Part shown: positions 1 to 64,000 of the stretch, in pieces
How positions within the stretch are numbered: the first letter of the stretch is position 1
Layout of the letters: every line of letters begins with the position of its first letter
Assembly (NCBI GenBank): GCA_951813565.1
Contig: OX638351.1
Coordinates: forward strand, 2,976,001 to 3,040,000
DNA from: an uncultured Poribacteria bacterium
GTDB lineage: Bacteria; Poribacteria; WGA-4E; WGA-3G
Length of the DNA: 64,000 nucleotides
Direction: 5' to 3'
The notes under the pieces: model-generated
Seen by the model: the letters and a program-made list of their open reading frames with translations, nothing else
Told to the model about the DNA's origin: nothing
The model's database searches: none
Program-made: the position numbers and the translations under genes

Positions 1-1104
1 GTCTATCAGACGTCTATCTCCCGCTATATTCGTTTGTTTGCTATGCAACCCGAACGTTTTCCTGAAAATCGATGCGATATGTTCTCGTCCACCCCAGAAA
101 ACCGCAGGCACAAAAATAAGATAACCTCCCATCACTTGACGGCTACAACTTAGCCACGGACCGATTCCGAAGCCCGTTGCATTCATAACAATATATTGGA
201 GTTTGAAAAACAGAAAGAAAAACCAAAGGCTAAAGGACACTTCAAGCGTAAGCAACGCAGCTACGCCGATAACTGAAAAATAGATGGCGATGTTCATCGC
301 TGGCCACATTCCGAGTGTATGCCACGGTTTCTCGGTAAAAGCGCGGTGAATATTATAAATCAATGGGATTTCAGGCACCGTTGGAAAATGCGCGTGCAGT
401 CCGTTGAGGAAATGTATTAGCACCGGCAATGCCATCCCTATCCACAGTAATTTGTTTTTGAAAAAAGCGTTGAGAAGTGTTCCCTGTTCGGGCTGCGCTG
501 CAAGTTGAACTGGAATCTGGATTAAAGGGAATGAGAATCGTTCGCGTTCTATCCACTGCTTGCGGAGGATTGTGGATAAGCAAAGCGTTGTGAAATAAAA
601 AACAAGGACAAAAAGTCCCCAGATAAGCAATGGCTTGATCCAAGGTGACCACGGTACGGTTCCACCCGGTGAAAGCCCCTCATAAAAATCCGTTACGGCT
701 TGCGTATCCGTGACGATTAACCATTCTGGGATGTGTGGTTGAAGTGTTTCTGCCCAATCATTTTCGGGAGTTGTGAAATAACGCAGCGCAACAAGGCAGG
801 GTAGTAGAAACTGCAGCAGGCCCATTGAAGGAATGCCGACTGCGACAATCAGCATCATCCAAATGACTGTCAATTCAAGGGCAGAGAGTGAAAAGCGGCT
901 GTTTCGTGTCAACAAGCGTAAGGGTAAATTGACAACAAACACAAGTAGGAGCAGCCCAAAGATTGAACCTACAGGGAGGTGGTTACCCGCAATCCTTGAA
1001 TTCTCTAAAAAATAGTTGTTGTAGGGGGTGATTGCACATATTCCCCCTACTAAAAGCAGTCCGACAAGGATAGCAGAGAATCGGATTTTTGGGCGGCGAG
1101 GCAT
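1..1104 (-). CDS. Polytopic membrane protein, DUF6785/DUF6784-like (runs off window start)
   Basis: Manual translation from ATG 1104: MPRRPKIRFSAILVGLLLVGGICAITPYNNYFLENSRIAGNHLPVGS...; hydrophobic, resembles the protein at 27660-29552. Confidence 0.75.
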   Translation of the reverse strand, partial: MPRRPKIRFSAILVGLLLVGGICAITPYNNYFLENSRIAGNHLPVGSIFGLLLLVFVVNLPLRLLTRNSRFSLSALELTVIWMMLIVAVGIPSMGLLQFLLPCLVALRYFTTPENDWAETLQPHIPEWLIVTDTQAVTDFYEGLSPGGTVPWSPWIKPLLIWGLFVLVFYFTTLCLSTILRKQWIERERFSFPLIQIPVQLAAQPEQGTLLNAFFKNKLLWIGMALPVLIHFLNGLHAHFPTVPEIPLIYNIHRAFTEKPWHTLGMWPAMNIAIYFSVIGVAALLTLEVSFSLWFFFLFFKLQYIVMNATGFGIGPWLSCSRQVMGGYLIFVPAVFWGGREHIASIFRKTFGLHSKQTNIAGDRRLID

Positions 1105-1226
1105 ATATGAAATTTCCCTACGATGGATATTCGGTTCAAAACATTTCAATATGGATTGAACCACATGGCGCGGTGCAAAGCAGATTCTTCTCACCGCGCT
1201 ACACACCTGCCACCTAACTATTTCTC

Positions 1227-2687
1227 TTAATTTTCATCACTCCCATCACGAAGTACCGGATTATAGAGACAGAGTTCCGCATCTACAATTCTGCCATCAG
1301 GTAACGTATACTGATTTGGGGTGCCGCCGCCCCACGGTGCTGTCCAATCTTTACTGCGTTCTTTATCATTATCTTTCTTTTGCTGCACAGCTTCCCAAGA
1401 GAATCCTTCCATGAGTTGTTCATGTAGGGATGCTTCCAATTCACGATGTTCAGGTTTTCCAGTAAGATTCTCAAATTCGTCTGGGTCATTTTCTAAATCA
1501 AACAAGATGGATTCATCTTCAGGGAAAGCGACATACTTATAACGAGGTGTTCTCAACATACGCATCGGTCCAGTTGTTTGATTTGCCCAGTATTCGCTGA
1601 TTGCGGTGTTTCGCCAACCATCCGAATTTCCATTCATCAGATTTGACAAATCTGCACCGTCTAAATCGTCGGGAATCGGGATGCCTGCCCTTGCACATAG
1701 CGTCGGGAAAAGATCGTTTAATTCGACAGGAGCGTCAACACGTTTAACGTGTGTCCCTTCTGATCGTGTATCGTGTATAATGAGTGGCACTCGCGCTGCT
1801 GCTTCATAATAGCTGGATTTCCACCATTGCCCATGTTCACCAGCCATCTCACCGTGGTCGGTGGTATAAACGATAATTGTGTTCTCTAATAGACCATCGC
1901 GTTCTAAGATCGTCAGCAAATCACCGACACATTCATCCAAGAATTCGCAGCAGGCATAGTATGCCGCGCGCGCTTTGCGTGTCTCTTCCTCTGTAATGGC
2001 TGCTGTGTTGAAGGTCTTTCTTAATCCTGCCGCATAGCGGTGTGTCTGTTCCAAGTGTCCCGGTGGTATGTTAGGCATGTCCACATTATCGGGATAGTAT
2101 TTGTCAAGAAGCCGTTTGGGCGCGGTAAGTGGAAAGTGAGGACGACTGTAACTTGCGAGCAAAAACCACGGTTGGTCAGCAGGTTGTGATCTTAAGTATT
2201 CTATCGTTTCTTCGTTGACCACCCGTTCTTGTAGAAGACTCGATGGAATTTCTGTTACCCCAGCATCCTTTGTACGATTCTTGTTGTTCCGTAGTGGATC
2301 ACGTTGATGTCCAGCGCGTCCACGCAGATCACCATAAGGACGCGATTGAAATCCATTATGCTGCTCTTTTCCACCAAAGTGCATCTTCCCAACAAGCGCG
2401 GTCGCATATCCGTGTTCTGCAAAATGTGCAGGCATCGTGAGGTGTTCAGGATACAGGATTGAACCGTTATTCCAAGCGGAACAACGATGTGCGTATTTTC
2501 CTGTCAGCATACACATCCGTGAGGGAGTGCAAAGCGGGAATTGACAGTATGCCGCATTAAAGTAGTTTCCGGATTCTGCAAGCCGATCAAGGTGGGGGGT
2601 TTGGACAATATTATTGCCTTCACATCCGATAGCGTGTGGACTGTGTTCATCACTCTGGAGAAATAGGATATTCGGTTTTTGAGCCAT
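1227..2687 (-). CDS. Sulfatase (choline-sulfatase-like)
   Basis: KPNILFLQSDEH start, formylglycine motif CTPSR, GKMH, TDHG; AGGAGG SD before ATG 2687. Confidence 0.9.
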   Translation of the reverse strand: MAQKPNILFLQSDEHSPHAIGCEGNNIVQTPHLDRLAESGNYFNAAYCQFPLCTPSRMCMLTGKYAHRCSAWNNGSILYPEHLTMPAHFAEHGYATALVGKMHFGGKEQHNGFQSRPYGDLRGRAGHQRDPLRNNKNRTKDAGVTEIPSSLLQERVVNEETIEYLRSQPADQPWFLLASYSRPHFPLTAPKRLLDKYYPDNVDMPNIPPGHLEQTHRYAAGLRKTFNTAAITEEETRKARAAYYACCEFLDECVGDLLTILERDGLLENTIIVYTTDHGEMAGEHGQWWKSSYYEAAARVPLIIHDTRSEGTHVKRVDAPVELNDLFPTLCARAGIPIPDDLDGADLSNLMNGNSDGWRNTAISEYWANQTTGPMRMLRTPRYKYVAFPEDESILFDLENDPDEFENLTGKPEHRELEASLHEQLMEGFSWEAVQQKKDNDKERSKDWTAPWGGGTPNQYTLPDGRIVDAELCLYNPVLRDGSDEN

Positions 2688-2783
2688 GCTGCAATAGCCT
2701 CCTTTTACTGTTTGAATAAGGTAGTTCACCGTGCATGTAGAAATCAACCCCAAAGAGTAGCGCGATGTTCGAGTCTTTTTTTA

Positions 2784-3086
2784 ACGTGAGTTCGATATAA
2801 GAAATTGGTTCATCACGTAGATTCAATTGAACCAAAGACTGCCCAATACAACACTTAAAACGTCCGCCTTTGCTCCAGCGGAGCAATATGTTTATAGCAG
2901 CTATCCGCTCCAGCGGAGCGGTCCGTAATTTTATCACACATAGCACTCCGCTGGAGTGCTGGAATTTGGATATTGGGTTTTCTATAGACATGGCACTCCG
3001 CTGGAGTGCTGGAATATATCCGTCATCAATATGTGATAGTGTGATATTATTGTGTCAGATTTCTCTAACCTATGTCAAACTCACGT
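2784..3086. mobile_element. MITE with IS982-type ends carrying palindromic repeats
   Basis: Ends ACGTGAGTTCGAT...GTCAAACTCACGT, 6-bp TSD TTTTTA; internal GCTCCAGCGGAGC x2 and GCACTCCGCTGGAGTGC x2. Confidence 0.8.
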
Positions 3087-3277
3087 TTTTTAGCAAAATG
3101 TTGTGAAAAATCAACAAGTGTGAATCCCACAAGTTGTTTCGTCTCAGGGTGAAACCGCAGAATCAAATCATCAGCGTCCTCAACGTAGTCTGTATATTCG
3201 GGTTGACCTCGCGTTACATAAAGCACATCAGCTTCCTGATCATAGACAATTTTAAGCCCATCTTTATTGTGATTCAT
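3065..3277 (-). CDS. DUF2283-family small protein, 3' end interrupted by the MITE
   Basis: YDQEADVLYV...LVGFTLVDFS; the frame runs into the MITE at 3086. Confidence 0.7.
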   Translation of the reverse strand: MNHNKDGLKIVYDQEADVLYVTRGQPEYTDYVEDADDLILRFHPETKQLVGFTLVDFSQHFAKKREFDIG

Positions 3278-3483
3278 CTGACTCTTATTTTCTTTTGGTA
3301 TTCTGCCTTTCAGTTTACACGAATTCTCTACAATAATCAAGCAGAATTTGGGTAGGTAGAACACACATTGACCTTGATTCTGTGTCTCACCAACGTCCTA
3401 CTTGCAAAAGGACGGACACACAAACCCACGATAGTGAATGGAAAAACTGATTGCTGATAACTGATTGCTAACAACCAATTTTC

Positions 3484-5496
3484 TCAATGTGGAGGTTCGG
3501 CTTTTCGTTTACCGACACCCATTTGAATTGCAGGAAGGATGGTATCTGAAATATTGATGGAATAGTCGAAGATTGTCCAACCGGAAGCACCTAAGAAGCG
3601 TGCAAGATGGATCTGCCCAACCACAGCATCTGGTGTTAGGAGGGAGTTAGATGCTGTCGCGCCGATACCCGGATAAATCGCTACACCTTTTGGCATAAGG
3701 GCAAGTTGCTTCTCTAATAGGTCGGTAAAATATTTGGTGTCTTCAGTATAGTTCATCGGGCAAACGAAATCAACATAACCAGCTTTTGCCCACGCAATCC
3801 AATCCTGTCCGATAGATGTTACACAGTCAGGATAGGCACCGAAAACTGCAGTTGAAATTTTTATATTAGGTTTTATCTCACGTGTGCGTTTGTGGATCAA
3901 ACGCACTAAACGGGTTATCTGTTGTGCGCGCCATTCAATATACGCCTCGCTGTGTTGTCCAGTTCTTGGCAACACAGATGCGGGCCATTCCTGAATATGT
4001 TGTCGCGTTGCAAGCATGAATCTTTTATGGCACTCATCACAATAACACGCTCGGCTTCCCGGATAACGGATATAATCGAGGTGGATACCGTCAACATCGT
4101 AGTTCTGCACAATTTCAGTGATAGCATTCAATTCCAACAGCACGTTTTCTGGATTCGAAGGGCAAAGCCAATTGATTGAGTCGCCTGTTGATGAGATTTG
4201 AGTTCGTCCATCTTTTTTCATTTTATCCACAAACTCTTTCGGTGCACCTTCCAAATTCCATGTTATCTTCCACACATGGACTTCCAAATTGTGCTTATGC
4301 GCTGCCTTAACGCATTGTGCAATTTGGTCACCGTATTTCGTAAACTTTGTACTCTGGGGCAACACGCTACTATCGTAATGCGCTAAACCACCCCATGCCA
4401 TATTCGGAAAAATCATGTTAATGCCCGCAGCAGCCAATTCCTTAGCAGAACGTTCCCAGTCGCCAGGGTATGCCCCAAGACCTGAATGATTCCATAAGGC
4501 GCGTCCTTCCGTTTCATCGCTGAAATGTGACAGAAAATACGCTTTTGAAAGTACATCTTGACTCTCCCGCGCTGCGGTCATCGCTTCGTAATAATCCTTA
4601 CGTGCATATTCAGTTCGTGCTTGCGTCGTCAAGGTCTTTCCCGTTTGTAACGCTTGCTTCGCTTCAGAAAGCCCGCCATACCCCACAAATTTCGTTAAGC
4701 TGTCAAGGTTATTGATGTGTCCGAAAGTTGTCATCGCTTCCAATTCACGTTTTGCGATTGCATGCTGAAATTCAGGGACGAGATGTCCGAGAAGTGCCGC
4801 GAGGAGTTGTGTTTTGGTTCGGATATCGTCAGGAAGAAAGACGTGGCTGAAAAATACACCTGTTTTGTTTAAGAAAAAAGCAGGATATCCGCTCAATTTA
4901 CCCTCTGCATTGTGCCACTGTCCGATAATTCTTGTTTGTGGGTCGGTAGATTCTACCACAGTAATATTCCACGATGCTTGCCGCACGGATTTTGGAATTC
5001 CTAATATGTCAGGTGCATCAAATTGAATGGAAGCGAACTGACCAGAGGTTTCTTGGCGCAGCCATTTTATACTACGTAAATTCAGAAGTGATGCAACCTC
5101 ATCTGCAAGGTTATAGGTCACAAATAGTTTGCCACCGCGTGCTACAAAACTTTTTAGGAGAGGGGCAGTTTTAAGTGAGATTTTTGGATTGAGCGGAAGG
5201 ATTATTAACCGATACGGATTGGAAGATGTCTTTTGTAAGCGCGAAACATTGGTAGCAGATGACTCTTCCAATTGGTCTGCGGAAAAACCGATGCTTTTCA
5301 ACATGCGGACAAAACGTCTGCTGACAGAACGTGCATAGTCCACATCACCTTGTGCTACGCCAGACGCTGTTGACGGTAATAGGATCGCAATATCTGCCTG
5401 TTGTGCAGCGATGTCGGTTAACGCTCCGCTCCAGCAGACGAAAATAAATATAATATGCGTGGAAAAGGTTTTGAACCATAACTTTTTCCAATGCAT
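3484..5496 (-). CDS. GHL10 (DUF187-like) glycoside hydrolase with N-terminal extension
   Basis: WLCPSNP, YDVDGIHLDYIRYP, GQDW..W...GYVDFVCPMNY; start placed at MHWKK because the longer ORF starts in a repeat. Confidence 0.8.
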   Translation of the reverse strand: MHWKKLWFKTFSTHIIFIFVCWSGALTDIAAQQADIAILLPSTASGVAQGDVDYARSVSRRFVRMLKSIGFSADQLEESSATNVSRLQKTSSNPYRLIILPLNPKISLKTAPLLKSFVARGGKLFVTYNLADEVASLLNLRSIKWLRQETSGQFASIQFDAPDILGIPKSVRQASWNITVVESTDPQTRIIGQWHNAEGKLSGYPAFFLNKTGVFFSHVFLPDDIRTKTQLLAALLGHLVPEFQHAIAKRELEAMTTFGHINNLDSLTKFVGYGGLSEAKQALQTGKTLTTQARTEYARKDYYEAMTAARESQDVLSKAYFLSHFSDETEGRALWNHSGLGAYPGDWERSAKELAAAGINMIFPNMAWGGLAHYDSSVLPQSTKFTKYGDQIAQCVKAAHKHNLEVHVWKITWNLEGAPKEFVDKMKKDGRTQISSTGDSINWLCPSNPENVLLELNAITEIVQNYDVDGIHLDYIRYPGSRACYCDECHKRFMLATRQHIQEWPASVLPRTGQHSEAYIEWRAQQITRLVRLIHKRTREIKPNIKISTAVFGAYPDCVTSIGQDWIAWAKAGYVDFVCPMNYTEDTKYFTDLLEKQLALMPKGVAIYPGIGATASNSLLTPDAVVGQIHLARFLGASGWTIFDYSINISDTILPAIQMGVGKRKAEPPH

Positions 5497-5593
5497 TATT
5501 CCAAATAACATAACCGGTTTCCCCCAGCAAAATGGTTTGCCGGTTTTTATACCATTTTGAATGATGGTTCTATTATTATCAAAACAGGCGTTT

Positions 5594-5659
5594 GTAGTCG
5601 CGCAATTCATTGCCAAATCAACGCCAAATGCGCGTTTGGCATTTGGCGCCTCGGACATT
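5594..5659 (+). repeat. GTAG-REP hairpin with a 34-nt AATCAAC-hairpin insertion
   Basis: GTAGTCGCGCAATTCATTGC[5614-5647]GCCTCGGACATT; uninterrupted copy at 12399. Confidence 0.8.
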
Positions 5660-5734
5660 CTTCAATTCAATGTGAAATCAAATCTCACAATGAAATTTAT
5701 TTTCAGAAATGGTATTATACTCCTATACCTCTGC

Positions 5735-7165
5735 CTAACGTTTTGTTGTTGCCAAATACTTATTGGGTAGATCAGAATTATCTTGACTGATTTGTGCGGT
5801 ACTTCCTAAAAACTTCTCAATACCTCGGACAATAGCAGCGGCTACTTTTTGTTGATATGCATCCGAAGTAAGTTTATTTCCTTCCGTTGGATTCGTCACA
5901 AATCCTGTTTCAACGAGAATAGCAGGAACACTTGTACCAATGAGTACAACAAAACGTGCATGTTTTACACCACGGTCTACTGCACCTGTGGCGTCCACCA
6001 ATTCCTGCTGCACATATTTTGCCAATCGACGGCTATCCTTACTTTTACTCTCTACTATTAGTCCTTTTAAAAGAGTTTCCAATTCTTGTATGCTATACCC
6101 GGAGTTTGCATTTTCTCGCGCTGCGATGATTTCTGCGTTTTTATCTGTGCTCTTCACATCTAAATAATAAGTTTCAATGCCGTTGGCTCTCGAATTTCCA
6201 CTTGCATTGGCATGAATGCTCAAAAACAGGTCAGCCTTGTGTCTGGTAGCAAACGCTGTTCGTTCCTTCAACGAAATAAAACGGTCAGTATCTCGTGTTA
6301 GAAGAACCGTGTAACCTTTTGCAGTTAAGATCGCACCGATTTTCTTTGAAATATTCAGCACAATAGGTTTTTCTATGATATCTCTTGCGCTGCCACCTCC
6401 TGGATCTTTCCCACCGTGTCCAGCGTCTATCACAATCGTCTTAGCAGTTAATCCGAATTCACGTATAAGGGATCCGGGTGTTAACGCCTCTGGTTCAGCG
6501 GTAGGGGGTGCTGGTTTAACTTGCGGTTGAGTAGGGGTCTCATCCGGAGGTGTTGTAGGATTCTGTGGTGCCTTTAACTCCTGAAGTTCTTTAGAGGCAG
6601 TAGATACAATCTCTTTACTGTTGGCGGATTCAAGGATCTCAACGTAAAGCGTTTCAGCACGTGTTTTGTATCCATGCTCAGCATAAGTGCGTCCTAACGC
6701 CAACTGTGCCTCTGCTGCTAAGTCTGTCCCAGCATATCGGTTTGTAACAATCTGGTAGTGATGTGCTGCACGGGCAGAATCACCTATCAGCGTGTAGCAA
6801 CGGGCTATCCAGTAGTGTGCCTGAGGTAAATGCTCCGAATCTGGATAAGTATAAATTAATCTTCTAAATGCTGCAATGGCGCTTTGCGGTGCCTCAGAAT
6901 CGCCTTCTTTTATGCACCAAACCCAACAGGAAGCGATAGCATACTGTGCGTCATCTGCCGATGCATTTTCTGTATCCGCACGAATAACGTCTTCTAACTC
7001 CGTTATTAACGCATGCCATTCGTCAAGGGTCGCGTATTTCTCACCACTTGTATAGTTGTAATGTTGATCCGCTAACTGATTATAAGTCGGCATGGACATG
7101 GTAGCGCAGCCTGAGGATAGGACTGCTAACAATAGGATTATCATCCAGACAGGACACAATTTCAT
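5735..7165 (-). CDS. N-acetylmuramoyl-L-alanine amidase (Amidase_3) lipoprotein with TPR region
   Basis: Lipobox-like LSSGC, TPR helices, Pro-rich linker, IDAGHGGKDPG, SIHANA, LVETGF. Confidence 0.9.
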   Translation of the reverse strand: MKLCPVWMIILLLAVLSSGCATMSMPTYNQLADQHYNYTSGEKYATLDEWHALITELEDVIRADTENASADDAQYAIASCWVWCIKEGDSEAPQSAIAAFRRLIYTYPDSEHLPQAHYWIARCYTLIGDSARAAHHYQIVTNRYAGTDLAAEAQLALGRTYAEHGYKTRAETLYVEILESANSKEIVSTASKELQELKAPQNPTTPPDETPTQPQVKPAPPTAEPEALTPGSLIREFGLTAKTIVIDAGHGGKDPGGGSARDIIEKPIVLNISKKIGAILTAKGYTVLLTRDTDRFISLKERTAFATRHKADLFLSIHANASGNSRANGIETYYLDVKSTDKNAEIIAARENANSGYSIQELETLLKGLIVESKSKDSRRLAKYVQQELVDATGAVDRGVKHARFVVLIGTSVPAILVETGFVTNPTEGNKLTSDAYQQKVAAAIVRGIEKFLGSTAQISQDNSDLPNKYLATTKR

Positions 7166-7494
7166 GTATTTTACTCCTGCACATATATCAATTATGACGT
7201 TGTCCGCAAACTCCCCTCTAAAATGCGGAAATATGATTTTCTTTATGTATTTTATGTTATGAGATAAAACGAAAATCTACAACTTTCGTTACTAAAAAAG
7301 ACCGATAAAGATGCGGAAATAGTTGCTGGTTCAATGTGTATTAAGAGTTGTCTGAATTATAGATTTCATTGACTTATTAGTCCAATCACATTATAATTGT
7401 TGCAACTTATGCAATCCAGAAACTTTCCAAACTTTAGGGAATTGCAGTCTAAAATCCGTTAGACCTGAAATCCAAATCCAAGGAGAACTTAACA

Positions 7495-9426
7495 ATGAAA
7501 ACAGCCTTAACATTACTAATTTTTTTAACTGTGTTTTCCATAAACACCTCTGCACAAGATTTTCATTATACTCCCCTTGAGGGGCATACAAGATCCGTTA
7601 CCAGAATCGTATTCAGTCCTGACGGAACGATGCTTGCAAGCGCGAGTGAAGACAGAACAATTCGCATATGGGATGCTGCTACAGGAGCACATAAGCATAA
7701 ACTCATTGGTCATAATGCTTATATCTACTCTGTCGCGTTTAGTCCAGATGGATTGACACTCGCAAGTGGAAGCGAAAATGGTAAAATTCGTCTTTGGGAT
7801 GTCACCACGGGTCAATATAGGGTGACTCTTGAAGGACATCGTAATGCTGTCAGGAGTGTTGCATTTAGTCCCGATGGTAAAACACTCGCAAGCGGAAGTA
7901 ATGATTATACAATACGCTTGTGGAATGCTACCACTGGTTTATACAGAGTAACACTTGAAGGGCATTCTGAATATGTAAATAGTGTTGCCTTCAGTCCTGA
8001 TGGTAAAACACTCGCAAGCGGAAGTAATGATAGAACAATACGCTTATGGGATGCTACCACTGGTTTCCATCAACAAACCCTCACCGGGCACAATAGCCGG
8101 ATTTACAATATCTCGTTTATAGAGGATGGGCAGACAATTGCGAGTAAGAGTGATGATGGAACTGTCCGCTTATGGGATGCCACCACTGGCCAAGACAAGG
8201 AAACCCTTAATGTTAGTAATTTGCGGTACGTTTCAATAAACTCAGATGGGACAATGCTTGCAGGTGTGCAAAATCGCAGAATTTCACTATGGGATATTGC
8301 AACCGAAATTGAAGTAGCGTCACTCATGGGTCATACTTCTGATATTTATAGTCTTACGTTCAGTCCGGGAGGAAAAATATTAGCGAGTGGAAGTAGTGAT
8401 AGAACAATTCGCTTATGGGATCTCTCCACCCATGTTAACATTACACCTTCTACCGTTGAAGCCCCACCTGTTGGGAAACAATTTGAAATTAATATCAACA
8501 TTGCTGGAGGACAAGATGTTAGAGGTTATAAAATCACTATAGATTACGATAGCGAGTCACTACAGTATGTATCTCATGCTAACGGTGATTATCTTTCTGA
8601 CGATGTTTTTGAAGGTCCAACAGTAAGTCAACGAGGACAAGTATCATTTATCAATATATCTACTGCGGATGCTGGCAGCGGTGACGGCACACTTGCTACG
8701 ATAACCTTTAAAGTTATTTCACGCAGTGCTTCAACAATCAGTTTATCCGCAATGCTTTCTAACAGTGACGGCAATAGATTGCCTTATATAGTTATTTCTG
8801 GAAAGGTAGTAGAACCTCCATGGGATGTTAACGGTGATGGATCTGTAGATATATTAGATCTATCGTTCGTCGCTGCGCGTTTTGGACAAGAAGATCAAAC
8901 TGTGGCAGATGTAAATGGTGATGGCGTTGTTGACATTAAAGACCTTGTTGTCGTTGCCAGCGGGGTAGAGGCTGCTGCAGCCGCACCTTCTTCATATTCA
9001 CAGGCATTGACACTGTTCACTGCAACAGACATGCAAAAATGGTTATCACAAGCACAGCAGCTAAACCTCACAGATGCCACCTCACAGCGCGGTATTCACT
9101 TTTTAGAGCAACTCTTGGCAGCATTAACACCAAAAAAGACATCCCTATTGCCGAATTATCCGAACCCGTTCAATCCAGAAACGTGGATACCGTATCAGTT
9201 AGCAGAGTCTGCGGATGTTACGGTGACTATCTATGCAGTAGATGGTAAGGTGGTACGCAGGTTGGCATTAGGGCATAAGTCTGTCGGTATCTATCAAGGC
9301 AAGAGTCGTGCAGCACATTGGAATGGTAAAAATGCACTCGGTGAACCTGTTGCAAGCGGCGTGTATTTCTATACGCTAAAAGCAGAGGATTTTACTGCAA
9401 CGCGAAAAATGTTGATACGGAAGTAA
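7495..9426 (+). CDS. Secreted WD40 + cohesin + dockerin-like + C-terminal FlgD/T9SS-type sorting domain protein
   Basis: Signal peptide, about 7 WD40 repeats, DVNGDG x2, LLPNYPNPFNPETWIPYQL...RKMLIRK. Confidence 0.9.
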   Translation: MKTALTLLIFLTVFSINTSAQDFHYTPLEGHTRSVTRIVFSPDGTMLASASEDRTIRIWDAATGAHKHKLIGHNAYIYSVAFSPDGLTLASGSENGKIRLWDVTTGQYRVTLEGHRNAVRSVAFSPDGKTLASGSNDYTIRLWNATTGLYRVTLEGHSEYVNSVAFSPDGKTLASGSNDRTIRLWDATTGFHQQTLTGHNSRIYNISFIEDGQTIASKSDDGTVRLWDATTGQDKETLNVSNLRYVSINSDGTMLAGVQNRRISLWDIATEIEVASLMGHTSDIYSLTFSPGGKILASGSSDRTIRLWDLSTHVNITPSTVEAPPVGKQFEININIAGGQDVRGYKITIDYDSESLQYVSHANGDYLSDDVFEGPTVSQRGQVSFINISTADAGSGDGTLATITFKVISRSASTISLSAMLSNSDGNRLPYIVISGKVVEPPWDVNGDGSVDILDLSFVAARFGQEDQTVADVNGDGVVDIKDLVVVASGVEAAAAAPSSYSQALTLFTATDMQKWLSQAQQLNLTDATSQRGIHFLEQLLAALTPKKTSLLPNYPNPFNPETWIPYQLAESADVTVTIYAVDGKVVRRLALGHKSVGIYQGKSRAAHWNGKNALGEPVASGVYFYTLKAEDFTATRKMLIRK

Positions 9427-9509
9427 AGTTTTCTGCTGCTGTAGGGGAACGATACGAATCCCTCCTTTCTTCTCAAAAAACTTGACATCTTTCCTTCTTT
9501 GTGATACGC

Positions 9510-9920
9510 GGGTGAGTAAATATTTGGTTACATAGGTTCAATTTGCAATGATTACGCGGCGTTTTCCACTGTAGAACGGGGTCCCGGGGAATGCCATAAG
9601 GCATTCATACCGTTGATTTGGTGCCCCATAGCCGTCAATTTAAGGATATACCCTCTTGTGGGAGCGAATCAACGCAGCATGCGCGTTTGGCATGCTGCCA
9701 AATCAACGCCAAATGCGCTTTTTGGCATTTGTCGGGTTTTCAACCCCGATAAATACATATAAATCGGGCTTATAAAGCCCTCCCACAAGAGGCAATCTGG
9801 TAATTGTGTGCTTAAATTGACGCCTATGGGCGGGGTCCCGGGGAATGCCATAAGGCATTCCCCGGAGACCCGCCCCTACAATAGGAGTTGTGCGGATTTC
9901 TACAAAAACTTTACACACCC
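9510..9920. mobile_element. MITE (GGGTGTGTAAA-type ends) with nested inserts
   Basis: GGGTGAGTAAA...TTTACACACCC, 9-bp TSD GTGATACGC; short relative at 57624-57717. Confidence 0.85.
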
Positions 9921-10030
9921 GTGATACGCTTATAAACAGATTCTAAAGTATGCTATATGCAAAATTTTTGGAGAAAACATAAATATAGACACAAGCCAGC
10001 TGTTTTTGGTAGCCTAATGAGGCGTTGAAA

Positions 10031-10444
10031 ATGAAACACACGACAAAAATTGAACTTGCAAATCTACAAGACCTGAATTTGGCAAATGCAGGCGTTATCA
10101 AACCCGAAGAGGTTCGGCGCGCTACTGTTGAAAATGCACTCGTCTATACTGGAGCGACCCGGTTGTCGTTACCGAAATCCCTCATTGAACAACTCGGCTT
10201 GACGCCTGTCGGAACCACGCGAGCGAGGACAGCAAACGGTATTGTAGACCGGATAATTTATTCGACGGTCGAATTTACGGTATTGGACCGAAAGGAGACT
10301 ATTCGGGTAACGGACTTGCCAGAAGATACGCCTGTCCTTGTTGGGCACATGATTTTGGAACTCCTTGATCTCTGTCTTGATATCAAAAAAGGGTTGATCT
10401 ACAACCCTGACCACGACAATGAATGGATTGAAGACCAACTTTGA
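10031..10444 (+). CDS. Clan AA aspartyl-protease-like protein, catalytic Asp replaced by Tyr
   Basis: ALVYTGATRLSLP (family pattern ALVDTGA), VLVGHMILELLDL. Confidence 0.7.
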   Translation: MKHTTKIELANLQDLNLANAGVIKPEEVRRATVENALVYTGATRLSLPKSLIEQLGLTPVGTTRARTANGIVDRIIYSTVEFTVLDRKETIRVTDLPEDTPVLVGHMILELLDLCLDIKKGLIYNPDHDNEWIEDQL

Positions 10445-10512
10445 CAACTTCAACGAGGAAAGAGATATTACCCAAATAATTTCTGAATATTTTCAGAAAA
10501 AATCAAATTTTC

Positions 10513-10541
10513 TTGACAAACTGCATCGGACGTGTTATACT
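10513..10541 (+). promoter_or_regulatory. sigma70 promoter of the tRNA operon
   Basis: TTGACA-N17-TATACT about 40 bp before tRNA-Val. Confidence 0.75.
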
Positions 10542-10583
10542 TAATACCGTCCTTGAGATGAGATGATGTCACAATCTCATTTT

Positions 10584-10657
10584 GGGCGGGTAGCTCAGGT
10601 GGCTAGAGCGACAGCCTTACAAGCTGTAGGTCACAGGTTCAAGTCCTGTCCCGCCTA
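10584..10657 (+). tRNA. tRNA-Val(TAC)
   Basis: Acceptor GGGCGGG/CCCGCCT, anticodon arm ACAGC-CTTACAA-GCTGT, GGTTCAAGTCC; CCA not encoded. Confidence 0.95.
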
Positions 10658-10676
10658 CTTGTTAGAGGCATCTTAT

Positions 10677-10751
10677 GGGCTCGTGGCGCAGATGGTTTAG
10701 CGCGCCTGCCTGTCACGCAGGAGGTCGCGGGTTCAAGTCCCGTCGGGCCCG
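10677..10751 (+). tRNA. tRNA-Asp(GTC)
   Basis: Acceptor GGGCTCG/CGGGCCC, anticodon arm CCTGC-CTGTCAC-GCAGG, GGTTCAAGTCC. Confidence 0.95.
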
Positions 10752-10769
10752 TTTACATTATGAAGAATT

Positions 10770-10805
10770 AGCCACAGGTTGTGCCTTACAACGCTGTGGT
10801 TTTTT
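10770..10805 (+). terminator. Intrinsic terminator-like hairpin after the tRNAs
   Basis: AGCCACAG...CTGTGGTT followed by a T-run. Confidence 0.55.
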
Positions 10806-10852
10806 CGTTACAGGACACCAACATCATCCTATAATAGAGGAGCAAAACCGCA

Positions 10853-12142
10853 GTGCTTGACCTCAAATTTATTCGAGAAAATACCGATGCCGTTCGCAAG
10901 ATGTTAGCTGACCGCCAGACTGATGCAGATTTAAACAAACTAATTGAATTAGATACACGCTGGCGTGAGAACTTGACTCACACGCAGACTCTACAGGCGC
11001 ATCAAAATAAGGTTTCACAACAAATAGCACAATTGAAAAAGGAAAAACAGGACGCAACAGAGACGATTGCGGAGATGCGGAAACTCTCCCAAGAAATCAA
11101 GGAGCGTAACGCAGAGGCAAACAACCTTAAAGCTGAGATAGACGCTATCCTGTTAACAATTCCGAACATGCCCGAGACAAGCACACCTGTCGGCACAGGT
11201 GAAGCAGATAACATTGAAATCAAGACATGGGGTGAACTGCCGAGTTTTGACTTTGAATTGAAACCGCATTGGGAAATAGCGGAAACGTTAGATATTGTCG
11301 ATTTTCAGCGAGGCGCAAAGGTTGCAGGTAGCAACTTTGTGGTTTTCAAAGGTTTGGGTGCGCGACTGGAACGGGCTTTGATCCAGTTTATGCTTGACTT
11401 ACACACCACCCAACACGGCTACACCGAAATTTCCCCGCCATTCCTTGCGAACCGTCCTACAATGACAGGAACGGGACAAATCCCCAAATTAGAAGCGGAT
11501 ATGTATCGCTGTGATAGAGATGAAGAAAACCCTGATAGCGATCTGTTTCTGATTCCGACTGCCGAAGTGCCTGTGACAAATCTTTTCGCGGGTGAAATAT
11601 TATCTGCTGATGAGTTACCTATCTACTACACTGCCTATACGCCATGTTTTCGCCGCGAAGCAGGTGCGTATGGAAAGGATACACGCGGTTTACAGCGCAT
11701 CCATCAATTTGACAAGGTGGAGATGGTGAAGTTCACTACGCCTGAAATGTCTTATGCAGAACACAAATTACTTTTAGAAAATGCGGAAAGTGTTTTGCAG
11801 GCACTCGGTCTGCCGTATCGCGTTGTACAACATTGCACGGTAGAACTTTCGTTTGCAGCGGCGAAATGCTACGATATTGAGGTATGGGCACCAGCAGGAG
11901 AAAAGTTTTTAGAGGTTTCTTCCTGTAGCAACTTTGAAGCATTCCAAGCGCGCCGTGCGAATATCCGCTACCGTCCAGAAGCCGGTGCCAAACCGGAGTT
12001 TATCCATACGCTCAATGCATCTGGCACGGCTCTGCCGCGGGTTGTAATTGCACTTCTTGAGACATATCAGAATCCGGATGGGACAGTGCGTGTGCCTGCG
12101 GTGTTGCAGCCATATATGGGTGGTTTAAAGCAGATTGGATGA
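10853..12142 (+). CDS. serS: Serine--tRNA ligase
   Basis: MLDLKFIREN, LIPTAEVP, FRREAG, HQFDKVE, EVSSCSN, HTLNASG. Confidence 0.97.
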   Translation: MLDLKFIRENTDAVRKMLADRQTDADLNKLIELDTRWRENLTHTQTLQAHQNKVSQQIAQLKKEKQDATETIAEMRKLSQEIKERNAEANNLKAEIDAILLTIPNMPETSTPVGTGEADNIEIKTWGELPSFDFELKPHWEIAETLDIVDFQRGAKVAGSNFVVFKGLGARLERALIQFMLDLHTTQHGYTEISPPFLANRPTMTGTGQIPKLEADMYRCDRDEENPDSDLFLIPTAEVPVTNLFAGEILSADELPIYYTAYTPCFRREAGAYGKDTRGLQRIHQFDKVEMVKFTTPEMSYAEHKLLLENAESVLQALGLPYRVVQHCTVELSFAAAKCYDIEVWAPAGEKFLEVSSCSNFEAFQARRANIRYRPEAGAKPEFIHTLNASGTALPRVVIALLETYQNPDGTVRVPAVLQPYMGGLKQIG

Positions 12143-12160
12143 TGCTCAAGGATTCAAACC

Positions 12161-12355
12161 ATGAAACTCAACTATTACCCAGAAACCGACTCACTATATA
12201 TCAATTTGTCCGAGCAACCCAGCGTGGAGAGTCTCGAAATCTCTGAAGGTATCCTCCTTGATTATGATGCCGACGGTAGACTTGTTGGTATTGACATTGA
12301 TAATGTCAGCAACAAAGTTGAAATGGAGAAACTGATTCTTAAGTTCTTAAAGTAA
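12161..12355 (+). CDS. DUF2283-family protein
   Basis: YYPETDSLYI...LLDYDADGRLVGIDI. Confidence 0.8.
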   Translation: MKLNYYPETDSLYINLSEQPSVESLEISEGILLDYDADGRLVGIDIDNVSNKVEMEKLILKFLK

Positions 12356-12506
12356 AATCTAAAAATACATTTACATTTTCTTAAGGTTAGCGGTGTTTGT
12401 AGTCGCGCAATTCATTGCGCCTCGGACATTTATGGCGTGTTTAAAATCCACATAAGAACAAAATGTAAAAATAATTATGGGTTCACTATAAAATAAGGAC
12501 AATAAA

Positions 12507-13490
12507 ATGGCAAAGACCATTGATGAAAAAGTCAATACCGTCATAACATATAATACTTTCTGGTACAATAATAGAGTTTTTGAGGAAAATTATGAAGCGC
12601 ACATCACATCTCTAAAGGAAACTCTACTTGTCCTGAGAAACCAAGTTCAAAACCAAGGACTCACTAAAGAGTTACTTGACGCTCTAATTTTGGAAAAAAC
12701 AAACGGGTTAAAAGTTCTATTGACTTTGACTGGATTTTCTAATGAACACTTTAAACGATTGATTACATTTATCAGGGTCATTGACGATGAAGAACTCTCA
12801 CAACTTTCTTGTAGGAACCTATGGATAGATGAAGCTGAGTTAGACGAGACGGGGGTAACAGAGTGGCAAGATGCCAAAATACAAAACAAAATACAAAATT
12901 GTGCTGATTTTAGGAGAGGGATCATCAATCTGTTCTTTGAAGGCTCTACGGTTCCCGTGCTTGCCAAAACTCTTCCGCTTTTTGAGTTAAAAAAATTAGG
13001 CGTTTCCAAACTTAGTTTTGAAGTTGAGGCGATGATTGATACGTTGATTCGGTATAAAGAGAAAGGTTCTTATTCAGGAAAGGCACAAAATAATGCTGAA
13101 GTCGTCATTGGAAAACTATTAGAAGAAATGGAAATCAGTTTTGAACAAAGTGTAGACTTAGAAAAGTTAAGAGAACACGCTCCAAACGAAAAGCGCACAA
13201 TGGATTTTATCATTCCCAACAGAGAAGAACCACAAGTCATTATTGAGTCTTCATATTCTAAAACAACTTCCTCTGGACAAGGTGATAAAGCAAAAACAGA
13301 GATTGCCATTAGAAACCTTCTTAGTAAACATTATTCTAATGCGCGCTTCTGGGGATTTGTTGACGGTATCGGTTGGTATGTTCGAAAAAAAGATTTGAGA
13401 AGAATGGTAGAAGCGTTTGAAGATGTATTTACTTTGGAAGAATCAGAACTTAGACGTTTCCAACAATCGCTAATTGCCGTTTTAAAATAA
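12507..13490 (+). CDS. Probable type II restriction endonuclease (PD-(D/E)xK)
   Basis: MDFIIP...IIESSY..TSSGQGDKAK, GFVDGIGW; adjacent to a methyltransferase. Confidence 0.7.
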   Translation: MAKTIDEKVNTVITYNTFWYNNRVFEENYEAHITSLKETLLVLRNQVQNQGLTKELLDALILEKTNGLKVLLTLTGFSNEHFKRLITFIRVIDDEELSQLSCRNLWIDEAELDETGVTEWQDAKIQNKIQNCADFRRGIINLFFEGSTVPVLAKTLPLFELKKLGVSKLSFEVEAMIDTLIRYKEKGSYSGKAQNNAEVVIGKLLEEMEISFEQSVDLEKLREHAPNEKRTMDFIIPNREEPQVIIESSYSKTTSSGQGDKAKTEIAIRNLLSKHYSNARFWGFVDGIGWYVRKKDLRRMVEAFEDVFTLEESELRRFQQSLIAVLK

Positions 13491-13531
13491 CAGAATGTTA
13501 ATAATCCCTCATGATTTATTCAAGGTGTACT

Positions 13532-14503
13532 ATGGAAAAATTTATCAACAAAATCATTCATGGAGATTGTATTGAGGTAATGCAGCAGATCCCTTCAGAT
13601 AGTATTGATGTGACATTTGCCGATCCGCCTTTTAACCTCAAAAAGAAGTACGGGACTTATAAGGACGAAAAGGGTACGGAAGATTATCTCAGTTGGTGCA
13701 AACAGTGGATTCTTGAAATGGTAAGGATAACAAAACCGAGTGGGTCCATCTTCTTGCACAATATTCCGAAATGGCTGACATATTATGCAGGGTTCCTAAA
13801 CGAAGTCGCAGATTTTCGGCACTGGATTGCATGGGACGCGCCAACAGCACCTATGGGAAAGACTTTGCAACCCTCACACTACGGCATTTTGTTTTATGCA
13901 AAAAATCAACGTGAAAATAAATTTTATGAAATTCGATATCCACATAAGCGGTGTCGGAAATGTGGATACTTGTTAAAAGACTACGGTGGAAAAAAGAAAA
14001 TTCTACACCCTTTTGGACCGCTTGTCTCTGATATATGGTCGGATATTCACCGAATTCGTCATAATAAACATAGAGACCCACATCCATGCCAACTCCCAGT
14101 ACATCTTTTAGAACGTCTTATATTGATGAGTACAGACGAAGGAGACGTGATCCTTGACCCGTTTATGGGAACTGGTACAACAGCTGTCGCAGCTGCAAGA
14201 TTGGGAAGAAACGTCATCGGTATAGATATTGATCCTCAATATGTGGAAATCACACAACGGAAATTAGCGCAAGAATCTCCAAACTCTAAAATTGAGGATA
14301 TCTGGGTAAGTTTTTATCTTGGTGAAATTGTTACAATTGTTGACAGAAACTGGGAAACGTTGAAGTCGTACTTTGTAATACCGGAGGACATGAGAGATAT
14401 TGACTTTGAAAAAATTAAAACTAATGGTGGTGTTGTTGCAACGGTACCTCAGTCCCTTCAACTTCCATTGAATCTTAAGGAGGAAAACTGTGACTGCTAT
14501 TGA
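13532..14503 (+). CDS. N4-C/N6-A DNA methyltransferase (beta class)
   Basis: FADPPF precedes HPCQLP and DPFMGTGTT. Confidence 0.92.
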   Translation: MEKFINKIIHGDCIEVMQQIPSDSIDVTFADPPFNLKKKYGTYKDEKGTEDYLSWCKQWILEMVRITKPSGSIFLHNIPKWLTYYAGFLNEVADFRHWIAWDAPTAPMGKTLQPSHYGILFYAKNQRENKFYEIRYPHKRCRKCGYLLKDYGGKKKILHPFGPLVSDIWSDIHRIRHNKHRDPHPCQLPVHLLERLILMSTDEGDVILDPFMGTGTTAVAAARLGRNVIGIDIDPQYVEITQRKLAQESPNSKIEDIWVSFYLGEIVTIVDRNWETLKSYFVIPEDMRDIDFEKIKTNGGVVATVPQSLQLPLNLKEENCDCY

Positions 14504-14520
14504 TTAAGGTGGATAAATTG

Positions 14521-14769
14521 ATGGAATACCTTGTTATTTTTGAAAAAGGCGATACCAGTTATGGTGCTTATGTTCCCGACCTACCCGGATGTATTGCCGT
14601 CGGTAAAACAATGGATGAAGTTCGCAAACTAATCGCGGAAGCAATCGAATTTCATATTGAAGGGCTACAATTAGCGGGTGAAGATGTTCCCAAATCTACC
14701 TCTAAATCACCCGTTTACAAAACCCCAGATGAAACATCCGCATACATTGAAGCACAAGTGCCTTTGTGA
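14521..14769 (+). CDS. HicB-family antitoxin
   Basis: YGAYVPDLPGCIAVGKT.DEV...IAEAIEFHIEG. Confidence 0.88.
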   Translation: MEYLVIFEKGDTSYGAYVPDLPGCIAVGKTMDEVRKLIAEAIEFHIEGLQLAGEDVPKSTSKSPVYKTPDETSAYIEAQVPL

Positions 14770-14808
14770 TGTCAAAACAGATTGAAGGAATAAAGTTGCG
14801 CCTGCTAT

Positions 14809-14922
14809 TATAGTAAAATCCGAAAATATGTTCACATTTCAATGAATAACAATCCCCATACACTCGCGCTGGCGAGGTTTCCTAACCTCGCCAATATCCA
14901 GATAATTATGGATTTCACTATA
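14809..14922. mobile_element. TA-flanked MITE containing a REP hairpin; relatives at ~17098-17199, ~49748-49880 and ends at ~12488, ~24058, ~33957, ~38579
   Basis: TATAGTAAAATCC...GGATTTCACTATA enclosing GGCGAGGTTTCCTAACCTCGCC. Confidence 0.65.
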
Positions 14923-14949
14923 AATGTCGTTCTAAACCATTTTCTTCTT

Positions 14950-16056
14950 CTACCTATTGGATTCCATCCGCGGACGAAGCACTTCTAACTCTTTGAGGAG
15001 CACACTACCCTGTTCAACCTGCGGCGCCTGCAGGTGTTCCGAGATTTCTCCGTTTGTCTCAACGATAAACCCCGCATCCTGTATCATCTGCAGCGTGCGT
15101 GATGCTTCCTTTCCCGTTGCATTGAGATAACCTTCCAAAAACATCGAATTTGCGGGGTAAAGTGCCATGACCTCCATACCTCGCAAATGGTGTTCTCTAC
15201 CTGCAGCTACCCGTATTTCTGCTTGAGGGTTCAGAAATCTATATAGGCATAACACACGCAAACAGTAGTCTGGTGTTAAAGTGGTAGGCCCGTCCCACTG
15301 AGTTTCCGTGACGAATTCCGATAACTGTGTGCCATCAATCGGTAGAAAAAAATTGACCGGAATTGAGGCTACTTCCAATCTACGTAATTCCTTGGCTACC
15401 CTTATTAAGTCTCCGTTTTCTTCACCCATTCCAACAATCACACCAGAACAGCAGGCAAGTCCAACTGCTTGTGCAGCATGCAGAGTATCCACTCTATCCT
15501 GATAGGTATGCGTGCTACATATTTTGGGATAATGGGCTTCTGAAGTGTTGAGATTGTGGTTCAATCTGTCCAATCCTGCTTCTTTTAATGTGCGAGCAGC
15601 GGGTTCGTCAATCAAGCCAACGGATAGACACACTTCAATTGGGTATCGTGCTTTAACTGTTTGGATTAATTGTGCGAGTTGTGTGACTCGTTTAGGATTC
15701 GGTCCGCGTCCACTCATCACTATGCAGTAGCGATACGCGCCAGTCTGATAGGCGCGTTCTGCCTCAGCGAGAATCTCAGACTCCGGCTTTAAAGCATAAG
15801 TATCAATATCTGTCGTTGCAGTTTTTGCTTGCACGCAGTAGTGGCAATCCTCTGGACAATTACCGTTCTGCGCGTTATTAAGGATATGTAGTTGGACTCT
15901 GTTCTGAAAATATGTTTTGCGAACCTGATACGCAGCGTCTAACAACAGAAGCAATTCTACTTCCGAAGCGGACAATATCTCTTCGCAAGACGCATCCGAA
16001 AGCAATTCCCCTTGTAGACTTGTTGATGTCAATTCGCGGTAGAATGTTGGTTTCAT
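14950..16056 (-). CDS. bioB: Biotin synthase
   Basis: CPEDCHYC radical-SAM motif, NHNLNTS, CSGVIVGMGE, IPVNF, IRVAAGRE. Confidence 0.95.
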   Translation of the reverse strand: MKPTFYRELTSTSLQGELLSDASCEEILSASEVELLLLLDAAYQVRKTYFQNRVQLHILNNAQNGNCPEDCHYCVQAKTATTDIDTYALKPESEILAEAERAYQTGAYRYCIVMSGRGPNPKRVTQLAQLIQTVKARYPIEVCLSVGLIDEPAARTLKEAGLDRLNHNLNTSEAHYPKICSTHTYQDRVDTLHAAQAVGLACCSGVIVGMGEENGDLIRVAKELRRLEVASIPVNFFLPIDGTQLSEFVTETQWDGPTTLTPDYCLRVLCLYRFLNPQAEIRVAAGREHHLRGMEVMALYPANSMFLEGYLNATGKEASRTLQMIQDAGFIVETNGEISEHLQAPQVEQGSVLLKELEVLRPRMESNR

Positions 16057-16079
16057 TTTATCTTTTTTAGTATTGTTTG

Positions 16080-16889
16080 CTAAATTTCCCATGCAATATC
16101 TGTAGCATTAAAAACAGGTCCTTCGGTGCAAACGCGTTGATACTCAATCTGATTTGCATCAATACGGACAGGACAAACACAGCCAAGACATACTCCCATC
16201 GCGCATCCCATCCGATTCTCCATAGCAACTTGTGTTGGAACTTCAAACTCTGTTGTAATTTTTGTGACAGCGGCAAGCATGTCGTGTGGGCCGCAGGCAT
16301 AAATTGTTGGATTGAGCAAATCATTTTTTCTGAGCATATCTGTTAGAATATCTGTAACAAACCCGTGATGTCCAATACTCCCATTATCAGTAGCGATATG
16401 CACCGCAACATCTATTGCTTTCAAATCATCAACGCTCAACAGTCGCCCCTGATTTTGCGCGCCTACCAATCCGATTGTCTGTATATCGCGTGTGCGCAAA
16501 GCAATTGCAAGTAACATCAGAGAGGCGATACCCGCACCTCCACCAACTAAAATTGCTGGTTCAGGATTGTCTGCTATATCAAACGTATTTCCAAGCGGTC
16601 CCAACACATGTAGCGATGTCCCCTTCGGCATCTCAGATAATCGTTGTGTCCCCTCACCGATAATTTGATAGAGCATCGTAATTTCGTGCCCATCAATTGT
16701 ATAAACCGTAAACGGACGACGAAGTAAAAGTCCAGCACCGTTCGAAATCAAGACATGAATAAATTGTCCTGGCTGTGCATGCTGGGCAATATCAGAACAC
16801 TCACAACGCAACAGGTAATGATCTTCCGCTACGTTCTCATTTGAAAGGATAGTGGTGTGAATATCGTAAGTGTTCATTAGAACAGTCAT
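16080..16889 (-). CDS. pyrK: Dihydroorotate dehydrogenase electron transfer subunit
   Basis: LRRPFT, GPLGNTF, GGGAGIA, MENRMGCAMGVCLGC, RVCTEGPVF. Confidence 0.92.
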   Translation of the reverse strand: MTVLMNTYDIHTTILSNENVAEDHYLLRCECSDIAQHAQPGQFIHVLISNGAGLLLRRPFTVYTIDGHEITMLYQIIGEGTQRLSEMPKGTSLHVLGPLGNTFDIADNPEPAILVGGGAGIASLMLLAIALRTRDIQTIGLVGAQNQGRLLSVDDLKAIDVAVHIATDNGSIGHHGFVTDILTDMLRKNDLLNPTIYACGPHDMLAAVTKITTEFEVPTQVAMENRMGCAMGVCLGCVCPVRIDANQIEYQRVCTEGPVFNATDIAWEI

Positions 16890-17393
16890 TTTGTATCAAA
16901 CGCACAGTTTTGAATCGATACTAAAATCCAAATTTATGAGGCTTCGGAAACGGATTTACTTATTACAAACTTTCCTTTAATGTGCCTTAATTATACCACT
17001 GCTTGTAAGGGAAGACAAGAAAAACCTTGTGCTTAAAAAAATAAAACAGGCGTGTAATAAGATAACGCCTGTTTTAAATTTCGGAAGCCATTATTAATAT
17101 AGTGAAACCTAAAAATAATTAAACACTTTCCTCCCACGGTAGGCGAGGTTTCCTAACCTCGCTGGTGCGGCGTGTCCGATTAATTCTAAGCCCACTATAA
17201 GAAGAAGAAACAGGATCTAATTTCCGTGTCCGGAGCATATAAGACATACCACGCCACAAACCCCATAGAATCCCAACAATAGGCCATAGCAAAAATCCGT
17301 ACTCACCCCCAGGAGTTAAGACTAAGACAACGTTTTCTCGAACAGCAAGCGGTGTTCCTTTCCCCGCAAACTCGTGGATTTCACTAACAATCC

Positions 17394-18484
17394 CAGGACT
17401 TACGCAATAATCAAAAATTGTGTTATACTATTGGATTATGATTTCATTTACACTTCCTGAAAAGAAGCAAAACTTACATTCCAACTATTGTCAATTTCTG
17501 ATAGCAAGTTTCACTAATTTCACACAAACCTATTTCGCAGACCATACTGAGAAGTGGAGCCACGATCAACTCAATCGATACCTGAGGAACGAAAACATTC
17601 CTTCAAGCGAACTCTGGAAATCTGTAAAACCGGACATTGAGTTTGATGAAGATGGATACATTGCCTTTGATGATGTCGTTCTCTCTAAGAAGTTTTCAAA
17701 ACAGATAGAAGCTGTTTACCATCAATGGAGTGGTAGCGACAAAAAAGTTATTCGTGGCATCGGTATTGTCACGTGTCTCTATGTCAACCCAAAAACTGGC
17801 GAGTATTGGGTCATTGATTATCGCATTTTTGACAAATCGCATGATGGTAAGACCAAAATAGACCATTTACTGGATATGTTGCATAATGCTGTCTTGAAAA
17901 AACAACTCCCGTTTCGGACCGTGTTGATGGATGCTTGGTATGTTTGTATGCAAGTGATGAAAGCGATTGAGAAACTTTCCAAGGTTTACTATGCGCCTCT
18001 GAAACGAAACCGACTTGTGAATGATACGGATGGTGTTGAACCACACCAGCATGTAGAAGATTTATCTTGGACACAGACAGAAAAGCAACAGGGGAAACGG
18101 GTTCACATCAAAAACTTTCCGAAAGGGCATCAAGTGAAGTTGTTCCGGATTGTATCTGAAAACGGACGCACGGAATATATTGTGACAAACGATTTATCTC
18201 AATCGGATGCGACTGCGACCAAAAACGAGTGTCGGGTTCGCTGGAAGATTGAGCAACTTCACCGTGAAATCAAACAGGTTACAGGTATTGATAAATGTCA
18301 GTGTCGTAAGTTGCGTGCCCAACGAAACCATATTGCCTGTTGTTTTCAGGTCTGGGTCTGTCTAATGCGTGCTGCACGGAAAGCCTCTCAAACGATTTAC
18401 CGACTCAAAGATAGTTTATTGGATGATTACATGCGACATCAACTCTCTAATCCTTCAATAATTTTCAAAACTGCGTAAGTCCTG
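17394..18484 (+). mobile_element. IS701-family insertion sequence
   Basis: IRs CAGGACTTACGCA / TGCGTAAGTCCTG, 5-bp TSD AATCC. Confidence 0.9.
17438..18478 (+). CDS. IS701-family DDE transposase
   Basis: AFDDVVLSK, VLMDAWY, RWKIEQLHREIKQVTG...CQCRK. Confidence 0.9.
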   Translation: MISFTLPEKKQNLHSNYCQFLIASFTNFTQTYFADHTEKWSHDQLNRYLRNENIPSSELWKSVKPDIEFDEDGYIAFDDVVLSKKFSKQIEAVYHQWSGSDKKVIRGIGIVTCLYVNPKTGEYWVIDYRIFDKSHDGKTKIDHLLDMLHNAVLKKQLPFRTVLMDAWYVCMQVMKAIEKLSKVYYAPLKRNRLVNDTDGVEPHQHVEDLSWTQTEKQQGKRVHIKNFPKGHQVKLFRIVSENGRTEYIVTNDLSQSDATATKNECRVRWKIEQLHREIKQVTGIDKCQCRKLRAQRNHIACCFQVWVCLMRAARKASQTIYRLKDSLLDDYMRHQLSNPSIIFKTA

Positions 18485-18596
18485 AATCCCATAGAATTCA
18501 ATCAAATCCCCTTCCATCCGCTGTTTCATTTCAGAATCTGCAAGTGTATTATAAACAGGACTTACCCAAATTTAGCGGAACAGGGATATTTTTTAC

Positions 18597-19007
18597 GTCA
18601 TAGGGACCCACTACCTAAAGGTAGGGGCTTGTGCTTCCTCGCGACTGCGGTTTTCGCTTAGCGTCCACCGTCTTATTGTCGCTCCACTTTAGGCAGCCAA
18701 GCCTGCCCGTTTGATCTATTTTTCGCAATGTCGTGGGTTGGCTCTGTTTCCACCCATTTTATAGCTGCCCTTTCTACCAGGCACGCCACGCGACAAGTCC
18801 TTAGACTTCGGGAGGGGTTGCCTCCGCTCACGCATTCCAGTCTGCAGTGCTGCAGTGGCTTGATATGGACGCTATCCACCAACTTTATAGATTTCGTTAT
18901 AGCGATGGGTTTTATTCCGCTTTCGCTGGACATTTTGTGATGTCCATCACATTGTTAGCCGTGGACATCCCCGCGCTAAAGCAACGGGGGCTTGACACAG
19001 AAAAACG
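18597..19007 (-). mobile_element. IS200/IS605-type non-autonomous element with no ORF
   Basis: Minus strand: TTAT then GTCAAGCCCCCGTTGCTTTAGCGCGGGG hairpin; other end AAGCCCCTACCTTTAGGTAGTGGG...TGAC. Confidence 0.6.
18632..18960 (-). ncRNA. Candidate structured RNA, copy 1
   Basis: Motifs and covarying stems shared with 20480-20885; strand inferred from the neighbouring genes. Confidence 0.5.
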
Positions 19008-19054
19008 ATAACAGACATCTAAAGTACCTGTTCAAAGTTTACAATTTCCTTTCG

Positions 19055-19525
19055 TCACGCTTTTTTACCTTCAGATTTGGAAGGCTCATCTGTATCAGTT
19101 ACCTTTAAAAACTTCATGACAGCTTCGCCCTTTTCGCGGCTCTCTGAAGGAAGTAACTTTCTGGATCTAGCCGCAATACGTTCTCTAAGTTCGGGAGATT
19201 GTTCTGACATCATCTTTATAAATTTCGCCTCAAACTTCTCCCGGAAAGAGGCAAAACGTTTGCGCCTCTCTGTACTTTTTTCCTCCGTAGTCGCAGAATC
19301 GGGCAGTTTTGGCCTCAGGAATTCAGGAAATGCTGCTATTATCTTCTTACAGAGTTGAAACTCTCTATCCTTTTTGAGGTTCGGATTGTCCTCACATTCT
19401 TTAAGGAAACGTTGTGTGTTCTCATACTCTTGTTGAAGTAATACCTCAAGTTCTTCAGCTTCCGCTGTCTTTTCAGATTCATCAGAAATCGGTTCAGGGT
19501 TCACAAGTACTTTTTTGGTTCCCAT
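19055..19525 (-). CDS. Hypothetical charged helical protein, MGTKKV paralogue 1 (intact)
   Basis: AAAGGAG SD; N-terminus shared with two other copies. Confidence 0.7.
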   Translation of the reverse strand: MGTKKVLVNPEPISDESEKTAEAEELEVLLQQEYENTQRFLKECEDNPNLKKDREFQLCKKIIAAFPEFLRPKLPDSATTEEKSTERRKRFASFREKFEAKFIKMMSEQSPELRERIAARSRKLLPSESREKGEAVMKFLKVTDTDEPSKSEGKKA

Positions 19526-19870
19526 TTTGGTTCTCCTTTCACCACACGTTTATGGTGAATGTCGGTTGGATTCTTTCCAGTTAAACCGTTCTACCCAACC
19601 GTAAATCGTTACCTGAGTAAGATTGAATCTTTTGCCGAAAAAGGTTAAGACTATATAAAAAGGTCTATAATAACCTTTAGGCGCATGTGCTTCTAAATGA
19701 AAATAAAACTCCTGCTTCATCGGACAAAAATTAGGTAATTATTGCAAAAATCGCGACAATTACGTAAGTCCTGATAGTATTACAAATCAAATCGCAATCA
19801 CCGTCTATGACTAGACAACTACAGCTTTGTTGCTTGAGGATCATCAGATATCAAAATGCCCGTAAACAAA

Positions 19871-20232
19871 TTAGTGATTTTTCTTCGATTCCGTTTTCTG
19901 TTTTTCAAGTTCAGAGGGTTGCTCTGTGTCGGTCATCTTCATCTCACGCAGGAAATCTTCCGTGCGTTCTGTGGACCCCGATGGAAGTTTCGGAAGTATA
20001 CTTCTAAGATTAGAAGCAACCATTTCTCTAAGTTTAGGTTTTTTTTCATTATGCATTGAATCCAACCTTCTTTTTCTCTTCCAGGATTGTCCTTACTTTC
20101 TTTGAGGAAACGTTGTACGTTATCATACTCTTGCTGTAGTAATGTATCTTCTGCTTCTGCTTCTGCTTCCGCTGTCTTTTCAGATTCATCAGAAATCGGT
20201 TCAGGGTTCACAAGTACTTTTTTGGTTCCCAT
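19871..20232 (-). pseudogene. MGTKKV paralogue 2, frameshifted
   Basis: C-terminal homology (PKLP, STER, MTDTEQPS) lies in a second frame; A8 tract at 20039-20046. Confidence 0.6.
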
Positions 20233-20360
20233 TCTGGTTCTCCTTTCACCACACGTTTATGGTGAATGTCGGTTGGGTTCTTTCCAGTAAAACCTTTGTG
20301 CCCAACCAGAAATCGTTACCTGAGTAAGATTCAGTTTAAGTATACGGTTGCTATATCAAA

Positions 20361-20432
20361 CATCGCAATCGCCGTCATCGCAATCGCCGTCATCGCAATC
20401 GCCGTCATCGCAATCGCCATCATCGCAATCGG
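20361..20432. repeat. 15-bp tandem repeat, about 4.8 copies
   Basis: CATCGCAATCGCCGT units. Confidence 0.95.
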
Positions 20433-20479
20433 CGAACGCTTCAAACAAAAGTGTTTGTTCAAAACGAGTCGTTTCGTCT

Positions 20480-20885
20480 AAGTCAGGATTTTGGTAAACC
20501 TTCAGGACATTCCCTATTAGAAGTCCTGCGAAGATCAACATACCTGTTTTAGATGGCAAGATTCTTTTTTGTGAAGTGGCACTGCTTCACCCGAAACAGT
20601 TCATTGTTGTCCTTCTTACCAGACACCCCAACACAACAAGAGATGACTTACTTCTCTTGGGGGTCTTTTATACAATATGTCTACTCGCTCCTTTTGAGAG
20701 TTCGCTATTTAGCGACTTTGGTAGGATACATTGCAGATATGTGCTGCATATCAACCCGCTCACGTGTTCGGGTTCACATTCGACTGGCATGATATGGATG
20801 CTCTCCACCAACGGACATGGTTGAAGATGTAACAGGACATCCTCTTTCTGTGGGCAGTCTGTGATACCCCGCACTTGTTAGCGGT
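20480..20885 (-). ncRNA. Candidate structured RNA, copy 2
   Basis: Follows an identical IS200/605-type hairpin (20894-20915); homologous motifs to copy 1; 3' boundary uncertain. Confidence 0.5.
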
Positions 20886-21018
20886 GTCTACATCCCCGCG
20901 CTAAAGCAACGGGGGCTTGACACAGAAAAACGATAACAGACATCTAAAGTACCCGTTCAAAGTTTATGATTTTCTTTCGTCACGCTTTTTCTCTTCAGGT
21001 TTGGAAGGCTCATCTGTA

Positions 21019-21444
21019 TCAGTTACCTTCTAAAAACTTCATGAAAGCTTCGCTCTTTTCGCGCTTTTCGCGGCTTTCTGAAGTAATTACCTTTCTAGCT
21101 TCCATAGTCTTTATAAGTCTCGCCCCAAACTTCTCCCGGAAAACGACCAAACGTTTGTGCCTCTCTGTACGTTTTTCCTCCGTAGTTGCAGAATCGGGCA
21201 GTTTTGACCTCATGATTTCGGGCAATTCTGCTATTATCTCCCTACCGAGTTGAAGCGCTACCTCCTTTTCTTTTGGATCGTCAATGCATTCTATGAGGGT
21301 CGGATCGTCTTCACATTCTTTAAGAAGACGTTGTAATTTATCTAACTCTTGTTGATGTAATACCTCAAATTCTTCAGCTTCCGCTGTCTTTTCAGATTCA
21401 TCAGAAATCGGTTCAGGGTTCACAAGTACTTTTTTGGTTCCCAT
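21019..21444 (-). CDS. MGTKKV paralogue 3, C-terminus shortened by a 1-bp insertion
   Basis: Ends MKFLEGN* where copy 1 reads MKFLKVTDTDEPSK; DNA homology continues past the stop. Confidence 0.65.
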   Translation of the reverse strand: MGTKKVLVNPEPISDESEKTAEAEEFEVLHQQELDKLQRLLKECEDDPTLIECIDDPKEKEVALQLGREIIAELPEIMRSKLPDSATTEEKRTERHKRLVVFREKFGARLIKTMEARKVITSESREKREKSEAFMKFLEGN

Positions 21445-22287
21445 TTTGGTTCTCCTTTCACCGCACATTCATGATAAATGTCGGTTGAATTCTTTCCAGT
21501 TAAACCGTTGTGCCCAACCGGAAATCGTTACCTGAGTAAGATTGAGTCTTTTGCTGATTTTAGCACAATTGTCCTTGAAACGTCAAAAACACAAGCATCA
21601 ACTTTTGATGGGCTTACAAATACCTCGACTGATAACAGTAACAGACCATTTGAGTATACGGTTGCTATATCAAAAGAGCCTTTCAGTTCTTACATATACC
21701 CATAAAAATGTCAGCTGGGCACTTCGCTATGTGCTACAAGGGGTTATGTTGCTTCACTTAACTTCCTCTCCTTTTGCTATTCCACTTCACCCTGTAGGTA
21801 TTTCATTGTCTCTTTTAAAGTCTCCTTTTTTGTATGCAAACTGGTTTTCTAAAGAATTCACATGTACGTGTTATCCAAACGGATAAGACAACCATACCTA
21901 AATAAATTTAACACCGACTAAAAATGTGTACAACTAAACAATATAGTGCAACTGCATGGAAATCCTCCGAATCATGCGGGTTGCTGTTACTTTTATGAAT
22001 GATAACATTTCTACAAAAAAAATCAAGAAAAAAATCCTACGGATGTTTTCAAAGTTCTTCAGAATACGGGAAATCCGCTATCCACCAGACGTTAAATCAA
22101 ATTACAAAAGCGGAAGCCTATCGGGAATGAAGATGATTACATTTCTGTACCTTTCATGGATACATCTCTATCCCTTTCAGGACTTACGCACAAATGGTAG
22201 GCGCTTTTTGATGAAGATTAAAAAAATATTTCGGTAATTTCCTAACCATCGACATCTTGTTTTCTTGTGTGAGGTTCATTATCTGGT

Positions 22288-22438
22288 TGTCTGAATCACG
22301 GAAGGCGCGGAAGACGCGGAGAACGCGGAAAGAAGAATGTTTTGATAATCCAACCTGTTTATTTGTGAAGGTAAATATGGAAACACAATAGCATTTTCCG
22401 TGTTCTCTGTGTTTTCCGCGTTTTCCGCGATTCAGACA
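22288..22438. repeat. 44-bp-arm inverted repeat with internal 9-bp periodicity
   Basis: TGTCTGAATCACGGAAGGCGCGGAAGACGCGG... / ...TTCCGCGTTTTCCGCGATTCAGACA. Confidence 0.85.
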
Positions 22439-22467
22439 GAAAAAAGATCAAAAGGACCGAATTAATA

Positions 22468-22626
22468 ACGTGAGTTTGATAATTAACTGGACAGGCAAAA
22501 ATTGAACAGAGAACGGGCATATTTGCTGAAAAAATCGTTATTTTGGTGTTTTTAACCCCTAAATCCCCCTTATCAGAGGACTTTAAGAGGAAATGTAGAA
22601 ATCCTAACTATTTATCAAACTCACGT
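22468..22626. mobile_element. IS982-type MITE
   Basis: ACGTGAGTTTGATAA ends, 8-bp TSD AATTAATA; near-identical to 37329-37489. Confidence 0.88.
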
Positions 22627-23048
22627 AATTAATAAATTAATCTTCATGTAAACGCGCCGATAATTCTGAATTCTGCTAAAAATTACGCCATTTTAACCAT
22701 AATTATTGCAAAAATCGCGAAAATTGCGTAAGTCCTGATAAAAAAGAAATGGCATCACTGGATAATACCATAAGATTCCAGAAACACAAACACAATGAAG
22801 TAGACACAGATTATAAGAAGTGCTTCTTGCATGATTAATTCCCCTCACCTGTAAAGTTTCCGCCCTCTTGGAAACCTAAGATTTACCCTTGTCAGTTGTA
22901 CAATATAAAGTGGACACTTTACGCTTTCATACTGACATCATCTCTGCGGATGTTACACCTACAAGTCAATTTGCCTCAAGTACTAATCAAACCGGATACG
23001 TCTAAAACAACTTTCATGTTGAAAATCTTTCAACAGGCGCAAATCCAA

Positions 23049-23064
23049 GCAATTCACGTGCCAA
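23049..23064 (-). promoter_or_regulatory. sigma54 -24/-12 promoter
   Basis: TTGGCACGTGAATTGC matches TGGCAC-N5-TTGC; about 220 bp upstream of ATG 22832. Confidence 0.65.
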
Positions 23065-23384
23065 TCTGATAAACTTGCGCCGTTAGCAACTTTAATCAAT
23101 CTACATACGCCAATCAGGCAAAAAATGTATATTTCGCATTCTTAAAAATGCTTTTTTTGCTGAGTGCCTCAAAATTACATCTCTCTAAACTTGAATCAGC
23201 GTTCCGGCAATTTAATCACATTGCAAGCTACAAAAGGTAATAAAACGACTTTTGTTTCGACTTGACAAAGTTAACGCTTCTTTTTTGTATTTGTTACCAT
23301 TTTGAGATAATATTCGACATTTGTATTTCTATGAAAATATAGTGAATTAGAAAGATATGGTAAGAACAATAATTATTGATACAC

Positions 23385-24059
23385 TGTGAATCAAAGCCGA
23401 ATGCGCTTTTTGGCATTCGCCATGATTTGTAGCGTTGATTTCTTGATTTGGTGTATTCTGCCAAAAAGCGCATTCGGCGTTGATTTGGATTTTCGCGCAG
23501 ACAAAGCGCTTCTACAAAGAGGTCTTGCCAATGAGTGGCAACCAGCTAAAGTAAGGTAGGTGCGGTTTCCTAACCGCACCATAGACGTCAATTTAGGGGA
23601 TAAATCCCGTCACAGATTGTAGGGCGGGGTCTCTGTGCCCCGCCATTGCTGATGTATTCAAACAACGGGCGGGCACAGAGACCCGCCTCTACAATCTGTG
23701 ACGGTGTTGTTTGGGTTAAAATGTGTGAAACCTGAAATAAATCCTTAAATTGACACCTATGGTGCGGTTAGGAAACCGCAACCATAGACGTCAATTTAAG
23801 AAATAACGCGTTTGTAGTCGCGCAATTCATTGCCAAATCAACGCAGCATGCGCCAAATCAAGAAATCAACGGTATGAATCATGGCGAATCATGTAGAATA
23901 CCAAAAGCGTATTCTACCAAGCGCATTCGTCTTTAGTCATTCACCGGGTATGAATGCCTTATGGCATTCCCCGTGTGGCATGCTGCGCCTCGGACATTTA
24001 TGGCGTGTTTAAAATCCACATAAGAACAAAATGTCCAAATAATTATGGGTTTCACTATA
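23385..24059. repeat. Cluster of nested REPs, MITEs and AATCAAC hairpins
   Basis: GGTGCGGTTTCCTAACCGCACC, CATAGACGTCAATTTA...TAAATTGACACCTATG, GTAGGGCGGGG pair, multiple AATCAAC units. Confidence 0.8.
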
Positions 24060-24093
24060 AATAATCCTGCTATAATTTTTTTTGATTTTTTTC

Positions 24094-24122
24094 TTGACAA
24101 TTTTTAGCATTTTTTGTAAAAT
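24094..24122 (+). promoter_or_regulatory. sigma70 promoter
   Basis: TTGACA-N17-TAAAAT. Confidence 0.6.
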
Positions 24123-24400
24123 ATATTTGACGTTAATAAATTCACGCCTACGTGGATTACGTCAGAGGTGCTTTTTAGATGCACCGACAGTGTTACCACC
24201 ACTGCCGATGCGAAGCACTGCCAGGATTATTCTGACAGCGCTGGTGTCTATTTTAGCATAGACCTTCTGAAGTGTCAATGCACTTTAGAGACCAGCGGCC
24301 TCTACAGGGATAGCAAAACTTTCTCATTTCAGACCTGCCATTTCTGTAGTCTGTCGATAAATTATCAACCTGCTTCATATGATAGCATAGGAGGCACAAG

Positions 24401-24640
24401 ATGAGACAACACTACAAAGCCTTTCTCACCTTAATTATTATTTCTACGTTGGTAATCACAAGCGGTCTATTGCTGTTTGGCACTTATGATGCCACACAGA
24501 CAGGGACGCAAGATTGTGAACAACGGATCAAGTCGGACTGTGTCACGTGTGGCGAAAGACCGATTGTCCGAACCCAACCCCACGCTGCTCACTGGACACA
24601 GCGGATAACAAGAATCTTATACAGGAGGATCGTTAGATGA
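24401..24640 (+). CDS. Small membrane-anchored hypothetical protein
   Basis: AGGAGG SD, N-terminal TM segment, CxxC; overlaps the next start. Confidence 0.5.
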   Translation: MRQHYKAFLTLIIISTLVITSGLLLFGTYDATQTGTQDCEQRIKSDCVTCGERPIVRTQPHAAHWTQRITRILYRRIVR

Positions 24641-25326
24641 ATCGCAAAATGTATTGGGGGGTTGCAGCCCTCATTATTATACTGATTGCTGCTGGTGGTT
24701 TTATTTACTGGCAGTGGTCAGAAGTGCAGCAGCTCAAAGAACAGCTTGCACAAGACAATAAACTGCTTGAAGGAAACGATAAAACGGTAGCAGAGAACGG
24801 ACTGCCGCCTGCCGCCCCGGGCAAAAAGTGGGTACCACATGGTGACCACTTCCACGAGGTGCCGATTGACGCACCGGATGTGTGGCAGGGTGGAGCGCCT
24901 GAACCTATAGTCAATAGTGACACGCAACATTCTGAATTGTCGCTGAAACAACAGTTGATGAAAAAGAAAAATGAATTAACACAGCAGCTTGAGGTAGTAA
25001 AAAAAGACAGTGCGATTAGGAAAGCGGCCCTAAAAGCCTCTGCTGATTTATTAGCACAATTCGAACAATTTGCAAAAGATAACGATGATGTAAACTATAT
25101 GAGACCACATATATGGAAGACGTTATCTCAATCTGAGCGTGAAGCATTTTTACAACGTCTTAAGCAATATGATCAAGATCTATTTGTATTCTGCGAGTCG
25201 GCTCTGTCAACGCTGCAGTCTAATCCCAAACTCTTAGAGATGGTAAAGGAACGCCAACCAATAATAACGTATTTTTTGAAAAACCCACCATCAATGTACA
25301 AAATATATGGAGGCAATAACAAATGA
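24637..25326 (+). CDS. Membrane-anchored protein with HGDHFH motif and coiled coil
   Basis: AGGAGG SD, N-terminal TM segment, WVPHGDHFHEVP. Confidence 0.75.
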   Translation: MNRKMYWGVAALIIILIAAGGFIYWQWSEVQQLKEQLAQDNKLLEGNDKTVAENGLPPAAPGKKWVPHGDHFHEVPIDAPDVWQGGAPEPIVNSDTQHSELSLKQQLMKKKNELTQQLEVVKKDSAIRKAALKASADLLAQFEQFAKDNDDVNYMRPHIWKTLSQSEREAFLQRLKQYDQDLFVFCESALSTLQSNPKLLEMVKERQPIITYFLKNPPSMYKIYGGNNK

Positions 25327-25937
25327 AATATAAAGTCATATTGTTGCTAATCTCTTTTATATTTTTTCCCTTTATGAGTGAACCTGCCGAAGACAATCAA
25401 GGACTACAAGAACAAATTGACGCACTGAATCAACAACTTCAAGAACATCTTGATGATCATGAAGAGGAAGAAGAAGAAGAACAGATAGAAGAGAATATTA
25501 ATAATGCTGCAACACTTGTAAATTTATTTACATTCGGTGCTGCAAGTTCAATATTATCAGGTATAGACTTACTGCAACAAGTGGGTTTATGGCCGCACCT
25601 ATGCGATATTTGCCACACATATCAGATAGGTTCCCATCTTCACGAGACATGCCCATGGTGTCTCGAAGAGTTCCTTGCTGGCGGGTTACACAGTTGTCCC
25701 CCTCCAACTCTATGCATAGATTGCTTCACCTTCTACGTAGAAAAACTTGGACATACGTGTCCAGCAGACGAAGAGCCAGCCGACCCAGAACCGGATCCTA
25801 ATCCAAATGACGATGAGGGCGGTCCGAATGATGACGAAGGCGGTCCCAACGATAATGAAGGGGGGCCCAATACAGATGATGATGACCAGACACCTAATTG
25901 CAATTTATGCAAGAACGGTTGTTCTGGATGTCAGTAA
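25323..25937 (+). CDS. Secreted acidic Cys/His-rich hypothetical protein
   Basis: Signal peptide, poly-E, CDICH, CPWC, CIDC, CNLCKNGCSGC, PNDDEGG-like repeat x3. Confidence 0.7.
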   Translation: MKYKVILLLISFIFFPFMSEPAEDNQGLQEQIDALNQQLQEHLDDHEEEEEEEQIEENINNAATLVNLFTFGAASSILSGIDLLQQVGLWPHLCDICHTYQIGSHLHETCPWCLEEFLAGGLHSCPPPTLCIDCFTFYVEKLGHTCPADEEPADPEPDPNPNDDEGGPNDDEGGPNDNEGGPNTDDDDQTPNCNLCKNGCSGCQ

Positions 25938-25975
25938 AAGCGGCAGCAGCGCGTGACGATCACGCCATAACGAAT

Positions 25976-26013
25976 AGGCAGGTATCCTTTTTGGGTATCT
26001 GCCTTTCCTTTTT
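25976..26013 (+). terminator. Intrinsic terminator
   Basis: AGGCAGGTATCC-loop-GGGTATCTGCCT then T-rich tract. Confidence 0.7.
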
Positions 26014-26019
26014 CAAAAC

Positions 26020-26178
26020 CAGAGCTATTTAGTTTTAAGAATTATCAGTTAATGCGTGTTACTGAAAGTTTATATTGTCCGTTGGGTTTCGCTCCGCTCT
26101 ACCCAACGGACGATACTATTATAAAGAATTAACGCATGTGATAAAATGCGTCAAAAATATAAAAACTAAATAACCCTG
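26020..26178. mobile_element. MITE carrying a REP-like hairpin
   Basis: CAGAGCTATTTAGTTTT / AAAACTAAATAACCCTG, 9-bp TSD TTTCAAAAC. Confidence 0.8.
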
Positions 26179-26309
26179 TTTCAAAACCCTCTACATTGAC
26201 ATAAATCATAGAAACTGCTAAAAAATTGAATGGCTCTGATAAAAACCCTTGAATTTGCTTGCAATTTTTCGGAATTATGTTTATAGTTACACGGGAGGAA
26301 TTATAGAGT

Positions 26310-27254
26310 ATGAAAAATGAGTTAAGGTTTCGCGAGAATGGTTGTTTTAAAATCGTCCAGTTTACCGATATTCATTGGCACAACGGTGAATCTGCCGACC
26401 AGAAATCCGCGGCTTTGATGGAAAATGTTGCCAAAGCAGAAAAGCCAGATTTAATCGTGCTAACGGGAGATATTTTGTCTGGAGGTGGATGTAATAATGC
26501 TGCTGAATCCCTTCGACAGATTGTAGAGATTTTGGAGAGGTGTGGTTTCCCTTGGGCAGCAGTTTTTGGCAATCATGACGATGAAGGCACAGCAAATCGC
26601 CATGAATTGATGGAAGTCATGCAGGAAAGTAACTTGTCGCTTGCGGAGCCAGGACCGGAAGAAGTTCCGGGGGTTGGGAATTATGTTTTAACAGTTCAAA
26701 GTTCAGATAAAACGAACCCTGCCGCGCTGCTCTATTTTGTTGATTCAGGTAGTTATGCCCCAACAGATATTGGTGGTTACGATTGGATCAGGCGCGCACA
26801 GATAGAGTGGTTTCTCAGCGAATCCGCGAGACATACTGCATCGGTAGGACATCCGTTGCCCGCGCTCGCTTTCTTCCACATCCCAATTCCTGAATATCAT
26901 GAAGTATGGGATTTTCACACCTGCTACGGTGTAAAATATGAGGATGTTTGCGCGCCTCACATCAATACCGGCTTTTTTGCTGCCCTACATGAAGCAGGAG
27001 ATGTAATGGGAACATTTGTTGGGCATGAGCATATTAACGATTTCTGGGGAGATTTGCACGGAATTCGCCTCTGCTACGGTAGAACCACCGGCTATAATAC
27101 TTATGGAAAAGATGGATTTCCGCGCGGGGCAAGAGTGATTCAATTACCGGAAGGTGAGCGCCAATTTGAAACTTGGCTCCATCTTGACAACGACACGATA
27201 GTGCATGAGCAACAAAAACATACGCCGCTCCAACGCACTTTCACTGAAGATTGA
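26310..27254 (+). CDS. Calcineurin-like metallophosphoesterase (Dcr2/PAP-like)
   Basis: TDIH, TGD, GNHD, FFHIP, GHEH. Confidence 0.9.
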   Translation: MKNELRFRENGCFKIVQFTDIHWHNGESADQKSAALMENVAKAEKPDLIVLTGDILSGGGCNNAAESLRQIVEILERCGFPWAAVFGNHDDEGTANRHELMEVMQESNLSLAEPGPEEVPGVGNYVLTVQSSDKTNPAALLYFVDSGSYAPTDIGGYDWIRRAQIEWFLSESARHTASVGHPLPALAFFHIPIPEYHEVWDFHTCYGVKYEDVCAPHINTGFFAALHEAGDVMGTFVGHEHINDFWGDLHGIRLCYGRTTGYNTYGKDGFPRGARVIQLPEGERQFETWLHLDNDTIVHEQQKHTPLQRTFTED

Positions 27255-27310
27255 TAATTCTACTACTGCTTTGTCAACATATTCGGGATTTTAATCCTTA
27301 GGAGGAAAAT

Positions 27311-27655
27311 GTGAGAGCACAACCACAGGTCTCTATCCGACACGAAGAGGACGTTGCGATTTTTGACATTACCGGTTACTTAACTAACGAATCTGAAGAG
27401 GCTATTAACGACGCGTATGCTGATAACGGTGTGCAGGAAGCAACAAAACTTCTGCTCAACTTCGATCGGCAAAGTTTTATCACGAGTAGCGGCTTTGGTA
27501 CGATTATAAAATTACTTTGGAAGACGCGTGATAAAGGACAAACGTTGCGAATTGCACATCCGGCTATGCAGGTGCGAACCATTTTTAACACCATCGGATT
27601 GACACAGAGCATCGGCGTATATGCGTCTGAAGCAGAGGCACTGGAAGATTTCTAA
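27311..27655 (+). CDS. STAS-domain anti-sigma factor antagonist
   Basis: FITSSGFGTII, IFNTIGL; AGGAGG SD. Confidence 0.85.
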   Translation: MRAQPQVSIRHEEDVAIFDITGYLTNESEEAINDAYADNGVQEATKLLLNFDRQSFITSSGFGTIIKLLWKTRDKGQTLRIAHPAMQVRTIFNTIGLTQSIGVYASEAEALEDF

Positions 27656-27659
27656 AATC

Positions 27660-29552
27660 TCATGGAAAAAGGGTGTACATATTCTTGTTAAACAACACGC
27701 CTAACAAACTCCATAGGCTGCCAGCAAGAAATTGACCAAAAATAAGTCCTAAGAATAGAGGTAACGCTCTGCGATAGGCACGGACACCGCCTCCTGTGAA
27801 AAGCAGCCGCTTGAAGAGCCACCCTAAGAAAATTGAAAACCACATCCATCCGATTGCCCAACCGTTACCAACAGCATACCCCACGGGATAAAATGGCCAC
27901 CATAGAAATTGCCGTTTTAGAACCGTCAATATGCCGGTTAATAGGAAGCCAAAACCCATGTGTTGGATAGCTGGGAGGTTCGGCGCACGCGGGACGGTAA
28001 TCCAGTTTTGTAAGCGGTTAAATTCACCGACTCCCCAGCGTGCAAACCGATATTCATAATAGAGCGCGACATGCCCGACAATGGAAATGACCGCACCTAC
28101 AATTGATGCCACTATCAAGGCAATAACTAACCGATTCTCACGGAGACGGAAGTGTCTGCCGATTTTAAACGCCTCTAATTGGTGTGGCATCGGGTGACAC
28201 CGATATCCGTAAGCAAGCCACGATAGCAGCGTAGTGTTCGTTAAATTCTGTGCGCCTAATGGACGGCTGCCTAAAAATAAAAGCATAATTCGGTCCGGAT
28301 GAACCCCGTGTAACTCATGTGTCGGGGGGCCAAGTTCTGCACGCATGCGTGTCATGCCAATACACAATACTAAATAGACACCGAAATATCCGAGCGTAAC
28401 CCAAGGTGATAATCCAGCGAAATACCAAAATATCAATACAAACCCCATTCCAAATATCAACCCGAAGACAGCGAGTTGATATAAGCGATCTTTCGACCTA
28501 AAGGAAAAAACGCTGCCCAACACTCTAAGAATCTCTCTACGACTTGTTACCAGTGCAAGTAGCCCAATTCCGATCCATGCACCTGCCCGTTGTTCAGTTT
28601 GAAAACCGATAGCCGTTGTCCATCCCGTCGCACTGAAAAAGACGCGCTGCAAACCCCAAAATAGATAAAATCCCCAGAAAGACAATGCTAAATCCAACGG
28701 CATTAGGTAGCCTAACCCTATCGCAAATGGATAGACATAGACCGGCAAACGTCCCATCGCATTCCAAGGGCGATCCGCAAAGAAGAGTTGATACTTAATT
28801 TTCAGCGAGGGTATCACAGGAAAAAGGTAATTCAGTCCCGCCAAAATCTCAAGTCCAAATGCTATCCCAAAACCGAGCCAAATCAGTTTATTACGAAAAA
28901 GATTAGAGGTATTGCCAAGTAGTTCGACAGGAAGCGTTGTCAATGGATAACTCAACTTTTCATGATCTATCCACTGTTTACGGATGATGATATTGATGCA
29001 TAACATCACGAACAGCAGCAAAATCACTAAACCGCTCCATGCAACAATCGGCCAGAGCCACGCCTCCATGTAGCGGGGTTGCCAAAAAGTGTCATCTCCT
29101 TCAAAATAACCTTGAAGAATTTTACGATCAGTAATCGTCAACCATGTTGGTAGGAAACGGAAGAATATGTCTGCCCATTCATTTTCTGGCGTTGCGAACC
29201 ACCCCGCGTTCGCTATCATCGGCACTAATTGTCGAACGATGTCATGACCCGCAAGTGCTGTGGCAACCGAGACCATGATATACGTCAACGCGAGTTCGCG
29301 CGAAGTCGGCGCAGCATGTTTGAACAACCTTCTCAGAAAAGGTGAAAGTGCTGCAAGCAGAAAGAATGTGAAAAGCACAGTGGGAAAGATTGAAAAATCT
29401 GTGAGTTCCCATACTACACGGTTTTCTGCCGAGATAATCCAGTAACATGTTAGAATGATGAGGATAGAACCGAAGAGGAGAGTACCAACAATAAAGCGGA
29501 GTGTTGACGGTTTCTCAACGTCCTGAATAGCACTTGGCTCATTTTGATGCAT
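27660..29552 (-). CDS. DUF6785/DUF6784-like polytopic membrane protein
   Basis: IIRKQWIDHEKLSYPL, RMRAELGPP, WWPFYPVGY. Confidence 0.75.
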   Translation of the reverse strand: MHQNEPSAIQDVEKPSTLRFIVGTLLFGSILIILTCYWIISAENRVVWELTDFSIFPTVLFTFFLLAALSPFLRRLFKHAAPTSRELALTYIMVSVATALAGHDIVRQLVPMIANAGWFATPENEWADIFFRFLPTWLTITDRKILQGYFEGDDTFWQPRYMEAWLWPIVAWSGLVILLLFVMLCINIIIRKQWIDHEKLSYPLTTLPVELLGNTSNLFRNKLIWLGFGIAFGLEILAGLNYLFPVIPSLKIKYQLFFADRPWNAMGRLPVYVYPFAIGLGYLMPLDLALSFWGFYLFWGLQRVFFSATGWTTAIGFQTEQRAGAWIGIGLLALVTSRREILRVLGSVFSFRSKDRLYQLAVFGLIFGMGFVLIFWYFAGLSPWVTLGYFGVYLVLCIGMTRMRAELGPPTHELHGVHPDRIMLLFLGSRPLGAQNLTNTTLLSWLAYGYRCHPMPHQLEAFKIGRHFRLRENRLVIALIVASIVGAVISIVGHVALYYEYRFARWGVGEFNRLQNWITVPRAPNLPAIQHMGFGFLLTGILTVLKRQFLWWPFYPVGYAVGNGWAIGWMWFSIFLGWLFKRLLFTGGGVRAYRRALPLFLGLIFGQFLAGSLWSLLGVLFNKNMYTLFP

Positions 29553-29608
29553 GTTTCTATCATACCATATCTAATGAAATCAAGCAATGAATATTCTATC
29601 CAACCCAT

Positions 29609-30238
29609 TTAATCCTTGAGTTAGTAGGTTGCGTAGAGTTTGCGAAACCCAACATTTAGTTAGTCCGTTTGTAGTCGCGCAATTCATTGCGCCTCTTATC
29701 TTCCTGTAGGAGCGAGCTCCAGCTCGCGACCTGACCCAAAATGTCGAGAAAAACGCAAAAACTGAATGGTTCTGATTGTCTTCCCTGAGATTTGCCTTTC
29801 ACACCTCCTTGTGCTATATTAATCCTTGAGTTAGTAGGCTGCGTAGAGTTTGCGAAACCCAACATTTAGTTAGTCCGTTTGTAGTCGCGCAATTCATTGC
29901 GCCTCTTATCTTCCTGTAGGAGCGAGCTCCAGCTCGCGACCTGACCCAAAATGTCGAGAAAAACGCAAAAACTGAATGGTTCTGATTGTCTTCCCTGAGA
30001 TTTGCCTTTCACACCTCCTTGTGCTATATTAATCCTTGAGTTAGTAGGCTGCGTAGAGTTTGCGAAACCCAACATTTAGTTAGTCCGTTTGTAGTCGCGC
30101 AATTCATTGCGCCTCTTATCTTCCTGTAGGAGCGAGCTCCAGCTCGCGACCTGACCCAAAATGTCGAGAAAAACGCAAAAACTGAATGGTTCTGATTGTC
30201 TTCCCTGAGATTTGCCTTTCACACCTCCTTGTGCTATA
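29609..30238. repeat. 210-bp tandem repeat x3
   Basis: Units start near 29611, 29821 and 30031 and are almost identical; each holds three REP hairpins and a promoter-like motif. Confidence 0.95.
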
Positions 30239-30240
30239 AT
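30212..30240 (+). promoter_or_regulatory. sigma70 promoter of the glycosyltransferase operon
   Basis: TTGCCT-N17-TATAAT with extended TG. Confidence 0.65.
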
Positions 30241-30276
30241 AGATTTTAGCATTACTTTACTGCTAAGGGAAACACT

Positions 30277-31359
30277 ATGCTACATCGTGGTTCAAAAAAC
30301 GGAGAGATACTCCCCGACATTGAAAAGATTCTCATCATCCGCGCGGATGGTATTGGCGACTTGTTGAACTCAACACCAGCGATCGCATTGTTACGGGAGA
30401 ACTACCCATCAGCAGAAATTACGGTGTTAGCACGCCCACTCAATGCGCCGGTGCTACTCGGAAATCCTGATGTTGACAAAGTAATCGTGTTTGACAAGCA
30501 GGGAGAACACCGTCAATTGTTGGCGCAACTCCAATTCTACCGCGCCCTACGCCGTGAACAGTTTCATCTCGTTGTTGCGATGCAGACCGCTACGTGGCCA
30601 CATCTCATTGCTTTTCTTTCCGGTGCCCCCTATCGCTTAGGTCGCTATCAGAAACGGTTCAAATCTACACTCACGCATGCGTGGCACGGCAAGTATCAAA
30701 AAGGCGAAATCCACGAAGTTGATAGAAACTTGGAATTAGTACAATTAATCTGCCAAGGTGAAGGTACACGACAACTTGTTTTCAACCTGTTACCCGATGA
30801 GATTGCGAATGCTAAAGCACGGCTTACGCCTTTAGGTGTTGCGCATAATACTTATCTAATCGGTATTCATCCTGGCGGCAGTTCTTATGATAAAAGGTGG
30901 CCCGAGAAGCAGTATGCTGAACTTGCCGACAGGTTCGTTAACCATTACAATGCGACAATACTGCTTTTACGCGGTCCTGATGAGGCACAACTAACGCACA
31001 ACATTCAAGAAGCAATGCAGTCCGATGCTATCGCGTACGCGCCAAAGACAATCCGAGAATTGGGAGTACTGCTTTCAAGCTGTGACTTAGTGGTGTGTAA
31101 TGATTCTGGTCCGATGCACCTCGCTGCAGCATTGGACGTGCCAACGATAGCGATTTTCGGTCCCACCGACCATGTTGCGTGGCGTCCGATGAGTGAAAAC
31201 GCATCTGTCGTGCGGCGAGATATGCCGTGCTGGCCCTGTAGCGCACACAAGTGCAAAATCGGATGGGAATGCACCAAAAAACTCCCCATCGAGATGGTCT
31301 GGGAATCCATAACCTCTGGTATAGAAGCAACTTCTTTCAGAGGTAGGCGTGCTTTGTAA
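30277..31359 (+). CDS. GT9 heptosyltransferase-like glycosyltransferase
   Basis: DGIGDLL, HPGG..KRWP, NDSGPMHLAAA, IFGPT. Confidence 0.9.
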   Translation: MLHRGSKNGEILPDIEKILIIRADGIGDLLNSTPAIALLRENYPSAEITVLARPLNAPVLLGNPDVDKVIVFDKQGEHRQLLAQLQFYRALRREQFHLVVAMQTATWPHLIAFLSGAPYRLGRYQKRFKSTLTHAWHGKYQKGEIHEVDRNLELVQLICQGEGTRQLVFNLLPDEIANAKARLTPLGVAHNTYLIGIHPGGSSYDKRWPEKQYAELADRFVNHYNATILLLRGPDEAQLTHNIQEAMQSDAIAYAPKTIRELGVLLSSCDLVVCNDSGPMHLAAALDVPTIAIFGPTDHVAWRPMSENASVVRRDMPCWPCSAHKCKIGWECTKKLPIEMVWESITSGIEATSFRGRRAL

Positions 31360-31389
31360 GCGCGCCTATAAAATAGTACGGAATGCAAA

Positions 31390-32634
31390 ATGAAGATTGT
31401 CATTGCCGCTTGGGGAACAACGGGAGACGTTTATCCGGTTTTAGCACTCGCTGAACGTTTGCTCAAAAGAAAACATCATGTGCGTGTCTGTGCACCATCC
31501 ATCTATAAAGACAAAATTCTTGACATCGGTGCGGACTTCTATGAAGTAGGAGTCACTTTTGAGTTAGCAGAATTTCACCAAACGATGGATACTGTCATGG
31601 CAATGCGCGACCCTATGGCGCCATTGCTGCTCATCGCGAAGGAGGGAATTCTGCGCCGTGGCGAAAAGTGGTATACCGATTGTCTTGCAGCGATGAAAGG
31701 ATATGATTTAGCTATATGCCATTCCATAGACATCCCAGGACAAGAGGCAGCTATCCGAAACGGGCTGCCATGGCTGACTGTGACGTATTGTCCAGGCTTC
31801 ATTAAAATACCTGATAACGCGCCGTACCCGTTTCCGAATTGGGGGAGAACGTTCAACTCTCTCGTGTGGAGCTTGGTCCGACTTCGCCTCCGATACGCTG
31901 TTGACCCGCTTTTTAATCAATTCATCACATCTGTTAGTGGAAAACCGAGAGCAACGGTGGCATTAGATGAAATGTATTCGCCGCATCTGAACCTCATCGC
32001 GGCTTCCCCTACGCTCTGTCCGTCAGCTAATTTTCCCCTGAACCACAGGTTTACAGGTGTATGGCATCTCGCGCAGCCAAACTACATTCCGCCCTCTGAA
32101 CTCACAGATTTTTTAGCAGACGGACCGCCACCTATCGTTATTACTTTCGGGTCTATGGGTGGAAGCAAAGGGCGTGAAACAACAGAAATTTTAATTGATG
32201 CTGTCAAAATGACAAACCAACGTGCAATCATTCAAGCAGGGTGGGGACTTTTAGGCGATCAGGATACTGGAGAGGACATCTTTTGCACAGCGTATGTACC
32301 GCATCAATGGCTGTTTCCAAAAGTGAGTTGCGTTGTGCATCACGGTGGCGCAGGGACTACTGCCTCGGTATGTCGTGCGAAAGTTCCGTCTGTCGTAGTG
32401 CCACACATCGCAGATCAACTCTATTGGGGCAAGCTACTCTTTGATTTGGGCGTTGCACCGAAAAGTCTACATCGCCGTAATCTTACCGCGAAACGTTTAG
32501 CAGAACGGATTGAGCAAGTGATGGCAACACCTTCAATGACAGAAAAGGTAAAGACCTTAGGCACACAGATGGAATCTGAAGATGGGTTGACGACAGCGGT
32601 TAATCTGATTGAATCCTTTCCCTTATCTGAATAA
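31390..32634 (+). CDS. GT1 glycosyltransferase (sterol glucosyltransferase-like)
   Basis: GTTGDVYP, TFGSM, HHGGAGTT, DQLYWG. Confidence 0.88.
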   Translation: MKIVIAAWGTTGDVYPVLALAERLLKRKHHVRVCAPSIYKDKILDIGADFYEVGVTFELAEFHQTMDTVMAMRDPMAPLLLIAKEGILRRGEKWYTDCLAAMKGYDLAICHSIDIPGQEAAIRNGLPWLTVTYCPGFIKIPDNAPYPFPNWGRTFNSLVWSLVRLRLRYAVDPLFNQFITSVSGKPRATVALDEMYSPHLNLIAASPTLCPSANFPLNHRFTGVWHLAQPNYIPPSELTDFLADGPPPIVITFGSMGGSKGRETTEILIDAVKMTNQRAIIQAGWGLLGDQDTGEDIFCTAYVPHQWLFPKVSCVVHHGGAGTTASVCRAKVPSVVVPHIADQLYWGKLLFDLGVAPKSLHRRNLTAKRLAERIEQVMATPSMTEKVKTLGTQMESEDGLTTAVNLIESFPLSE

Positions 32635-32729
32635 CCCAAGTTGCTACCTATAAAATTTTAGACACACAGACGCCATTTTTAATAGAGAACAGTTCGTTAT
32701 TGGTGAAATATTGTAGCGCAAACTTAGGT
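32634..32729. mobile_element. MITE of the ACCCAAGTTGCTAC family (degenerate)
   Basis: Ends match 34607-34758; no TSD visible. Confidence 0.55.
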
Positions 32730-32735
32730 TAAAAA

Positions 32736-33713
32736 ATGAAAAAAATCCTTGTCTTCAGTTTCAGTTTCATTGGTGATGCAGTGCTATCTACCGCAGTTAT
32801 CCAACCGCTACGAGCACACTTTCCAAATGCCCATATCACCTTTCTCGTCGGACCCAGCGCGTTTAACATTCTTGCCAACGACCCACAACTTGATTTTACC
32901 CTTGTATATGACAACCGAGGCGAACACGCTGGGTTGAAAGGGCGGATGAAACTTATAAATTCTTTACGCCGTGAGAAATTTGACCTCGTTGTCAATCTGC
33001 GGGATAGTTTCATTGCGCGCTGTGTCGGCGCGGAACATTGGGGTTTGGTGCGTGGGGATAGGGAACGGCATGCTGTTACCCGATATCTGGAAGTCCTAAG
33101 TAAGCAAGGCGTTGACACAACAGATGCACAACCCCATTTACAGTTGACTGAAACAGAACAAGCGACAGCACACCGTCTTCTTGCCGAAGCAGGATTTACG
33201 TCAGGACAGTTATTAATTGGAATTCATCCAGGTGGAAATTGGGAATACAAACTGTGGAGTGCAGAGAAATACGCGCAACTTGCAACTGCTTTATCAAAAG
33301 AAAAAAACGCTACTATTTTGCTTTTCGCAGGACCAAATGAACGCAAACTACAAGCGCAAGTTGCAGATATGATGAACACAACTCCTATCCTCGTCAAAAC
33401 GGGAAATTTGCGTGAAGTCGCAGCATTGATCACAGCGTGTGATGTCTACATCGGCAACGACACAGGTCCGATGCACATTGCTGCTGCTGTCCAAACACCT
33501 GTGATCGCGCTTTTCGGTTCAACGAATCATATTCGGAGCGGTCCCTATGGTGATAAGCATGTAGTTGTGCAAAGTGGAATAGATTTGGGGTGCCATCCGT
33601 GTCATCCAGGGCGGCGTCCTGGCGGGTGCGGTGCGGGTAGTTGCGCTGTAATTGATGGGATTACGGTGGAACAGGTGTTGGAAACTGTATCACTTCTGCA
33701 ATTAACAAAATAA
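32736..33713 (+). CDS. GT9 heptosyltransferase II-like glycosyltransferase
   Basis: FIGDAVL, HPGG...KLW, NDTGPMHIAAA, LFGST. Confidence 0.9.
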   Translation: MKKILVFSFSFIGDAVLSTAVIQPLRAHFPNAHITFLVGPSAFNILANDPQLDFTLVYDNRGEHAGLKGRMKLINSLRREKFDLVVNLRDSFIARCVGAEHWGLVRGDRERHAVTRYLEVLSKQGVDTTDAQPHLQLTETEQATAHRLLAEAGFTSGQLLIGIHPGGNWEYKLWSAEKYAQLATALSKEKNATILLFAGPNERKLQAQVADMMNTTPILVKTGNLREVAALITACDVYIGNDTGPMHIAAAVQTPVIALFGSTNHIRSGPYGDKHVVVQSGIDLGCHPCHPGRRPGGCGAGSCAVIDGITVEQVLETVSLLQLTK

Positions 33714-33769
33714 CCTTGTGGCGACCTTAATCAATGTCTGTTAATTTTTTCCACGCTTTACCTATTTTT

Positions 33770-33915
33770 CACCTGTTTCTGGATTCTTTTGTCACTATCA
33801 CATTAACTTTATCTTGTGCGACAGTTTGCACGTCAATATTACCAAGCGCCGTATCGATTGTTAAACGTCCACCTGAATTCACATCAAAAATCTTTTCAAT
33901 CCTGGTCGAGCTTGA
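33770..33915 (-). pseudogene. Fragment resembling a DUF4097 beta-strand-repeat protein
   Basis: Manual translation RIEKIFDVNSGGRLTIDTALGNIDVQTVAQDKVNVIVTK; no start codon, abuts a MITE cluster. Confidence 0.45.
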
Positions 33916-34228
33916 TCTCCGCTGATCTGATATCTTTTAGACGCGGAGAATTAACTATAGTGAACTTTGAAATTATTGGGACACTTTGGTAAACTTGTCT
34001 TGGAAAGAAAGATAATGGACAATAGAAGTTGTAGCACAAACTTTTAGTTTGTGCCTTATGAGACGCAAACTAAAAGTTTGCGCTACAGAAGTGTCCCATT
34101 ATAGTGGATTCTACAATTAACTGGACATCTGAGTTGTCCGAGGGAACTCCGATTCCCGACTATTAGTGGTTTCGTCGCGATTCGGAGATCGCTCCTACAG
34201 AATATATGTGAACTTATTTACATAATTT

Positions 34229-34590
34229 ACGAGTTGTGCTAAATAACTATTTGTAAAATATTGTTTCACAATTACATGCCGTTTTGTTAGTTTTTATCAT
34301 TAGTTGATTCCTTCTTCAGTCCCGTGAATCAACGCCAAATACACGTTTGGTATTTGGCGGGGACGATATGTTTATAGAAAAACGTTGAACACCCTATCTT
34401 TAGTCCCGACAAATGCCATACGGGGAATGCCAAAAGGCATTCATACCCGGTGAATGACTAAATGTCATTCATACCGTTGATTTCTTGATTTGGCGCATTT
34501 GGCGTTGATTTGGTAGGGACGATATGTGTATAACATGAGTTCAATATGTGTGAAAAGAATACAAACAAATAGTTAACTAACACAAGTCGT
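34229..34590. mobile_element. MITE with nested REP/AATCAAC inserts
   Basis: ACGAGTTGTGCTAAATAACTATTTG / CAAATAGTTAACTAACACAAGTCGT, 7-bp TSD ATAATTT. Confidence 0.8.
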
Positions 34591-34606
34591 ATAATTTACT
34601 ATAATT

Positions 34607-34758
34607 ACCCAAGTTGCTACCTATATCGCGAATGCTCTTGTAGGAGGGGTTTCTAACCCCGATTTAGAAAAGAAAGCATAAGAATTAGCTGGAAATCCTT
34701 GTTTTTCAGTAAAAAGCAATGTCTGCAAGCTTGAAATCTTGTCCGTAGCAACTTAGGT
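34607..34758. mobile_element. MITE of the ACCCAAGTTGCTAC family
   Basis: ACCCAAGTTGCTAC / GTAGCAACTTAGGT, 7-bp TSD TATAATT. Confidence 0.8.
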
Positions 34759-34775
34759 TATAATTATAGGTTTTA

Positions 34776-35543
34776 TTATAAATCACTATCAGGATTTTCT
34801 AATAGATTTTTTAGAACATTTGAAGATACTGCAAAAGCACTACCACCGATATTGATTTTCGAATCATTAATAGTAATACCACCGACTTTTGTTGAATTGA
34901 TTGAAACATTACTACCGTTCTTTCCAAAGGAGATAGATATGTTTCCATCATCGTAATTGAATTTACTACTTAATTCCGACAAAAGCATAGAAACTCCTAT
35001 GACTTCACCTTTGCTATTGAGTAAGGGACCGCCTCTATTCTTCTGAGAAATCTGATTTGAAACCCGAATATACTTGCCGTTTTTTGAGTTGCCTTTTACA
35101 GTGCCTTTTACCAACTTAGGTTTTGAAGGATCGCTGAGAGTATAAACTGTTCCGCTATGTTGAGTTTTATTGCTAATAGATAATGGTTTGACACCAGGAA
35201 TTGAGACATCTAAAAAAGCCAAATGGTCTGTTTTATTGGGTACTAATATGCTATCAACAAAATATCTTGTTCTTTTTCTAACAAATTTGACATAGATTTC
35301 AGCACCTTTTGGTACCGGGGTAAAATCTTTGAGGTTGGAGAGTTGGGTTACTACCTGATTGTGGGATACGAAGAATCCCAATCCTCGTGAAACTGTTTTA
35401 CCTTGAGCATCATCTATTTCTATTACAACAATAGAATTTAGCGCATCTTTTACAGCACTGGGTGTGTATTGTGCAGATGCAGTTATAGCTATGCTGGATA
35501 GAAAAAATAACAAAACTGTGATGGAAAATAAAATGCTTTTCAT
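34776..35543 (-). CDS. Secreted trypsin-like (S1C) domain protein, probably inactive
   Basis: GLGFFV, VVTQLSNL (no His), NRGGPLLN..GEVIGV (no Ser). Confidence 0.7.
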   Translation of the reverse strand: MKSILFSITVLLFFLSSIAITASAQYTPSAVKDALNSIVVIEIDDAQGKTVSRGLGFFVSHNQVVTQLSNLKDFTPVPKGAEIYVKFVRKRTRYFVDSILVPNKTDHLAFLDVSIPGVKPLSISNKTQHSGTVYTLSDPSKPKLVKGTVKGNSKNGKYIRVSNQISQKNRGGPLLNSKGEVIGVSMLLSELSSKFNYDDGNISISFGKNGSNVSINSTKVGGITINDSKINIGGSAFAVSSNVLKNLLENPDSDL

Positions 35544-35606
35544 ATCAAAACTCCTTTTTTATAAAGTTATTTTTTCCATTGCAAACGCAGACTATTCAGC
35601 ACAACA

Positions 35607-37253
35607 TTAAAAAGCATTCGCAACAATAACTAAATCTTGGATATTTACAACGCCATCGCCGTTTAGGTCGGGTTCTGCCTCGCCAAATGCATTTGCCACG
35701 ACGACTAAATCCAAGATATTGGTTTCGCCATCGCCGTTGACATCTGCATCGTATCGTAAGTCTGTGAGATTCAGAGCGGCAAGTGGACTAAAATCTGTTG
35801 CCGGATTGTTATTAATCCACAACGTTTCCAAATTCGTAAGTCCAGTAAGCGGACTGAAATCCTCTATATGGTTACGTGTCAAATGCAAAACACGCAGATT
35901 TTTCAGGCTCTCCAACGGAGTAATATCCGAAATGCCATTACGCTCCAAGGAAAGTTCCTCTAAGTGGATAAGGCCCGCTAATGGACTGATGTCAAGATCT
36001 GTCACCGGATCAGTCTCATTTGTAGGTGTATGCCAAACGTGTAATTGGACGAGATTTATCAAGTTTGCGAGCGGACGTAGGTCTGTTATCCTGTTCCTAC
36101 CGCCAAGATGTAGTATCTTTAGGTTCGTGGCATGTTCTAACCCTGTGATATCAACAATGCCTCTGTGGTTTGCCTGTAATACCAGATTAACTTGATTCCA
36201 ATCTATCGGTGCGGTGAATCAACGCCAAATAAGCGTTTGGCGGGAACGACATAGCACTATACACATTTCGCCCCGCTGGGGCTCAAAAAAGCTTCTTAAC
36301 CGTTTTCTATACACATTTCGCCCCGCTGGGGCTCAACACAACTACAAGCGCGGACTCATTTCCTTAAATTGACTTCTATGGTGTGGTGAATCAACGCCAA
36401 ATAAGTGTTTGGTATTTGTTGGGAAACCGCACCTACCACCCGAAAAATAAGATAATTTCCGTTAATTTGATATAAGCGCGTCAACACCAGCATCTTGTCT
36501 TTTGTCAACGGGACATCTGCTGGCAATCCTAATTCTTCCAGAACCGCTGCTCGCAAAGCAGCATCCGGCATCCATTCCGATGCCGCTTGTGGGTCCACTG
36601 TCGTAAAGTCTAACACTTCAACAGCACCAACACTGTTAGTGCTGGCTTCTTGTTTGAGGTACATCTCACCATCTAAATCAGGAACGATATGTGTTGCGCT
36701 TGTAATACCACTTGCGACACCGGTGGCTTGTATCGGCAGCTGAATCTTTTGCGCCTTTCCACTACGGTTATAGACTGCCCAGCCGTTTGTAAACTCCCGG
36801 ATAAAAAGTCCTTCTCGATTTTCATAAAGTTGTGCCTTCTCCCCGACAGGTTTGCCGAGATCTGCATCCCAAAAATCATACCAAATATGAGCATGGTGCG
36901 GTAGGCCGTAGTCGACATCTGTTAATCCCATATTGTAAAGCACATATCCGTCCGAATGGGTTAGACCTAATGTCGTAATTAATCGCATGTTTCGTAGGTT
37001 TTCGGTGCTGTCCGGTGGCTGTGTGCCGATTCCAAATCCTTCCAAACTATTGATCTGTGGTGCTCGTAGATTTTCTTCGCACCAATGCAGTGTATTTTCA
37101 ATTTCCTGCAAACCTTTATAATTGTATCCTCCCGGATAATCTTTCAGAGTTTCCATATAGGAACCGTTTAAATATTGGGTGTACGCTGTAGGTTTCGTCC
37201 GATTCGTATTTGCTATAAATAAAAAATCATTGTGTACCCGAGAACGTACTTCA
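35607..37253 (-). pseudogene. Leucine-rich-repeat + dockerin-like protein, 5'-truncated by IS982 and split by a MITE
   Basis: WMPDAALRAAV LRR cap, LRR units, DVNGDG; removing 36180-36472 plus one TAA restores LTRL-QANHRGIVDITGLEHATNL. Confidence 0.85.
36180..36472. mobile_element. 293-bp MITE with TAA duplication
   Basis: TACCAGATTAAC / GTTAATTTGATA ends, TAA on both sides. Confidence 0.8.
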
Positions 37254-37328
37254 ACGTGAGTTTGATAATTAAAAACTGGTAAATAGAGAACCCCTTTGTT
37301 ATTATGAAGTATACCAAATACTTACATA

Positions 37329-37489
37329 ACGTGAGTTTGATAATTAACTGAACAGGCAAAAATTGAACAGAGAACGGGCATATTTGCTGAAAAAATCGTT
37401 ATTTTGGTGTTTTTAACCCCCTAAATCCCCCTTATCAGAGAGACTTTAAGAGGAAATGTGGAAGTTCTAACTATTTATCAAACTCACGT
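37329..37489. mobile_element. IS982-type MITE nested in the IS982 leader
   Basis: Same IRs, 6-bp TSD TACATA. Confidence 0.88.
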
Positions 37490-37507
37490 TACATAAGGAG
37501 TTCTCTG

Positions 37508-38413
37508 ATGGATATCATAACACTTTTCTGTAAAATTGACGACTTTTTTCTTTTGTATGAACAATATCAAGCACAACACCAGTTGCCAGAAATATCCGGA
37601 ACAAGCAATACCCGTGGCAGACTTAGGTGTCTTCATCCGAGCGAAGTTATGACAATACTTATTTATTTTCATCAACATAAGTGTAAAAACTTCAAAAGCT
37701 ATTATCAAGAGCATGTCTGTGGCAACCTCCGTTGGGCGTTTCCAAACCTTGTCAGCTATAGTCAGTTTGTGCAGCTTGCCCAAGAGGTTTTGATGCCGTT
37801 GTCTATTCTTCTAAACACCCGTTTCGGTGAATGTAATGGGACTTCCTTCATTGACTCAACGCCACTTCCAGTTTGCCATAATCGTCGGATTTCAGCGCAT
37901 CGTGTCTTCGCTGATGGGGCAGAACGATCCAAAACCTCTATGGGATGGTTCTACGGGTTCAAACTGCATCTCGTCATCAACGATCAAGGTGAGTTGTTGT
38001 CTGCTATGGTGACACCCGGAAACACAGATGACCGGAAACCTGTGCCACAGTTGACCAAAGGGCTATTTGGCAAACTTTATGCCGATAAAGGGTATATCAA
38101 CAAAAAGCTGCGGGATAAACTGCGGGAAGGGGGTGTGTCACTTGTTTACAAAGTGCGCAAGAACATGAAACCCGAACCCTTATCTGATGCTGACGCAGAA
38201 CTCCTGAAAAAACGGATGCTCATTGAGCCGGTGAATAAAGAACTCAAAACTCAGACAGAGATCCAACACACACGGCATAGAAGTTATGCTAACTTCCAAG
38301 TCAATACAGTTGCTGCCTTGATCGCTTATACCTATTTGAAGAAAAAACCCTCACTCAAACGCAAAGAACTCAAGGATATTAATTATCCGTTTCCAATGAC
38401 ATGTAACAACTAA
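37508..38413 (+). CDS. IS982-family transposase
   Basis: FIDSTPLPVC, GWFYGFKLHL, YADKGY, HTRHRS. Confidence 0.92.
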   Translation: MDIITLFCKIDDFFLLYEQYQAQHQLPEISGTSNTRGRLRCLHPSEVMTILIYFHQHKCKNFKSYYQEHVCGNLRWAFPNLVSYSQFVQLAQEVLMPLSILLNTRFGECNGTSFIDSTPLPVCHNRRISAHRVFADGAERSKTSMGWFYGFKLHLVINDQGELLSAMVTPGNTDDRKPVPQLTKGLFGKLYADKGYINKKLRDKLREGGVSLVYKVRKNMKPEPLSDADAELLKKRMLIEPVNKELKTQTEIQHTRHRSYANFQVNTVAALIAYTYLKKKPSLKRKELKDINYPFPMTCNN

Positions 38414-38691
38414 AACTATTTATCAAACTCACGTTAATTTAAAGTTGAGTTTCACTCATTTTCCTGTTATTTCGGCATCAAATGGAGAAAAAATCTCTCT
38501 TTTATGTCCGATTTTTTGTTTATTCCGTTCTACCCAACGGACAGTGGTTATTGAATTTTATTATCAAACTCACGTTAATATAGTAAATCCATAATCATTT
38601 ATACACTACGGTAGGTTCGGTTTCCTAACCGAACCGTGTTATTCAGCCAATAGATGCGGTTAGGAAACCGAACCTACCAGAATGTTAAAAC

Positions 38692-38722
38692 AAAAATAGG
38701 ACAGGTTTTAAACCCGTCCTAT
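38692..38722 (-). terminator. Intrinsic terminator
   Basis: ATAGGACGGGTTT/AAACCTGTCCTAT plus T-run, downstream of the stop at 38753. Confidence 0.6.
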
Positions 38723-38752
38723 AAAATAGAATAGTCCGTTACAATCGTAGTG

Positions 38753-40864
38753 TTAGAAACTTTCCCGATTTATTGCTGTATTTTGAGCTCTGTCGGTCAC
38801 CCGAATTGTGATGCTATGTGCACCTTCGGGCAGTTTGTCGGTTTCCAACAAGAGTTTTTCCTCTTTAGAATCGAAGATGCCATCTTCAGGAAAAATGACT
38901 TTCCACTGTTCATCGTTGTCAATCTTGTAAACTGCTTTTAGGACAGAGTTCATCGTATCCGAGACATCACAAGTAATTTTAAATGTCCCGTCTCCGTTTG
39001 GTTTAACTTGGATGTCGCCGACATTAGGATCAGTATTGTCCACAGTGAATGGGGCACTAACTTTTTTAGTTGTTTTCTCCCATCCGACAGGATTACTCAG
39101 CTTATCCGTAGCAACGATTTTCAATTGGTATTTCCCATCAGCGATTGATGTGATATCCCAAGCATAACTCGGAGTAGTGAGTTCTTTTTTAAGTAGTTGC
39201 CAATTTTCATCGTCGCCAACAGCACTATAGTAAACGAAGAATTGTAACGTATCTTTATTAGCATCTTCAACTTTCCACCCAATGTTCCATCTTTTCGGAG
39301 AAGCATTAGCGGAAGAAGATCCCCTGCTTGAGCTACTTGGTGGCGATGGTCTGCCCGTTGAAGGACGTTGTGAGCTGGTGGTGCCAGTATTAATGCTGAT
39401 TTCGCTAATCTTCGGTTCAATATTGGTTTGAGCGGACGCGAGTGTAACCTTTTTCAAAGTAGGCGTTTTCGCTGGGTCAGTGGTAGTGAATTTCGCTCGC
39501 CACTGGATATATTGCCCATCGGCATTCGGAATTTGCGAACCTTCTGGGATGGTAAGTTCTTCTGACCATTTGTTCCATGTATCATCCGGTTTTCGGGTGT
39601 TACCTGAACGAGTTGCAAAGGTGATTGAAGTGCCTTCTTCAACTTCAGCTTCCCACGAAAGTTTACCCCAACGTGACAAACTTTGCGCATTGTGGACAGC
39701 AGATTCAAGTGTGCCTTCCTCAACACGCGATGATGTAAGCGTAAAGAGTTTACCGGCATTTCCAGCACCCAATATCGTTTTCATGCTATCTGCATGTTTT
39801 GTCTGGTGTATTGATAAGATGTCCTTTCCTGAAGATTTACCGATCGCTTTAAAATCCCCTGTTTTTGTATCTACGCGATACAACTTGCCATTACTTCCTG
39901 TTCCCACTAAAATTTGCTCGTCACTTTCCAAAACGATAGATGAGATGAGTGGCTCAGGTGAACTCCATACAAGTGCCGTAGTTCCATCGGGGTGTAGCCT
40001 ATAGATATATGATTTGTTTTCTTTTGGAGGACCGCTGCCTGGTGCCTGTGGGGCAGGAACAGAGGGACCTCTACTTGGACGGCTACCGCCTCTTTCCATC
40101 GGCACTGACGTAACAGCAGATGCGTAGACGTTCTCTTCGCTATCTATAACAAGGTTACGTATCTCATTCTCTTTTGCTTGGTATACTACGTTCGCAGAAC
40201 CATCATCCATGATTTTGTAGATGATTCCGTTGCCGCTACTGCCTGCATAAAATCCGCCTTCAAATGCCACCAGAGACCTTATATTTTTTTCTTCTGCGTC
40301 AAAAAGAACACTTGATTCACCGTCAGGTGTGACTTTATAAATTTTGCCTTCGGTTCCTGTAGCAGCATAGAGATTACCCTCGTCATCCAGATGCATTGCC
40401 CACACATATTTGTCACCTTTACTTAGAATAGTCTTTGGAGGCGTATCTTGATCGGTAATTTTATAGATTAACCCATCAGGCCCTGTGCCAGCATAAAGGG
40501 TGTCGTCGGATCCGATAACAAGACTGAAAATAGTAACTTCTGGTGAATCAAAATAGAGCGTAGACGTTTTGCCATCAGCACTAATTTTATAAATTTTGCC
40601 TTCAATGCCTGTTCCTGCATAGATATTCCCCTCAGAATCTTCAGCGAGTGCCCACACTTGAGCCTCATCTATTTCTGAGAAACCATCTATTTTGAAGGAT
40701 AAACTAGCATCCCCCGTGCTTGAGACTGAAATATTTTTGATTTCACCCGCTTCAAAATCCGCTCTTTTATGTTGTTCCCATAAAGATGTTGACACGGCAG
40801 AAGCAAGGCTCGCGTAAATTAAAACAATTGCCATCAGGCTCCAAATGAAAAAGAAACGGCGCAT
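38753..40864 (-). CDS. Secreted beta-propeller protein with C-terminal Ig/FN3-like domains
   Basis: Signal peptide; repeated GNxYAxTGxxGKIYK blades. Confidence 0.75.
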   Translation of the reverse strand: MRRFFFIWSLMAIVLIYASLASAVSTSLWEQHKRADFEAGEIKNISVSSTGDASLSFKIDGFSEIDEAQVWALAEDSEGNIYAGTGIEGKIYKISADGKTSTLYFDSPEVTIFSLVIGSDDTLYAGTGPDGLIYKITDQDTPPKTILSKGDKYVWAMHLDDEGNLYAATGTEGKIYKVTPDGESSVLFDAEEKNIRSLVAFEGGFYAGSSGNGIIYKIMDDGSANVVYQAKENEIRNLVIDSEENVYASAVTSVPMERGGSRPSRGPSVPAPQAPGSGPPKENKSYIYRLHPDGTTALVWSSPEPLISSIVLESDEQILVGTGSNGKLYRVDTKTGDFKAIGKSSGKDILSIHQTKHADSMKTILGAGNAGKLFTLTSSRVEEGTLESAVHNAQSLSRWGKLSWEAEVEEGTSITFATRSGNTRKPDDTWNKWSEELTIPEGSQIPNADGQYIQWRAKFTTTDPAKTPTLKKVTLASAQTNIEPKISEISINTGTTSSQRPSTGRPSPPSSSSRGSSSANASPKRWNIGWKVEDANKDTLQFFVYYSAVGDDENWQLLKKELTTPSYAWDITSIADGKYQLKIVATDKLSNPVGWEKTTKKVSAPFTVDNTDPNVGDIQVKPNGDGTFKITCDVSDTMNSVLKAVYKIDNDEQWKVIFPEDGIFDSKEEKLLLETDKLPEGAHSITIRVTDRAQNTAINRESF

Positions 40865-40919
40865 AAAACATTTTCCTCCTGTTATTTGCGCAAAATATGA
40901 AAAAAAATCCTACTTTGAG

Positions 40920-42806
40920 TTATTGAGCATTTCTATCAACGGCTATCTGCATTCCAGCACTCCCGGTAATGATATAGTCCGTCTCAATTTTATCAGTGTG
41001 TAAAGCCGTTCCAAATGTATATCCGCTTTCTCCGACTCGCATAGCTGTGTTCATCACAGACATTACCGAAATAGGAAGATCGGGGAATTCCTCACCCTGA
41101 ACGGTTAATCCTGGTCGTGGTGCCGAAAGTTCTAAGATAAGATTTGTGTTAGGTTCGGCGCTTTGCAACAATTTGATCAGCTGGTTGATGTTTTTCGGAC
41201 GAGAAACACCAGGAGCACGAGAACGCTGCCATAATTGGTATGTACTTGAATTCATCGCGCGAAGCAAAACAATCCCATCAGGTGTGTCTTTCGGAATCTT
41301 AATCGTCCCAGTCAACGTCATCGGTTGCTCAAGATAGGGGCGTATTGTAAAAGTCATTTTTACTTCTTCACCCGGACGATAGACAAGTTTATCCACCCGA
41401 GCTGTTAGAATTGAGGCTGTTTTTCGCTTATCCTCAATTTTTATATTTAAGTTGATAGACTCTATTTTAACTTTGGCATAGGGATTGACAATCAAATCCA
41501 ACATCGGTGCCATAATCGTGCGTGAGACATTAAATCCAGGGGAACCGCTTGAAGAAAAAACGTTTTTTAAGACGATCTCTCGGTTGTCTAATTCAGGTTG
41601 ATCTTCAAGTGTAATGACAGACTTTACATTAATTGTATGATCGTTGACACCGAATTCCATAGCGTTTATTAATCCTGAAATACCTGCAGCTGCATAGCTT
41701 GCTGTGAACGTCTTGTCCCGTGCCGCTTCATAATACAAGTCATGCACTTTATTGTCAGAAGTTTGTACCTTTGCAGTTACCGGAATATAGTGATGTGTAT
41801 TCGGAAGTTTCTCAATTAGTCCAGCTATGGCGGGAACTCGATCTTGTACTAAAGTGCCGATTGGCTGAGTTGCGGATGCTATTTTGGATGATCGCGTGCG
41901 GCTGGGCAAAATAAAATGCACAAAACCGCCGGAAAGCGGTAGGTTCACATTGCCTTCACCAAATGATGAATGTCCATACGCAAGTAATTCTTTTTTGTTT
42001 TCGTCAATGTAGGTGATAGTTCCATAACCAAAAGCTGATACGTCTCCGCGTATCGCCTCCGTACCTATTATCTGTCCCTCTTCTATAGGTGATTTCTTCA
42101 TAGGATCGCCCCCTCCAGCTGCTTGGACAGGGACCATATTCCCTCTGGCAAAAAGCGGTTTAAGAAGCTGCATCGTTGCCGCGTCAAGTCTTGGGAGTGC
42201 GACAGGTATTGCTAACTGTAATGAATACTTTTGTGTATTCAAGTTGTTATTTGATGTGAGGGTATTATTAAAAGGGTTTTGGTGTAGAATTTTATTGTCT
42301 TCAGGAATAAGAGAAGGCATCATATTAAGACCTTCTGACACATATTCCGAACCGAGGTCTAAGAATTGAGCACTTGCATACGTTGGGTTAGGTTCCATGC
42401 CGCGTTTTGCGACCTTCACCATTAGTTCAATAGGCGTTACCCCAAACAGATTCGAGCGTTCGCGCTGATTGAAGTAGCCAAGCGATATGGCACCCATAAG
42501 CCGCCCATCAATGTATATCGGGCTGCCACTCATTCCTCCTGCGACACCGGTGCGCTTAAAGTTTTCACTGGTACCCTCGGCCCATACCACGTGCCAACGT
42601 GGGTACGAGTTGTACTCAATACTCACAACTTCAAACTCGAATTCCTCAACCGTTGTTCCAGAAAATACCGTGTAACCTTTCCCTTTCATTCCGGTTTTCA
42701 CCTCGGACAACGGCATAAACTTATCAACGTCCCATTCAATTTGTGCATTGGCGTGGAATGCAACTAAGCAAAATACTACAAGTGCACAAAGCAAAACTTT
42801 TTTCAC
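40920..42806 (-). CDS. SpoIVB/peptidase S55 domain protein
   Basis: GMKGKGYTVFSG, GGMSGSPIYIDGRLMGA, GTITY, AYGH. Confidence 0.85.
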   Translation of the reverse strand: MKKVLLCALVVFCLVAFHANAQIEWDVDKFMPLSEVKTGMKGKGYTVFSGTTVEEFEFEVVSIEYNSYPRWHVVWAEGTSENFKRTGVAGGMSGSPIYIDGRLMGAISLGYFNQRERSNLFGVTPIELMVKVAKRGMEPNPTYASAQFLDLGSEYVSEGLNMMPSLIPEDNKILHQNPFNNTLTSNNNLNTQKYSLQLAIPVALPRLDAATMQLLKPLFARGNMVPVQAAGGGDPMKKSPIEEGQIIGTEAIRGDVSAFGYGTITYIDENKKELLAYGHSSFGEGNVNLPLSGGFVHFILPSRTRSSKIASATQPIGTLVQDRVPAIAGLIEKLPNTHHYIPVTAKVQTSDNKVHDLYYEAARDKTFTASYAAAGISGLINAMEFGVNDHTINVKSVITLEDQPELDNREIVLKNVFSSSGSPGFNVSRTIMAPMLDLIVNPYAKVKIESINLNIKIEDKRKTASILTARVDKLVYRPGEEVKMTFTIRPYLEQPMTLTGTIKIPKDTPDGIVLLRAMNSSTYQLWQRSRAPGVSRPKNINQLIKLLQSAEPNTNLILELSAPRPGLTVQGEEFPDLPISVMSVMNTAMRVGESGYTFGTALHTDKIETDYIITGSAGMQIAVDRNAQ

Positions 42807-43366
42807 AACTTTAACTCCTCTTTGATTTTTGAAAATTGATTATCGCGTGGACAAGTATGGAGATTCAGCAAGTAGAAAACTCAGGATTCTCTGAAGTAGA
42901 GGTGTGTAGATTTTGCCACACAAAATGACTTAAGTTTCAAAAATCAGTTTAGTTTGCTAATTGATTTAAAATACCATGTCCTGTGAGTCAAGTCAACCTA
43001 AAATATATTTTTTCTGATGAATATTCCAGTGTAAAAGGTCAAATCTTGAAATTTCTGTTAAAATATCCAATAATTTTCAAGTCGTTCATAGTTGACAGAA
43101 ACAGTTGATGGTGCAATAAGAAGAACGTATTTCTTCTTGATTATAACTATGGGTAATTATAGCACTTTTATATTAGATTTGCAACTTTTTAAAGCCTATT
43201 CGTTTTCCTCGTTTGATGGGTTCTCAAAAATTCGGCAACGAGTCGGATTTAGATACATACATCAACGTTCTGTAAGAATACCTGTCTGTTGGATTTAGTT
43301 TTTCGCTTGATTTACTTCTATGTTTGGGCTAAAATAGAGGGAAATCAGATATGTATAGAACTAAAA

Positions 43367-44866
43367 ATGCCTCGTTCTGCTTACATTCTCTCAATTGACC
43401 AAGGGACAACGGGTACGACGGTCCTGCTTGTAGATGCACAAGGTGACATTGTTTCGCAAGGGTATCGTGAATTTGCGCAACATTACCCGCGTCCGGGATG
43501 GGTAGAACATGACCCTAATGAGATTTGGGATGTTACGCAAAACACTATTGTAGATGTGTTACATCAATGCAAGATAAAAAGCAGCATCTCCGTAATCGGT
43601 ATTACCAATCAACGTGAAACCACTGTTGTATGGGATCGAGAGACTGGAAAACCGATTCATCCAGCAATTGTATGGCAGTGCCGCCGCACGACCAACATCT
43701 GTGCTGAACTCAACGCACAAGAAGATATAGTAGCACAAGTAAAAGCGAAAACTGGACTTGTAATTGATCCTTATTTCTCAGCGACAAAGGTGGCATGGAT
43801 TTTGGACAAAGTGAGTGGTGCACGGGAAAGGGCAGAACGTGGTGAACTCGCTTTCGGCACGATTGACACATGGCTTCTGTGGAAGTTGACAAACAGAACA
43901 GTTCATAAAACTGATTACACAAACGCTTCGCGGACTCTCTTATTCAACATTGATACGCTTTCTTGGGATGAAACGCTTTTAGAAATTTTTAATGTTCCAA
44001 AGGCAATTTTACCTGAAGTCTGTCCATCTGCAAGTTTTTTTGGAAATGCGCAAATCCCGCTTCTCGAGGAAATTCCAATTGCTGGGATTGCGGGGGATCA
44101 ACAATCTGCCTTGTTCGGTCAACTCTGCTGGCAACCGGGAATGGCGAAGAATACTTACGGCACCGGATGTTTTCTGATGTTAAATACCGGTTCTGATCGA
44201 GTTAAATCAAAATCGGGACTGTTGACGACACTTGCTTGTAGCCTTGATGAAAAACCTGTGTATGCATTGGAGGGGAGTGTATTTATTGCTGGTGCTGCTG
44301 TGCAATGGCTCAGAGACGGTTTAGAAATAATAGAATCTGCTGAAGAAACAGAGGTTATTGCCAACCGTGTAGATGATTCAGAAGGCGTTATTGTTGTGCC
44401 TGCATTCACAGGTCTTGGCGCACCCTATTGGAATGCTGAAGCGAGAGGTGCTATCTTTGGGTTAACGCGAGGCACGACCAGCGAACATATTGTCCGTGCC
44501 ACATTGGAATCGATTGCCTATCAATCAGCAGATGTGGTCAGTGCGATGTTAAGAGATGCTGGCACGCCGCTTGAACGTTTACGTGTTGATGGGGGTGCTG
44601 TTGCCAACAATTTCTTGATGCAGTTTCAAGCAGATATTTTAGGGATAGACGTGGAACGCCCTACTCGGATTGAGACCACCGGCCTCGGTGCCGCTTACCT
44701 TGCAGGAATATCTTCCGGTGTTTGGCAGGATATTGATGAACTTGAGAACCACCGAAAAATTGACCGTGTCTTTTCCGCTCAAATGGATGCTCAGCAACGA
44801 AATGAAAAACTTGCTGATTGGCGTGATGCAATTCAAAGGTTAGACTGTGATGCAAACGGAGAATAA
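43367..44866 (+). CDS. glpK: Glycerol kinase
   Basis: [38 protein letters not shown]. Confidence 0.96.
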
Positions 44867-44868
44867 CG

Positions 44869-46704
44869 ATGCGACTACAATGGAAGTATTCGTTAATCAT
44901 AAACTTAACAGTTATTGCCGTGCTCGTTGCCTTCTACTTTTTCGACAGTATTCGGATACGGAGAGAGATGAGTGGGCTTCATGCCTTAGGTGCCGAAAGG
45001 GGTGCTACGATAAAAAGAATCGTAGAGAACACTATCCTTAACGCTGTCGTTACAGAACTGACAACATCACAAGCATTTAATGTCGAAAGGATTGATCAGA
45101 TTCTACTTAGACTTAAACAGACTCCTGATATGCAGGATGTTCTGAATGTCCAAGTTACTTTAGGGAATACGCGTGTGCGTGCGAGTTTGCTTACACAAGA
45201 CGGGACAACTGTTTTTTCCTTAGGAGAAGACGACATTCATCAGATTAAAAGATATGGGGCAAAAATTGATACGATGGAGGGGCAAGATGCAACAGCTGTC
45301 ATTGTTAAGTATACTATTCCACCAAAGAAGTTGGAATCTCAAACGTCCTCAAACGTTGAACAAATTCCACTTGAAGCGCTTGAGGACAAAGAAAAGTTGG
45401 TTCCCAAGGGAATTGATTTACCACCAGACACAACAGTTTTAATTGAGACAGTAAGGCCTGAGTTCAATTATAAAATAGCACTTCTTAACCAGGGGAAATT
45501 TCATATTGATTTGTATCGGATGTTTGTATCGAATAATATTGATCTGTCTCCTGATGCGACGGTGGCAATAGATGAAGAAAACAACCAATGGCAAATTACA
45601 GATACAGAAACAGGTCACGTATATAATTTATGGCTTGAGGAAAATAACTTCTGGATTCACATGACGCATGCCAATAGCGGTTATATCCGAGTGTTGTTTG
45701 ATGTGCCATATATTGCTAAATCTATCCGTTCATCACTGTTAACGCATGCGATTTTCATTGTGATTGTTGGCATGTTGCTTGTTGTCCTGATTGATTTGAT
45801 GACTAATCACTTGATTATGAAACCGCTTGCACGAATGACCGAGATCATTCAAAATGCTGAAACAGGGAACTTCTCATCCTACTTACATCAAAGTTATGGC
45901 TCAGATGAAATCAGCAAAGCTACCCGTAATTTAGTGCGGATGTTTATCCAACTGAAAACATCACACTCAAGAAGGATCTCAGCACTTGGACAATTTGCAG
46001 CGGGGGTTGCACACGAAATTCGTAATCCTTTGAATTCAATTGGTATGACAGCACAACACTTAAAAGCGATCTTTTCGCAATCCAAAGTCAGCCCGGAAGA
46101 TATTGAAGAAACCCAAGAATTATTAGATATTGTTGATGAGAAAATTCAGGACTTAAAACAGACTTCAGAACAATTTCTGACACTCAACCGACCACAGAAA
46201 CTCAATTTAGCAACGGTAAATTTGAACGTCCTCTTGGATTCTGTTTTATCTGAATTCGTCCTGGTTGCGGAAGAAGCAAAAGTGCAAATTATTCGGAATT
46301 ATGATATAGAACTTCCTGATGTGCAATTAGATGAAATGCTAATGCGTCAGACAATTTTTAATTTCGTGCAAAATAATATACAGGCAATGCCAAAAGGTGG
46401 AAGTATTTACCTTACGACAACCTTAGAAGAGATAAGCGGTGTCTCTTACGTTGCGCTTGAAATCCGTGATACCGGTATCGGAATTCCAGAGGAAAATCAG
46501 GAACGTATTTATGACGCCTACTTCACAACAAAAGAAGCTGAAGGCGGTGTAGGTCTTGGGCTTGCAATTTCACACCAGATTATTACTGCCCATCAAGGCA
46601 AGGTTGAAGTTAGGAGCAAAGTCGGCATGGGAACAGCTTTTAAAATCACCTTTCCTGTCAAAAAAGCACAGGAGATTAGTAGTGTGCAGTTAGAAGCGAA
46701 TTAG
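44869..46704 (+). CDS. Membrane sensor histidine kinase
   Basis: Two TM segments, HAMP, AHEIRNPL, DTGIGI, GVGLGL. Confidence 0.92.
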   Translation: MRLQWKYSLIINLTVIAVLVAFYFFDSIRIRREMSGLHALGAERGATIKRIVENTILNAVVTELTTSQAFNVERIDQILLRLKQTPDMQDVLNVQVTLGNTRVRASLLTQDGTTVFSLGEDDIHQIKRYGAKIDTMEGQDATAVIVKYTIPPKKLESQTSSNVEQIPLEALEDKEKLVPKGIDLPPDTTVLIETVRPEFNYKIALLNQGKFHIDLYRMFVSNNIDLSPDATVAIDEENNQWQITDTETGHVYNLWLEENNFWIHMTHANSGYIRVLFDVPYIAKSIRSSLLTHAIFIVIVGMLLVVLIDLMTNHLIMKPLARMTEIIQNAETGNFSSYLHQSYGSDEISKATRNLVRMFIQLKTSHSRRISALGQFAAGVAHEIRNPLNSIGMTAQHLKAIFSQSKVSPEDIEETQELLDIVDEKIQDLKQTSEQFLTLNRPQKLNLATVNLNVLLDSVLSEFVLVAEEAKVQIIRNYDIELPDVQLDEMLMRQTIFNFVQNNIQAMPKGGSIYLTTTLEEISGVSYVALEIRDTGIGIPEENQERIYDAYFTTKEAEGGVGLGLAISHQIITAHQGKVEVRSKVGMGTAFKITFPVKKAQEISSVQLEAN

Positions 46705-46780
46705 AACTTTCCAGAAATGTAGTTGGCAGACGTTCTCTCAAAGAAAGATAAATTATAACATGTCAGTGGAGGTATTAGAA

Positions 46781-48172
46781 ATGCCATCAATGCTGATTGT
46801 AGACGACGACCAAGCACAACTTACCATTTTACAACGTATCTTGCAACGTGAAGGATACGATGTTGAAACGGTTGAAGATAGCACATCGGCACTTGAAAAA
46901 ATTAAGGAACAGATGTTTGATATCGTGATCAGCGATATGTGGATGTCCTCGCGATTTGACGGACGTGATCTACTCCGAGAAATAAAGAAGATTGATCCTG
47001 GCTTGCCGGTGTTGATTATAACAGCGTTCGCTGAACTCAATGATGCTGTTAATCTTGTCGCGCATGAAGGGGCATTCTATTACCTTGAAAAACCGATTCA
47101 GATTGATGTACTCAAACGGGAGGTCAATCGTGCATTGCAAACGCGGGGTGTTTTAACTGAAGGTGAACCTGATTCGGACGATACGTCTTCAGAGATTCAG
47201 ATTGATTATATCGTGGGCGAAAGTGAGAAAATGCAACAGCTTTTTAAGAATATGTTCAGAGTCATTCATCGAGGTGTTAAGCAAGTTCTCATCACAGGCG
47301 AAACGGGAAGTGGTAAAAGTCTTGTCGCACGTGCACTACACGAATATGGAAATCGCAAGGATCATCCTTTTGTCTCAATAAATTGTGGGGCAATTGCAGA
47401 GACCTTAATTGAAAGTGAACTGTTTGGACACGAAAAGGGAGCATTCACAGATGCTGTTCAGCAGAAGAAAGGTATTTTTGAGGTCGCTGATACCGGGACG
47501 CTTTTTCTTGATGAGATCGGAGATATATCTATCCAAATGCAAAGCACACTTCTTCATGTCTTAGAAAAACATGAGATACGAAGGATTGGCGGCACCCAAA
47601 ACATTAAAGTGGATGTATGCGTAATTGCTGCAACGAATAAAAATCTGGTAGAAGCTGTGAAAGATGGCACATTTCGTTCTGACCTTTACTTCCGTTTGAA
47701 CGTCATTCCGCTCCATCTTCCACCGCTTCGTGAACGTGTTGAAGATATTCCGCTACTGGTTAATTTTTTGATCCAAAAGTTTAGCGATGAATACGTGGAT
47801 GCAGTGCCGAAACAGGTTTCGCAGCGTGCAATGTCTGCGCTTTGCCGTTATGATTGGCCCGGGAACGTGCGCCAATTGGAAAACTATCTCCATCGTATCT
47901 ATGTTTTGTCCGAAAATACTTCTATTGACTTAGATGAACTGCCCCCAGAAATTTTGGATACCTCACTGCCATCAACGGATTTTGAGATTGACATTCCTGA
48001 GAGTGGTGTTGCTTTAGATGAGATTATCAAGGAATATGTGTGTGCAGCTTTGGCAAAAACGAACGGCACACAGACCAAGGCGGCGGAATTGTTGGGTATT
48101 TCTCGTCGCCAACTTCAGCATCGCATGCAGAGTTATGGATTGCAGAGTCAAGATTTTAAAGAAGGTGAATAG
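46781..48172 (+). CDS. sigma54-dependent response regulator (NtrC/AtoC type)
   Basis: REC domain, GETGSGKS, ESELFGHEKGAFTDA, WPGNVR, Fis-type HTH. Confidence 0.93.
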   Translation: MPSMLIVDDDQAQLTILQRILQREGYDVETVEDSTSALEKIKEQMFDIVISDMWMSSRFDGRDLLREIKKIDPGLPVLIITAFAELNDAVNLVAHEGAFYYLEKPIQIDVLKREVNRALQTRGVLTEGEPDSDDTSSEIQIDYIVGESEKMQQLFKNMFRVIHRGVKQVLITGETGSGKSLVARALHEYGNRKDHPFVSINCGAIAETLIESELFGHEKGAFTDAVQQKKGIFEVADTGTLFLDEIGDISIQMQSTLLHVLEKHEIRRIGGTQNIKVDVCVIAATNKNLVEAVKDGTFRSDLYFRLNVIPLHLPPLRERVEDIPLLVNFLIQKFSDEYVDAVPKQVSQRAMSALCRYDWPGNVRQLENYLHRIYVLSENTSIDLDELPPEILDTSLPSTDFEIDIPESGVALDEIIKEYVCAALAKTNGTQTKAAELLGISRRQLQHRMQSYGLQSQDFKEGE

Positions 48173-48213
48173 TTGAAATTTAAAGGTCTGAGAAATTTAA
48201 AGGTATTCTTAAT

Positions 48214-48325
48214 TTGACAAAAATAAGATTCGCGTGTATAATTTGGCAAAATTAGGTGAAAAAACGTGAAATTTCGCAAATTTCTTAAAAATAAATTTGA
48301 CATTGCCCGAAACTTATGTTATGAT
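48214..48325 (+). promoter_or_regulatory. Two tandem sigma70 promoters
   Basis: TTGACA-N17-TATAAT (48214-48242) and TTGACA-N17-TATGAT (48297-48325). Confidence 0.75.
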
Positions 48326-48339
48326 ACCTGCATTAAGTC

Positions 48340-48647
48340 ATATAAAATTGGGAAATGAATAAGAAGGTTGCACTGAAGGGGTTTAACAGTGAATAACCAA
48401 TATGTAGATTCCACAATTCAGAAAATTATCTTGTCATTGGAGTGCCCGTATGTTCAAGGACAAGGTTTGTGGATTCATGTTAACTATCAGTTAATCATCC
48501 CCCCCCTTCACATTCGTTAATTTTATATATTACAAGGTTTTATCGCAGGAATTATATGCTGCGATATTTTTGTACCCGCACGGCGTATTCCGTTGCGGGC
48601 TTTTGTTGTTGCATTGCGCTATGTTTGGATAGCGATGCAACTTTTTT
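48340..48647 (+). ncRNA. Candidate structured RNA or leader: ~190-nt rod plus three hairpins
   Basis: Nested complementary blocks, detailed in findings. Confidence 0.45.
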
Positions 48648-48717
48648 GTTTGAGAATAACACGAGATCGTGATATTATATTCCATGTCTCCTGTTATTGT
48701 TATAATTAAAGGAAGGC

Positions 48718-49299
48718 ATGAAAGGTTCACAAAACGGTAAGTTTGAGAAGTTTCCGAGAACACCTGTGGATTGCCTGCTTGAATCGCTGCGATTCGCGAA
48801 GGCAAAACCGCATATTCCAAAAGGTGCGTGCTTATTGGATATCGGGGCTGGTGACGGTGCTTTCTTACGGCACCTCAACGGACATATCCACACTGGTGTT
48901 GGAATCGATGCGAGTCTAACCCAATCTGTAGAATTTGGAACTTGCCATCTCCTAAAGGGGTCCTTTCCCGACGACTTCTCCGAAAACAGAACCTTTGATG
49001 TCATTACGATGTTGGCAACTGTTGAACATATCCTGATGGACGTGCTTCCAAAGGTCGCGGATGTGTGTTGGGATTACCTCAAACCCGGTGGGCGTATTGT
49101 TATTACTGTGCCTCATCCGCGCATGGATGGACTTCTGGATTTCCTGAAAACTTGCGGGATAGTTGAGGGATTCTCTATTCATGAACATTATGGATTTGAT
49201 CCTGAATGTCTCCCAGATATTTTTAACCGTTGGCAACTTGTTAAAAGAGAACGTTGGGGTTTTGGATGCAATAACCTTTTCTTGTTTGGAAAACCGTAA
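48718..49299 (+). CDS. Class I SAM-dependent methyltransferase
   Basis: LLDIGAGDG, FDVITMLATVEH, LKPGGRIVITVP. Confidence 0.88.
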   Translation: MKGSQNGKFEKFPRTPVDCLLESLRFAKAKPHIPKGACLLDIGAGDGAFLRHLNGHIHTGVGIDASLTQSVEFGTCHLLKGSFPDDFSENRTFDVITMLATVEHILMDVLPKVADVCWDYLKPGGRIVITVPHPRMDGLLDFLKTCGIVEGFSIHEHYGFDPECLPDIFNRWQLVKRERWGFGCNNLFLFGKP

Positions 49300-49347
49300 T
49301 TGCTACCCCAACGATGGTGTGGATTTATTACGAAAAAGGAGACCATT

Positions 49348-49752
49348 ATGTTCGTCAAAAAATTGTTAGTTCGACTTTTAATTATTGTATTCTTAGCTGG
49401 TATTACTGTAACTGTATTTTCGGCAACTTACGTGCAGGATGTTGATTGGGCTGATAACATTAGTTATTTTTATGCCGCAACAAAAAAGATGGTAGGAGAT
49501 TCAACCCTGCACGCTGTGGCGAAAGGTAAGTGCACTGGAAAAACAGTCAAAAACGGGTACTACGAACTTAATGCCTATGCCCCTGGTGGTGCCGCGGATC
49601 CTGGCCTTAAAAAAGGCAATTATAACGGGGAATGGAATATGCAGATAGAGGCGTGGGGGCATAATAACTCATCTGGTAGTTATGGGGCAACAAGTAAAGT
49701 AGGTGGAACAGATAAATACGGAGATTCAGATGAGGCTAATGCAAGTATATAG
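49348..49752 (+). CDS. Small secreted hypothetical protein
   Basis: AAGGAG SD, signal peptide ending TVFS-A. Confidence 0.7.
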   Translation: MFVKKLLVRLLIIVFLAGITVTVFSATYVQDVDWADNISYFYAATKKMVGDSTLHAVAKGKCTGKTVKNGYYELNAYAPGGAADPGLKKGNYNGEWNMQIEAWGHNNSSGSYGATSKVGGTDKYGDSDEANASI

Positions 49753-50013
49753 TGTATTTTACAATTAACTTGACATTTTGATTTGTAGAGGAACTCCGAA
49801 TCTCGGCTGTCAAAGCGCTTAGCCTTGATTCGGAGATCGCTCTACAGAAGATGTGTCTATAATTTTGTTATAATGCACTATAACTGTTCTAATTGCAATA
49901 AACCTTCCTAATTGAAGGGTGTCTTTTCGATATATTCGGACAGGCACCCGCCGTACTACTGCTAATGTTTAACGGACACGGAATAAATCACCTTTCATTA
50001 GGAGGTAATTTAT

Positions 50014-50787
50014 ATGAAAACAAAATTAATATGGATACTCGCGGCCCTCATTGTACTCCTTGGAAGTTTCGGCATTTTCATACTTATACAGTTACAGTTT
50101 AACAAATATAGCCCCAAGCCGGAACTTGTTTTGGGGCAGGCTACAAAAGACATATTGCAAAATAGGCGGAAGCCCTCTACTTTGCAACAACAGCACGTTG
50201 TAAAAAACTTTCCGCCCACGAAAAACGAAGAAAACGTTGAGGCTACTGGGAGCGTTCCGACAGAAGATACAGCAGCGTCTCCTGACAAAGATGTTAACAC
50301 ACGCCCAGAGAATGCAGTTGATGCGGTAACCGAAACAGCAATAATAGAAACTGAGGAAAACATCCGGAAGTCACTCTTTGGTTTTGGCACATACCCCGAA
50401 GTCCCGTTAGGACTTTTTCCACATGGGGAAGAAGTTTGGGATGAAATAGAGAGTTTATACGAAGATGATAGTCGTCTTGCACGAAATGTGGAACTGATGG
50501 TGCGGCTTCGGATAAAGCTTTGGGAACTCGGTACAGAAACTGTCGGTGCGTCTATGGAAAACGGTCTCATCTATCCATCTATCCCTAATGTTGCCTATGT
50601 TACCTACGGAACAAGAGAAACGGAAGATGGCAAAACGAAACAATATATTCAGAGTATAACGGGGGGCGGGGGCCTAACGGCGGAAGAATACGAAATGGTT
50701 GAGGCAGGCGTAACCCCTCTGGGCTGGACAATACTATCTCATGCAAGCGGGGGCATTGATCCCTACATGTTTTTAGAACTTGAATAA
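50014..50787 (+). CDS. Membrane-anchored hypothetical protein
   Basis: AGGAGGT SD, N-terminal TM segment, SLFGFGTYPEVP. Confidence 0.75.
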   Translation: MKTKLIWILAALIVLLGSFGIFILIQLQFNKYSPKPELVLGQATKDILQNRRKPSTLQQQHVVKNFPPTKNEENVEATGSVPTEDTAASPDKDVNTRPENAVDAVTETAIIETEENIRKSLFGFGTYPEVPLGLFPHGEEVWDEIESLYEDDSRLARNVELMVRLRIKLWELGTETVGASMENGLIYPSIPNVAYVTYGTRETEDGKTKQYIQSITGGGGLTAEEYEMVEAGVTPLGWTILSHASGGIDPYMFLELE

Positions 50788-50839
50788 AAGGATTATCTTG
50801 AAATTCGTGAGGGCATATTTGCCAATAAAGGTATAATTT

Positions 50840-53290
50840 TTGAAAGCATTACTTTCGCGGTTTTGGCATCTCTCAAAACGGGTTGTTTTCCCAAGTGCGT
50901 TAATCTGTGCTATTTTACTTCTTGGTTTCTGGATACGCATTCAAGGAGTAGCACAGATACCTGAAGGACAATTTACCGGGGCCGACCCGTACCTCTATGC
51001 AAAACAGGCTGAGCAGATTGCTGAACTTGGCTCCCTTCCTGCCAAGGATATGCAACGGTGGCTCCCTCTCGGCAGAGACAACGGACAGTTGTTGTCCTTT
51101 TATGCATACGTTCTTGCTTATACTCACAAGGTTGTCAACCGGTTTTTCCCAAAACTTACACGTTATCACATCCAACTCTACGCACCTACCGTCCTTTTTA
51201 CGTTGGGGCTTGCTGCGCTTTCACTTTTTCTTGTACAGACGCATGGTATCGCTTTTGCCTCTATTGTTGCGATGCTTTTGGCAACTATGCCGGGGAATAT
51301 TAGCCGGAGTATGGCAGGTTTCAGTGACCGGGACGCGTGGATATGGTTTATCGCCGTTTTGGCTGTGATATTTTATTTGTGGAAAGAACGGGTGGCGCCA
51401 GGTTATCGTAGGTACCTCATCACAGCTGTATCCGGTTTTACTGTTTTCCTTGGTGGGCTTTCATGGGAGGCGTTTGGTTTATTTGTAGTCATTATTCTCT
51501 GTGTAGAGTTATGGAAGTTCTGTTCTACAAGCGCAGAACAACACCTAAAAGAATACATTTTATGGGTGTTCATGTTTGTCCCCTGGCTACTCCTTATTAG
51601 TCCTGTTTATAGAAGTGGATACGGATTTACGACACACGTAGCAGCACTTATGATACTTCCGTCGCTCATCGTTTTAGGAATACGGGGGACAAGGCATATA
51701 CTCATCTGGCGTTTTTTATGGTGCCGCACACACCCGCGACTTCTATCCCTGGCTCTCGTGTTCATTGCAATAGTAATAGGCATAGGATATGTTGTCAGCC
51801 AAGCGCATACCTTTGAACTTACAGCATACCCACTTCAGAAGGGAAAATTGATGCAAAATGTTAATGAACTTATACCTCCCACTCTTCTACTTTGGATTCA
51901 GCGATATGGCGGGATATTTGTTATCGGGAGTGTGGGGCTTGCACTCGGAAGCCTTCAATATTGGCAATGGAAGGGACTTGCTCTTTCTGTTTATCTCTCA
52001 CTCTTTTTTGCATCTACTTTCTTTCGCGAACCGCTTAGCATTTTAATAGGTGGTGTTTGGTGTGATAGGATATTCGCAGCTTCTATCGTCCTCATTGGCA
52101 TCGGCATCGGCATCACATGCTGGCAACGGAAAGAAAAAAATAAAAATGAGTTGGTTATGCTTGCTGCTATCATCTGGTTCTTGTTGTGGGGAGTTCTGGC
52201 ACGCAGTGCCACGCGACACTCCTTTTTTATGGGCGTACCACTTGCTTTCGGAACAGCTTCAATTCTATGGAGTTTTCCCGTTTATCTGATACAGTGGTTT
52301 AAGGATAAAGAGTATTTTTACCCACATATCAAAGAAAGAACCGTCACCGCTTGCATCGCTATCAGTATCTTAATACCTGTCTTGTTTTGGAAACCGATAG
52401 GGGGACACGCAACACATGCTATCCATGCAGCGTCACTACGCCCCCCAATACCAGGGAAAGGAAGCCTTTTGAAAACGTTTCAGTGGATGAAAACAGAACT
52501 CTCACAAGATAATGTAGTGGCTGCGACATGGGATTTGGGTACACAACTTAATGTACTCGGCGGTGTTAAGACAATTATTGATCCTGACCATTATATTCAG
52601 CATTGGATACTTCTCTATTACCGGCATGTCTTCTTAGCACAATCCGAACAAGAAGCACTCTCCTTTTTGAAGACACACCATGCCACACATCTGATGTTGA
52701 CAGATATAGGGGTCGCTTTCAATTCAGAGCGATATTCTGTCCTTGGGAGTGATAAAAACAATGATAGAGAGTTCAAATTTCATAAACTCAAAAAAATTGA
52801 TACGCCGATCGGAACACCTATTCGAATAGTACCCAAACTACAAGTCATCCCTCTGGTGTATACTGATATTGCCGCACAAACACACGAAGATGTCACTGTG
52901 ACGGCTAATTTTAGAAATCACAAACCTGTCTCCAAGACGTTCCGACTTAACACGAACAGAGAAACAAAAAAAGCGATAGATGTTGAAATTGGCGGACTCA
53001 TTCTTTATTTTGATATTAAAAAACGGCTGCGGAACGTCTATTATGTCCCCCCTATTGGATGGAGTTGCCTTGCCGTAAAGTTGTTTATGCGCGATGAATA
53101 TAGTGAAGCGTTTGTGCCAGTTTATCCTAACAATAATGATGATATAGCTGAAGTAAAGGTGTGGGAAATACACTATCCTTCGGAGATAGAAACAGATGAG
53201 AAATATCTCGCTACGGAGCCCAAAGGATCACGTCACAAATTCAGGATACCACGACACTCACACAAAACTGGACACCTCAACAAGAAGTAA
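50840..53290 (+). CDS. STT3/AglB/PglB-like oligosaccharyltransferase (GT66-like)
   Basis: Many TM segments, ADPYLY, SMAGFSDRD, VNEL, VAATWDLGTQL (WWDYG-like), soluble C-terminal domain. Confidence 0.75.
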   Translation: MKALLSRFWHLSKRVVFPSALICAILLLGFWIRIQGVAQIPEGQFTGADPYLYAKQAEQIAELGSLPAKDMQRWLPLGRDNGQLLSFYAYVLAYTHKVVNRFFPKLTRYHIQLYAPTVLFTLGLAALSLFLVQTHGIAFASIVAMLLATMPGNISRSMAGFSDRDAWIWFIAVLAVIFYLWKERVAPGYRRYLITAVSGFTVFLGGLSWEAFGLFVVIILCVELWKFCSTSAEQHLKEYILWVFMFVPWLLLISPVYRSGYGFTTHVAALMILPSLIVLGIRGTRHILIWRFLWCRTHPRLLSLALVFIAIVIGIGYVVSQAHTFELTAYPLQKGKLMQNVNELIPPTLLLWIQRYGGIFVIGSVGLALGSLQYWQWKGLALSVYLSLFFASTFFREPLSILIGGVWCDRIFAASIVLIGIGIGITCWQRKEKNKNELVMLAAIIWFLLWGVLARSATRHSFFMGVPLAFGTASILWSFPVYLIQWFKDKEYFYPHIKERTVTACIAISILIPVLFWKPIGGHATHAIHAASLRPPIPGKGSLLKTFQWMKTELSQDNVVAATWDLGTQLNVLGGVKTIIDPDHYIQHWILLYYRHVFLAQSEQEALSFLKTHHATHLMLTDIGVAFNSERYSVLGSDKNNDREFKFHKLKKIDTPIGTPIRIVPKLQVIPLVYTDIAAQTHEDVTVTANFRNHKPVSKTFRLNTNRETKKAIDVEIGGLILYFDIKKRLRNVYYVPPIGWSCLAVKLFMRDEYSEAFVPVYPNNNDDIAEVKVWEIHYPSEIETDEKYLATEPKGSRHKFRIPRHSHKTGHLNKK

Positions 53291-53408
53291 GGACATGACA
53301 GCAAACACAATTACATACGGACGAGTTATTTTAACCTTTCTCGTTATGGCATGTGGTTTTATCACAGACTGGAAAAATCCTATAGTAAGCCAATTACTTG
53401 AACACTAC

Positions 53409-53655
53409 TGTAGCACAAACTCTTAGTTTGCGCAGCTACGCAACACAAACTAAATGAAGTTTAAGAAAATAAATCGGTATAATGTGGTGAGGTTAGGAAA
53501 CCTCGCCGGCAAGGGGTACATCTGTCTCGTGCGGACAGAAAATTACCGAATTAAAAAATTAATCTTCATACAGTTTGTGGGACAACACAGACGGTAGGCG
53601 AGGTTTCCTAACCTCGCCGATGCAGAGTGTCAAAATAATTCTAAAATCTACCATA
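53409..53655. repeat. Nested REP/MITE cluster
   Basis: GTAGCACAAACT REP pair interrupted by ATGAAGTTTAA...TTAATCTTCAT; GTAGGCGAGGTTTCCTAACCTCGCC. Confidence 0.65.
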
Positions 53656-53658
53656 TTT

Positions 53659-54681
53659 TCAATCGCTATCGTTTTGGTGAGTGTCTGCAAAGAGGTCTTT
53701 CCAAATCCGAATGTTTTTGTCTTTACCGCCACTGGCTAATGTTTTTCCATCAGGCGAATATGAGACACTATTGACCGCATCCGTATGCCCTTTCAACGTA
53801 TGACGATTTTCTCCGGTTTTCGGATTCCAGAGTCGTATTGTGCTGTCTTCACTTGCGCTGGCTAATATGTTTCCATCTGGTGAATATGAGATACTACGGA
53901 CTCCCGCTGTATGCCCTTCTAACATACGGATATGCACTAAAGTGCGCGCATCCCACAGACGTATAGTTTTATCCATACCACCACTGGCTAACGTCTTACC
54001 ATCAGGCGAATATGAGACACTACGGACTTCAGAGACTTCACCATTTTCGTTATGATATACGATCGGTGCGTCACCACTGGTTATCTCATCGCTATGCGGG
54101 CGTTGACGGCCCGTCTGTAGATTCCACAAGGTGATTCTACCATCCTCCGAACCAACAGTTGCTAACGTCTTCCCATCAAGCGAATACGAGATGCTCAAGA
54201 CGCTATCAATAAACCCTCTAAACTTGCGTATACGCTTGCCTGTCTGTGCATCCCACAATAAAATGGGAACCATCAGAGTACTACTCGTCAACGTCTTGCC
54301 ATCGCGTGAATACGAAACGGCTAAGACCTGCCACCTATCTTCTTTCAACGTACGGAGATGCTTTCCTGTCTGTGTATCCCAGAGACGTATAGTGCTGTCC
54401 TCACTCCCACTTGCCAACGTCTTGCCATCAGGTGAATATGAGATACTATTGATTACATCTGTATGCCCTTCTAACGTACGGAGATGTTTTCCTATCTGTG
54501 TATCCCATAGACGTATAGTTTTATCCATACTCCCACTGGCTAACGTCTTACCATCAGGCGAATATGCGATACTCGTGATCTCCGCTGTATGCCCTGAAAG
54601 TATTAAGTCTTGGGCGAAGGCAGTTGGGAGTGCAAACGCCATAAGAATTAGTAATGTTAACAAACTAAAACGGTTTTTCAT
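53659..54681 (-). CDS. Secreted WD40-repeat protein
   Basis: Signal peptide; about 7 GHT...SYSPDGKTLASG...IRLWD repeats. Confidence 0.92.
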   Translation of the reverse strand: MKNRFSLLTLLILMAFALPTAFAQDLILSGHTAEITSIAYSPDGKTLASGSMDKTIRLWDTQIGKHLRTLEGHTDVINSISYSPDGKTLASGSEDSTIRLWDTQTGKHLRTLKEDRWQVLAVSYSRDGKTLTSSTLMVPILLWDAQTGKRIRKFRGFIDSVLSISYSLDGKTLATVGSEDGRITLWNLQTGRQRPHSDEITSGDAPIVYHNENGEVSEVRSVSYSPDGKTLASGGMDKTIRLWDARTLVHIRMLEGHTAGVRSISYSPDGNILASASEDSTIRLWNPKTGENRHTLKGHTDAVNSVSYSPDGKTLASGGKDKNIRIWKDLFADTHQNDSD

Positions 54682-55030
54682 AATTACTCCTTGTGTTAAT
54701 TTAAATTATTATTGGGATTTCTCATAATTGATCTAAACCTAATGCCATCAATAGAAAACACTTAGACAGACATGAAAATGCGTCCAAGTTATGATGATTT
54801 TGTCTGCTTTTTCTGGAAGGAAACCTGCTTAGGAATACCGTTGTATCTCGGAGGTTTTTGGGTCTCGTCTCCCAAAATAACATCTTTCATAAAGTAAATG
54901 TGCATCAAAAGTGGAAATAAAGGAACATAAAGTAGCTCCTTTTCTTGCCCTATTGGACAATATCCTTTATGTTTTACTCAATATGACTTCAAGTCCAGTC
55001 CTGATGACATGTGAAAAGTATAACGAATAC

Positions 55031-55471
55031 CTAATAACGCTGCAGGTCCTGGTCAACCTCACTTGCCCACCTATCAATCCCGCCAGCGACGCTGAGTACC
55101 GATTTGAATCCAAGTTGTTGTAGGAGGTATGCGGCATCAAGGCTTCGCATGCCATGATGACAGTAAACGACGATCTCATCTACTGGTGAAAGTTCGCGAA
55201 ACCGCCTCGGCAACTCACCCAGCGGAATAGACACCGCTCCCTCAATGTGAACGAGTTGATACTCCCATACTTCTCTGACATCAAGTAAAACAAAATCCCT
55301 ACCAGCATCTACCATCTGTTTAAGTTCATTTGGTAGGATTGCGTAATCTTCAGGATCAAATGGCAGGATTGCCTCTTCTACACTTGGTGCTACCCGTGGT
55401 AGGAAGTTGTCTCGTGAGGTTCTGGCGGAATCCCAGAGTTTGTATAATAAGTTTTTGATCCGTTTAAACAT
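55031..55471 (-). CDS. Rhodanese-like domain protein
   Basis: LLDVRE..E....HI.GA, YCHHGMRS, GGIDRW. Confidence 0.88.
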   Translation of the reverse strand: MFKRIKNLLYKLWDSARTSRDNFLPRVAPSVEEAILPFDPEDYAILPNELKQMVDAGRDFVLLDVREVWEYQLVHIEGAVSIPLGELPRRFRELSPVDEIVVYCHHGMRSLDAAYLLQQLGFKSVLSVAGGIDRWASEVDQDLQRY

Positions 55472-55505
55472 TTCTTGCTCTTAGTTCAAAAGTAAGATAT
55501 GCCGA

Positions 55506-57539
55506 TTAAAATGTAATCGTCATGCCTAACGTAGGGATAATTGGGAGAAGGGGTTCTTCCTCAATCACACAGCCGGTAATAGCACCTGTTTCTTCATTTC
55601 GCACTTCACTGAACGCATACTGGTCAAGATTGGTGTGATTATAAAGGTTTAGTATTTGAAAATACCACGTGAGTGACCATCGCCTATACGGACTCCGCTT
55701 TGTAATCCGAAAATCGAGACTATGGAATGCTGGCAATTGCTCTGAATGTGTTTCACCGAATTGCCGGTCACAACCGATGCCCCCATTTGGCAACCAAACC
55801 TCTTCGTGAGTCAAAGGCGTTCTCGGATCGCCGGTATGAAAACGCCAACTGAGATAAAGATGCCATGTTGATGTAATCTGATGACTACTGCTCAGGAAAA
55901 TAGAATGCCGTCGGTCATATTGTCGAAAGATCGTTGTGTTTCCTGATGTTTCTTTTGCAATACCATAAGCGTAGCCGAGTCCCCATGTCAAACGTGGTGA
56001 AACTGCCTGCGTTGCAAATAGATCAAATCCTTTTGCATTAGCGGATTCTGGCGAGGTGAAAATCTGTGTTTGCCTTCCGAATTCTCTGAGTCTACCTACC
56101 AGATTATCAAATTTTTTATAGTATCCTTCAAGACGAATCAGAAAATTGTTGCCACGACTATATTCACAACCCAAAATGTAATGCGTTGCTTGTTCTGCCC
56201 GTCCGACGGTCTTTATACTATCTTCAACAGGTACTGACATCAGATCAACAGGTTGATGATAGATGCCCCATGCGCCTCGCAATACTAAGTTTTTCTTCGG
56301 ACTCACAGCGAGCGCCACACGGGGACCAATTTCATAGTTTTGAACATCTGCATTCCGATAGCTCTGAACGATATAGCGACCACCCACGTTGAGTGCGAGT
56401 TTCGGATGAATTTGCCACTCATCTTGCAAAAATAATTTGATGTCACTCCCGCTATCGTCAATATCTGCGTTAATCTGTTTATATCTGTTTATGCCCGCCT
56501 GCCGTTCTTGGACATCGTATTCGTATTGGGCAGCCGACCAACGCCACTCAACACCAGTACGGAACGTATGTTTTTCTAATCCGTTTACTGTTAGTTCTGC
56601 TTTTGTGCCCAAAAATCGGAAGTCGCGATTGTCAAAATCCGATTTTCCAGTTGTTCTCTCTTGGCTTGATGTGCCTCCAAAAACAAAGACATCTGTCCAA
56701 TACGAAGCGCCGAACGTATGTCGCCATTTTAGCCAAGTGGTCGAATTGTCGTATAGGGAATCCAAGTTGTTATCTACATCATCTACACGTATCAGATTTT
56801 TATCCCAACCGTACAACCCGTTAAGCGTTAGTGTGTCTGCCTCTGTTACCTGATATATCAGTTTTCCATAGATATCGGCATATTGCGGTTTATATTCTTC
56901 GTCAAGGTCTATGAGTGCAAGGATTAGGTCAACGTAACCACGACGTGCTGACAGCATCCATCCCCCTTTTTTAGAGATGGGTCCCTCCACCATAGCGGTT
57001 GCGTTGATAAGGTCTATCCCAAAATTTGCTGAGACCTTTTCTGTATTCGGTGTCTTGGTTGTCATATCAAACACGCCAGACATTTTTTGCCCATATTCTG
57101 CTGGAAATCCGCCCATCAGCAGATCAGCGCGTTGGATTAAACCGAGACCGACCAACGAAACAGCTCCGCCAAAATCTTGCAGATGATACGGATTATAGAG
57201 TTCCATTCCGTCCAATCTAATTGATACGCCATCCTTTTCTCCACCTCGTACACTGAAGCGCGCGCTATAATCGCTTGCAATGACTCCCGGTAAAATATGC
57301 CCTGAACGCATGATGTCGTTGTCTATCAAAGGAAACCTTTCTATCTCCTCCTTTGAGAGTGAGAGTTGCGGGATCGTGCCATCATAAATCATAAATCGGC
57401 CAGGGGTTACAACAATTTTATCAAGTTCTATCGGTTCTCGATTTTCTTGTGCATAAACCGTAAGAAAATGAGCGATTTGAAAAAAGAGAATATAAAAAAG
57501 GAGAAATTTGATGGCGCACAATCTGATGTTGGACATCAT
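55506..57539 (-). CDS. TonB-dependent receptor
   Basis: DKIVVT TonB box, plug SVRGG, GGFPAEYG, C-terminal Phe. Confidence 0.88.
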   Translation of the reverse strand: MMSNIRLCAIKFLLFYILFFQIAHFLTVYAQENREPIELDKIVVTPGRFMIYDGTIPQLSLSKEEIERFPLIDNDIMRSGHILPGVIASDYSARFSVRGGEKDGVSIRLDGMELYNPYHLQDFGGAVSLVGLGLIQRADLLMGGFPAEYGQKMSGVFDMTTKTPNTEKVSANFGIDLINATAMVEGPISKKGGWMLSARRGYVDLILALIDLDEEYKPQYADIYGKLIYQVTEADTLTLNGLYGWDKNLIRVDDVDNNLDSLYDNSTTWLKWRHTFGASYWTDVFVFGGTSSQERTTGKSDFDNRDFRFLGTKAELTVNGLEKHTFRTGVEWRWSAAQYEYDVQERQAGINRYKQINADIDDSGSDIKLFLQDEWQIHPKLALNVGGRYIVQSYRNADVQNYEIGPRVALAVSPKKNLVLRGAWGIYHQPVDLMSVPVEDSIKTVGRAEQATHYILGCEYSRGNNFLIRLEGYYKKFDNLVGRLREFGRQTQIFTSPESANAKGFDLFATQAVSPRLTWGLGYAYGIAKETSGNTTIFRQYDRRHSIFLSSSHQITSTWHLYLSWRFHTGDPRTPLTHEEVWLPNGGIGCDRQFGETHSEQLPAFHSLDFRITKRSPYRRWSLTWYFQILNLYNHTNLDQYAFSEVRNEETGAITGCVIEEEPLLPIIPTLGMTITF

Positions 57540-57623
57540 GCAGCCTCACTGTTTGATTTGAAGGTTACGTGAAGTATAACATCTTTTAAGAATAAGTGTC
57601 AATAAATTTTATAATAAATGATT

Positions 57624-57717
57624 GGGTGTGTAAAGTTTTTGTAGAAATCCGCCCTACAGTGGAAAACGCCGCGTAATCATGCAAATTGAACCTATGTAAC
57701 CAAATATTTACACACCC
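57624..57717. mobile_element. 94-bp MITE (GGGTGTGTAAA ends)
   Basis: Perfect 11-bp terminal inverted repeat, 8-bp TSD AAATGATT. Confidence 0.88.
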
Positions 57718-57783
57718 AAATGATTCCACAACATTGACATGTGTTATGTTCCATGCTATACTTCCAAAAAGGAGAAATGGCTT

Positions 57784-58535
57784 ATGGTTACGCAAAAAGA
57801 CATTCAAGCCACCTGTGACGACATTGTCCGTGAATTTGCGCCTCTACAGGTTATTCTGTTCGGCTCCTATGCTTATGGCAGCCCAACGGAAGACTCGGAT
57901 GTTGATTTGCTGGTAGTGATGGATATTCCGGAATCTGATACGCGTCGCCAGGCAGTGGAAATTCAGGAACGTATTCCTCGTCGCTTTAGTATGGATCTGC
58001 TTGTCCGTTCACCTGAAGAGATCGCCTATCGAATTTCTCATAACGACTGGTTCCTTCGTGAGATCACTGAAAGAGGCAAAGTGCTTTTTGGAAATGTTCG
58101 TTTTTTCAAGATACCTTATACGAAAAAAGAGGGAGGTATGAATCCATTAACGCTGGAGTGGGTAGAAAAAGCTGAGGACTTTTATAACTTAGCAAAGGGA
58201 ACCAACACCAGCAAAATCCGATCCATGATATTACCTACTTCTATGCCCAACAGTGTGCCGAAAATTATCTTAAGGCTTGGTTGCAAGAAGCAAATATTCC
58301 CTTTCCAAAGACACATAATATGAATGAATTGTTAATGCTAATTGTGCCTACGATTCCTGCTTGGTCAGTTTGGGAGACAGCTCTATCAACGCTTTCCAAA
58401 AATGCAGTGGACTTTCGCTATCCGGGCAAGTGGGCAACAACAGGCGACATGGAGTATGCAATGCAGATCTGCAATCAGGTTCGCCAAGCAATTCGGGAAG
58501 CGTTGAAATTGCCGAAAAATCAATTAGAAAGGTAG
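57784..58535 (+). pseudogene. MNT nucleotidyltransferase-HEPN module with a frameshift in HEPN
   Basis: LFGSYAYG..DSDVDLLV; in-frame MNPLTLEWVEKAE at 58138; AQQCAENYLKAWL...KTHN...FRYPG continues in another frame. Confidence 0.75.
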
Positions 58536-58544
58536 GTTTAGCAC

Positions 58545-59360
58545 ATGAGTGCAGGAACAACAATAAATATCCCCAAATTAGAACTCTCTGCGGAGGAACG
58601 CGCTGAAAGTAAACCGACACATGAGAGCATTGATGCTGCCACTCGTCTGTTACGTGAGGCAGGATTAGTTGTCATTGAAAGCGTTCTTCCCCGCGATTGG
58701 ATTGAAGAAGTTAACACTGCAATGCAAACAGTGCTTGATAGAGAAGAAGATGATCATAACGGCCCAAACCCGATGTTAAAAATGCCGTTTATGGATGCGC
58801 GTATCATTGACAACCCGTTTGCAATGCCAATAATGAAAGCTGCAATGGGCGATAAGATTTTTGCATATTTGCCCTACGGGTGCAATGCAACTACCCCTGG
58901 TAACGAGATACAATGGATTCATCGCGATTCTGGACAACTTTTCCCTGAATTGCCGTTCGCGCTACCTGTTTCAACAATCGTTGTGAATATCCCACTTGTT
59001 GATTTTACGGTGAAAAACGGTGCGACAGAGGTTTGGCCTGGATCACATCTCATCATTGATGATGAGGCAGTACGGAATACGCCTTACAACGTCTGTGATG
59101 AGGCTCGCGCTGCAAAAATGCCTTCTTTTCAGTTAGTTATGCCTGCGGGTTCTGTCGTGGTGCGTGATATGCGGTGCTGGCATCGCGCAATGCCGAATCG
59201 GTCGCAAATTCGGCGTCCTATGCTCGCCCTCGTCTATTTCCGAAGGTTTCATCATTCGCCTGATGCTCCAGGAATATTTAGGGCAAAGGTTTCAGAAGAT
59301 ATATGGACGAACATGTCCGAAAATGCACAAGAGGTCTACCGTTTTCAGGCACACGATTAA
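58545..59360 (+). CDS. Phytanoyl-CoA dioxygenase (PhyH) family protein
   Basis: HRD, NGATEVWPGSH, WHRAMPN. Confidence 0.88.
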   Translation: MSAGTTINIPKLELSAEERAESKPTHESIDAATRLLREAGLVVIESVLPRDWIEEVNTAMQTVLDREEDDHNGPNPMLKMPFMDARIIDNPFAMPIMKAAMGDKIFAYLPYGCNATTPGNEIQWIHRDSGQLFPELPFALPVSTIVVNIPLVDFTVKNGATEVWPGSHLIIDDEAVRNTPYNVCDEARAAKMPSFQLVMPAGSVVVRDMRCWHRAMPNRSQIRRPMLALVYFRRFHHSPDAPGIFRAKVSEDIWTNMSENAQEVYRFQAHD

Positions 59361-59387
59361 GAAATCATTGTATTATAAGAGGAATTT

Positions 59388-60284
59388 ATGGAACGCACAC
59401 TGCTTATTCATCCAGATATGTCCGATATTGATAGAGAACATGGATTTTCCAATATCAACGGGCCTTCGCTTGTTCGCGTGCCAGAATGGGTAGAAAACCC
59501 GTTAGGCAAATATTATCTCTATTTCGCACACCATCGTGGCGCCTATATCCGTTTAGCGTATGCTGATGAGGTTGAGGGTCCGTATACCGTCTATCGCCCT
59601 GGCACACTGCATCGTGATAACACAGTCTTTAAAGGATGTGATCATATCGCTTCGCCAGATGTCCATATAGACGAGGATAACAAACGTTTTATTATGTATT
59701 TTCACGGCAATTATCGTGGTGGACAGGCAACTTGTTGGGCAACCTCCTCCGACGGCATCCATTACACGGCATCTGAAACGTTAGAGAAACAGCAGGGACC
59801 CTATTTCCGTGTCTTTTGGTGGAAGGGTCTTCCTTACGCAACGAATCATAACATGCTGAACCGCGGTAAAACTGCTGAATGGACGACTGTGTTTGAAAGG
59901 CGTGACACTCCGCTCTTTCCCGGGGAACCGGGTAAAGGTAGGGATGGCACCCCGCGCCACACAGCGAACCACCTTGTCGGAAATACGCTGATCGTTTATT
60001 ATTCGCTTTATGGTGGGACGCCGGAACGTATTTTAAAAAGCACAGTGGAGCTTACAGAAGATTGGAATGATTGGTATCCCTCTCCACCGACAGAGGTTAT
60101 CGCACCAAAATACGAATTTGAGGGTGTGGATATACCGATTGTGCCTTCAACGAATGGACTTGACAGGGAGCGGGTGCATCAACTTCGTGACCCCGATATC
60201 TACTGTGAAGGCGAAGATACTTGGCTTCTCTATTCTGTTGCTGGTGAACAGGGGATTGCGATTATGAAACTTGCTTCTGGATAA
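59388..60284 (+). CDS. Five-bladed propeller glycoside-hydrolase-like protein
   Basis: NINGPS, YYLYFAHH, HIASPDV, LRDP. Confidence 0.65.
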   Translation: MERTLLIHPDMSDIDREHGFSNINGPSLVRVPEWVENPLGKYYLYFAHHRGAYIRLAYADEVEGPYTVYRPGTLHRDNTVFKGCDHIASPDVHIDEDNKRFIMYFHGNYRGGQATCWATSSDGIHYTASETLEKQQGPYFRVFWWKGLPYATNHNMLNRGKTAEWTTVFERRDTPLFPGEPGKGRDGTPRHTANHLVGNTLIVYYSLYGGTPERILKSTVELTEDWNDWYPSPPTEVIAPKYEFEGVDIPIVPSTNGLDRERVHQLRDPDIYCEGEDTWLLYSVAGEQGIAIMKLASG

Positions 60285-60395
60285 GACTGCGGAGTTTTCG
60301 GTTTTTGCCCATTTTAGTTGGAAAGTCGCGACCGGGAGGTCGCTCCTACGAAAGAAGCGTTAAACAAGAGAAACTGCAACATAGTATTACGTCTT

Positions 60396-60588
60396 GGGCA
60401 TGTAAAGTTTTTTGCATGAATACTTTTTCTTTTGTTGGAGTAAATCAACGCTATGAATGCCTTATGCGCATTTGGCGTTGATTTGGCAGCATGCCATACG
60501 CGCATGCTGCGTTGATTTGGATTTATCGGGCTTACAAAGCCCTCCAACAAGAAAATGGCATGGTTAATGCAAATATATTTACACACCC
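60396..60588. mobile_element. MITE (GGGTGTGTAAA family) with nested AATCAAC hairpins
   Basis: GGGCATGTAAA...TTTACACACCC, 9-bp TSD TTACGTCTT. Confidence 0.82.
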
Positions 60589-60598
60589 TTACGTCTTG

Positions 60599-61753
60599 CT
60601 ATTCAGGCACTAAGGCACGTAACCGATTAACTACCTTTATTACTTCATCGGCGACGATGTCAACCTCTTCTGCTGTGTTGTAACGTCCTAAACCGAAACG
60701 GATAGTTGTCAACGCTAAATCATTTGGGATTCCCATTGCGACTAATACGTGCGATGGCGTAACAGATTCGGAATCACACGCTGAACCTGTTGATACGGCA
60801 ACACTCTTGAGTCCCATCAAAAGTGCATGGCTTTGCACTCCCGCGAAACAGAGATTCAAGTTTCCCAGTAAACGTTTTTCGGGATGACCGTTGAGGTGGA
60901 TATCTGTTAACTGAGATACTAATTTCTGGTGCAGTGTGTCGCGTAAAGGCCTAACTACTTTTTCCTCCGTTTTGATCTCCATCGCATTTTGACACACTTC
61001 GCACGCTGCACCTAAACCGACAATCCCTGCTACATTCAGTGTACCTGGTCGGATACCTGCTTCCTGACCGCCGCCGTAGAAAAGTGGTTTCAGCCGTTTT
61101 TCACCTCGAATGTAAAGCGCACCGACACCTTTTGGACCATAAACCTTATGTGCGGTAATTGACGCCATATCAAGCCCTAATACATCCATATTCGATTCAA
61201 GTTTACCGATACCTTGTACCGCATCTGAATGAAACAGCACTCCATGCTTTGAAGCAATGTTGGCTATTTCACGAAGTGGGTTGATAGTGCCTACTTCGTT
61301 ATTGGCGTACATAAAACTCATTAGAATAGTTTTTGGAGTAATTGCGGCTTTTACATCGTCGGGATTCACCATTCCGTATTTGTCAACCGGCAGATATGTG
61401 GTTTCAAAACCCCCTGTATCTAAAGCGTGGCATGTATCAAGGACAGCGTGATGTTCAGCGGTGCTGGTGATGATATGATTCCCCTTATCTTCATAGGTGT
61501 AAGCAGCACCTCTGATGGCAAGGTTATCCGATTCCGTCGCTCCACTTGTGAAGATAATCTCTTCTGGTAGGCAACCGAGCAGATTTGCAACTTGATGCCG
61601 CGCTTTGTCCACTGCATTTTTGGCAGTAACGCCGAATGGATGTGTGCTTGCGGCATTGCCGAAGTGTGTCGTTAGATACGGTAGTATCGCATCTAACACT
61701 TCGGGCGCAATCGGTGTTGTTGCATGGTTGTCCATGTAGATGAGTTTATTCAC
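60599..61753 (-). CDS. iscS: Cysteine desulfurase (IscS/NifS type)
   Basis: YMDNHATT, FTSGATE, AHKVYGPKG, STGSAC; the ORF track's longer start lies in a repeat. Confidence 0.9.
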   Translation of the reverse strand: MNKLIYMDNHATTPIAPEVLDAILPYLTTHFGNAASTHPFGVTAKNAVDKARHQVANLLGCLPEEIIFTSGATESDNLAIRGAAYTYEDKGNHIITSTAEHHAVLDTCHALDTGGFETTYLPVDKYGMVNPDDVKAAITPKTILMSFMYANNEVGTINPLREIANIASKHGVLFHSDAVQGIGKLESNMDVLGLDMASITAHKVYGPKGVGALYIRGEKRLKPLFYGGGQEAGIRPGTLNVAGIVGLGAACEVCQNAMEIKTEEKVVRPLRDTLHQKLVSQLTDIHLNGHPEKRLLGNLNLCFAGVQSHALLMGLKSVAVSTGSACDSESVTPSHVLVAMGIPNDLALTTIRFGLGRYNTAEEVDIVADEVIKVVNRLRALVPE

Positions 61754-61953
61754 GAGGAAAGTTCCTTTTTCAAAAGCGCGCTTACAAAGCGCCCCTACCG
61801 TTGGGAGAGTAATCGGGGTTGGAAACCCCTCCCACAAGAGGCGCAATGAATTGCGCGACTACAAACACACTAACTTTAGAGAAAATACCTATGTATGTCT
61901 ACATTCATTAAAATACTTTGAGTGAACGGCACAGTGGAGTGTGCCTACTACCA

Positions 61954-62994
61954 CTATTTAAGACGTTCTCTAAACATGTCCATTAGTCCGTCTGGTGGAT
62001 CAAACGGCAGTTCGATAACGGTGTTAGTTAAACCGCTATAATAGATACCGAGTAGCAGATTGAATTCGGCAAGGGATTGCGGTAGGTTTGTCGGGTGAAC
62101 CTTGCTTTCATCATCCAACCAATCAAACATAGCTTCTGTTAAATTGGTTTGCGCGACAGCATTTTGGTCACCGTAACTAAGGTCCCCACCTTCATAACCA
62201 CCTTCTGGTGTGTAACGCTCCCAACTTTCAAAACGCCAGTGGACGAACCCTTTTTCGCCAAATACACAAACGCGCTTATGTCTACTACTCCCTGTTTCCG
62301 GTAGGACACGCGGTGCCATCTCCGGGCCGAAGGCGACAGAGGTTTGTACACCGTTTTCGTAAGTAACTAACCCGGTAGCATTTGCTGGTGAAGGTTGTGC
62401 GCTATCCAAATTACCCGCGCCTGCGATTTGTCCCATCACCTTTACTGGTTGGGAGTTGTCAATATAGGAGGAGACTAACTGAAGCACGTGTGGTGCTTGG
62501 TCTACGGGTGGGTTACGCGCGCTTGCTTCAATAAATTTAATCGCACCTATTTTACCTTCTGAAACATCTTGTTTCAATTCAAGGTTTTTGGGATGAAAGT
62601 TGAGTTGTGTGTTGATAGCAATTTTTGTTTTGGTGCGTTTGGAGAGTTCGTAGATTTGCCGCCAGTCTTCACTCTCAACAGCAATCGGTTTTTCAATAAC
62701 CACTGCTGGTACACCGTGTTCTGAAGCCTGATTTAGTAATGGATACCGAATCCGTTCATTTGTGCCGCGCATCACCGGTGCGGTCACGATATGTAACAAA
62801 TCTGGCTTTTCCTTGGAGAGCATCTCATCAAGGTCGGTGTAGCGGACATCTATATCAAATTCGTCACCGAATCCGTTCAGTAGGTCTTCCTTCATATCGC
62901 AGATAGCGGCGAGTTTTCCACCTTTAACATTAGCATAAGCGCGGGCATGGGCGCGGGCACGTCCTCTACACCCTAAAATTGCACACTTGTACAT
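61954..62994 (-). CDS. Gfo/Idh/MocA oxidoreductase
   Basis: AILGC.G, AICD, IEKP. Confidence 0.85.
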   Translation of the reverse strand: MYKCAILGCRGRARAHARAYANVKGGKLAAICDMKEDLLNGFGDEFDIDVRYTDLDEMLSKEKPDLLHIVTAPVMRGTNERIRYPLLNQASEHGVPAVVIEKPIAVESEDWRQIYELSKRTKTKIAINTQLNFHPKNLELKQDVSEGKIGAIKFIEASARNPPVDQAPHVLQLVSSYIDNSQPVKVMGQIAGAGNLDSAQPSPANATGLVTYENGVQTSVAFGPEMAPRVLPETGSSRHKRVCVFGEKGFVHWRFESWERYTPEGGYEGGDLSYGDQNAVAQTNLTEAMFDWLDDESKVHPTNLPQSLAEFNLLLGIYYSGLTNTVIELPFDPPDGLMDMFRERLK

Positions 62995-63397
62995 ATTATT
63001 CTCCTTTACTTGAGTTCAAAACAGTATAATAGAAAAAGAACCGCTTTGGTGAAATGCGTAGGCTTAATCATTATCAAAAGAAGTTCTCAATGAACATTAT
63101 AGCACTTTATTGTGAAATTGACGACTTTTTTCGAATTCCCTTTGAAAACAGAAGGCACAACGCGATCTGCTGATTTCCGATCCATCGAAAAAAGTTTTTT
63201 TTATTTTTTTTCGCAATACTATGCAAAAGTGCATCCGAAAATGTGTATAGGTGAATCATTATCATTTTTTGATAATGGTATCCTATTACCGCTGAATTGC
63301 GGAAAAGGAGGTATTTGTTATGTTAGCAAATCAGAGGAGGTGTGGCACTTAGTGTTACGCCCTTTGGTGTGGCACTAAGTGTCGCACACTTTCTGAC

Positions 63398-63431
63398 GGG
63401 ACAGAGGTTTATCCTCTGTCCCCAATTTTTT
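63398..63431 (+). terminator. Intrinsic terminator
   Basis: GGGACAGAGG-TTTAT-CCTCTGTCCC then T-run. Confidence 0.65.
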
Positions 63432-63723
63432 GTGCACCTGAACCTTTTACCACGGTTTCTATAAATCTTTATTGAAAATTAAGTGAATGCGTCTTGAATA
63501 CTTTAAAAAGTGCATCCAATAATGTGTTAAGGCAAAACTACTTAAGAATTAACAACCTATTCTTCATTCGCACCTGTCCATAAAATCCATCACATAATGA
63601 ATCATAGGTACGTAGTGTTTTTAGGAATCGACGCCGAGAATTTACGTCTTAGCAAATAATCTGCAAATGATTGAATTGCGCATTTACGTTGAAACGACTT
63701 GTTAAATAGAAGGAAGTAAAAAG

Positions 63724-64000
63724 ATGAAAGGCAATAGAAAGAGGAAAAGAAAAGACATAACGCGGGAAAACACAAGACAGGAAAGTTTAGAATCAACAAA
63801 AGATTCAGCTATCCGTGTGCCAGGGATAGCTTTAGAATCTCTACCGGGTAACCTATTTACTGTGGAGTTGACAGAGAATGGTCACAAAGTTGTAGCATAC
63901 CTTGCTGGAAAAATGATGAAGCATAAAATATGGGTGCTGCCGGGAGACCAGGTTACCGTTGAACTTTCGCCTTATGACTTGTCGCGTGGACGGATTATCT
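63724..64000 (+). CDS. infA: Translation initiation factor IF-1 (runs off window end)
   Basis: Manual translation ...[55 protein letters not shown]. Confidence 0.92.

Follow-up and report, generated by a model that had tools for sequence, protein, structure and literature searches.

Does a hairpin of about 34 nt, tagged by the heptamer AATCAAC and found repeatedly inside REPs and inside its own copies, move as an element in its own right, and what could move it? The question is raised by a 64,000-nt stretch of DNA (the window, G000:C1:2976001-3040000) from a genome of 5.43 Mb and 43% GC belonging to the genus Ca. Poribacteria. A sequence-only reading of the window had proposed a minimal mobile hairpin parasitizing REPs and perhaps moved by a HUH/Y1 enzyme. 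Here we examine the unit's boundaries, targets and distribution, its presence and absence at orthologous sites, and the candidate machineries.

Architecture of the unit and its copies in the window

The unit consists of two nucleotides, an AATCAAC leader and a 9-bp hairpin; it is non-coding and 34-36 nt long, mostly 34-35. It starts 2 nt upstream of AATCAAC (e.g., at 5614, 9665 and 34325), has asymmetric ends without terminal inverted repeats, and contains a single hairpin, not two subterminal ones. The heptamer occurs 30 times in the window versus 16.0 +/- 3.8 in shuffled sequence (none of 100 shuffles reached 30), and the complete leader-hairpin pattern gave five matches versus none in 100 shuffles. 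Genome-wide, a perfect stem of at least 8 bp directly follows AATCAAC at 271 of 2358 sites; with 11 control heptamers, each having 749-2040 sites, the count was 0-5. Conversely, among 299 hairpins defined by their stems, 295 have the leader with no more than one mismatch, and in 287 of these 299 cores it is exactly AATCAAC. The stems covary, as the sequence-only reading had stated. In an alignment of 83 copies (79 from other genomes and four from the window, leaving out two reverse readings of double-leader copies), 97.9% of cells are paired against 86.8% after shuffling, a score reached by none of 500 shuffles; all four free stem pairs vary on both sides, five pairs being fixed by the search pattern. 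The unit at 5614 folds as a 10-bp hairpin that includes the next G (z -3.3). An Rfam search of the window returned two tRNAs only.

For 214 of 407 simple units the exact empty junction was found elsewhere, and the commonest removal (161 cases) comprises the two nucleotides, AATCAAC and the hairpin. Recursive removal gives at least 548 units in the genome (18.9 kb in total; 509 of them 34-35 nt long), a lower bound since more complex nests were left after it. Unclosed leaders correspond to nested or decayed copies, and 15 sites carry a double leader, some with palindromic flanks. Eight of 563 unit clusters lie inside ORFs of at least 180 aa, the remainder outside such ORFs. No strand bias of the units was established, GC skew showing no clear origin for a leading/lagging test. 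The pattern is present in 36 of 39 congeners, with 0 to 271 matches per genome, and a stricter version of it was found in none of 16 genomes from other families of the order. Among the matches listed across all species genomes, 79 of 80 loci belong to Ca. Poribacteria and one to an uncultured bacterium, and the 31 copies in five low-copy genomes (30 loci examined) occupy the usual REP contexts. Three viral matches turned out to be one imperfect sequence and were judged to be due to chance.

All copies cited in the sequence-only reading lie in the window where that reading placed them. The 34-nt unit at 5614..5647 (plus strand, CA leader, GCCAAATGC stem) is a clean C|G insertion splitting a GTAG REP (5594..5652, plus strand) whose family borders RAYT genes elsewhere in the genus (loci L021 and L028), and its excision gives the sequence of the empty host REP at 12399..12423 (plus strand). 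Other empty copies start at 29671, 29881 and 30091, with a further one at 61843-61862 on the minus strand, so that of the seven window copies of this REP five are empty and two, at 5614 and 23834, are filled, in line with what had been read at 12399, 5614 and 23835. The REP and its unit are carried in turn by a MITE-like element (5550..5714, no strand assigned) with imperfect TIR and TTA duplicated on both sides. At 13 orthologous loci this carrier is absent from 11, one locus is poorly anchored, and one (G020) has a similar element about 20 nt away, which holds an empty REP variant.

Further along, a 35-nt unit of the GGTATGAATGC class (9586..9620, minus strand) sits in a REP loop that is one target base short of the common empty allele, and a two-unit array stands at the foot of a GTGG REP, where a 34-nt unit with CG leader and GCAGCATGC stem (9665..9698, plus strand) is followed at its 3' foot by a 35-nt unit with CA leader (9699..9733, plus strand). 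The composite at 23387..23487 (minus strand), which automatic peeling did not resolve, comprises two leader-bearing units of the GCCGAATGC and GCTACAAAT types and ends in a decayed opposite leader. The nesting reported for the REP at 23814 is real, but it runs over 23834..23986 (plus strand), and two of its five layers lack the AATCAAC leader: within an outer GCAGCATGC unit, a GGTATGAATGC unit occupies the loop (23854-23972), another unit lies in the leader of the latter (23862-23945), and two leaderless hairpin modules are innermost (23880-23932 and 23890-23921). Its 83-nt core is found 24 times unchanged, and the entire nest 18 times with no more than six substitutions; this nest has therefore spread as a block; nested stacks in general have spread largely as ready-made blocks. 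At 34325..34358 (plus strand), a 34-nt unit with TG leader stands at a GTAG tag with one target base replaced, an instance of the second junction class described below. The repeat stack around it is wholly absent at the orthologous site in G002 and G052, and most relatives are without the entire carrier at both the 5614 and the 34325 sites. A second copy of its REP houses a three-layer nest (34408..34512, minus strand) made of an outer GCCAAATGC unit, a loop unit and a leader unit (34449-34484). Two copies listed earlier among the further ones, both with TG leader and on the plus strand, are present in reduced form: one is truncated to 27 nt (36215..36241) and the other, in a REP loop, is decayed (36387..36420). 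Finally, the pair at 60441..60519 joins a hairpin with a leader on each side (60441-60485, no strand assigned) to a clean 34-nt unit (60486-60519, minus strand).

Targets, hosts and mobility

The CA-leader form inserts cleanly at C|G(G), without target duplication. In 326 of 435 units the junction is ambiguous by 0-1 nt, so a fixed duplication is absent. We compiled 111 distinct target contexts from 428 units, the 5' members of arrays being left out: G follows the unit in 107 of them, GG in 76, and C precedes it in 66, while, on the strand opposite the leader, 61 have the form NCCC and 107 have C in last place, a looser rule than a true IS605 target. A-start units, whose stem closes with A-T, end in T; even so, 20 of their 35 rows have a CA leader and a C|G target. 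The last base is thus the element's own, and guide pairing through the first stem base is refuted. Following the guide rule that IS608 reportedly obeys, we also tried GTTG at the 3' foot (other strand) as a speculative guide, which fits fully in only 31 of the 111 targets. When 429 units were set against empty alleles, 187 were clean, 76 replaced 1-2 target bases, and 166 had no empty allele. The 76 (of 263 with an empty allele) form a second junction class, mostly with TG, CG, GG or TA leaders at GTAG-type tags and with short matches at both ends. At 37 junctions outside repeated DNA, hairpin strength was no different from background (p 0.10).

Of 432 junctions 395 fall within repeated DNA, where 38% of non-coding CGG sites lie. 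The palindromes that the unit interrupts are those found at the flanks of RAYT and TnpA-like genes in this genus, and therefore qualify as true REPs. The description of the unit as a hyperparasite of REPs is to that extent apt, but block copying of filled REPs and MITEs inflates the enrichment, and clean insertions occur in coding DNA without a REP. Most hosts are genuine REPs of the RAYT-associated kind, yet insertion can do without them.

Two such coding sequences carry exact insertions of 35-36 nt. The first is a gene for a DDE transposase (Pfam), in which the source genome has a 36-nt unit and G048 a different 35-nt variant at one site; G006, G002 and G012 have this site empty, as do five copies without the CG. 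The second belongs to the lipoate-ligase family: an in-frame 36-nt unit adds 12 residues in the source genome, G006 and G052, the gene being without the unit in G020, G002 and G012. In addition, a single REP site is found genome-wide 155 times empty and 78 times filled, with 10 different unit starts. The unit is a real mobile element, its mobility shown at orthologous sites, and the proposal of a minimal leader-hairpin that inserts into REPs and into itself is upheld. The sequence-only reading had named two findings that would tell against it, namely units that never differ between orthologous loci and units that are fixed parts of a larger known element; units do differ between such loci, and, with 111 distinct target contexts, they are not fixed parts of one larger element.

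The 3' foot of a unit renews the target, so that arrays build up. All 85 internal array members have a CA leader and 34 of 53 first members do not, and arrays therefore need a CA donor, not simple slippage. Much of the copy number is nonetheless passive copying of filled REPs and MITEs, together with recombination within arrays. Among 90 metagenome loci at least 93% identical to the source genome, 68 lack any indel that reaches 15 nt, and differences of unit size between strains are confined to arrays, at four loci (L357, L396, L405 and L359) where short-read assembly of repeats may affect them; L357 differs by exactly one 34-nt unit at a 3' foot, with more than 1100 aligned bases on each side. 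The metagenome loci argue against high present-day activity of the unit. MITE-like carriers do differ between near-identical strains at several loci. Contigs from four runs aligned to a 19.5-kb stretch break at the repeats and so speak neither for nor against loss of the unit; those of three runs span one unit site and carry it.

Comparison with known elements

The closest precedent appears to be the small dispersed repeats (SDR1-8) of Nostocaceae, a likeness drawn from their descriptions. SDRs, described by Elhai et al. 2008 (Genome Res 18:1484), are reportedly 21-27 nt long, with covarying structure, self-nesting, and residence in other repeats or minitransposons; covarying structure and self-nesting are observed in our unit as well, which is longer at 34-36 nt. 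In the passages of the citing papers that treat them, SDRs are very small non-coding repeats judged mobile, with no known enzyme and found in Nostocaceae only, and SDR5 inserts between bases 3 and 4 of HIP1 (PMC4390886, PMC5861425, PMC2884548, PMC3116915), a precise insertion at a short target comparable to that of the unit at C|G(G), which is exact even in coding DNA. A fixed single-stranded leader, the C|G(G) target and confinement to one Poribacteria genus set the unit apart from SDRs.

The unit is, as REPs are, a 20-40-nt intergenic palindrome at high copy, and it shares with REPs, REPINs and BIMEs, as portrayed in excerpts of the literature, the combination of short tag and hairpin, hundreds of intergenic copies, arrays and occasional in-frame residence in genes (PMC3333891, PMC8266576, PMC3116915, PMC3733652, PMC6006769). 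It differs from REPs in having a 7-nt AATCAAC leader and no GTAG/GTGG or CGTC foot tag, and in flanking no cognate RAYT gene. It also moves as a single exact-ended hairpin, whereas the same excerpts present REPINs as doublets and REP singlets as thought immobile (PMC3333891, PMC8266576, PMC3116915, PMC3733652, PMC6006769). Rickettsia palindromic elements, in the part of the source concerned with them, resemble it in placing an in-frame palindrome in a working gene (for the unit, the 12 residues in the lipoate-ligase-family gene of three species; PMC3733652), but the unit is much shorter, almost wholly intergenic, and has a defined leader and target. From MITEs it is distinguished by the lack of terminal inverted repeats and of target duplication. 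The IS200/IS605 family has two subterminal hairpins, each with a 5' guide, where the unit has one, and the unit in linear form has no 5'-foot guide; the IS605-type elements resident here have TTAG targets and ends unrelated to the unit, which is about one tenth as long as the short derivatives observed. Absence of target duplication, a one-sided target motif and hairpin-dependent ends are, going by the sections on IS200/IS605 elements and derivatives such as PATEs, common to both (PMC8266576). The unit falls outside the definitions of REPs, IS200/IS605 derivatives and MITEs, yet works like a hairpin-dependent, duplication-free element. Literature searches at the level of listings returned no description of an AATCAAC hairpin family.

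Candidate enzymes and routes of movement

Y1 genes are found in 36 of 40 genus genomes, including every high-copy one, and RAYT-type hits in 35. Intact Y1 proteins of the source genome include RAYTs at G000:C1:242089 and 5070893, a TnpA-like protein at 3098010 and an IS605 TnpA at 228440. The search for RAYT/TnpA genes flanked by the motif, put forward earlier as a check on a HUH/Y1 mover, went against that expectation: the unit stands on both sides of a Y1/RAYT-like gene at none of 60 genus loci (which include at least one false hit) and none of 10 in the source genome, and no such gene has it as its flanking repeat. A leader-type match lies near the gene at eight of the 60 genus loci and at two of the 10 source-genome loci, each on one side. 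No Y1 hit was obtained in G023 (17 units, one contig, 92% complete) or G010 (8 units), completeness being 92-94%, and G016 and G053 have Y1 genes and no unit match. None of the unclosed leaders bounds a long element with unit ends. Of 4264 ORFs, 50 have units on both sides within 400 bp, and, judged by eye from the first 60 residues, none of these is a Y1 or reverse transcriptase gene (they include a cas1 and an IS fragment). The genes present today may not mirror past bursts of the unit.

As the likeliest mover we propose, at somewhat less than an even chance, a borrowed, putative HUH (Y1-type) transposase acting on single-stranded DNA. Such an enzyme would read the leader and upper stem, cut one strand at both unit ends and insert the unit at a C|G that hairpin-rich DNA exposes, perhaps through a hypothetical 34-nt dumbbell circle; passive copying of filled REPs and MITEs and array recombination would then raise the copy number. 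The fixed leader, structure-fixed stem, one-sided target and missing duplication make HUH cut-and-rejoin the best fit among known chemistries. On the non-leader strand the layout resembles IS200/IS605 logic, with conserved target bases (mostly CCC) before the first element base and a conserved tail inside the far end. In the portions of the cited work on RAYTs, these enzymes cleave hairpin DNA in single-stranded form at a dinucleotide and join it again, and a model with an excised circle has been put forward (PMC3333891, PMC8266576); the cuts named there are C|T and C|A, and C|G, the genomic junction of the unit, is not among them (PMC8266576). Against the HUH model stand also the lack of a GTAG-type guide at the 5' foot of the hairpin and the roughly one third of junctions with an empty allele that are not clean. 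A bolder version, which we hold to be rather unlikely, would make the unit a one-hairpin transposon, the smallest possible single-stranded DNA element, using one hairpin for both ends and a 34-nt dumbbell circle as intermediate, with a putative HUH-type or other enzyme having its own C|G rule, target regeneration leading to arrays, and 12-residue protein inserts.

The untidy junctions are better explained if no dedicated transposase is involved and a nick at a REP, due to a RAYT or to a repair enzyme, leaves a free 3' end from which the host polymerase switches template via 1-3 bases of microhomology, copies the unit and switches back. The RAYT-associated hosts, the 1-2 target bases lost with short matches at both ends in the second junction class, and the fold-back or recombination at the hairpin seen in double-leader sites and some palindromic flanks fit this route, and nick-primed synthesis belongs to the published BIME model as outlined in part of its source (PMC3333891). 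It leaves unexplained a near-invariant 7-nt leader beside a covarying stem, and the exact 35-36-nt insertions in REP-free genes, and we give it the same rather low probability as the one-hairpin transposon. Less probable still is an RNA route, in which a nicked target receives a processed hairpin RNA by joining or by reverse transcription, as was reportedly proposed for the Nostoc repeats. As in target-primed copying, the unit stops exactly at the hairpin base on one side and shifts by 0-2 nt at the leader end, and the source genome has one CRISPR-linked and one Abi-like reverse transcriptase; but no PF00078 hit was detected in G006 (271 units), G012, G048, G017 or G014 (49-271 matches each), G016 has many such hits and no unit, units are split almost evenly between sense (96) and antisense (127) relative to transcription, and a G-T wobble bias in the source genome (50 vs 17 contexts) is absent from other genomes (22 vs 21).

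Exchange at a 1-2-base core such as CG by a non-HUH recombinase (IS110/bridge-type or other) would account for the missing duplication and the short core ambiguity, and some IS families are known to target REPs according to a passage of PMC3733652. We regard it as improbable, given that an IS110 transposase (PF02371) is absent from the source genome, the one searched, and that A-start units ending in T at C|G targets leave no core common to unit end and target. That the unit is not self-mobile, varying by slippage only as a fixed part of larger REP/MITE composites, accords with the block copying, the carriers differing between near-identical strains and the array-confined size differences; it is contradicted by the insertions in two protein genes, the many target contexts, the different unit starts at one REP site and the CA-only internal array members, which make it very improbable. 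Off-target integration of a spacer-sized hairpin by Cas1 is more doubtful again and largely refuted, although the unit matches spacer length (34-41 nt) and the source genome has two cas1 genes, one beside a reverse transcriptase: no unit occurs among the 51 and 47 spacers of two arrays, no cas1 was detected in G006, G048 or G017 (56-271 matches), G001 has two cas1 genes and no unit, and no repeat-length duplication is seen.

How repeats of 20-40 bases move has been an open question since the small dispersed repeats of Nostoc were described, and single REP hairpins are usually taken as immobile. The present case has a precedent and comes from an uncultured organism. In the AATCAAC family the ends are exact, the target follows a rule, stems and leaders vary naturally, and the candidate enzymes are few, which opens the movement of such repeats to direct study by oligonucleotide cleavage and strand-transfer assays. 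If the enzyme is found, a 34-base recognition module with scarless insertion would be a useful tool.

Units, host REPs and MITE-like elements

The host REP, the GTAG-type palindrome that units interrupt, is found in three empty copies with an exact 210-nt period at window positions 29671-30110, and another empty copy is directly followed by a gene pair encoding a DpnII-like endonuclease and an adenine methylase (12507-14503). The window also carries a DDE transposase gene (17420-18478) and, at 18595-18715, a 121-nt piece from the right end of the resident IS605-type element. When near-identical strains were compared with the genome under study (G000), MITE-like elements of 92-215 nt were found to be variable (loci L332, L337, L342, L330 and L354); one of these is inserted within a unit composite, and one bears a filled REP.

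Elsewhere on the same contig (C1), a 36-nt unit lies inside a gene for a lipoate-ligase-family protein (G000:C1:4511629-4511664; locus L186:829-1647), which has thereby gained 12 residues in frame, a feature common to three species. Two metagenome contigs only 76% like G000 (L326, L352) display a perfect leader and hairpin match lacking the G-rich target, and these matches are either due to chance or distant copies.

RAYT classes of the genus, and reverse transcriptases

At least five distinct RAYT/TnpA-like classes are present in the genus, each with its own REP (L018-L057, L410-L429), and one class, of 220-290 aa, scores under the NCBIfam cut-off. A reverse transcriptase gene of G000 lies between cas1 and a 52-repeat CRISPR array (C1:3989000-3995000), and units occur in the intergenic DNA flanking cas1 on both sides. 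Many long reverse-transcriptase matches were also found on small contigs of five genomes (G055, G015, G016, G050 and G052), and these look like eukaryotic retroelements that come from the host sponge and were binned with the bacterial sequences.

Leaderless sister hairpins

Leaderless hairpins of ~26 nt, found genome-wide and in the window (23880-23932), are sisters of the leader-bearing units: they share the upper stem and the loop with them, and have a short ATG tail. A single pattern counts 63 copies genome-wide. Their size matches the range of the SDRs of Nostocaceae, the closest known kind of element. The leaderless hairpins sit as insertions within the 3' arm of units that have the leader, and may represent a second micro-element whose target is the leader-bearing unit itself.

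What the first reader, a model, noticed from the sequence alone, without database searches (positions are those of the whole stretch)
18597..20936. Candidate new large structured RNA in two diverged copies, each behind an IS200/IS605-type end hairpin
Seen: tracts 18632-18960 and 20480-20885 (minus strand) both follow the identical hairpin GTCAAGCCCCCGTTGCTTTAGCGCGGGG. They are diverged overall but keep motifs in the same order: GCTAACAA, ATCACA, GTTGGTGGA(T/G)AGC(G/A)TCCATATCA(A/T)GCCA, CGTGAGCGG, CTGGTA, CAG(A/T)GCCA, GATC. Stems are preserved by compensatory changes: TGGACAT/ATGTCCA vs GGGTA/TGCCC, TGCCT/GGGCA vs TGTCT/GGACA, and GTGG/CCAC vs GTGA/TCAC. The conserved loop segments TGGT and GCCA could form a kissing interaction. 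Neither tract has a credible ORF. Known: IS200/IS605 ends are associated with omega-RNAs, HEARO RNAs and IStrons, but I do not recognise HEARO motifs, group I P/Q/R/S elements or a group II domain V here. Copy 2 does begin GTGCG (20874-20870), like a group II intron 5' end. Inference: an undescribed ncRNA class carried as cargo by Y1-transposase-mobilised elements.
Basis: partly seen in the sequence, partly recalled or inferred. Interest (0 to 1): 0.9.

Follow-up and report, generated by a model that had tools for sequence, protein, structure and literature searches.

The report
ORF-less IS605 elements with folded RNA
The two tracts are gene-less copies of a hairpin-ended jumping element of sponge-symbiont bacteria that carry a TnpB guide RNA at one end and, in front of it, a conserved folded RNA domain that matches no described RNA family.

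Summary
Both tracts are ORF-less IS200/IS605 derivatives (PATE/MITE type). Copy 1 (18597-19007, minus) belongs to family F1, which has 8 copies in this genome. Copy 2 (20541-20932, minus) is a 3'-truncated member of family F2, which has 4 copies.

The "identical hairpin" is a genuine IS200/IS605 left end. It is identical in the two copies because a local duplication or gene conversion covers the upstream paralogous genes and the left end.

The last 116 nt of copy 1 are the 3' end of tnpB plus the right end, which is the TnpB guide-RNA (omega-RNA) scaffold. That block is shared with 29 resident IS ends.

Between the ends lies a domain of 190-290 nt. Five of its hairpins are 95% paired across 31 sequences, and 16 of 23 pairs change on both sides (0 of 500 shuffles reach this). 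A sixth, long-range helix is also kept. The domain has no Rfam match and is not a group I, group II or HEARO RNA.

I found it only in Candidatus Poribacteria, always in short ORF-less elements. Its function is unknown. My best guess is an accessory 5' domain of the guide-RNA precursor. It is a new variant of a known kind and moderately interesting.

The parts
18597..19007 (-). Copy 1: a complete ORF-less IS200/IS605 element (411 nt) of family F1. Its left end is of the F2 type, so it is chimeric.
   Evidence: 8 full-length copies at 93-100% identity in the genome. Boundaries come from the flank comparison.
19008..19011 (-). TTAT target motif (TAM-like) abutting the left end of copy 1.
   Evidence: ATTAT/TTTAT abuts the left ends of the F2 copies and of the four tnpB-only IS copies.
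18961..19007 (-). Left end. Inner hairpin CCCCG...CGGGG lies inside 18969-18996. An outer stem CTGTG/CACGG encloses it.
   Evidence: 84-88% identical to the left ends of 4 tnpB-only IS copies. The outer stem covaries among relatives by eye.
18766..18950 (-). 5' structured domain. hpA 18928-18945. Stem B 18902-18926. hpD 18866-18878. hpE 18837-18858. Helix K 18829-18833 with 18788-18792, enclosing hpF 18811-18825 and hpL 18795-18808. hpG 18766-18783.
   Evidence: Covariation counts. Helix K is fully paired in 59 of 72 distinct elements and 4 of 5 paired in 13. hpL is 5 of 5 paired in the 41 of 72 elements parsed. No Rfam hit.
18733..18755 (-). Hairpin hpI. Its loop (GAGCC) is complementary to the loop of the hairpin formed by the last tnpB codons. 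It is the probable pseudoknot strand of the guide-RNA scaffold.
   Evidence: A-U in F1, U-A in F2 and C-G in L041 at the same contact. The contact is ambiguous in G130.
18597..18715 (-). Last 27 nt of tnpB plus the right end. This is the TnpB omega-RNA scaffold block with the right-end hairpin. The element ends at ...CTATGAC.
   Evidence: 90.8-99.2% identical to 29 other places. In L009 and L019 the block overlaps the stop of a 370-aa OrfB_IS605/Cas12f-TNB ORF.
20541..20932 (-). Copy 2: a 3'-truncated F2 element (392 nt; full F2 elements are 555-580 nt). hpA 20852-20869. hpG 20608-20625. hpI 20571-20590. The terminal guide-RNA hairpin and the right end are missing.
   Evidence: 4 copies in the genome, of which the other 3 run about 160 nt further to a right end like that of the tnpB-only IS. 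The missing part is absent from the window.
20894..20921 (-). Left-end hairpin of copy 2. The TTAT target is at 20933-20936.
19055..19525 (-). 156-aa ORF with no Pfam family. Copy 1 lies about 47 nt after its stop, in the same orientation. It is the likely source of read-through transcription.
   Evidence: No promoter-like site inside either element.
21019..21468 (-). 149-aa paralogue of the 156-aa ORF. Copy 2 sits at the same place behind it.

Best explanation
Each tract is a non-autonomous IS200/IS605 element (PATE type).

Shown:
- It is bounded by a left-end and a right-end hairpin like those of the full-length tnpA+tnpB and tnpB-only elements of the same genome.
- It sits 3' of a fixed short motif (TTAT for F2, about TTTAR for F1).
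- It is repeated at unrelated sites.
- It has no gene.

Inferred from the family's known biology:
- It is moved in trans, as single-stranded DNA, by the Y1 transposase TnpA.
- Its sense transcript (the window's minus strand) ends in a TnpB guide RNA. The scaffold of that RNA is the right-end block, and its guide is the flanking DNA.
- Resident TnpB can therefore cut emptied sites and restore the element.

The transcript comes from read-through of the upstream gene in this window. In relatives it comes from an extended -10 promoter (TGnTATACT) just inside the left end.

In front of the guide scaffold the RNA carries a folded domain of 190-290 nt: hairpins A, B, D, E, a three-way junction K/F/L, and hairpin G. 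Compensatory changes keep these helices. My best guess (inference, about 0.4 on its own) is that this domain belongs to the guide-RNA precursor. It would stand where the tnpB mRNA body stands in a full element and help folding, stability, processing or TnpB loading.

Window copy 2 has lost its guide end and is a dead fragment.
For: Repeat families and ends
- F1 has 8 copies, F2 has 4, and the 116-nt right-end block occurs at 29 further places.
- that block overlaps the stop codon of 370-aa ORFs with OrfB_IS605 and Cas12f1-like TNB domains. A Y1_Tnp ORF lies upstream.
- four tnpB-only IS copies share the F2 left-end hairpin.
- the F2 right end matches their right end.
- five IS-type Y1_Tnp reading frames score 118-139 bits without stops.

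The internal domain is not part of the resident IS
- a profile of the elements hits the full IS copies only at the left end (positions 4-82) and the right end (about 369-564). Positions 83-368 hit only the 13 short elements.

Structure
- the five hairpins are 95.0% paired, against 83.4% in shuffles and 30-42% when the partner is slid. 16 of 23 pairs change on both sides, and 0 of 500 shuffles reach that.
- helix K is 5 of 5 paired in 59 of 72 distinct elements, with three pair types at two positions.
- there are 60 G-U cells against 19 A-C cells, so the fold fits the sense strand (95.0% vs 89.3% paired).
- the sense strand folds with z = -2.5, against -1.4 for the other strand.
- the hpI loop pairs with the loop of the tnpB-terminal hairpin, as U-A, A-U or C-G in three lineages.

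Expression
- relatives in G130 and G087 carry TGCTATACT upstream of the domain, like the tnpB-only IS.
- contigs of RNA libraries from 3 studies hold F1-like and F2-like elements. DNA carry-over cannot be excluded.

Literature
- PMC10055086 (passages read): PATEs that encode omega-RNAs used in trans are known.
Against: - No full-length element with this domain was found. There were 0 among the 13 elements in this genome. The 30 loci had no TnpB within about 1.5 kb. All 42 real pattern hits were short elements. So the domain is not visibly derived from a tnpB gene.
- A profile of 44 IS 3' ends aligns only to the last 120 nt or so of the elements.
- The same domain is joined to two different left-end and right-end types (F1 vs F2/G130). 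This suggests a module that is independent of any one TnpB.
- In L039-L041 and L042 the hpD/hpE part, or all of hpA-hpE, is replaced. The domain is therefore not uniform.
- The hpI contact is ambiguous in G130.
- Nothing here shows an RNA end, a strand or TnpB binding.
Confidence: 0.55

Rival explanations
1. IStron-like reading. The 5' domain is a ribozyme of a class other than group I. It either splices the element out of host transcripts or cleaves itself free of read-through mRNA, which would make insertions harmless.
For: - The architecture is the same as in IStrons: left end, then a large folded RNA, then the omega-RNA, then the right end. ORF-less IStron forms are known, namely 482-nt BcISt1 variants (PMC4227781, sections 14-15 read) and a C. 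difficile PATE with IStron ends (bioRxiv 10.1101/2023.11.20.567912, passages).
- The F2 target ATTAT/TTTAT equals two group A IStron targets.
- Neighbouring ORFs of at least 90 aa are co-oriented with the element in 15 cases against 4.
- One insertion (L077) lies inside a 471-codon frame, in sense and in frame.
- Many unpaired positions are conserved.
Against: - RF00028 gives no hit even at E<=10 on the window or on 8 relatives' loci. That model found all known IStrons at 20 bits or more.
- The elements end in ...GAC or ...CAA, with no terminal G.
- Only 2 nt separate hpL from the 3' strand of helix K, at the place where a group I fold needs the P7 strand.
- Only 1 of 46 insertion sites is clearly intragenic, against 58% for IStrons.
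- No contig joins across an element (contigs only, so this is weak).
Confidence: 0.15
2. The domain is an independent small-RNA cargo, such as a regulator or a protein-binding RNA. It would benefit the host or the element, and it merely travels next to the guide RNA.
For: - It is joined to two different end types.
- Another ORF-less family (F3) has the same ends but carries an unrelated cargo behind a perfect TTGACA-17-TATATT promoter. Cargo swapping therefore occurs.
- An RNA-library contig over the F2 domain has depth 86-349, against 17 for the neighbouring gene. Copy number confounds this comparison.
Against: - I found no target, partner gene or stand-alone copy. Profile positions 83-368 occur only inside the short elements.
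- The hpI loop covaries with the guide-RNA hairpin.
Confidence: 0.13
3. The hairpins act in the single-stranded DNA transposition intermediate, for example in TnpA handling or protection, and not in RNA.
For: - IS200/IS605 elements move as one defined DNA strand, so a strand-specific G-T bias fits DNA as well as RNA.
- The outer left-end stem covaries.
Against: - The full IS copies transpose without this domain.
- Promoters are placed to transcribe it.
- The loops and junction strands are conserved.
- The domain is present in RNA-library contigs.
Confidence: 0.07
4. The domain is a functionless relic of decayed tnpA and tnpB sequence. It is conserved only because the families are young.
For: Weak, colinear translated resemblances exist. 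HIMPVECEPEHVSGLI resembles TnpA QIREVETQPEHVHLLI (9 of 16 identical, E 0.45 in a tiny database). The last 22-40 residues of TnpB are also weakly seen (E 0.37-4.9).
Against: - No Y1_Tnp match at any element.
- With my own TnpA profile the best real score is 3.7 bits, against 4.9 in shuffles.
- There is no DNA similarity to the resident tnpA region.
- Compensatory changes in six helices would not be kept in a relic.
- Relatives in a second family of the order still hold the fold at about 65-70% identity by eye.
Confidence: 0.1

Closest known systems
Palindrome-associated transposable elements (PATEs): ORF-less IS200/IS605 derivatives that encode omega-RNAs used in trans by TnpB (Meers et al. 2023, PMC10055086, passages read)
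   Same: They share left-end and right-end hairpins with resident autonomous elements. They have no gene and occur in many copies. The right end carries the TnpB guide-RNA scaffold, and mobilisation and guide use happen in trans.
   Different: These elements carry an extra conserved, covarying domain of 190-290 nt between the left end and the guide scaffold. That domain is absent from the resident full-length elements.
IStrons, especially ORF-less forms (Tourasse et al. 2014, PMC4227781; Zedaveinyte et al., bioRxiv 10.1101/2023.11.20.567912)
   Same: The order of parts is the same: left end, large structured RNA, omega-RNA, right end. The backbone is IS200/IS605. The F2 target ATTAT/TTTAT matches group A IStron targets.
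   Different: There is no group I intron (no RF00028 hit and a different helix topology). There is no terminal G. Insertions are mostly intergenic. The host is Poribacteria, not Firmicutes or Fusobacteria. Splicing was not tested.
TnpB omega-RNA (right-end RNA) of IS605-family elements
   Same: The last 116-120 nt of F1 are the same sequence as the 3' ends of resident tnpB genes plus the right end. There is a long-range stem (GCGAC/GTCGC in F1, AGTGA/TCACT in F2) and a loop-loop contact like a scaffold pseudoknot.
   Different: The transcript would carry a 5' extension two to three times longer than the shared scaffold block, with no coding sequence under it.
HEARO RNA / IscB omega-RNA (RF02033; the name and accession are recalled, not taken from a call)
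   Same: It is a large structured RNA placed next to the left end of an IS200/IS605-type element.
   Different: No Rfam hit appeared at E<=10. No iscB gene was seen next to any examined copy. Where a promoter is present it lies inside the left end, so no 5' guide could come from the flank.

Membership tests
Non-autonomous IS200/IS605 element (PATE) | Subterminal left-end and right-end hairpins like those of autonomous elements in the same genome | tested here: met
   The left end is 84-88% identical to that of 4 tnpB-only IS copies. The right-end block is 91-99% identical to 29 IS ends.
Non-autonomous IS200/IS605 element (PATE) | Insertion 3' of a fixed short motif, with unrelated flanks and no target duplication | tested here: met
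   TTAT/ATTAT for F2 and about TTTAR for F1. The right flanks are all different.
Non-autonomous IS200/IS605 element (PATE) | No protein-coding gene, with a Y1 transposase available in trans | tested here: met
   No Pfam hit for the two ORFs. The ORF is not conserved (3 of 72). Five intact IS-type Y1_Tnp frames exist in the genome.
TnpB omega-RNA | Overlaps the 3' end of tnpB and runs to the right end | tested here: met
   The shared block begins 27 nt before the stop codon of 370-aa TnpB ORFs and ends at the right end. This holds for copy 1 only; copy 2 has lost the block.
TnpB omega-RNA | Bound and used by TnpB, with the guide taken from the right flank | not testable with these tools
   Needs pull-down and cleavage assays.
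IStron | A group I (IA2) intron at the 5' side, detectable with RF00028 | tested here: not met
   No RF00028 hit at E<=10 in window 17000-22500 or in 8 relatives' loci. Known IStrons score at least 20 bits.
IStron | Splice sites at the transposon ends, with a terminal G at the 3' end | tested here: not met
   F1 ends in ...CTATGAC and F2 in ...TATGTCAA.
IStron | Self-splicing that restores the host transcript | not testable with these tools
   Contigs showed no joint across an element, which proves nothing. 1 of 46 sites is intragenic.
Group II intron | GUGYG at the 5' end of the element, and domain V | tested here: not met
   GTGCG lies about 58 nt inside copy 2 and is GTGAT or GTGAC in relatives. 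No group II model hit.
HEARO / IscB omega-RNA | Match to the Rfam model, and an adjacent iscB gene | tested here: not met
   No hit. The neighbouring ORFs are a DDE transposase and unknown small ORFs.

The most novel reading that the evidence does not exclude
The 5' domain is a new class of large structured RNA, possibly a ribozyme. It would play for these Poribacteria elements the role that the group I intron plays in IStrons: removing or detaching the element from host transcripts, coupled through the hpI pseudoknot to the TnpB guide RNA. That would be a second, independent marriage of a catalytic RNA with an IS200/IS605 transposon.
Probability: 0.15. Interest if true: 0.85.

Novelty: new variant of a known kind. 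Interest (0 to 1): 0.55.

Why it matters
ORF-less IS200/IS605 elements that carry TnpB guide RNAs are known. A conserved, covarying domain of 200-300 nt fused upstream of the guide scaffold has not been described in the papers I could search (searches; 0 papers hold both 'Poribacteria' and 'TnpB').

If the domain helps to make or load guide RNA, it shows how gene-less elements keep the guide function without a tnpB mRNA. It might also give a portable stabilising module for TnpB guides. If it is catalytic, it would be a new ribozyme class and a second IStron-like symbiosis.

Either way it is a well-defined RNA motif with enough natural variation to be modelled and tested: 72 distinct copies, 20 of 176 Poribacteria genomes, two families of one order.

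Tried and rejected
- **Rfam.** Gathering cut-offs on the whole window gave only two tRNAs at 10584-10751. E<=10 on 17000-22500 and on 8 relatives' loci gave only chance-level hits below gathering.
- **Decayed tnpA/tnpB.**
  - tblastn at E<=50 gave only weak colinear bits.
  - Pfam on the two ORFs gave nothing.
  - A six-frame Y1_Tnp search of the genome hit none of the elements, although its first-look filter may miss weak relics.
  - My own TnpA profile gave 12 weak hits in 66 real frames (best 3.7 bits) against 14 in 1320 shuffled frames (best 4.9). This is inconclusive.
  - blastn of the IS 5' region against the elements found only the left end.
  - A profile of IS 3' ends found only the last 120 nt or so.
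- **Group I topology.** Rejected, because only 2 nt lie where the P7 strand should be.
Rejected.
- **An alternative local pairing TCATG/CGTGA around hpE.** Rejected in favour of helix K, because L037 (ACGCA) keeps K but breaks the local pairing.
- **hpC, hpL, K and hpI on the MAFFT alignment A2.** They are misaligned between F1 and F2 there. K and hpL were therefore counted by anchors instead. My first two anchor scripts were faulty: one search parsed only 6 elements, and picked wrong AGCGG sites for K.
- **Promoter scan.** No promoter-like site lies inside either window copy. Five sites were found in 3.2 kb against 5.5 expected.
- **RNA runs.** All four runs were contigs. No strand, ends or levels can be read from them, and parts without cover mean nothing. 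The only joint (18630 to 18719, skipping 88 nt, one contig, side 25) lies inside the right-end block and probably reflects another copy.
- **Chance hits.** Three of the 45 pattern hits (L068, L078, L086) were chance matches in coding DNA.
Full report
**What is at the coordinates.**

Read on the minus strand, 18300-21300 holds a tandem of similar modules. Each module is a small ORF followed by non-coding DNA. The ORFs are 149 aa (21019-21468), 97 aa (19939-20232) and 156 aa (19055-19525); the 149-aa and 156-aa ORFs are each followed by one of the two tracts. A pairwise alignment shows that the two tracts are almost identical from the 3' ends of the ORFs through the hairpin up to GGGGATGT.

**They are repeat families with IS200/IS605 ends.**

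- Copy 1 matches 7 other places in the genome over about 400 nt at 93-97% identity. Its last 116 nt match 29 further places at 90.8-99.2%.
- In two of those places (L009, L019) the block begins 27 nt before the stop codon of a 370-aa ORF with OrfB_IS605 and Cas12f1-like TNB domains, which identifies TnpB. In L009 a Y1_Tnp ORF lies upstream. The block is therefore the tnpB 3' end plus the right end, which is where TnpB guide RNAs (omega-RNAs) are encoded.
- Copy 2 matches 3 other places at 86-94%.
- The hairpin of copy 2, with about 45 nt around it, matches the left ends of four tnpB-only elements.
- The three other F2 copies run about 160 nt further than the window copy. They end in a right end like that of those four elements.
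- The window copy lacks this part, and neither piece of it occurs anywhere in the window.

Flank comparison sets the units at 18597-19007 and 20541-20932. F2 follows TTAT, and F1 follows a TTTAA/TTTAG-like motif.

The other seven F1 copies have a different left-end hairpin (GTCAAATCCCCATGCTTTAGCTTGTGGG). The window's copy 1 is therefore chimeric. The "identical hairpin" reflects a local duplication or gene conversion that spans the paralogous genes and the left end.

**The internal domain is not part of the resident elements.**

- A profile of 21 non-redundant elements hits the full IS copies of the genome only at the left end (positions 4-82) and at the right end (about 369-564). Positions 83-368 hit only 13 short elements.
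- The full tnpA+tnpB element instead has a promoter and tnpA right after the left end, with no similarity to the domain.
- A profile of 44 IS 3' ends reaches only the last 120 nt or so of the elements.
- Translated searches gave only weak hints of decayed transposase sequence. These did not beat shuffled controls.

**Distribution.**

- A two-part pattern over hpG and hpI found 45 places among one genome each of 185,579 species. 42 are such elements, all in Candidatus Poribacteria MAGs. Three are chance matches, about the number I had estimated beforehand.
- A 25-nt hpD/hpE pattern with up to 2 mismatches found the domain in 20 of 176 genomes of the phylum. These fall in 3 of 31 genera and two families of one order.
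- All 30 fetched loci hold an element match of the profile, most of them 420-580 nt from end to end (L116 is partial), with no TnpB within about 1.5 kb. No full-length element with the domain was seen.

**Structure.**

On a plain MAFFT alignment of 31 sequences (A2), five hairpins (hpA, B, hpD, hpE, hpG) gave these figures:

| Measure | Observed | Control |
|---|---|---|
| Cells that form a standard pair | 95.0% | 83.4% in shuffles; 30-42% when the partner is slid |
| Pairs with a change on both sides | 16 of 23 | mean 7.6 in shuffles |
| Shuffles reaching the observed values | 0 of 500 | |

- hpG shows four different pair types at one position, and hpD shows three.
- A long-range helix K (ACGUG with UGUGU in F2, GCGUG with CGCGU in F1) encloses hpF and hpL. 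It is fully paired in 59 of 72 distinct elements and 4 of 5 paired in the other 13, with U-G, C-G and U-A at one position.
- hpL reads AAGAG/CTCTT, AAGTC/GACTT or TAGAG/CTCTA (41 of 72 elements parsed).
- G-U cells outnumber A-C cells by 60 to 19, so the fold belongs to the sense strand.
- Copy 1 folds with z = -2.5 on that strand, against -1.4 on the other.
- Only 2 nt separate hpL from the 3' strand of K. This rules out a group I core arrangement at that place.

**Link to the guide RNA.**

The hpI loop is complementary to the loop of the hairpin formed by the last tnpB codons:

| Lineage | hpI loop | Terminal hairpin loop |
|---|---|---|
| F2 | GUGCC | GGCAU |
| F1 | GAGC | GCUU |
| L041 | ACGCC | GGCGU |

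The same contact is thus U-A, A-U or C-G. In the tnpB-only IS the equivalent loop GGCGU faces ACGCU in the codons about 25 nt upstream (by eye). That looks like an omega-RNA pseudoknot. In G130 the contact is ambiguous. I therefore assign hpI, and everything 3' of it, to the guide scaffold. The 5' domain is hpA to hpG.

**Expression.**

- Neither window copy holds a promoter-like site. Both lie about 47 nt behind a co-oriented ORF.
- Relatives in G130 and G087 carry TGCTATACT, an extended -10 like that of the tnpB-only IS, just inside the left end and about 25 nt before hpA.
- Contigs from RNA libraries of 3 studies contain F1-like and F2-like elements. They cannot show strand or ends, and DNA carry-over is possible.
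- Insertions are mostly intergenic. Only 1 of 46 sites is clearly inside a gene.

**Comparison with what is known.**

- PATEs that encode omega-RNAs used in trans are described (PMC10055086, passages).
- IStrons place a group I intron at the left end and the omega-RNA at the right end. ORF-less forms exist (PMC4227781, sections 5, 14 and 15; bioRxiv 10.1101/2023.11.20.567912, passages).
- The present elements share that layout but fail the IStron tests that could be run. Supplementary tables of these papers were not read.

**Verdict.**

These are real elements. The ends and the guide block are ordinary for the IS200/IS605 family. The 5' domain is a new, well-supported RNA motif of unknown function. 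I file the finding as a new variant of a known kind.

Noticed in passing
own genome, e.g. G000:C1:2117802-2118217 (5 copies; not in the window): A third ORF-less family (F3, 5 identical copies) has the same left-end and right-end types as F1. Its cargo of about 240 nt is unrelated and begins with a perfect TTGACA-17-TATATT promoter.
   Followed up: partly
L108, L138-L143 (G130 copies): Units of about 31 nt (GCGCTCGCTCACGCGACCATCCGTCCTCGGAT-like) are inserted at several different points inside the elements, in both orientations. They may be the small mobile hairpin units that earlier notes on this genome describe. I did not compare them.
   Followed up: no
window 19055-19525, 19939-20232, 21019-21468 (minus): Three tandem paralogous small ORFs (156, 97 and 149 aa) have no Pfam family. 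The 156-aa and 97-aa ORFs share a conserved leader of about 100 nt (caatcttactcaggtaacgattt...ggtgaaaggagaacc). Two of the three have an element inserted at the same spot behind the stop codon.
   Followed up: no
window about 20365-20440 (minus): A tandem array of GGCGATTGCGATGAC units lies directly behind the truncated copy 2.
   Followed up: no
window 17420-18478 (+): A 352-aa DDE (IS4-like, DDE_Tnp_1) transposase ORF ends 119 nt from the right end of copy 1. It is unrelated to the Y1 system.
   Followed up: no
window 12507-14503 (+): A DpnII-like restriction endonuclease ORF lies next to an N6/N4 DNA methylase ORF.
   Followed up: no
L042 (G087) about 1320-2200, minus strand: A variant element keeps K, hpF, hpL, hpG and hpI but has a different 5' part. 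That part holds a long hairpin (GGCAGACA...TGTCTGCC) behind its own TTGATA-17-TATACT promoter. The element lies about 60 nt downstream of the right end of a tnpB element.
   Followed up: partly
L077 (JAAXGN010000161.1): One F1-type element sits inside a reading frame that is open for 217 codons before and 253 codons after the element, in sense and in frame once the element is removed.
   Followed up: no
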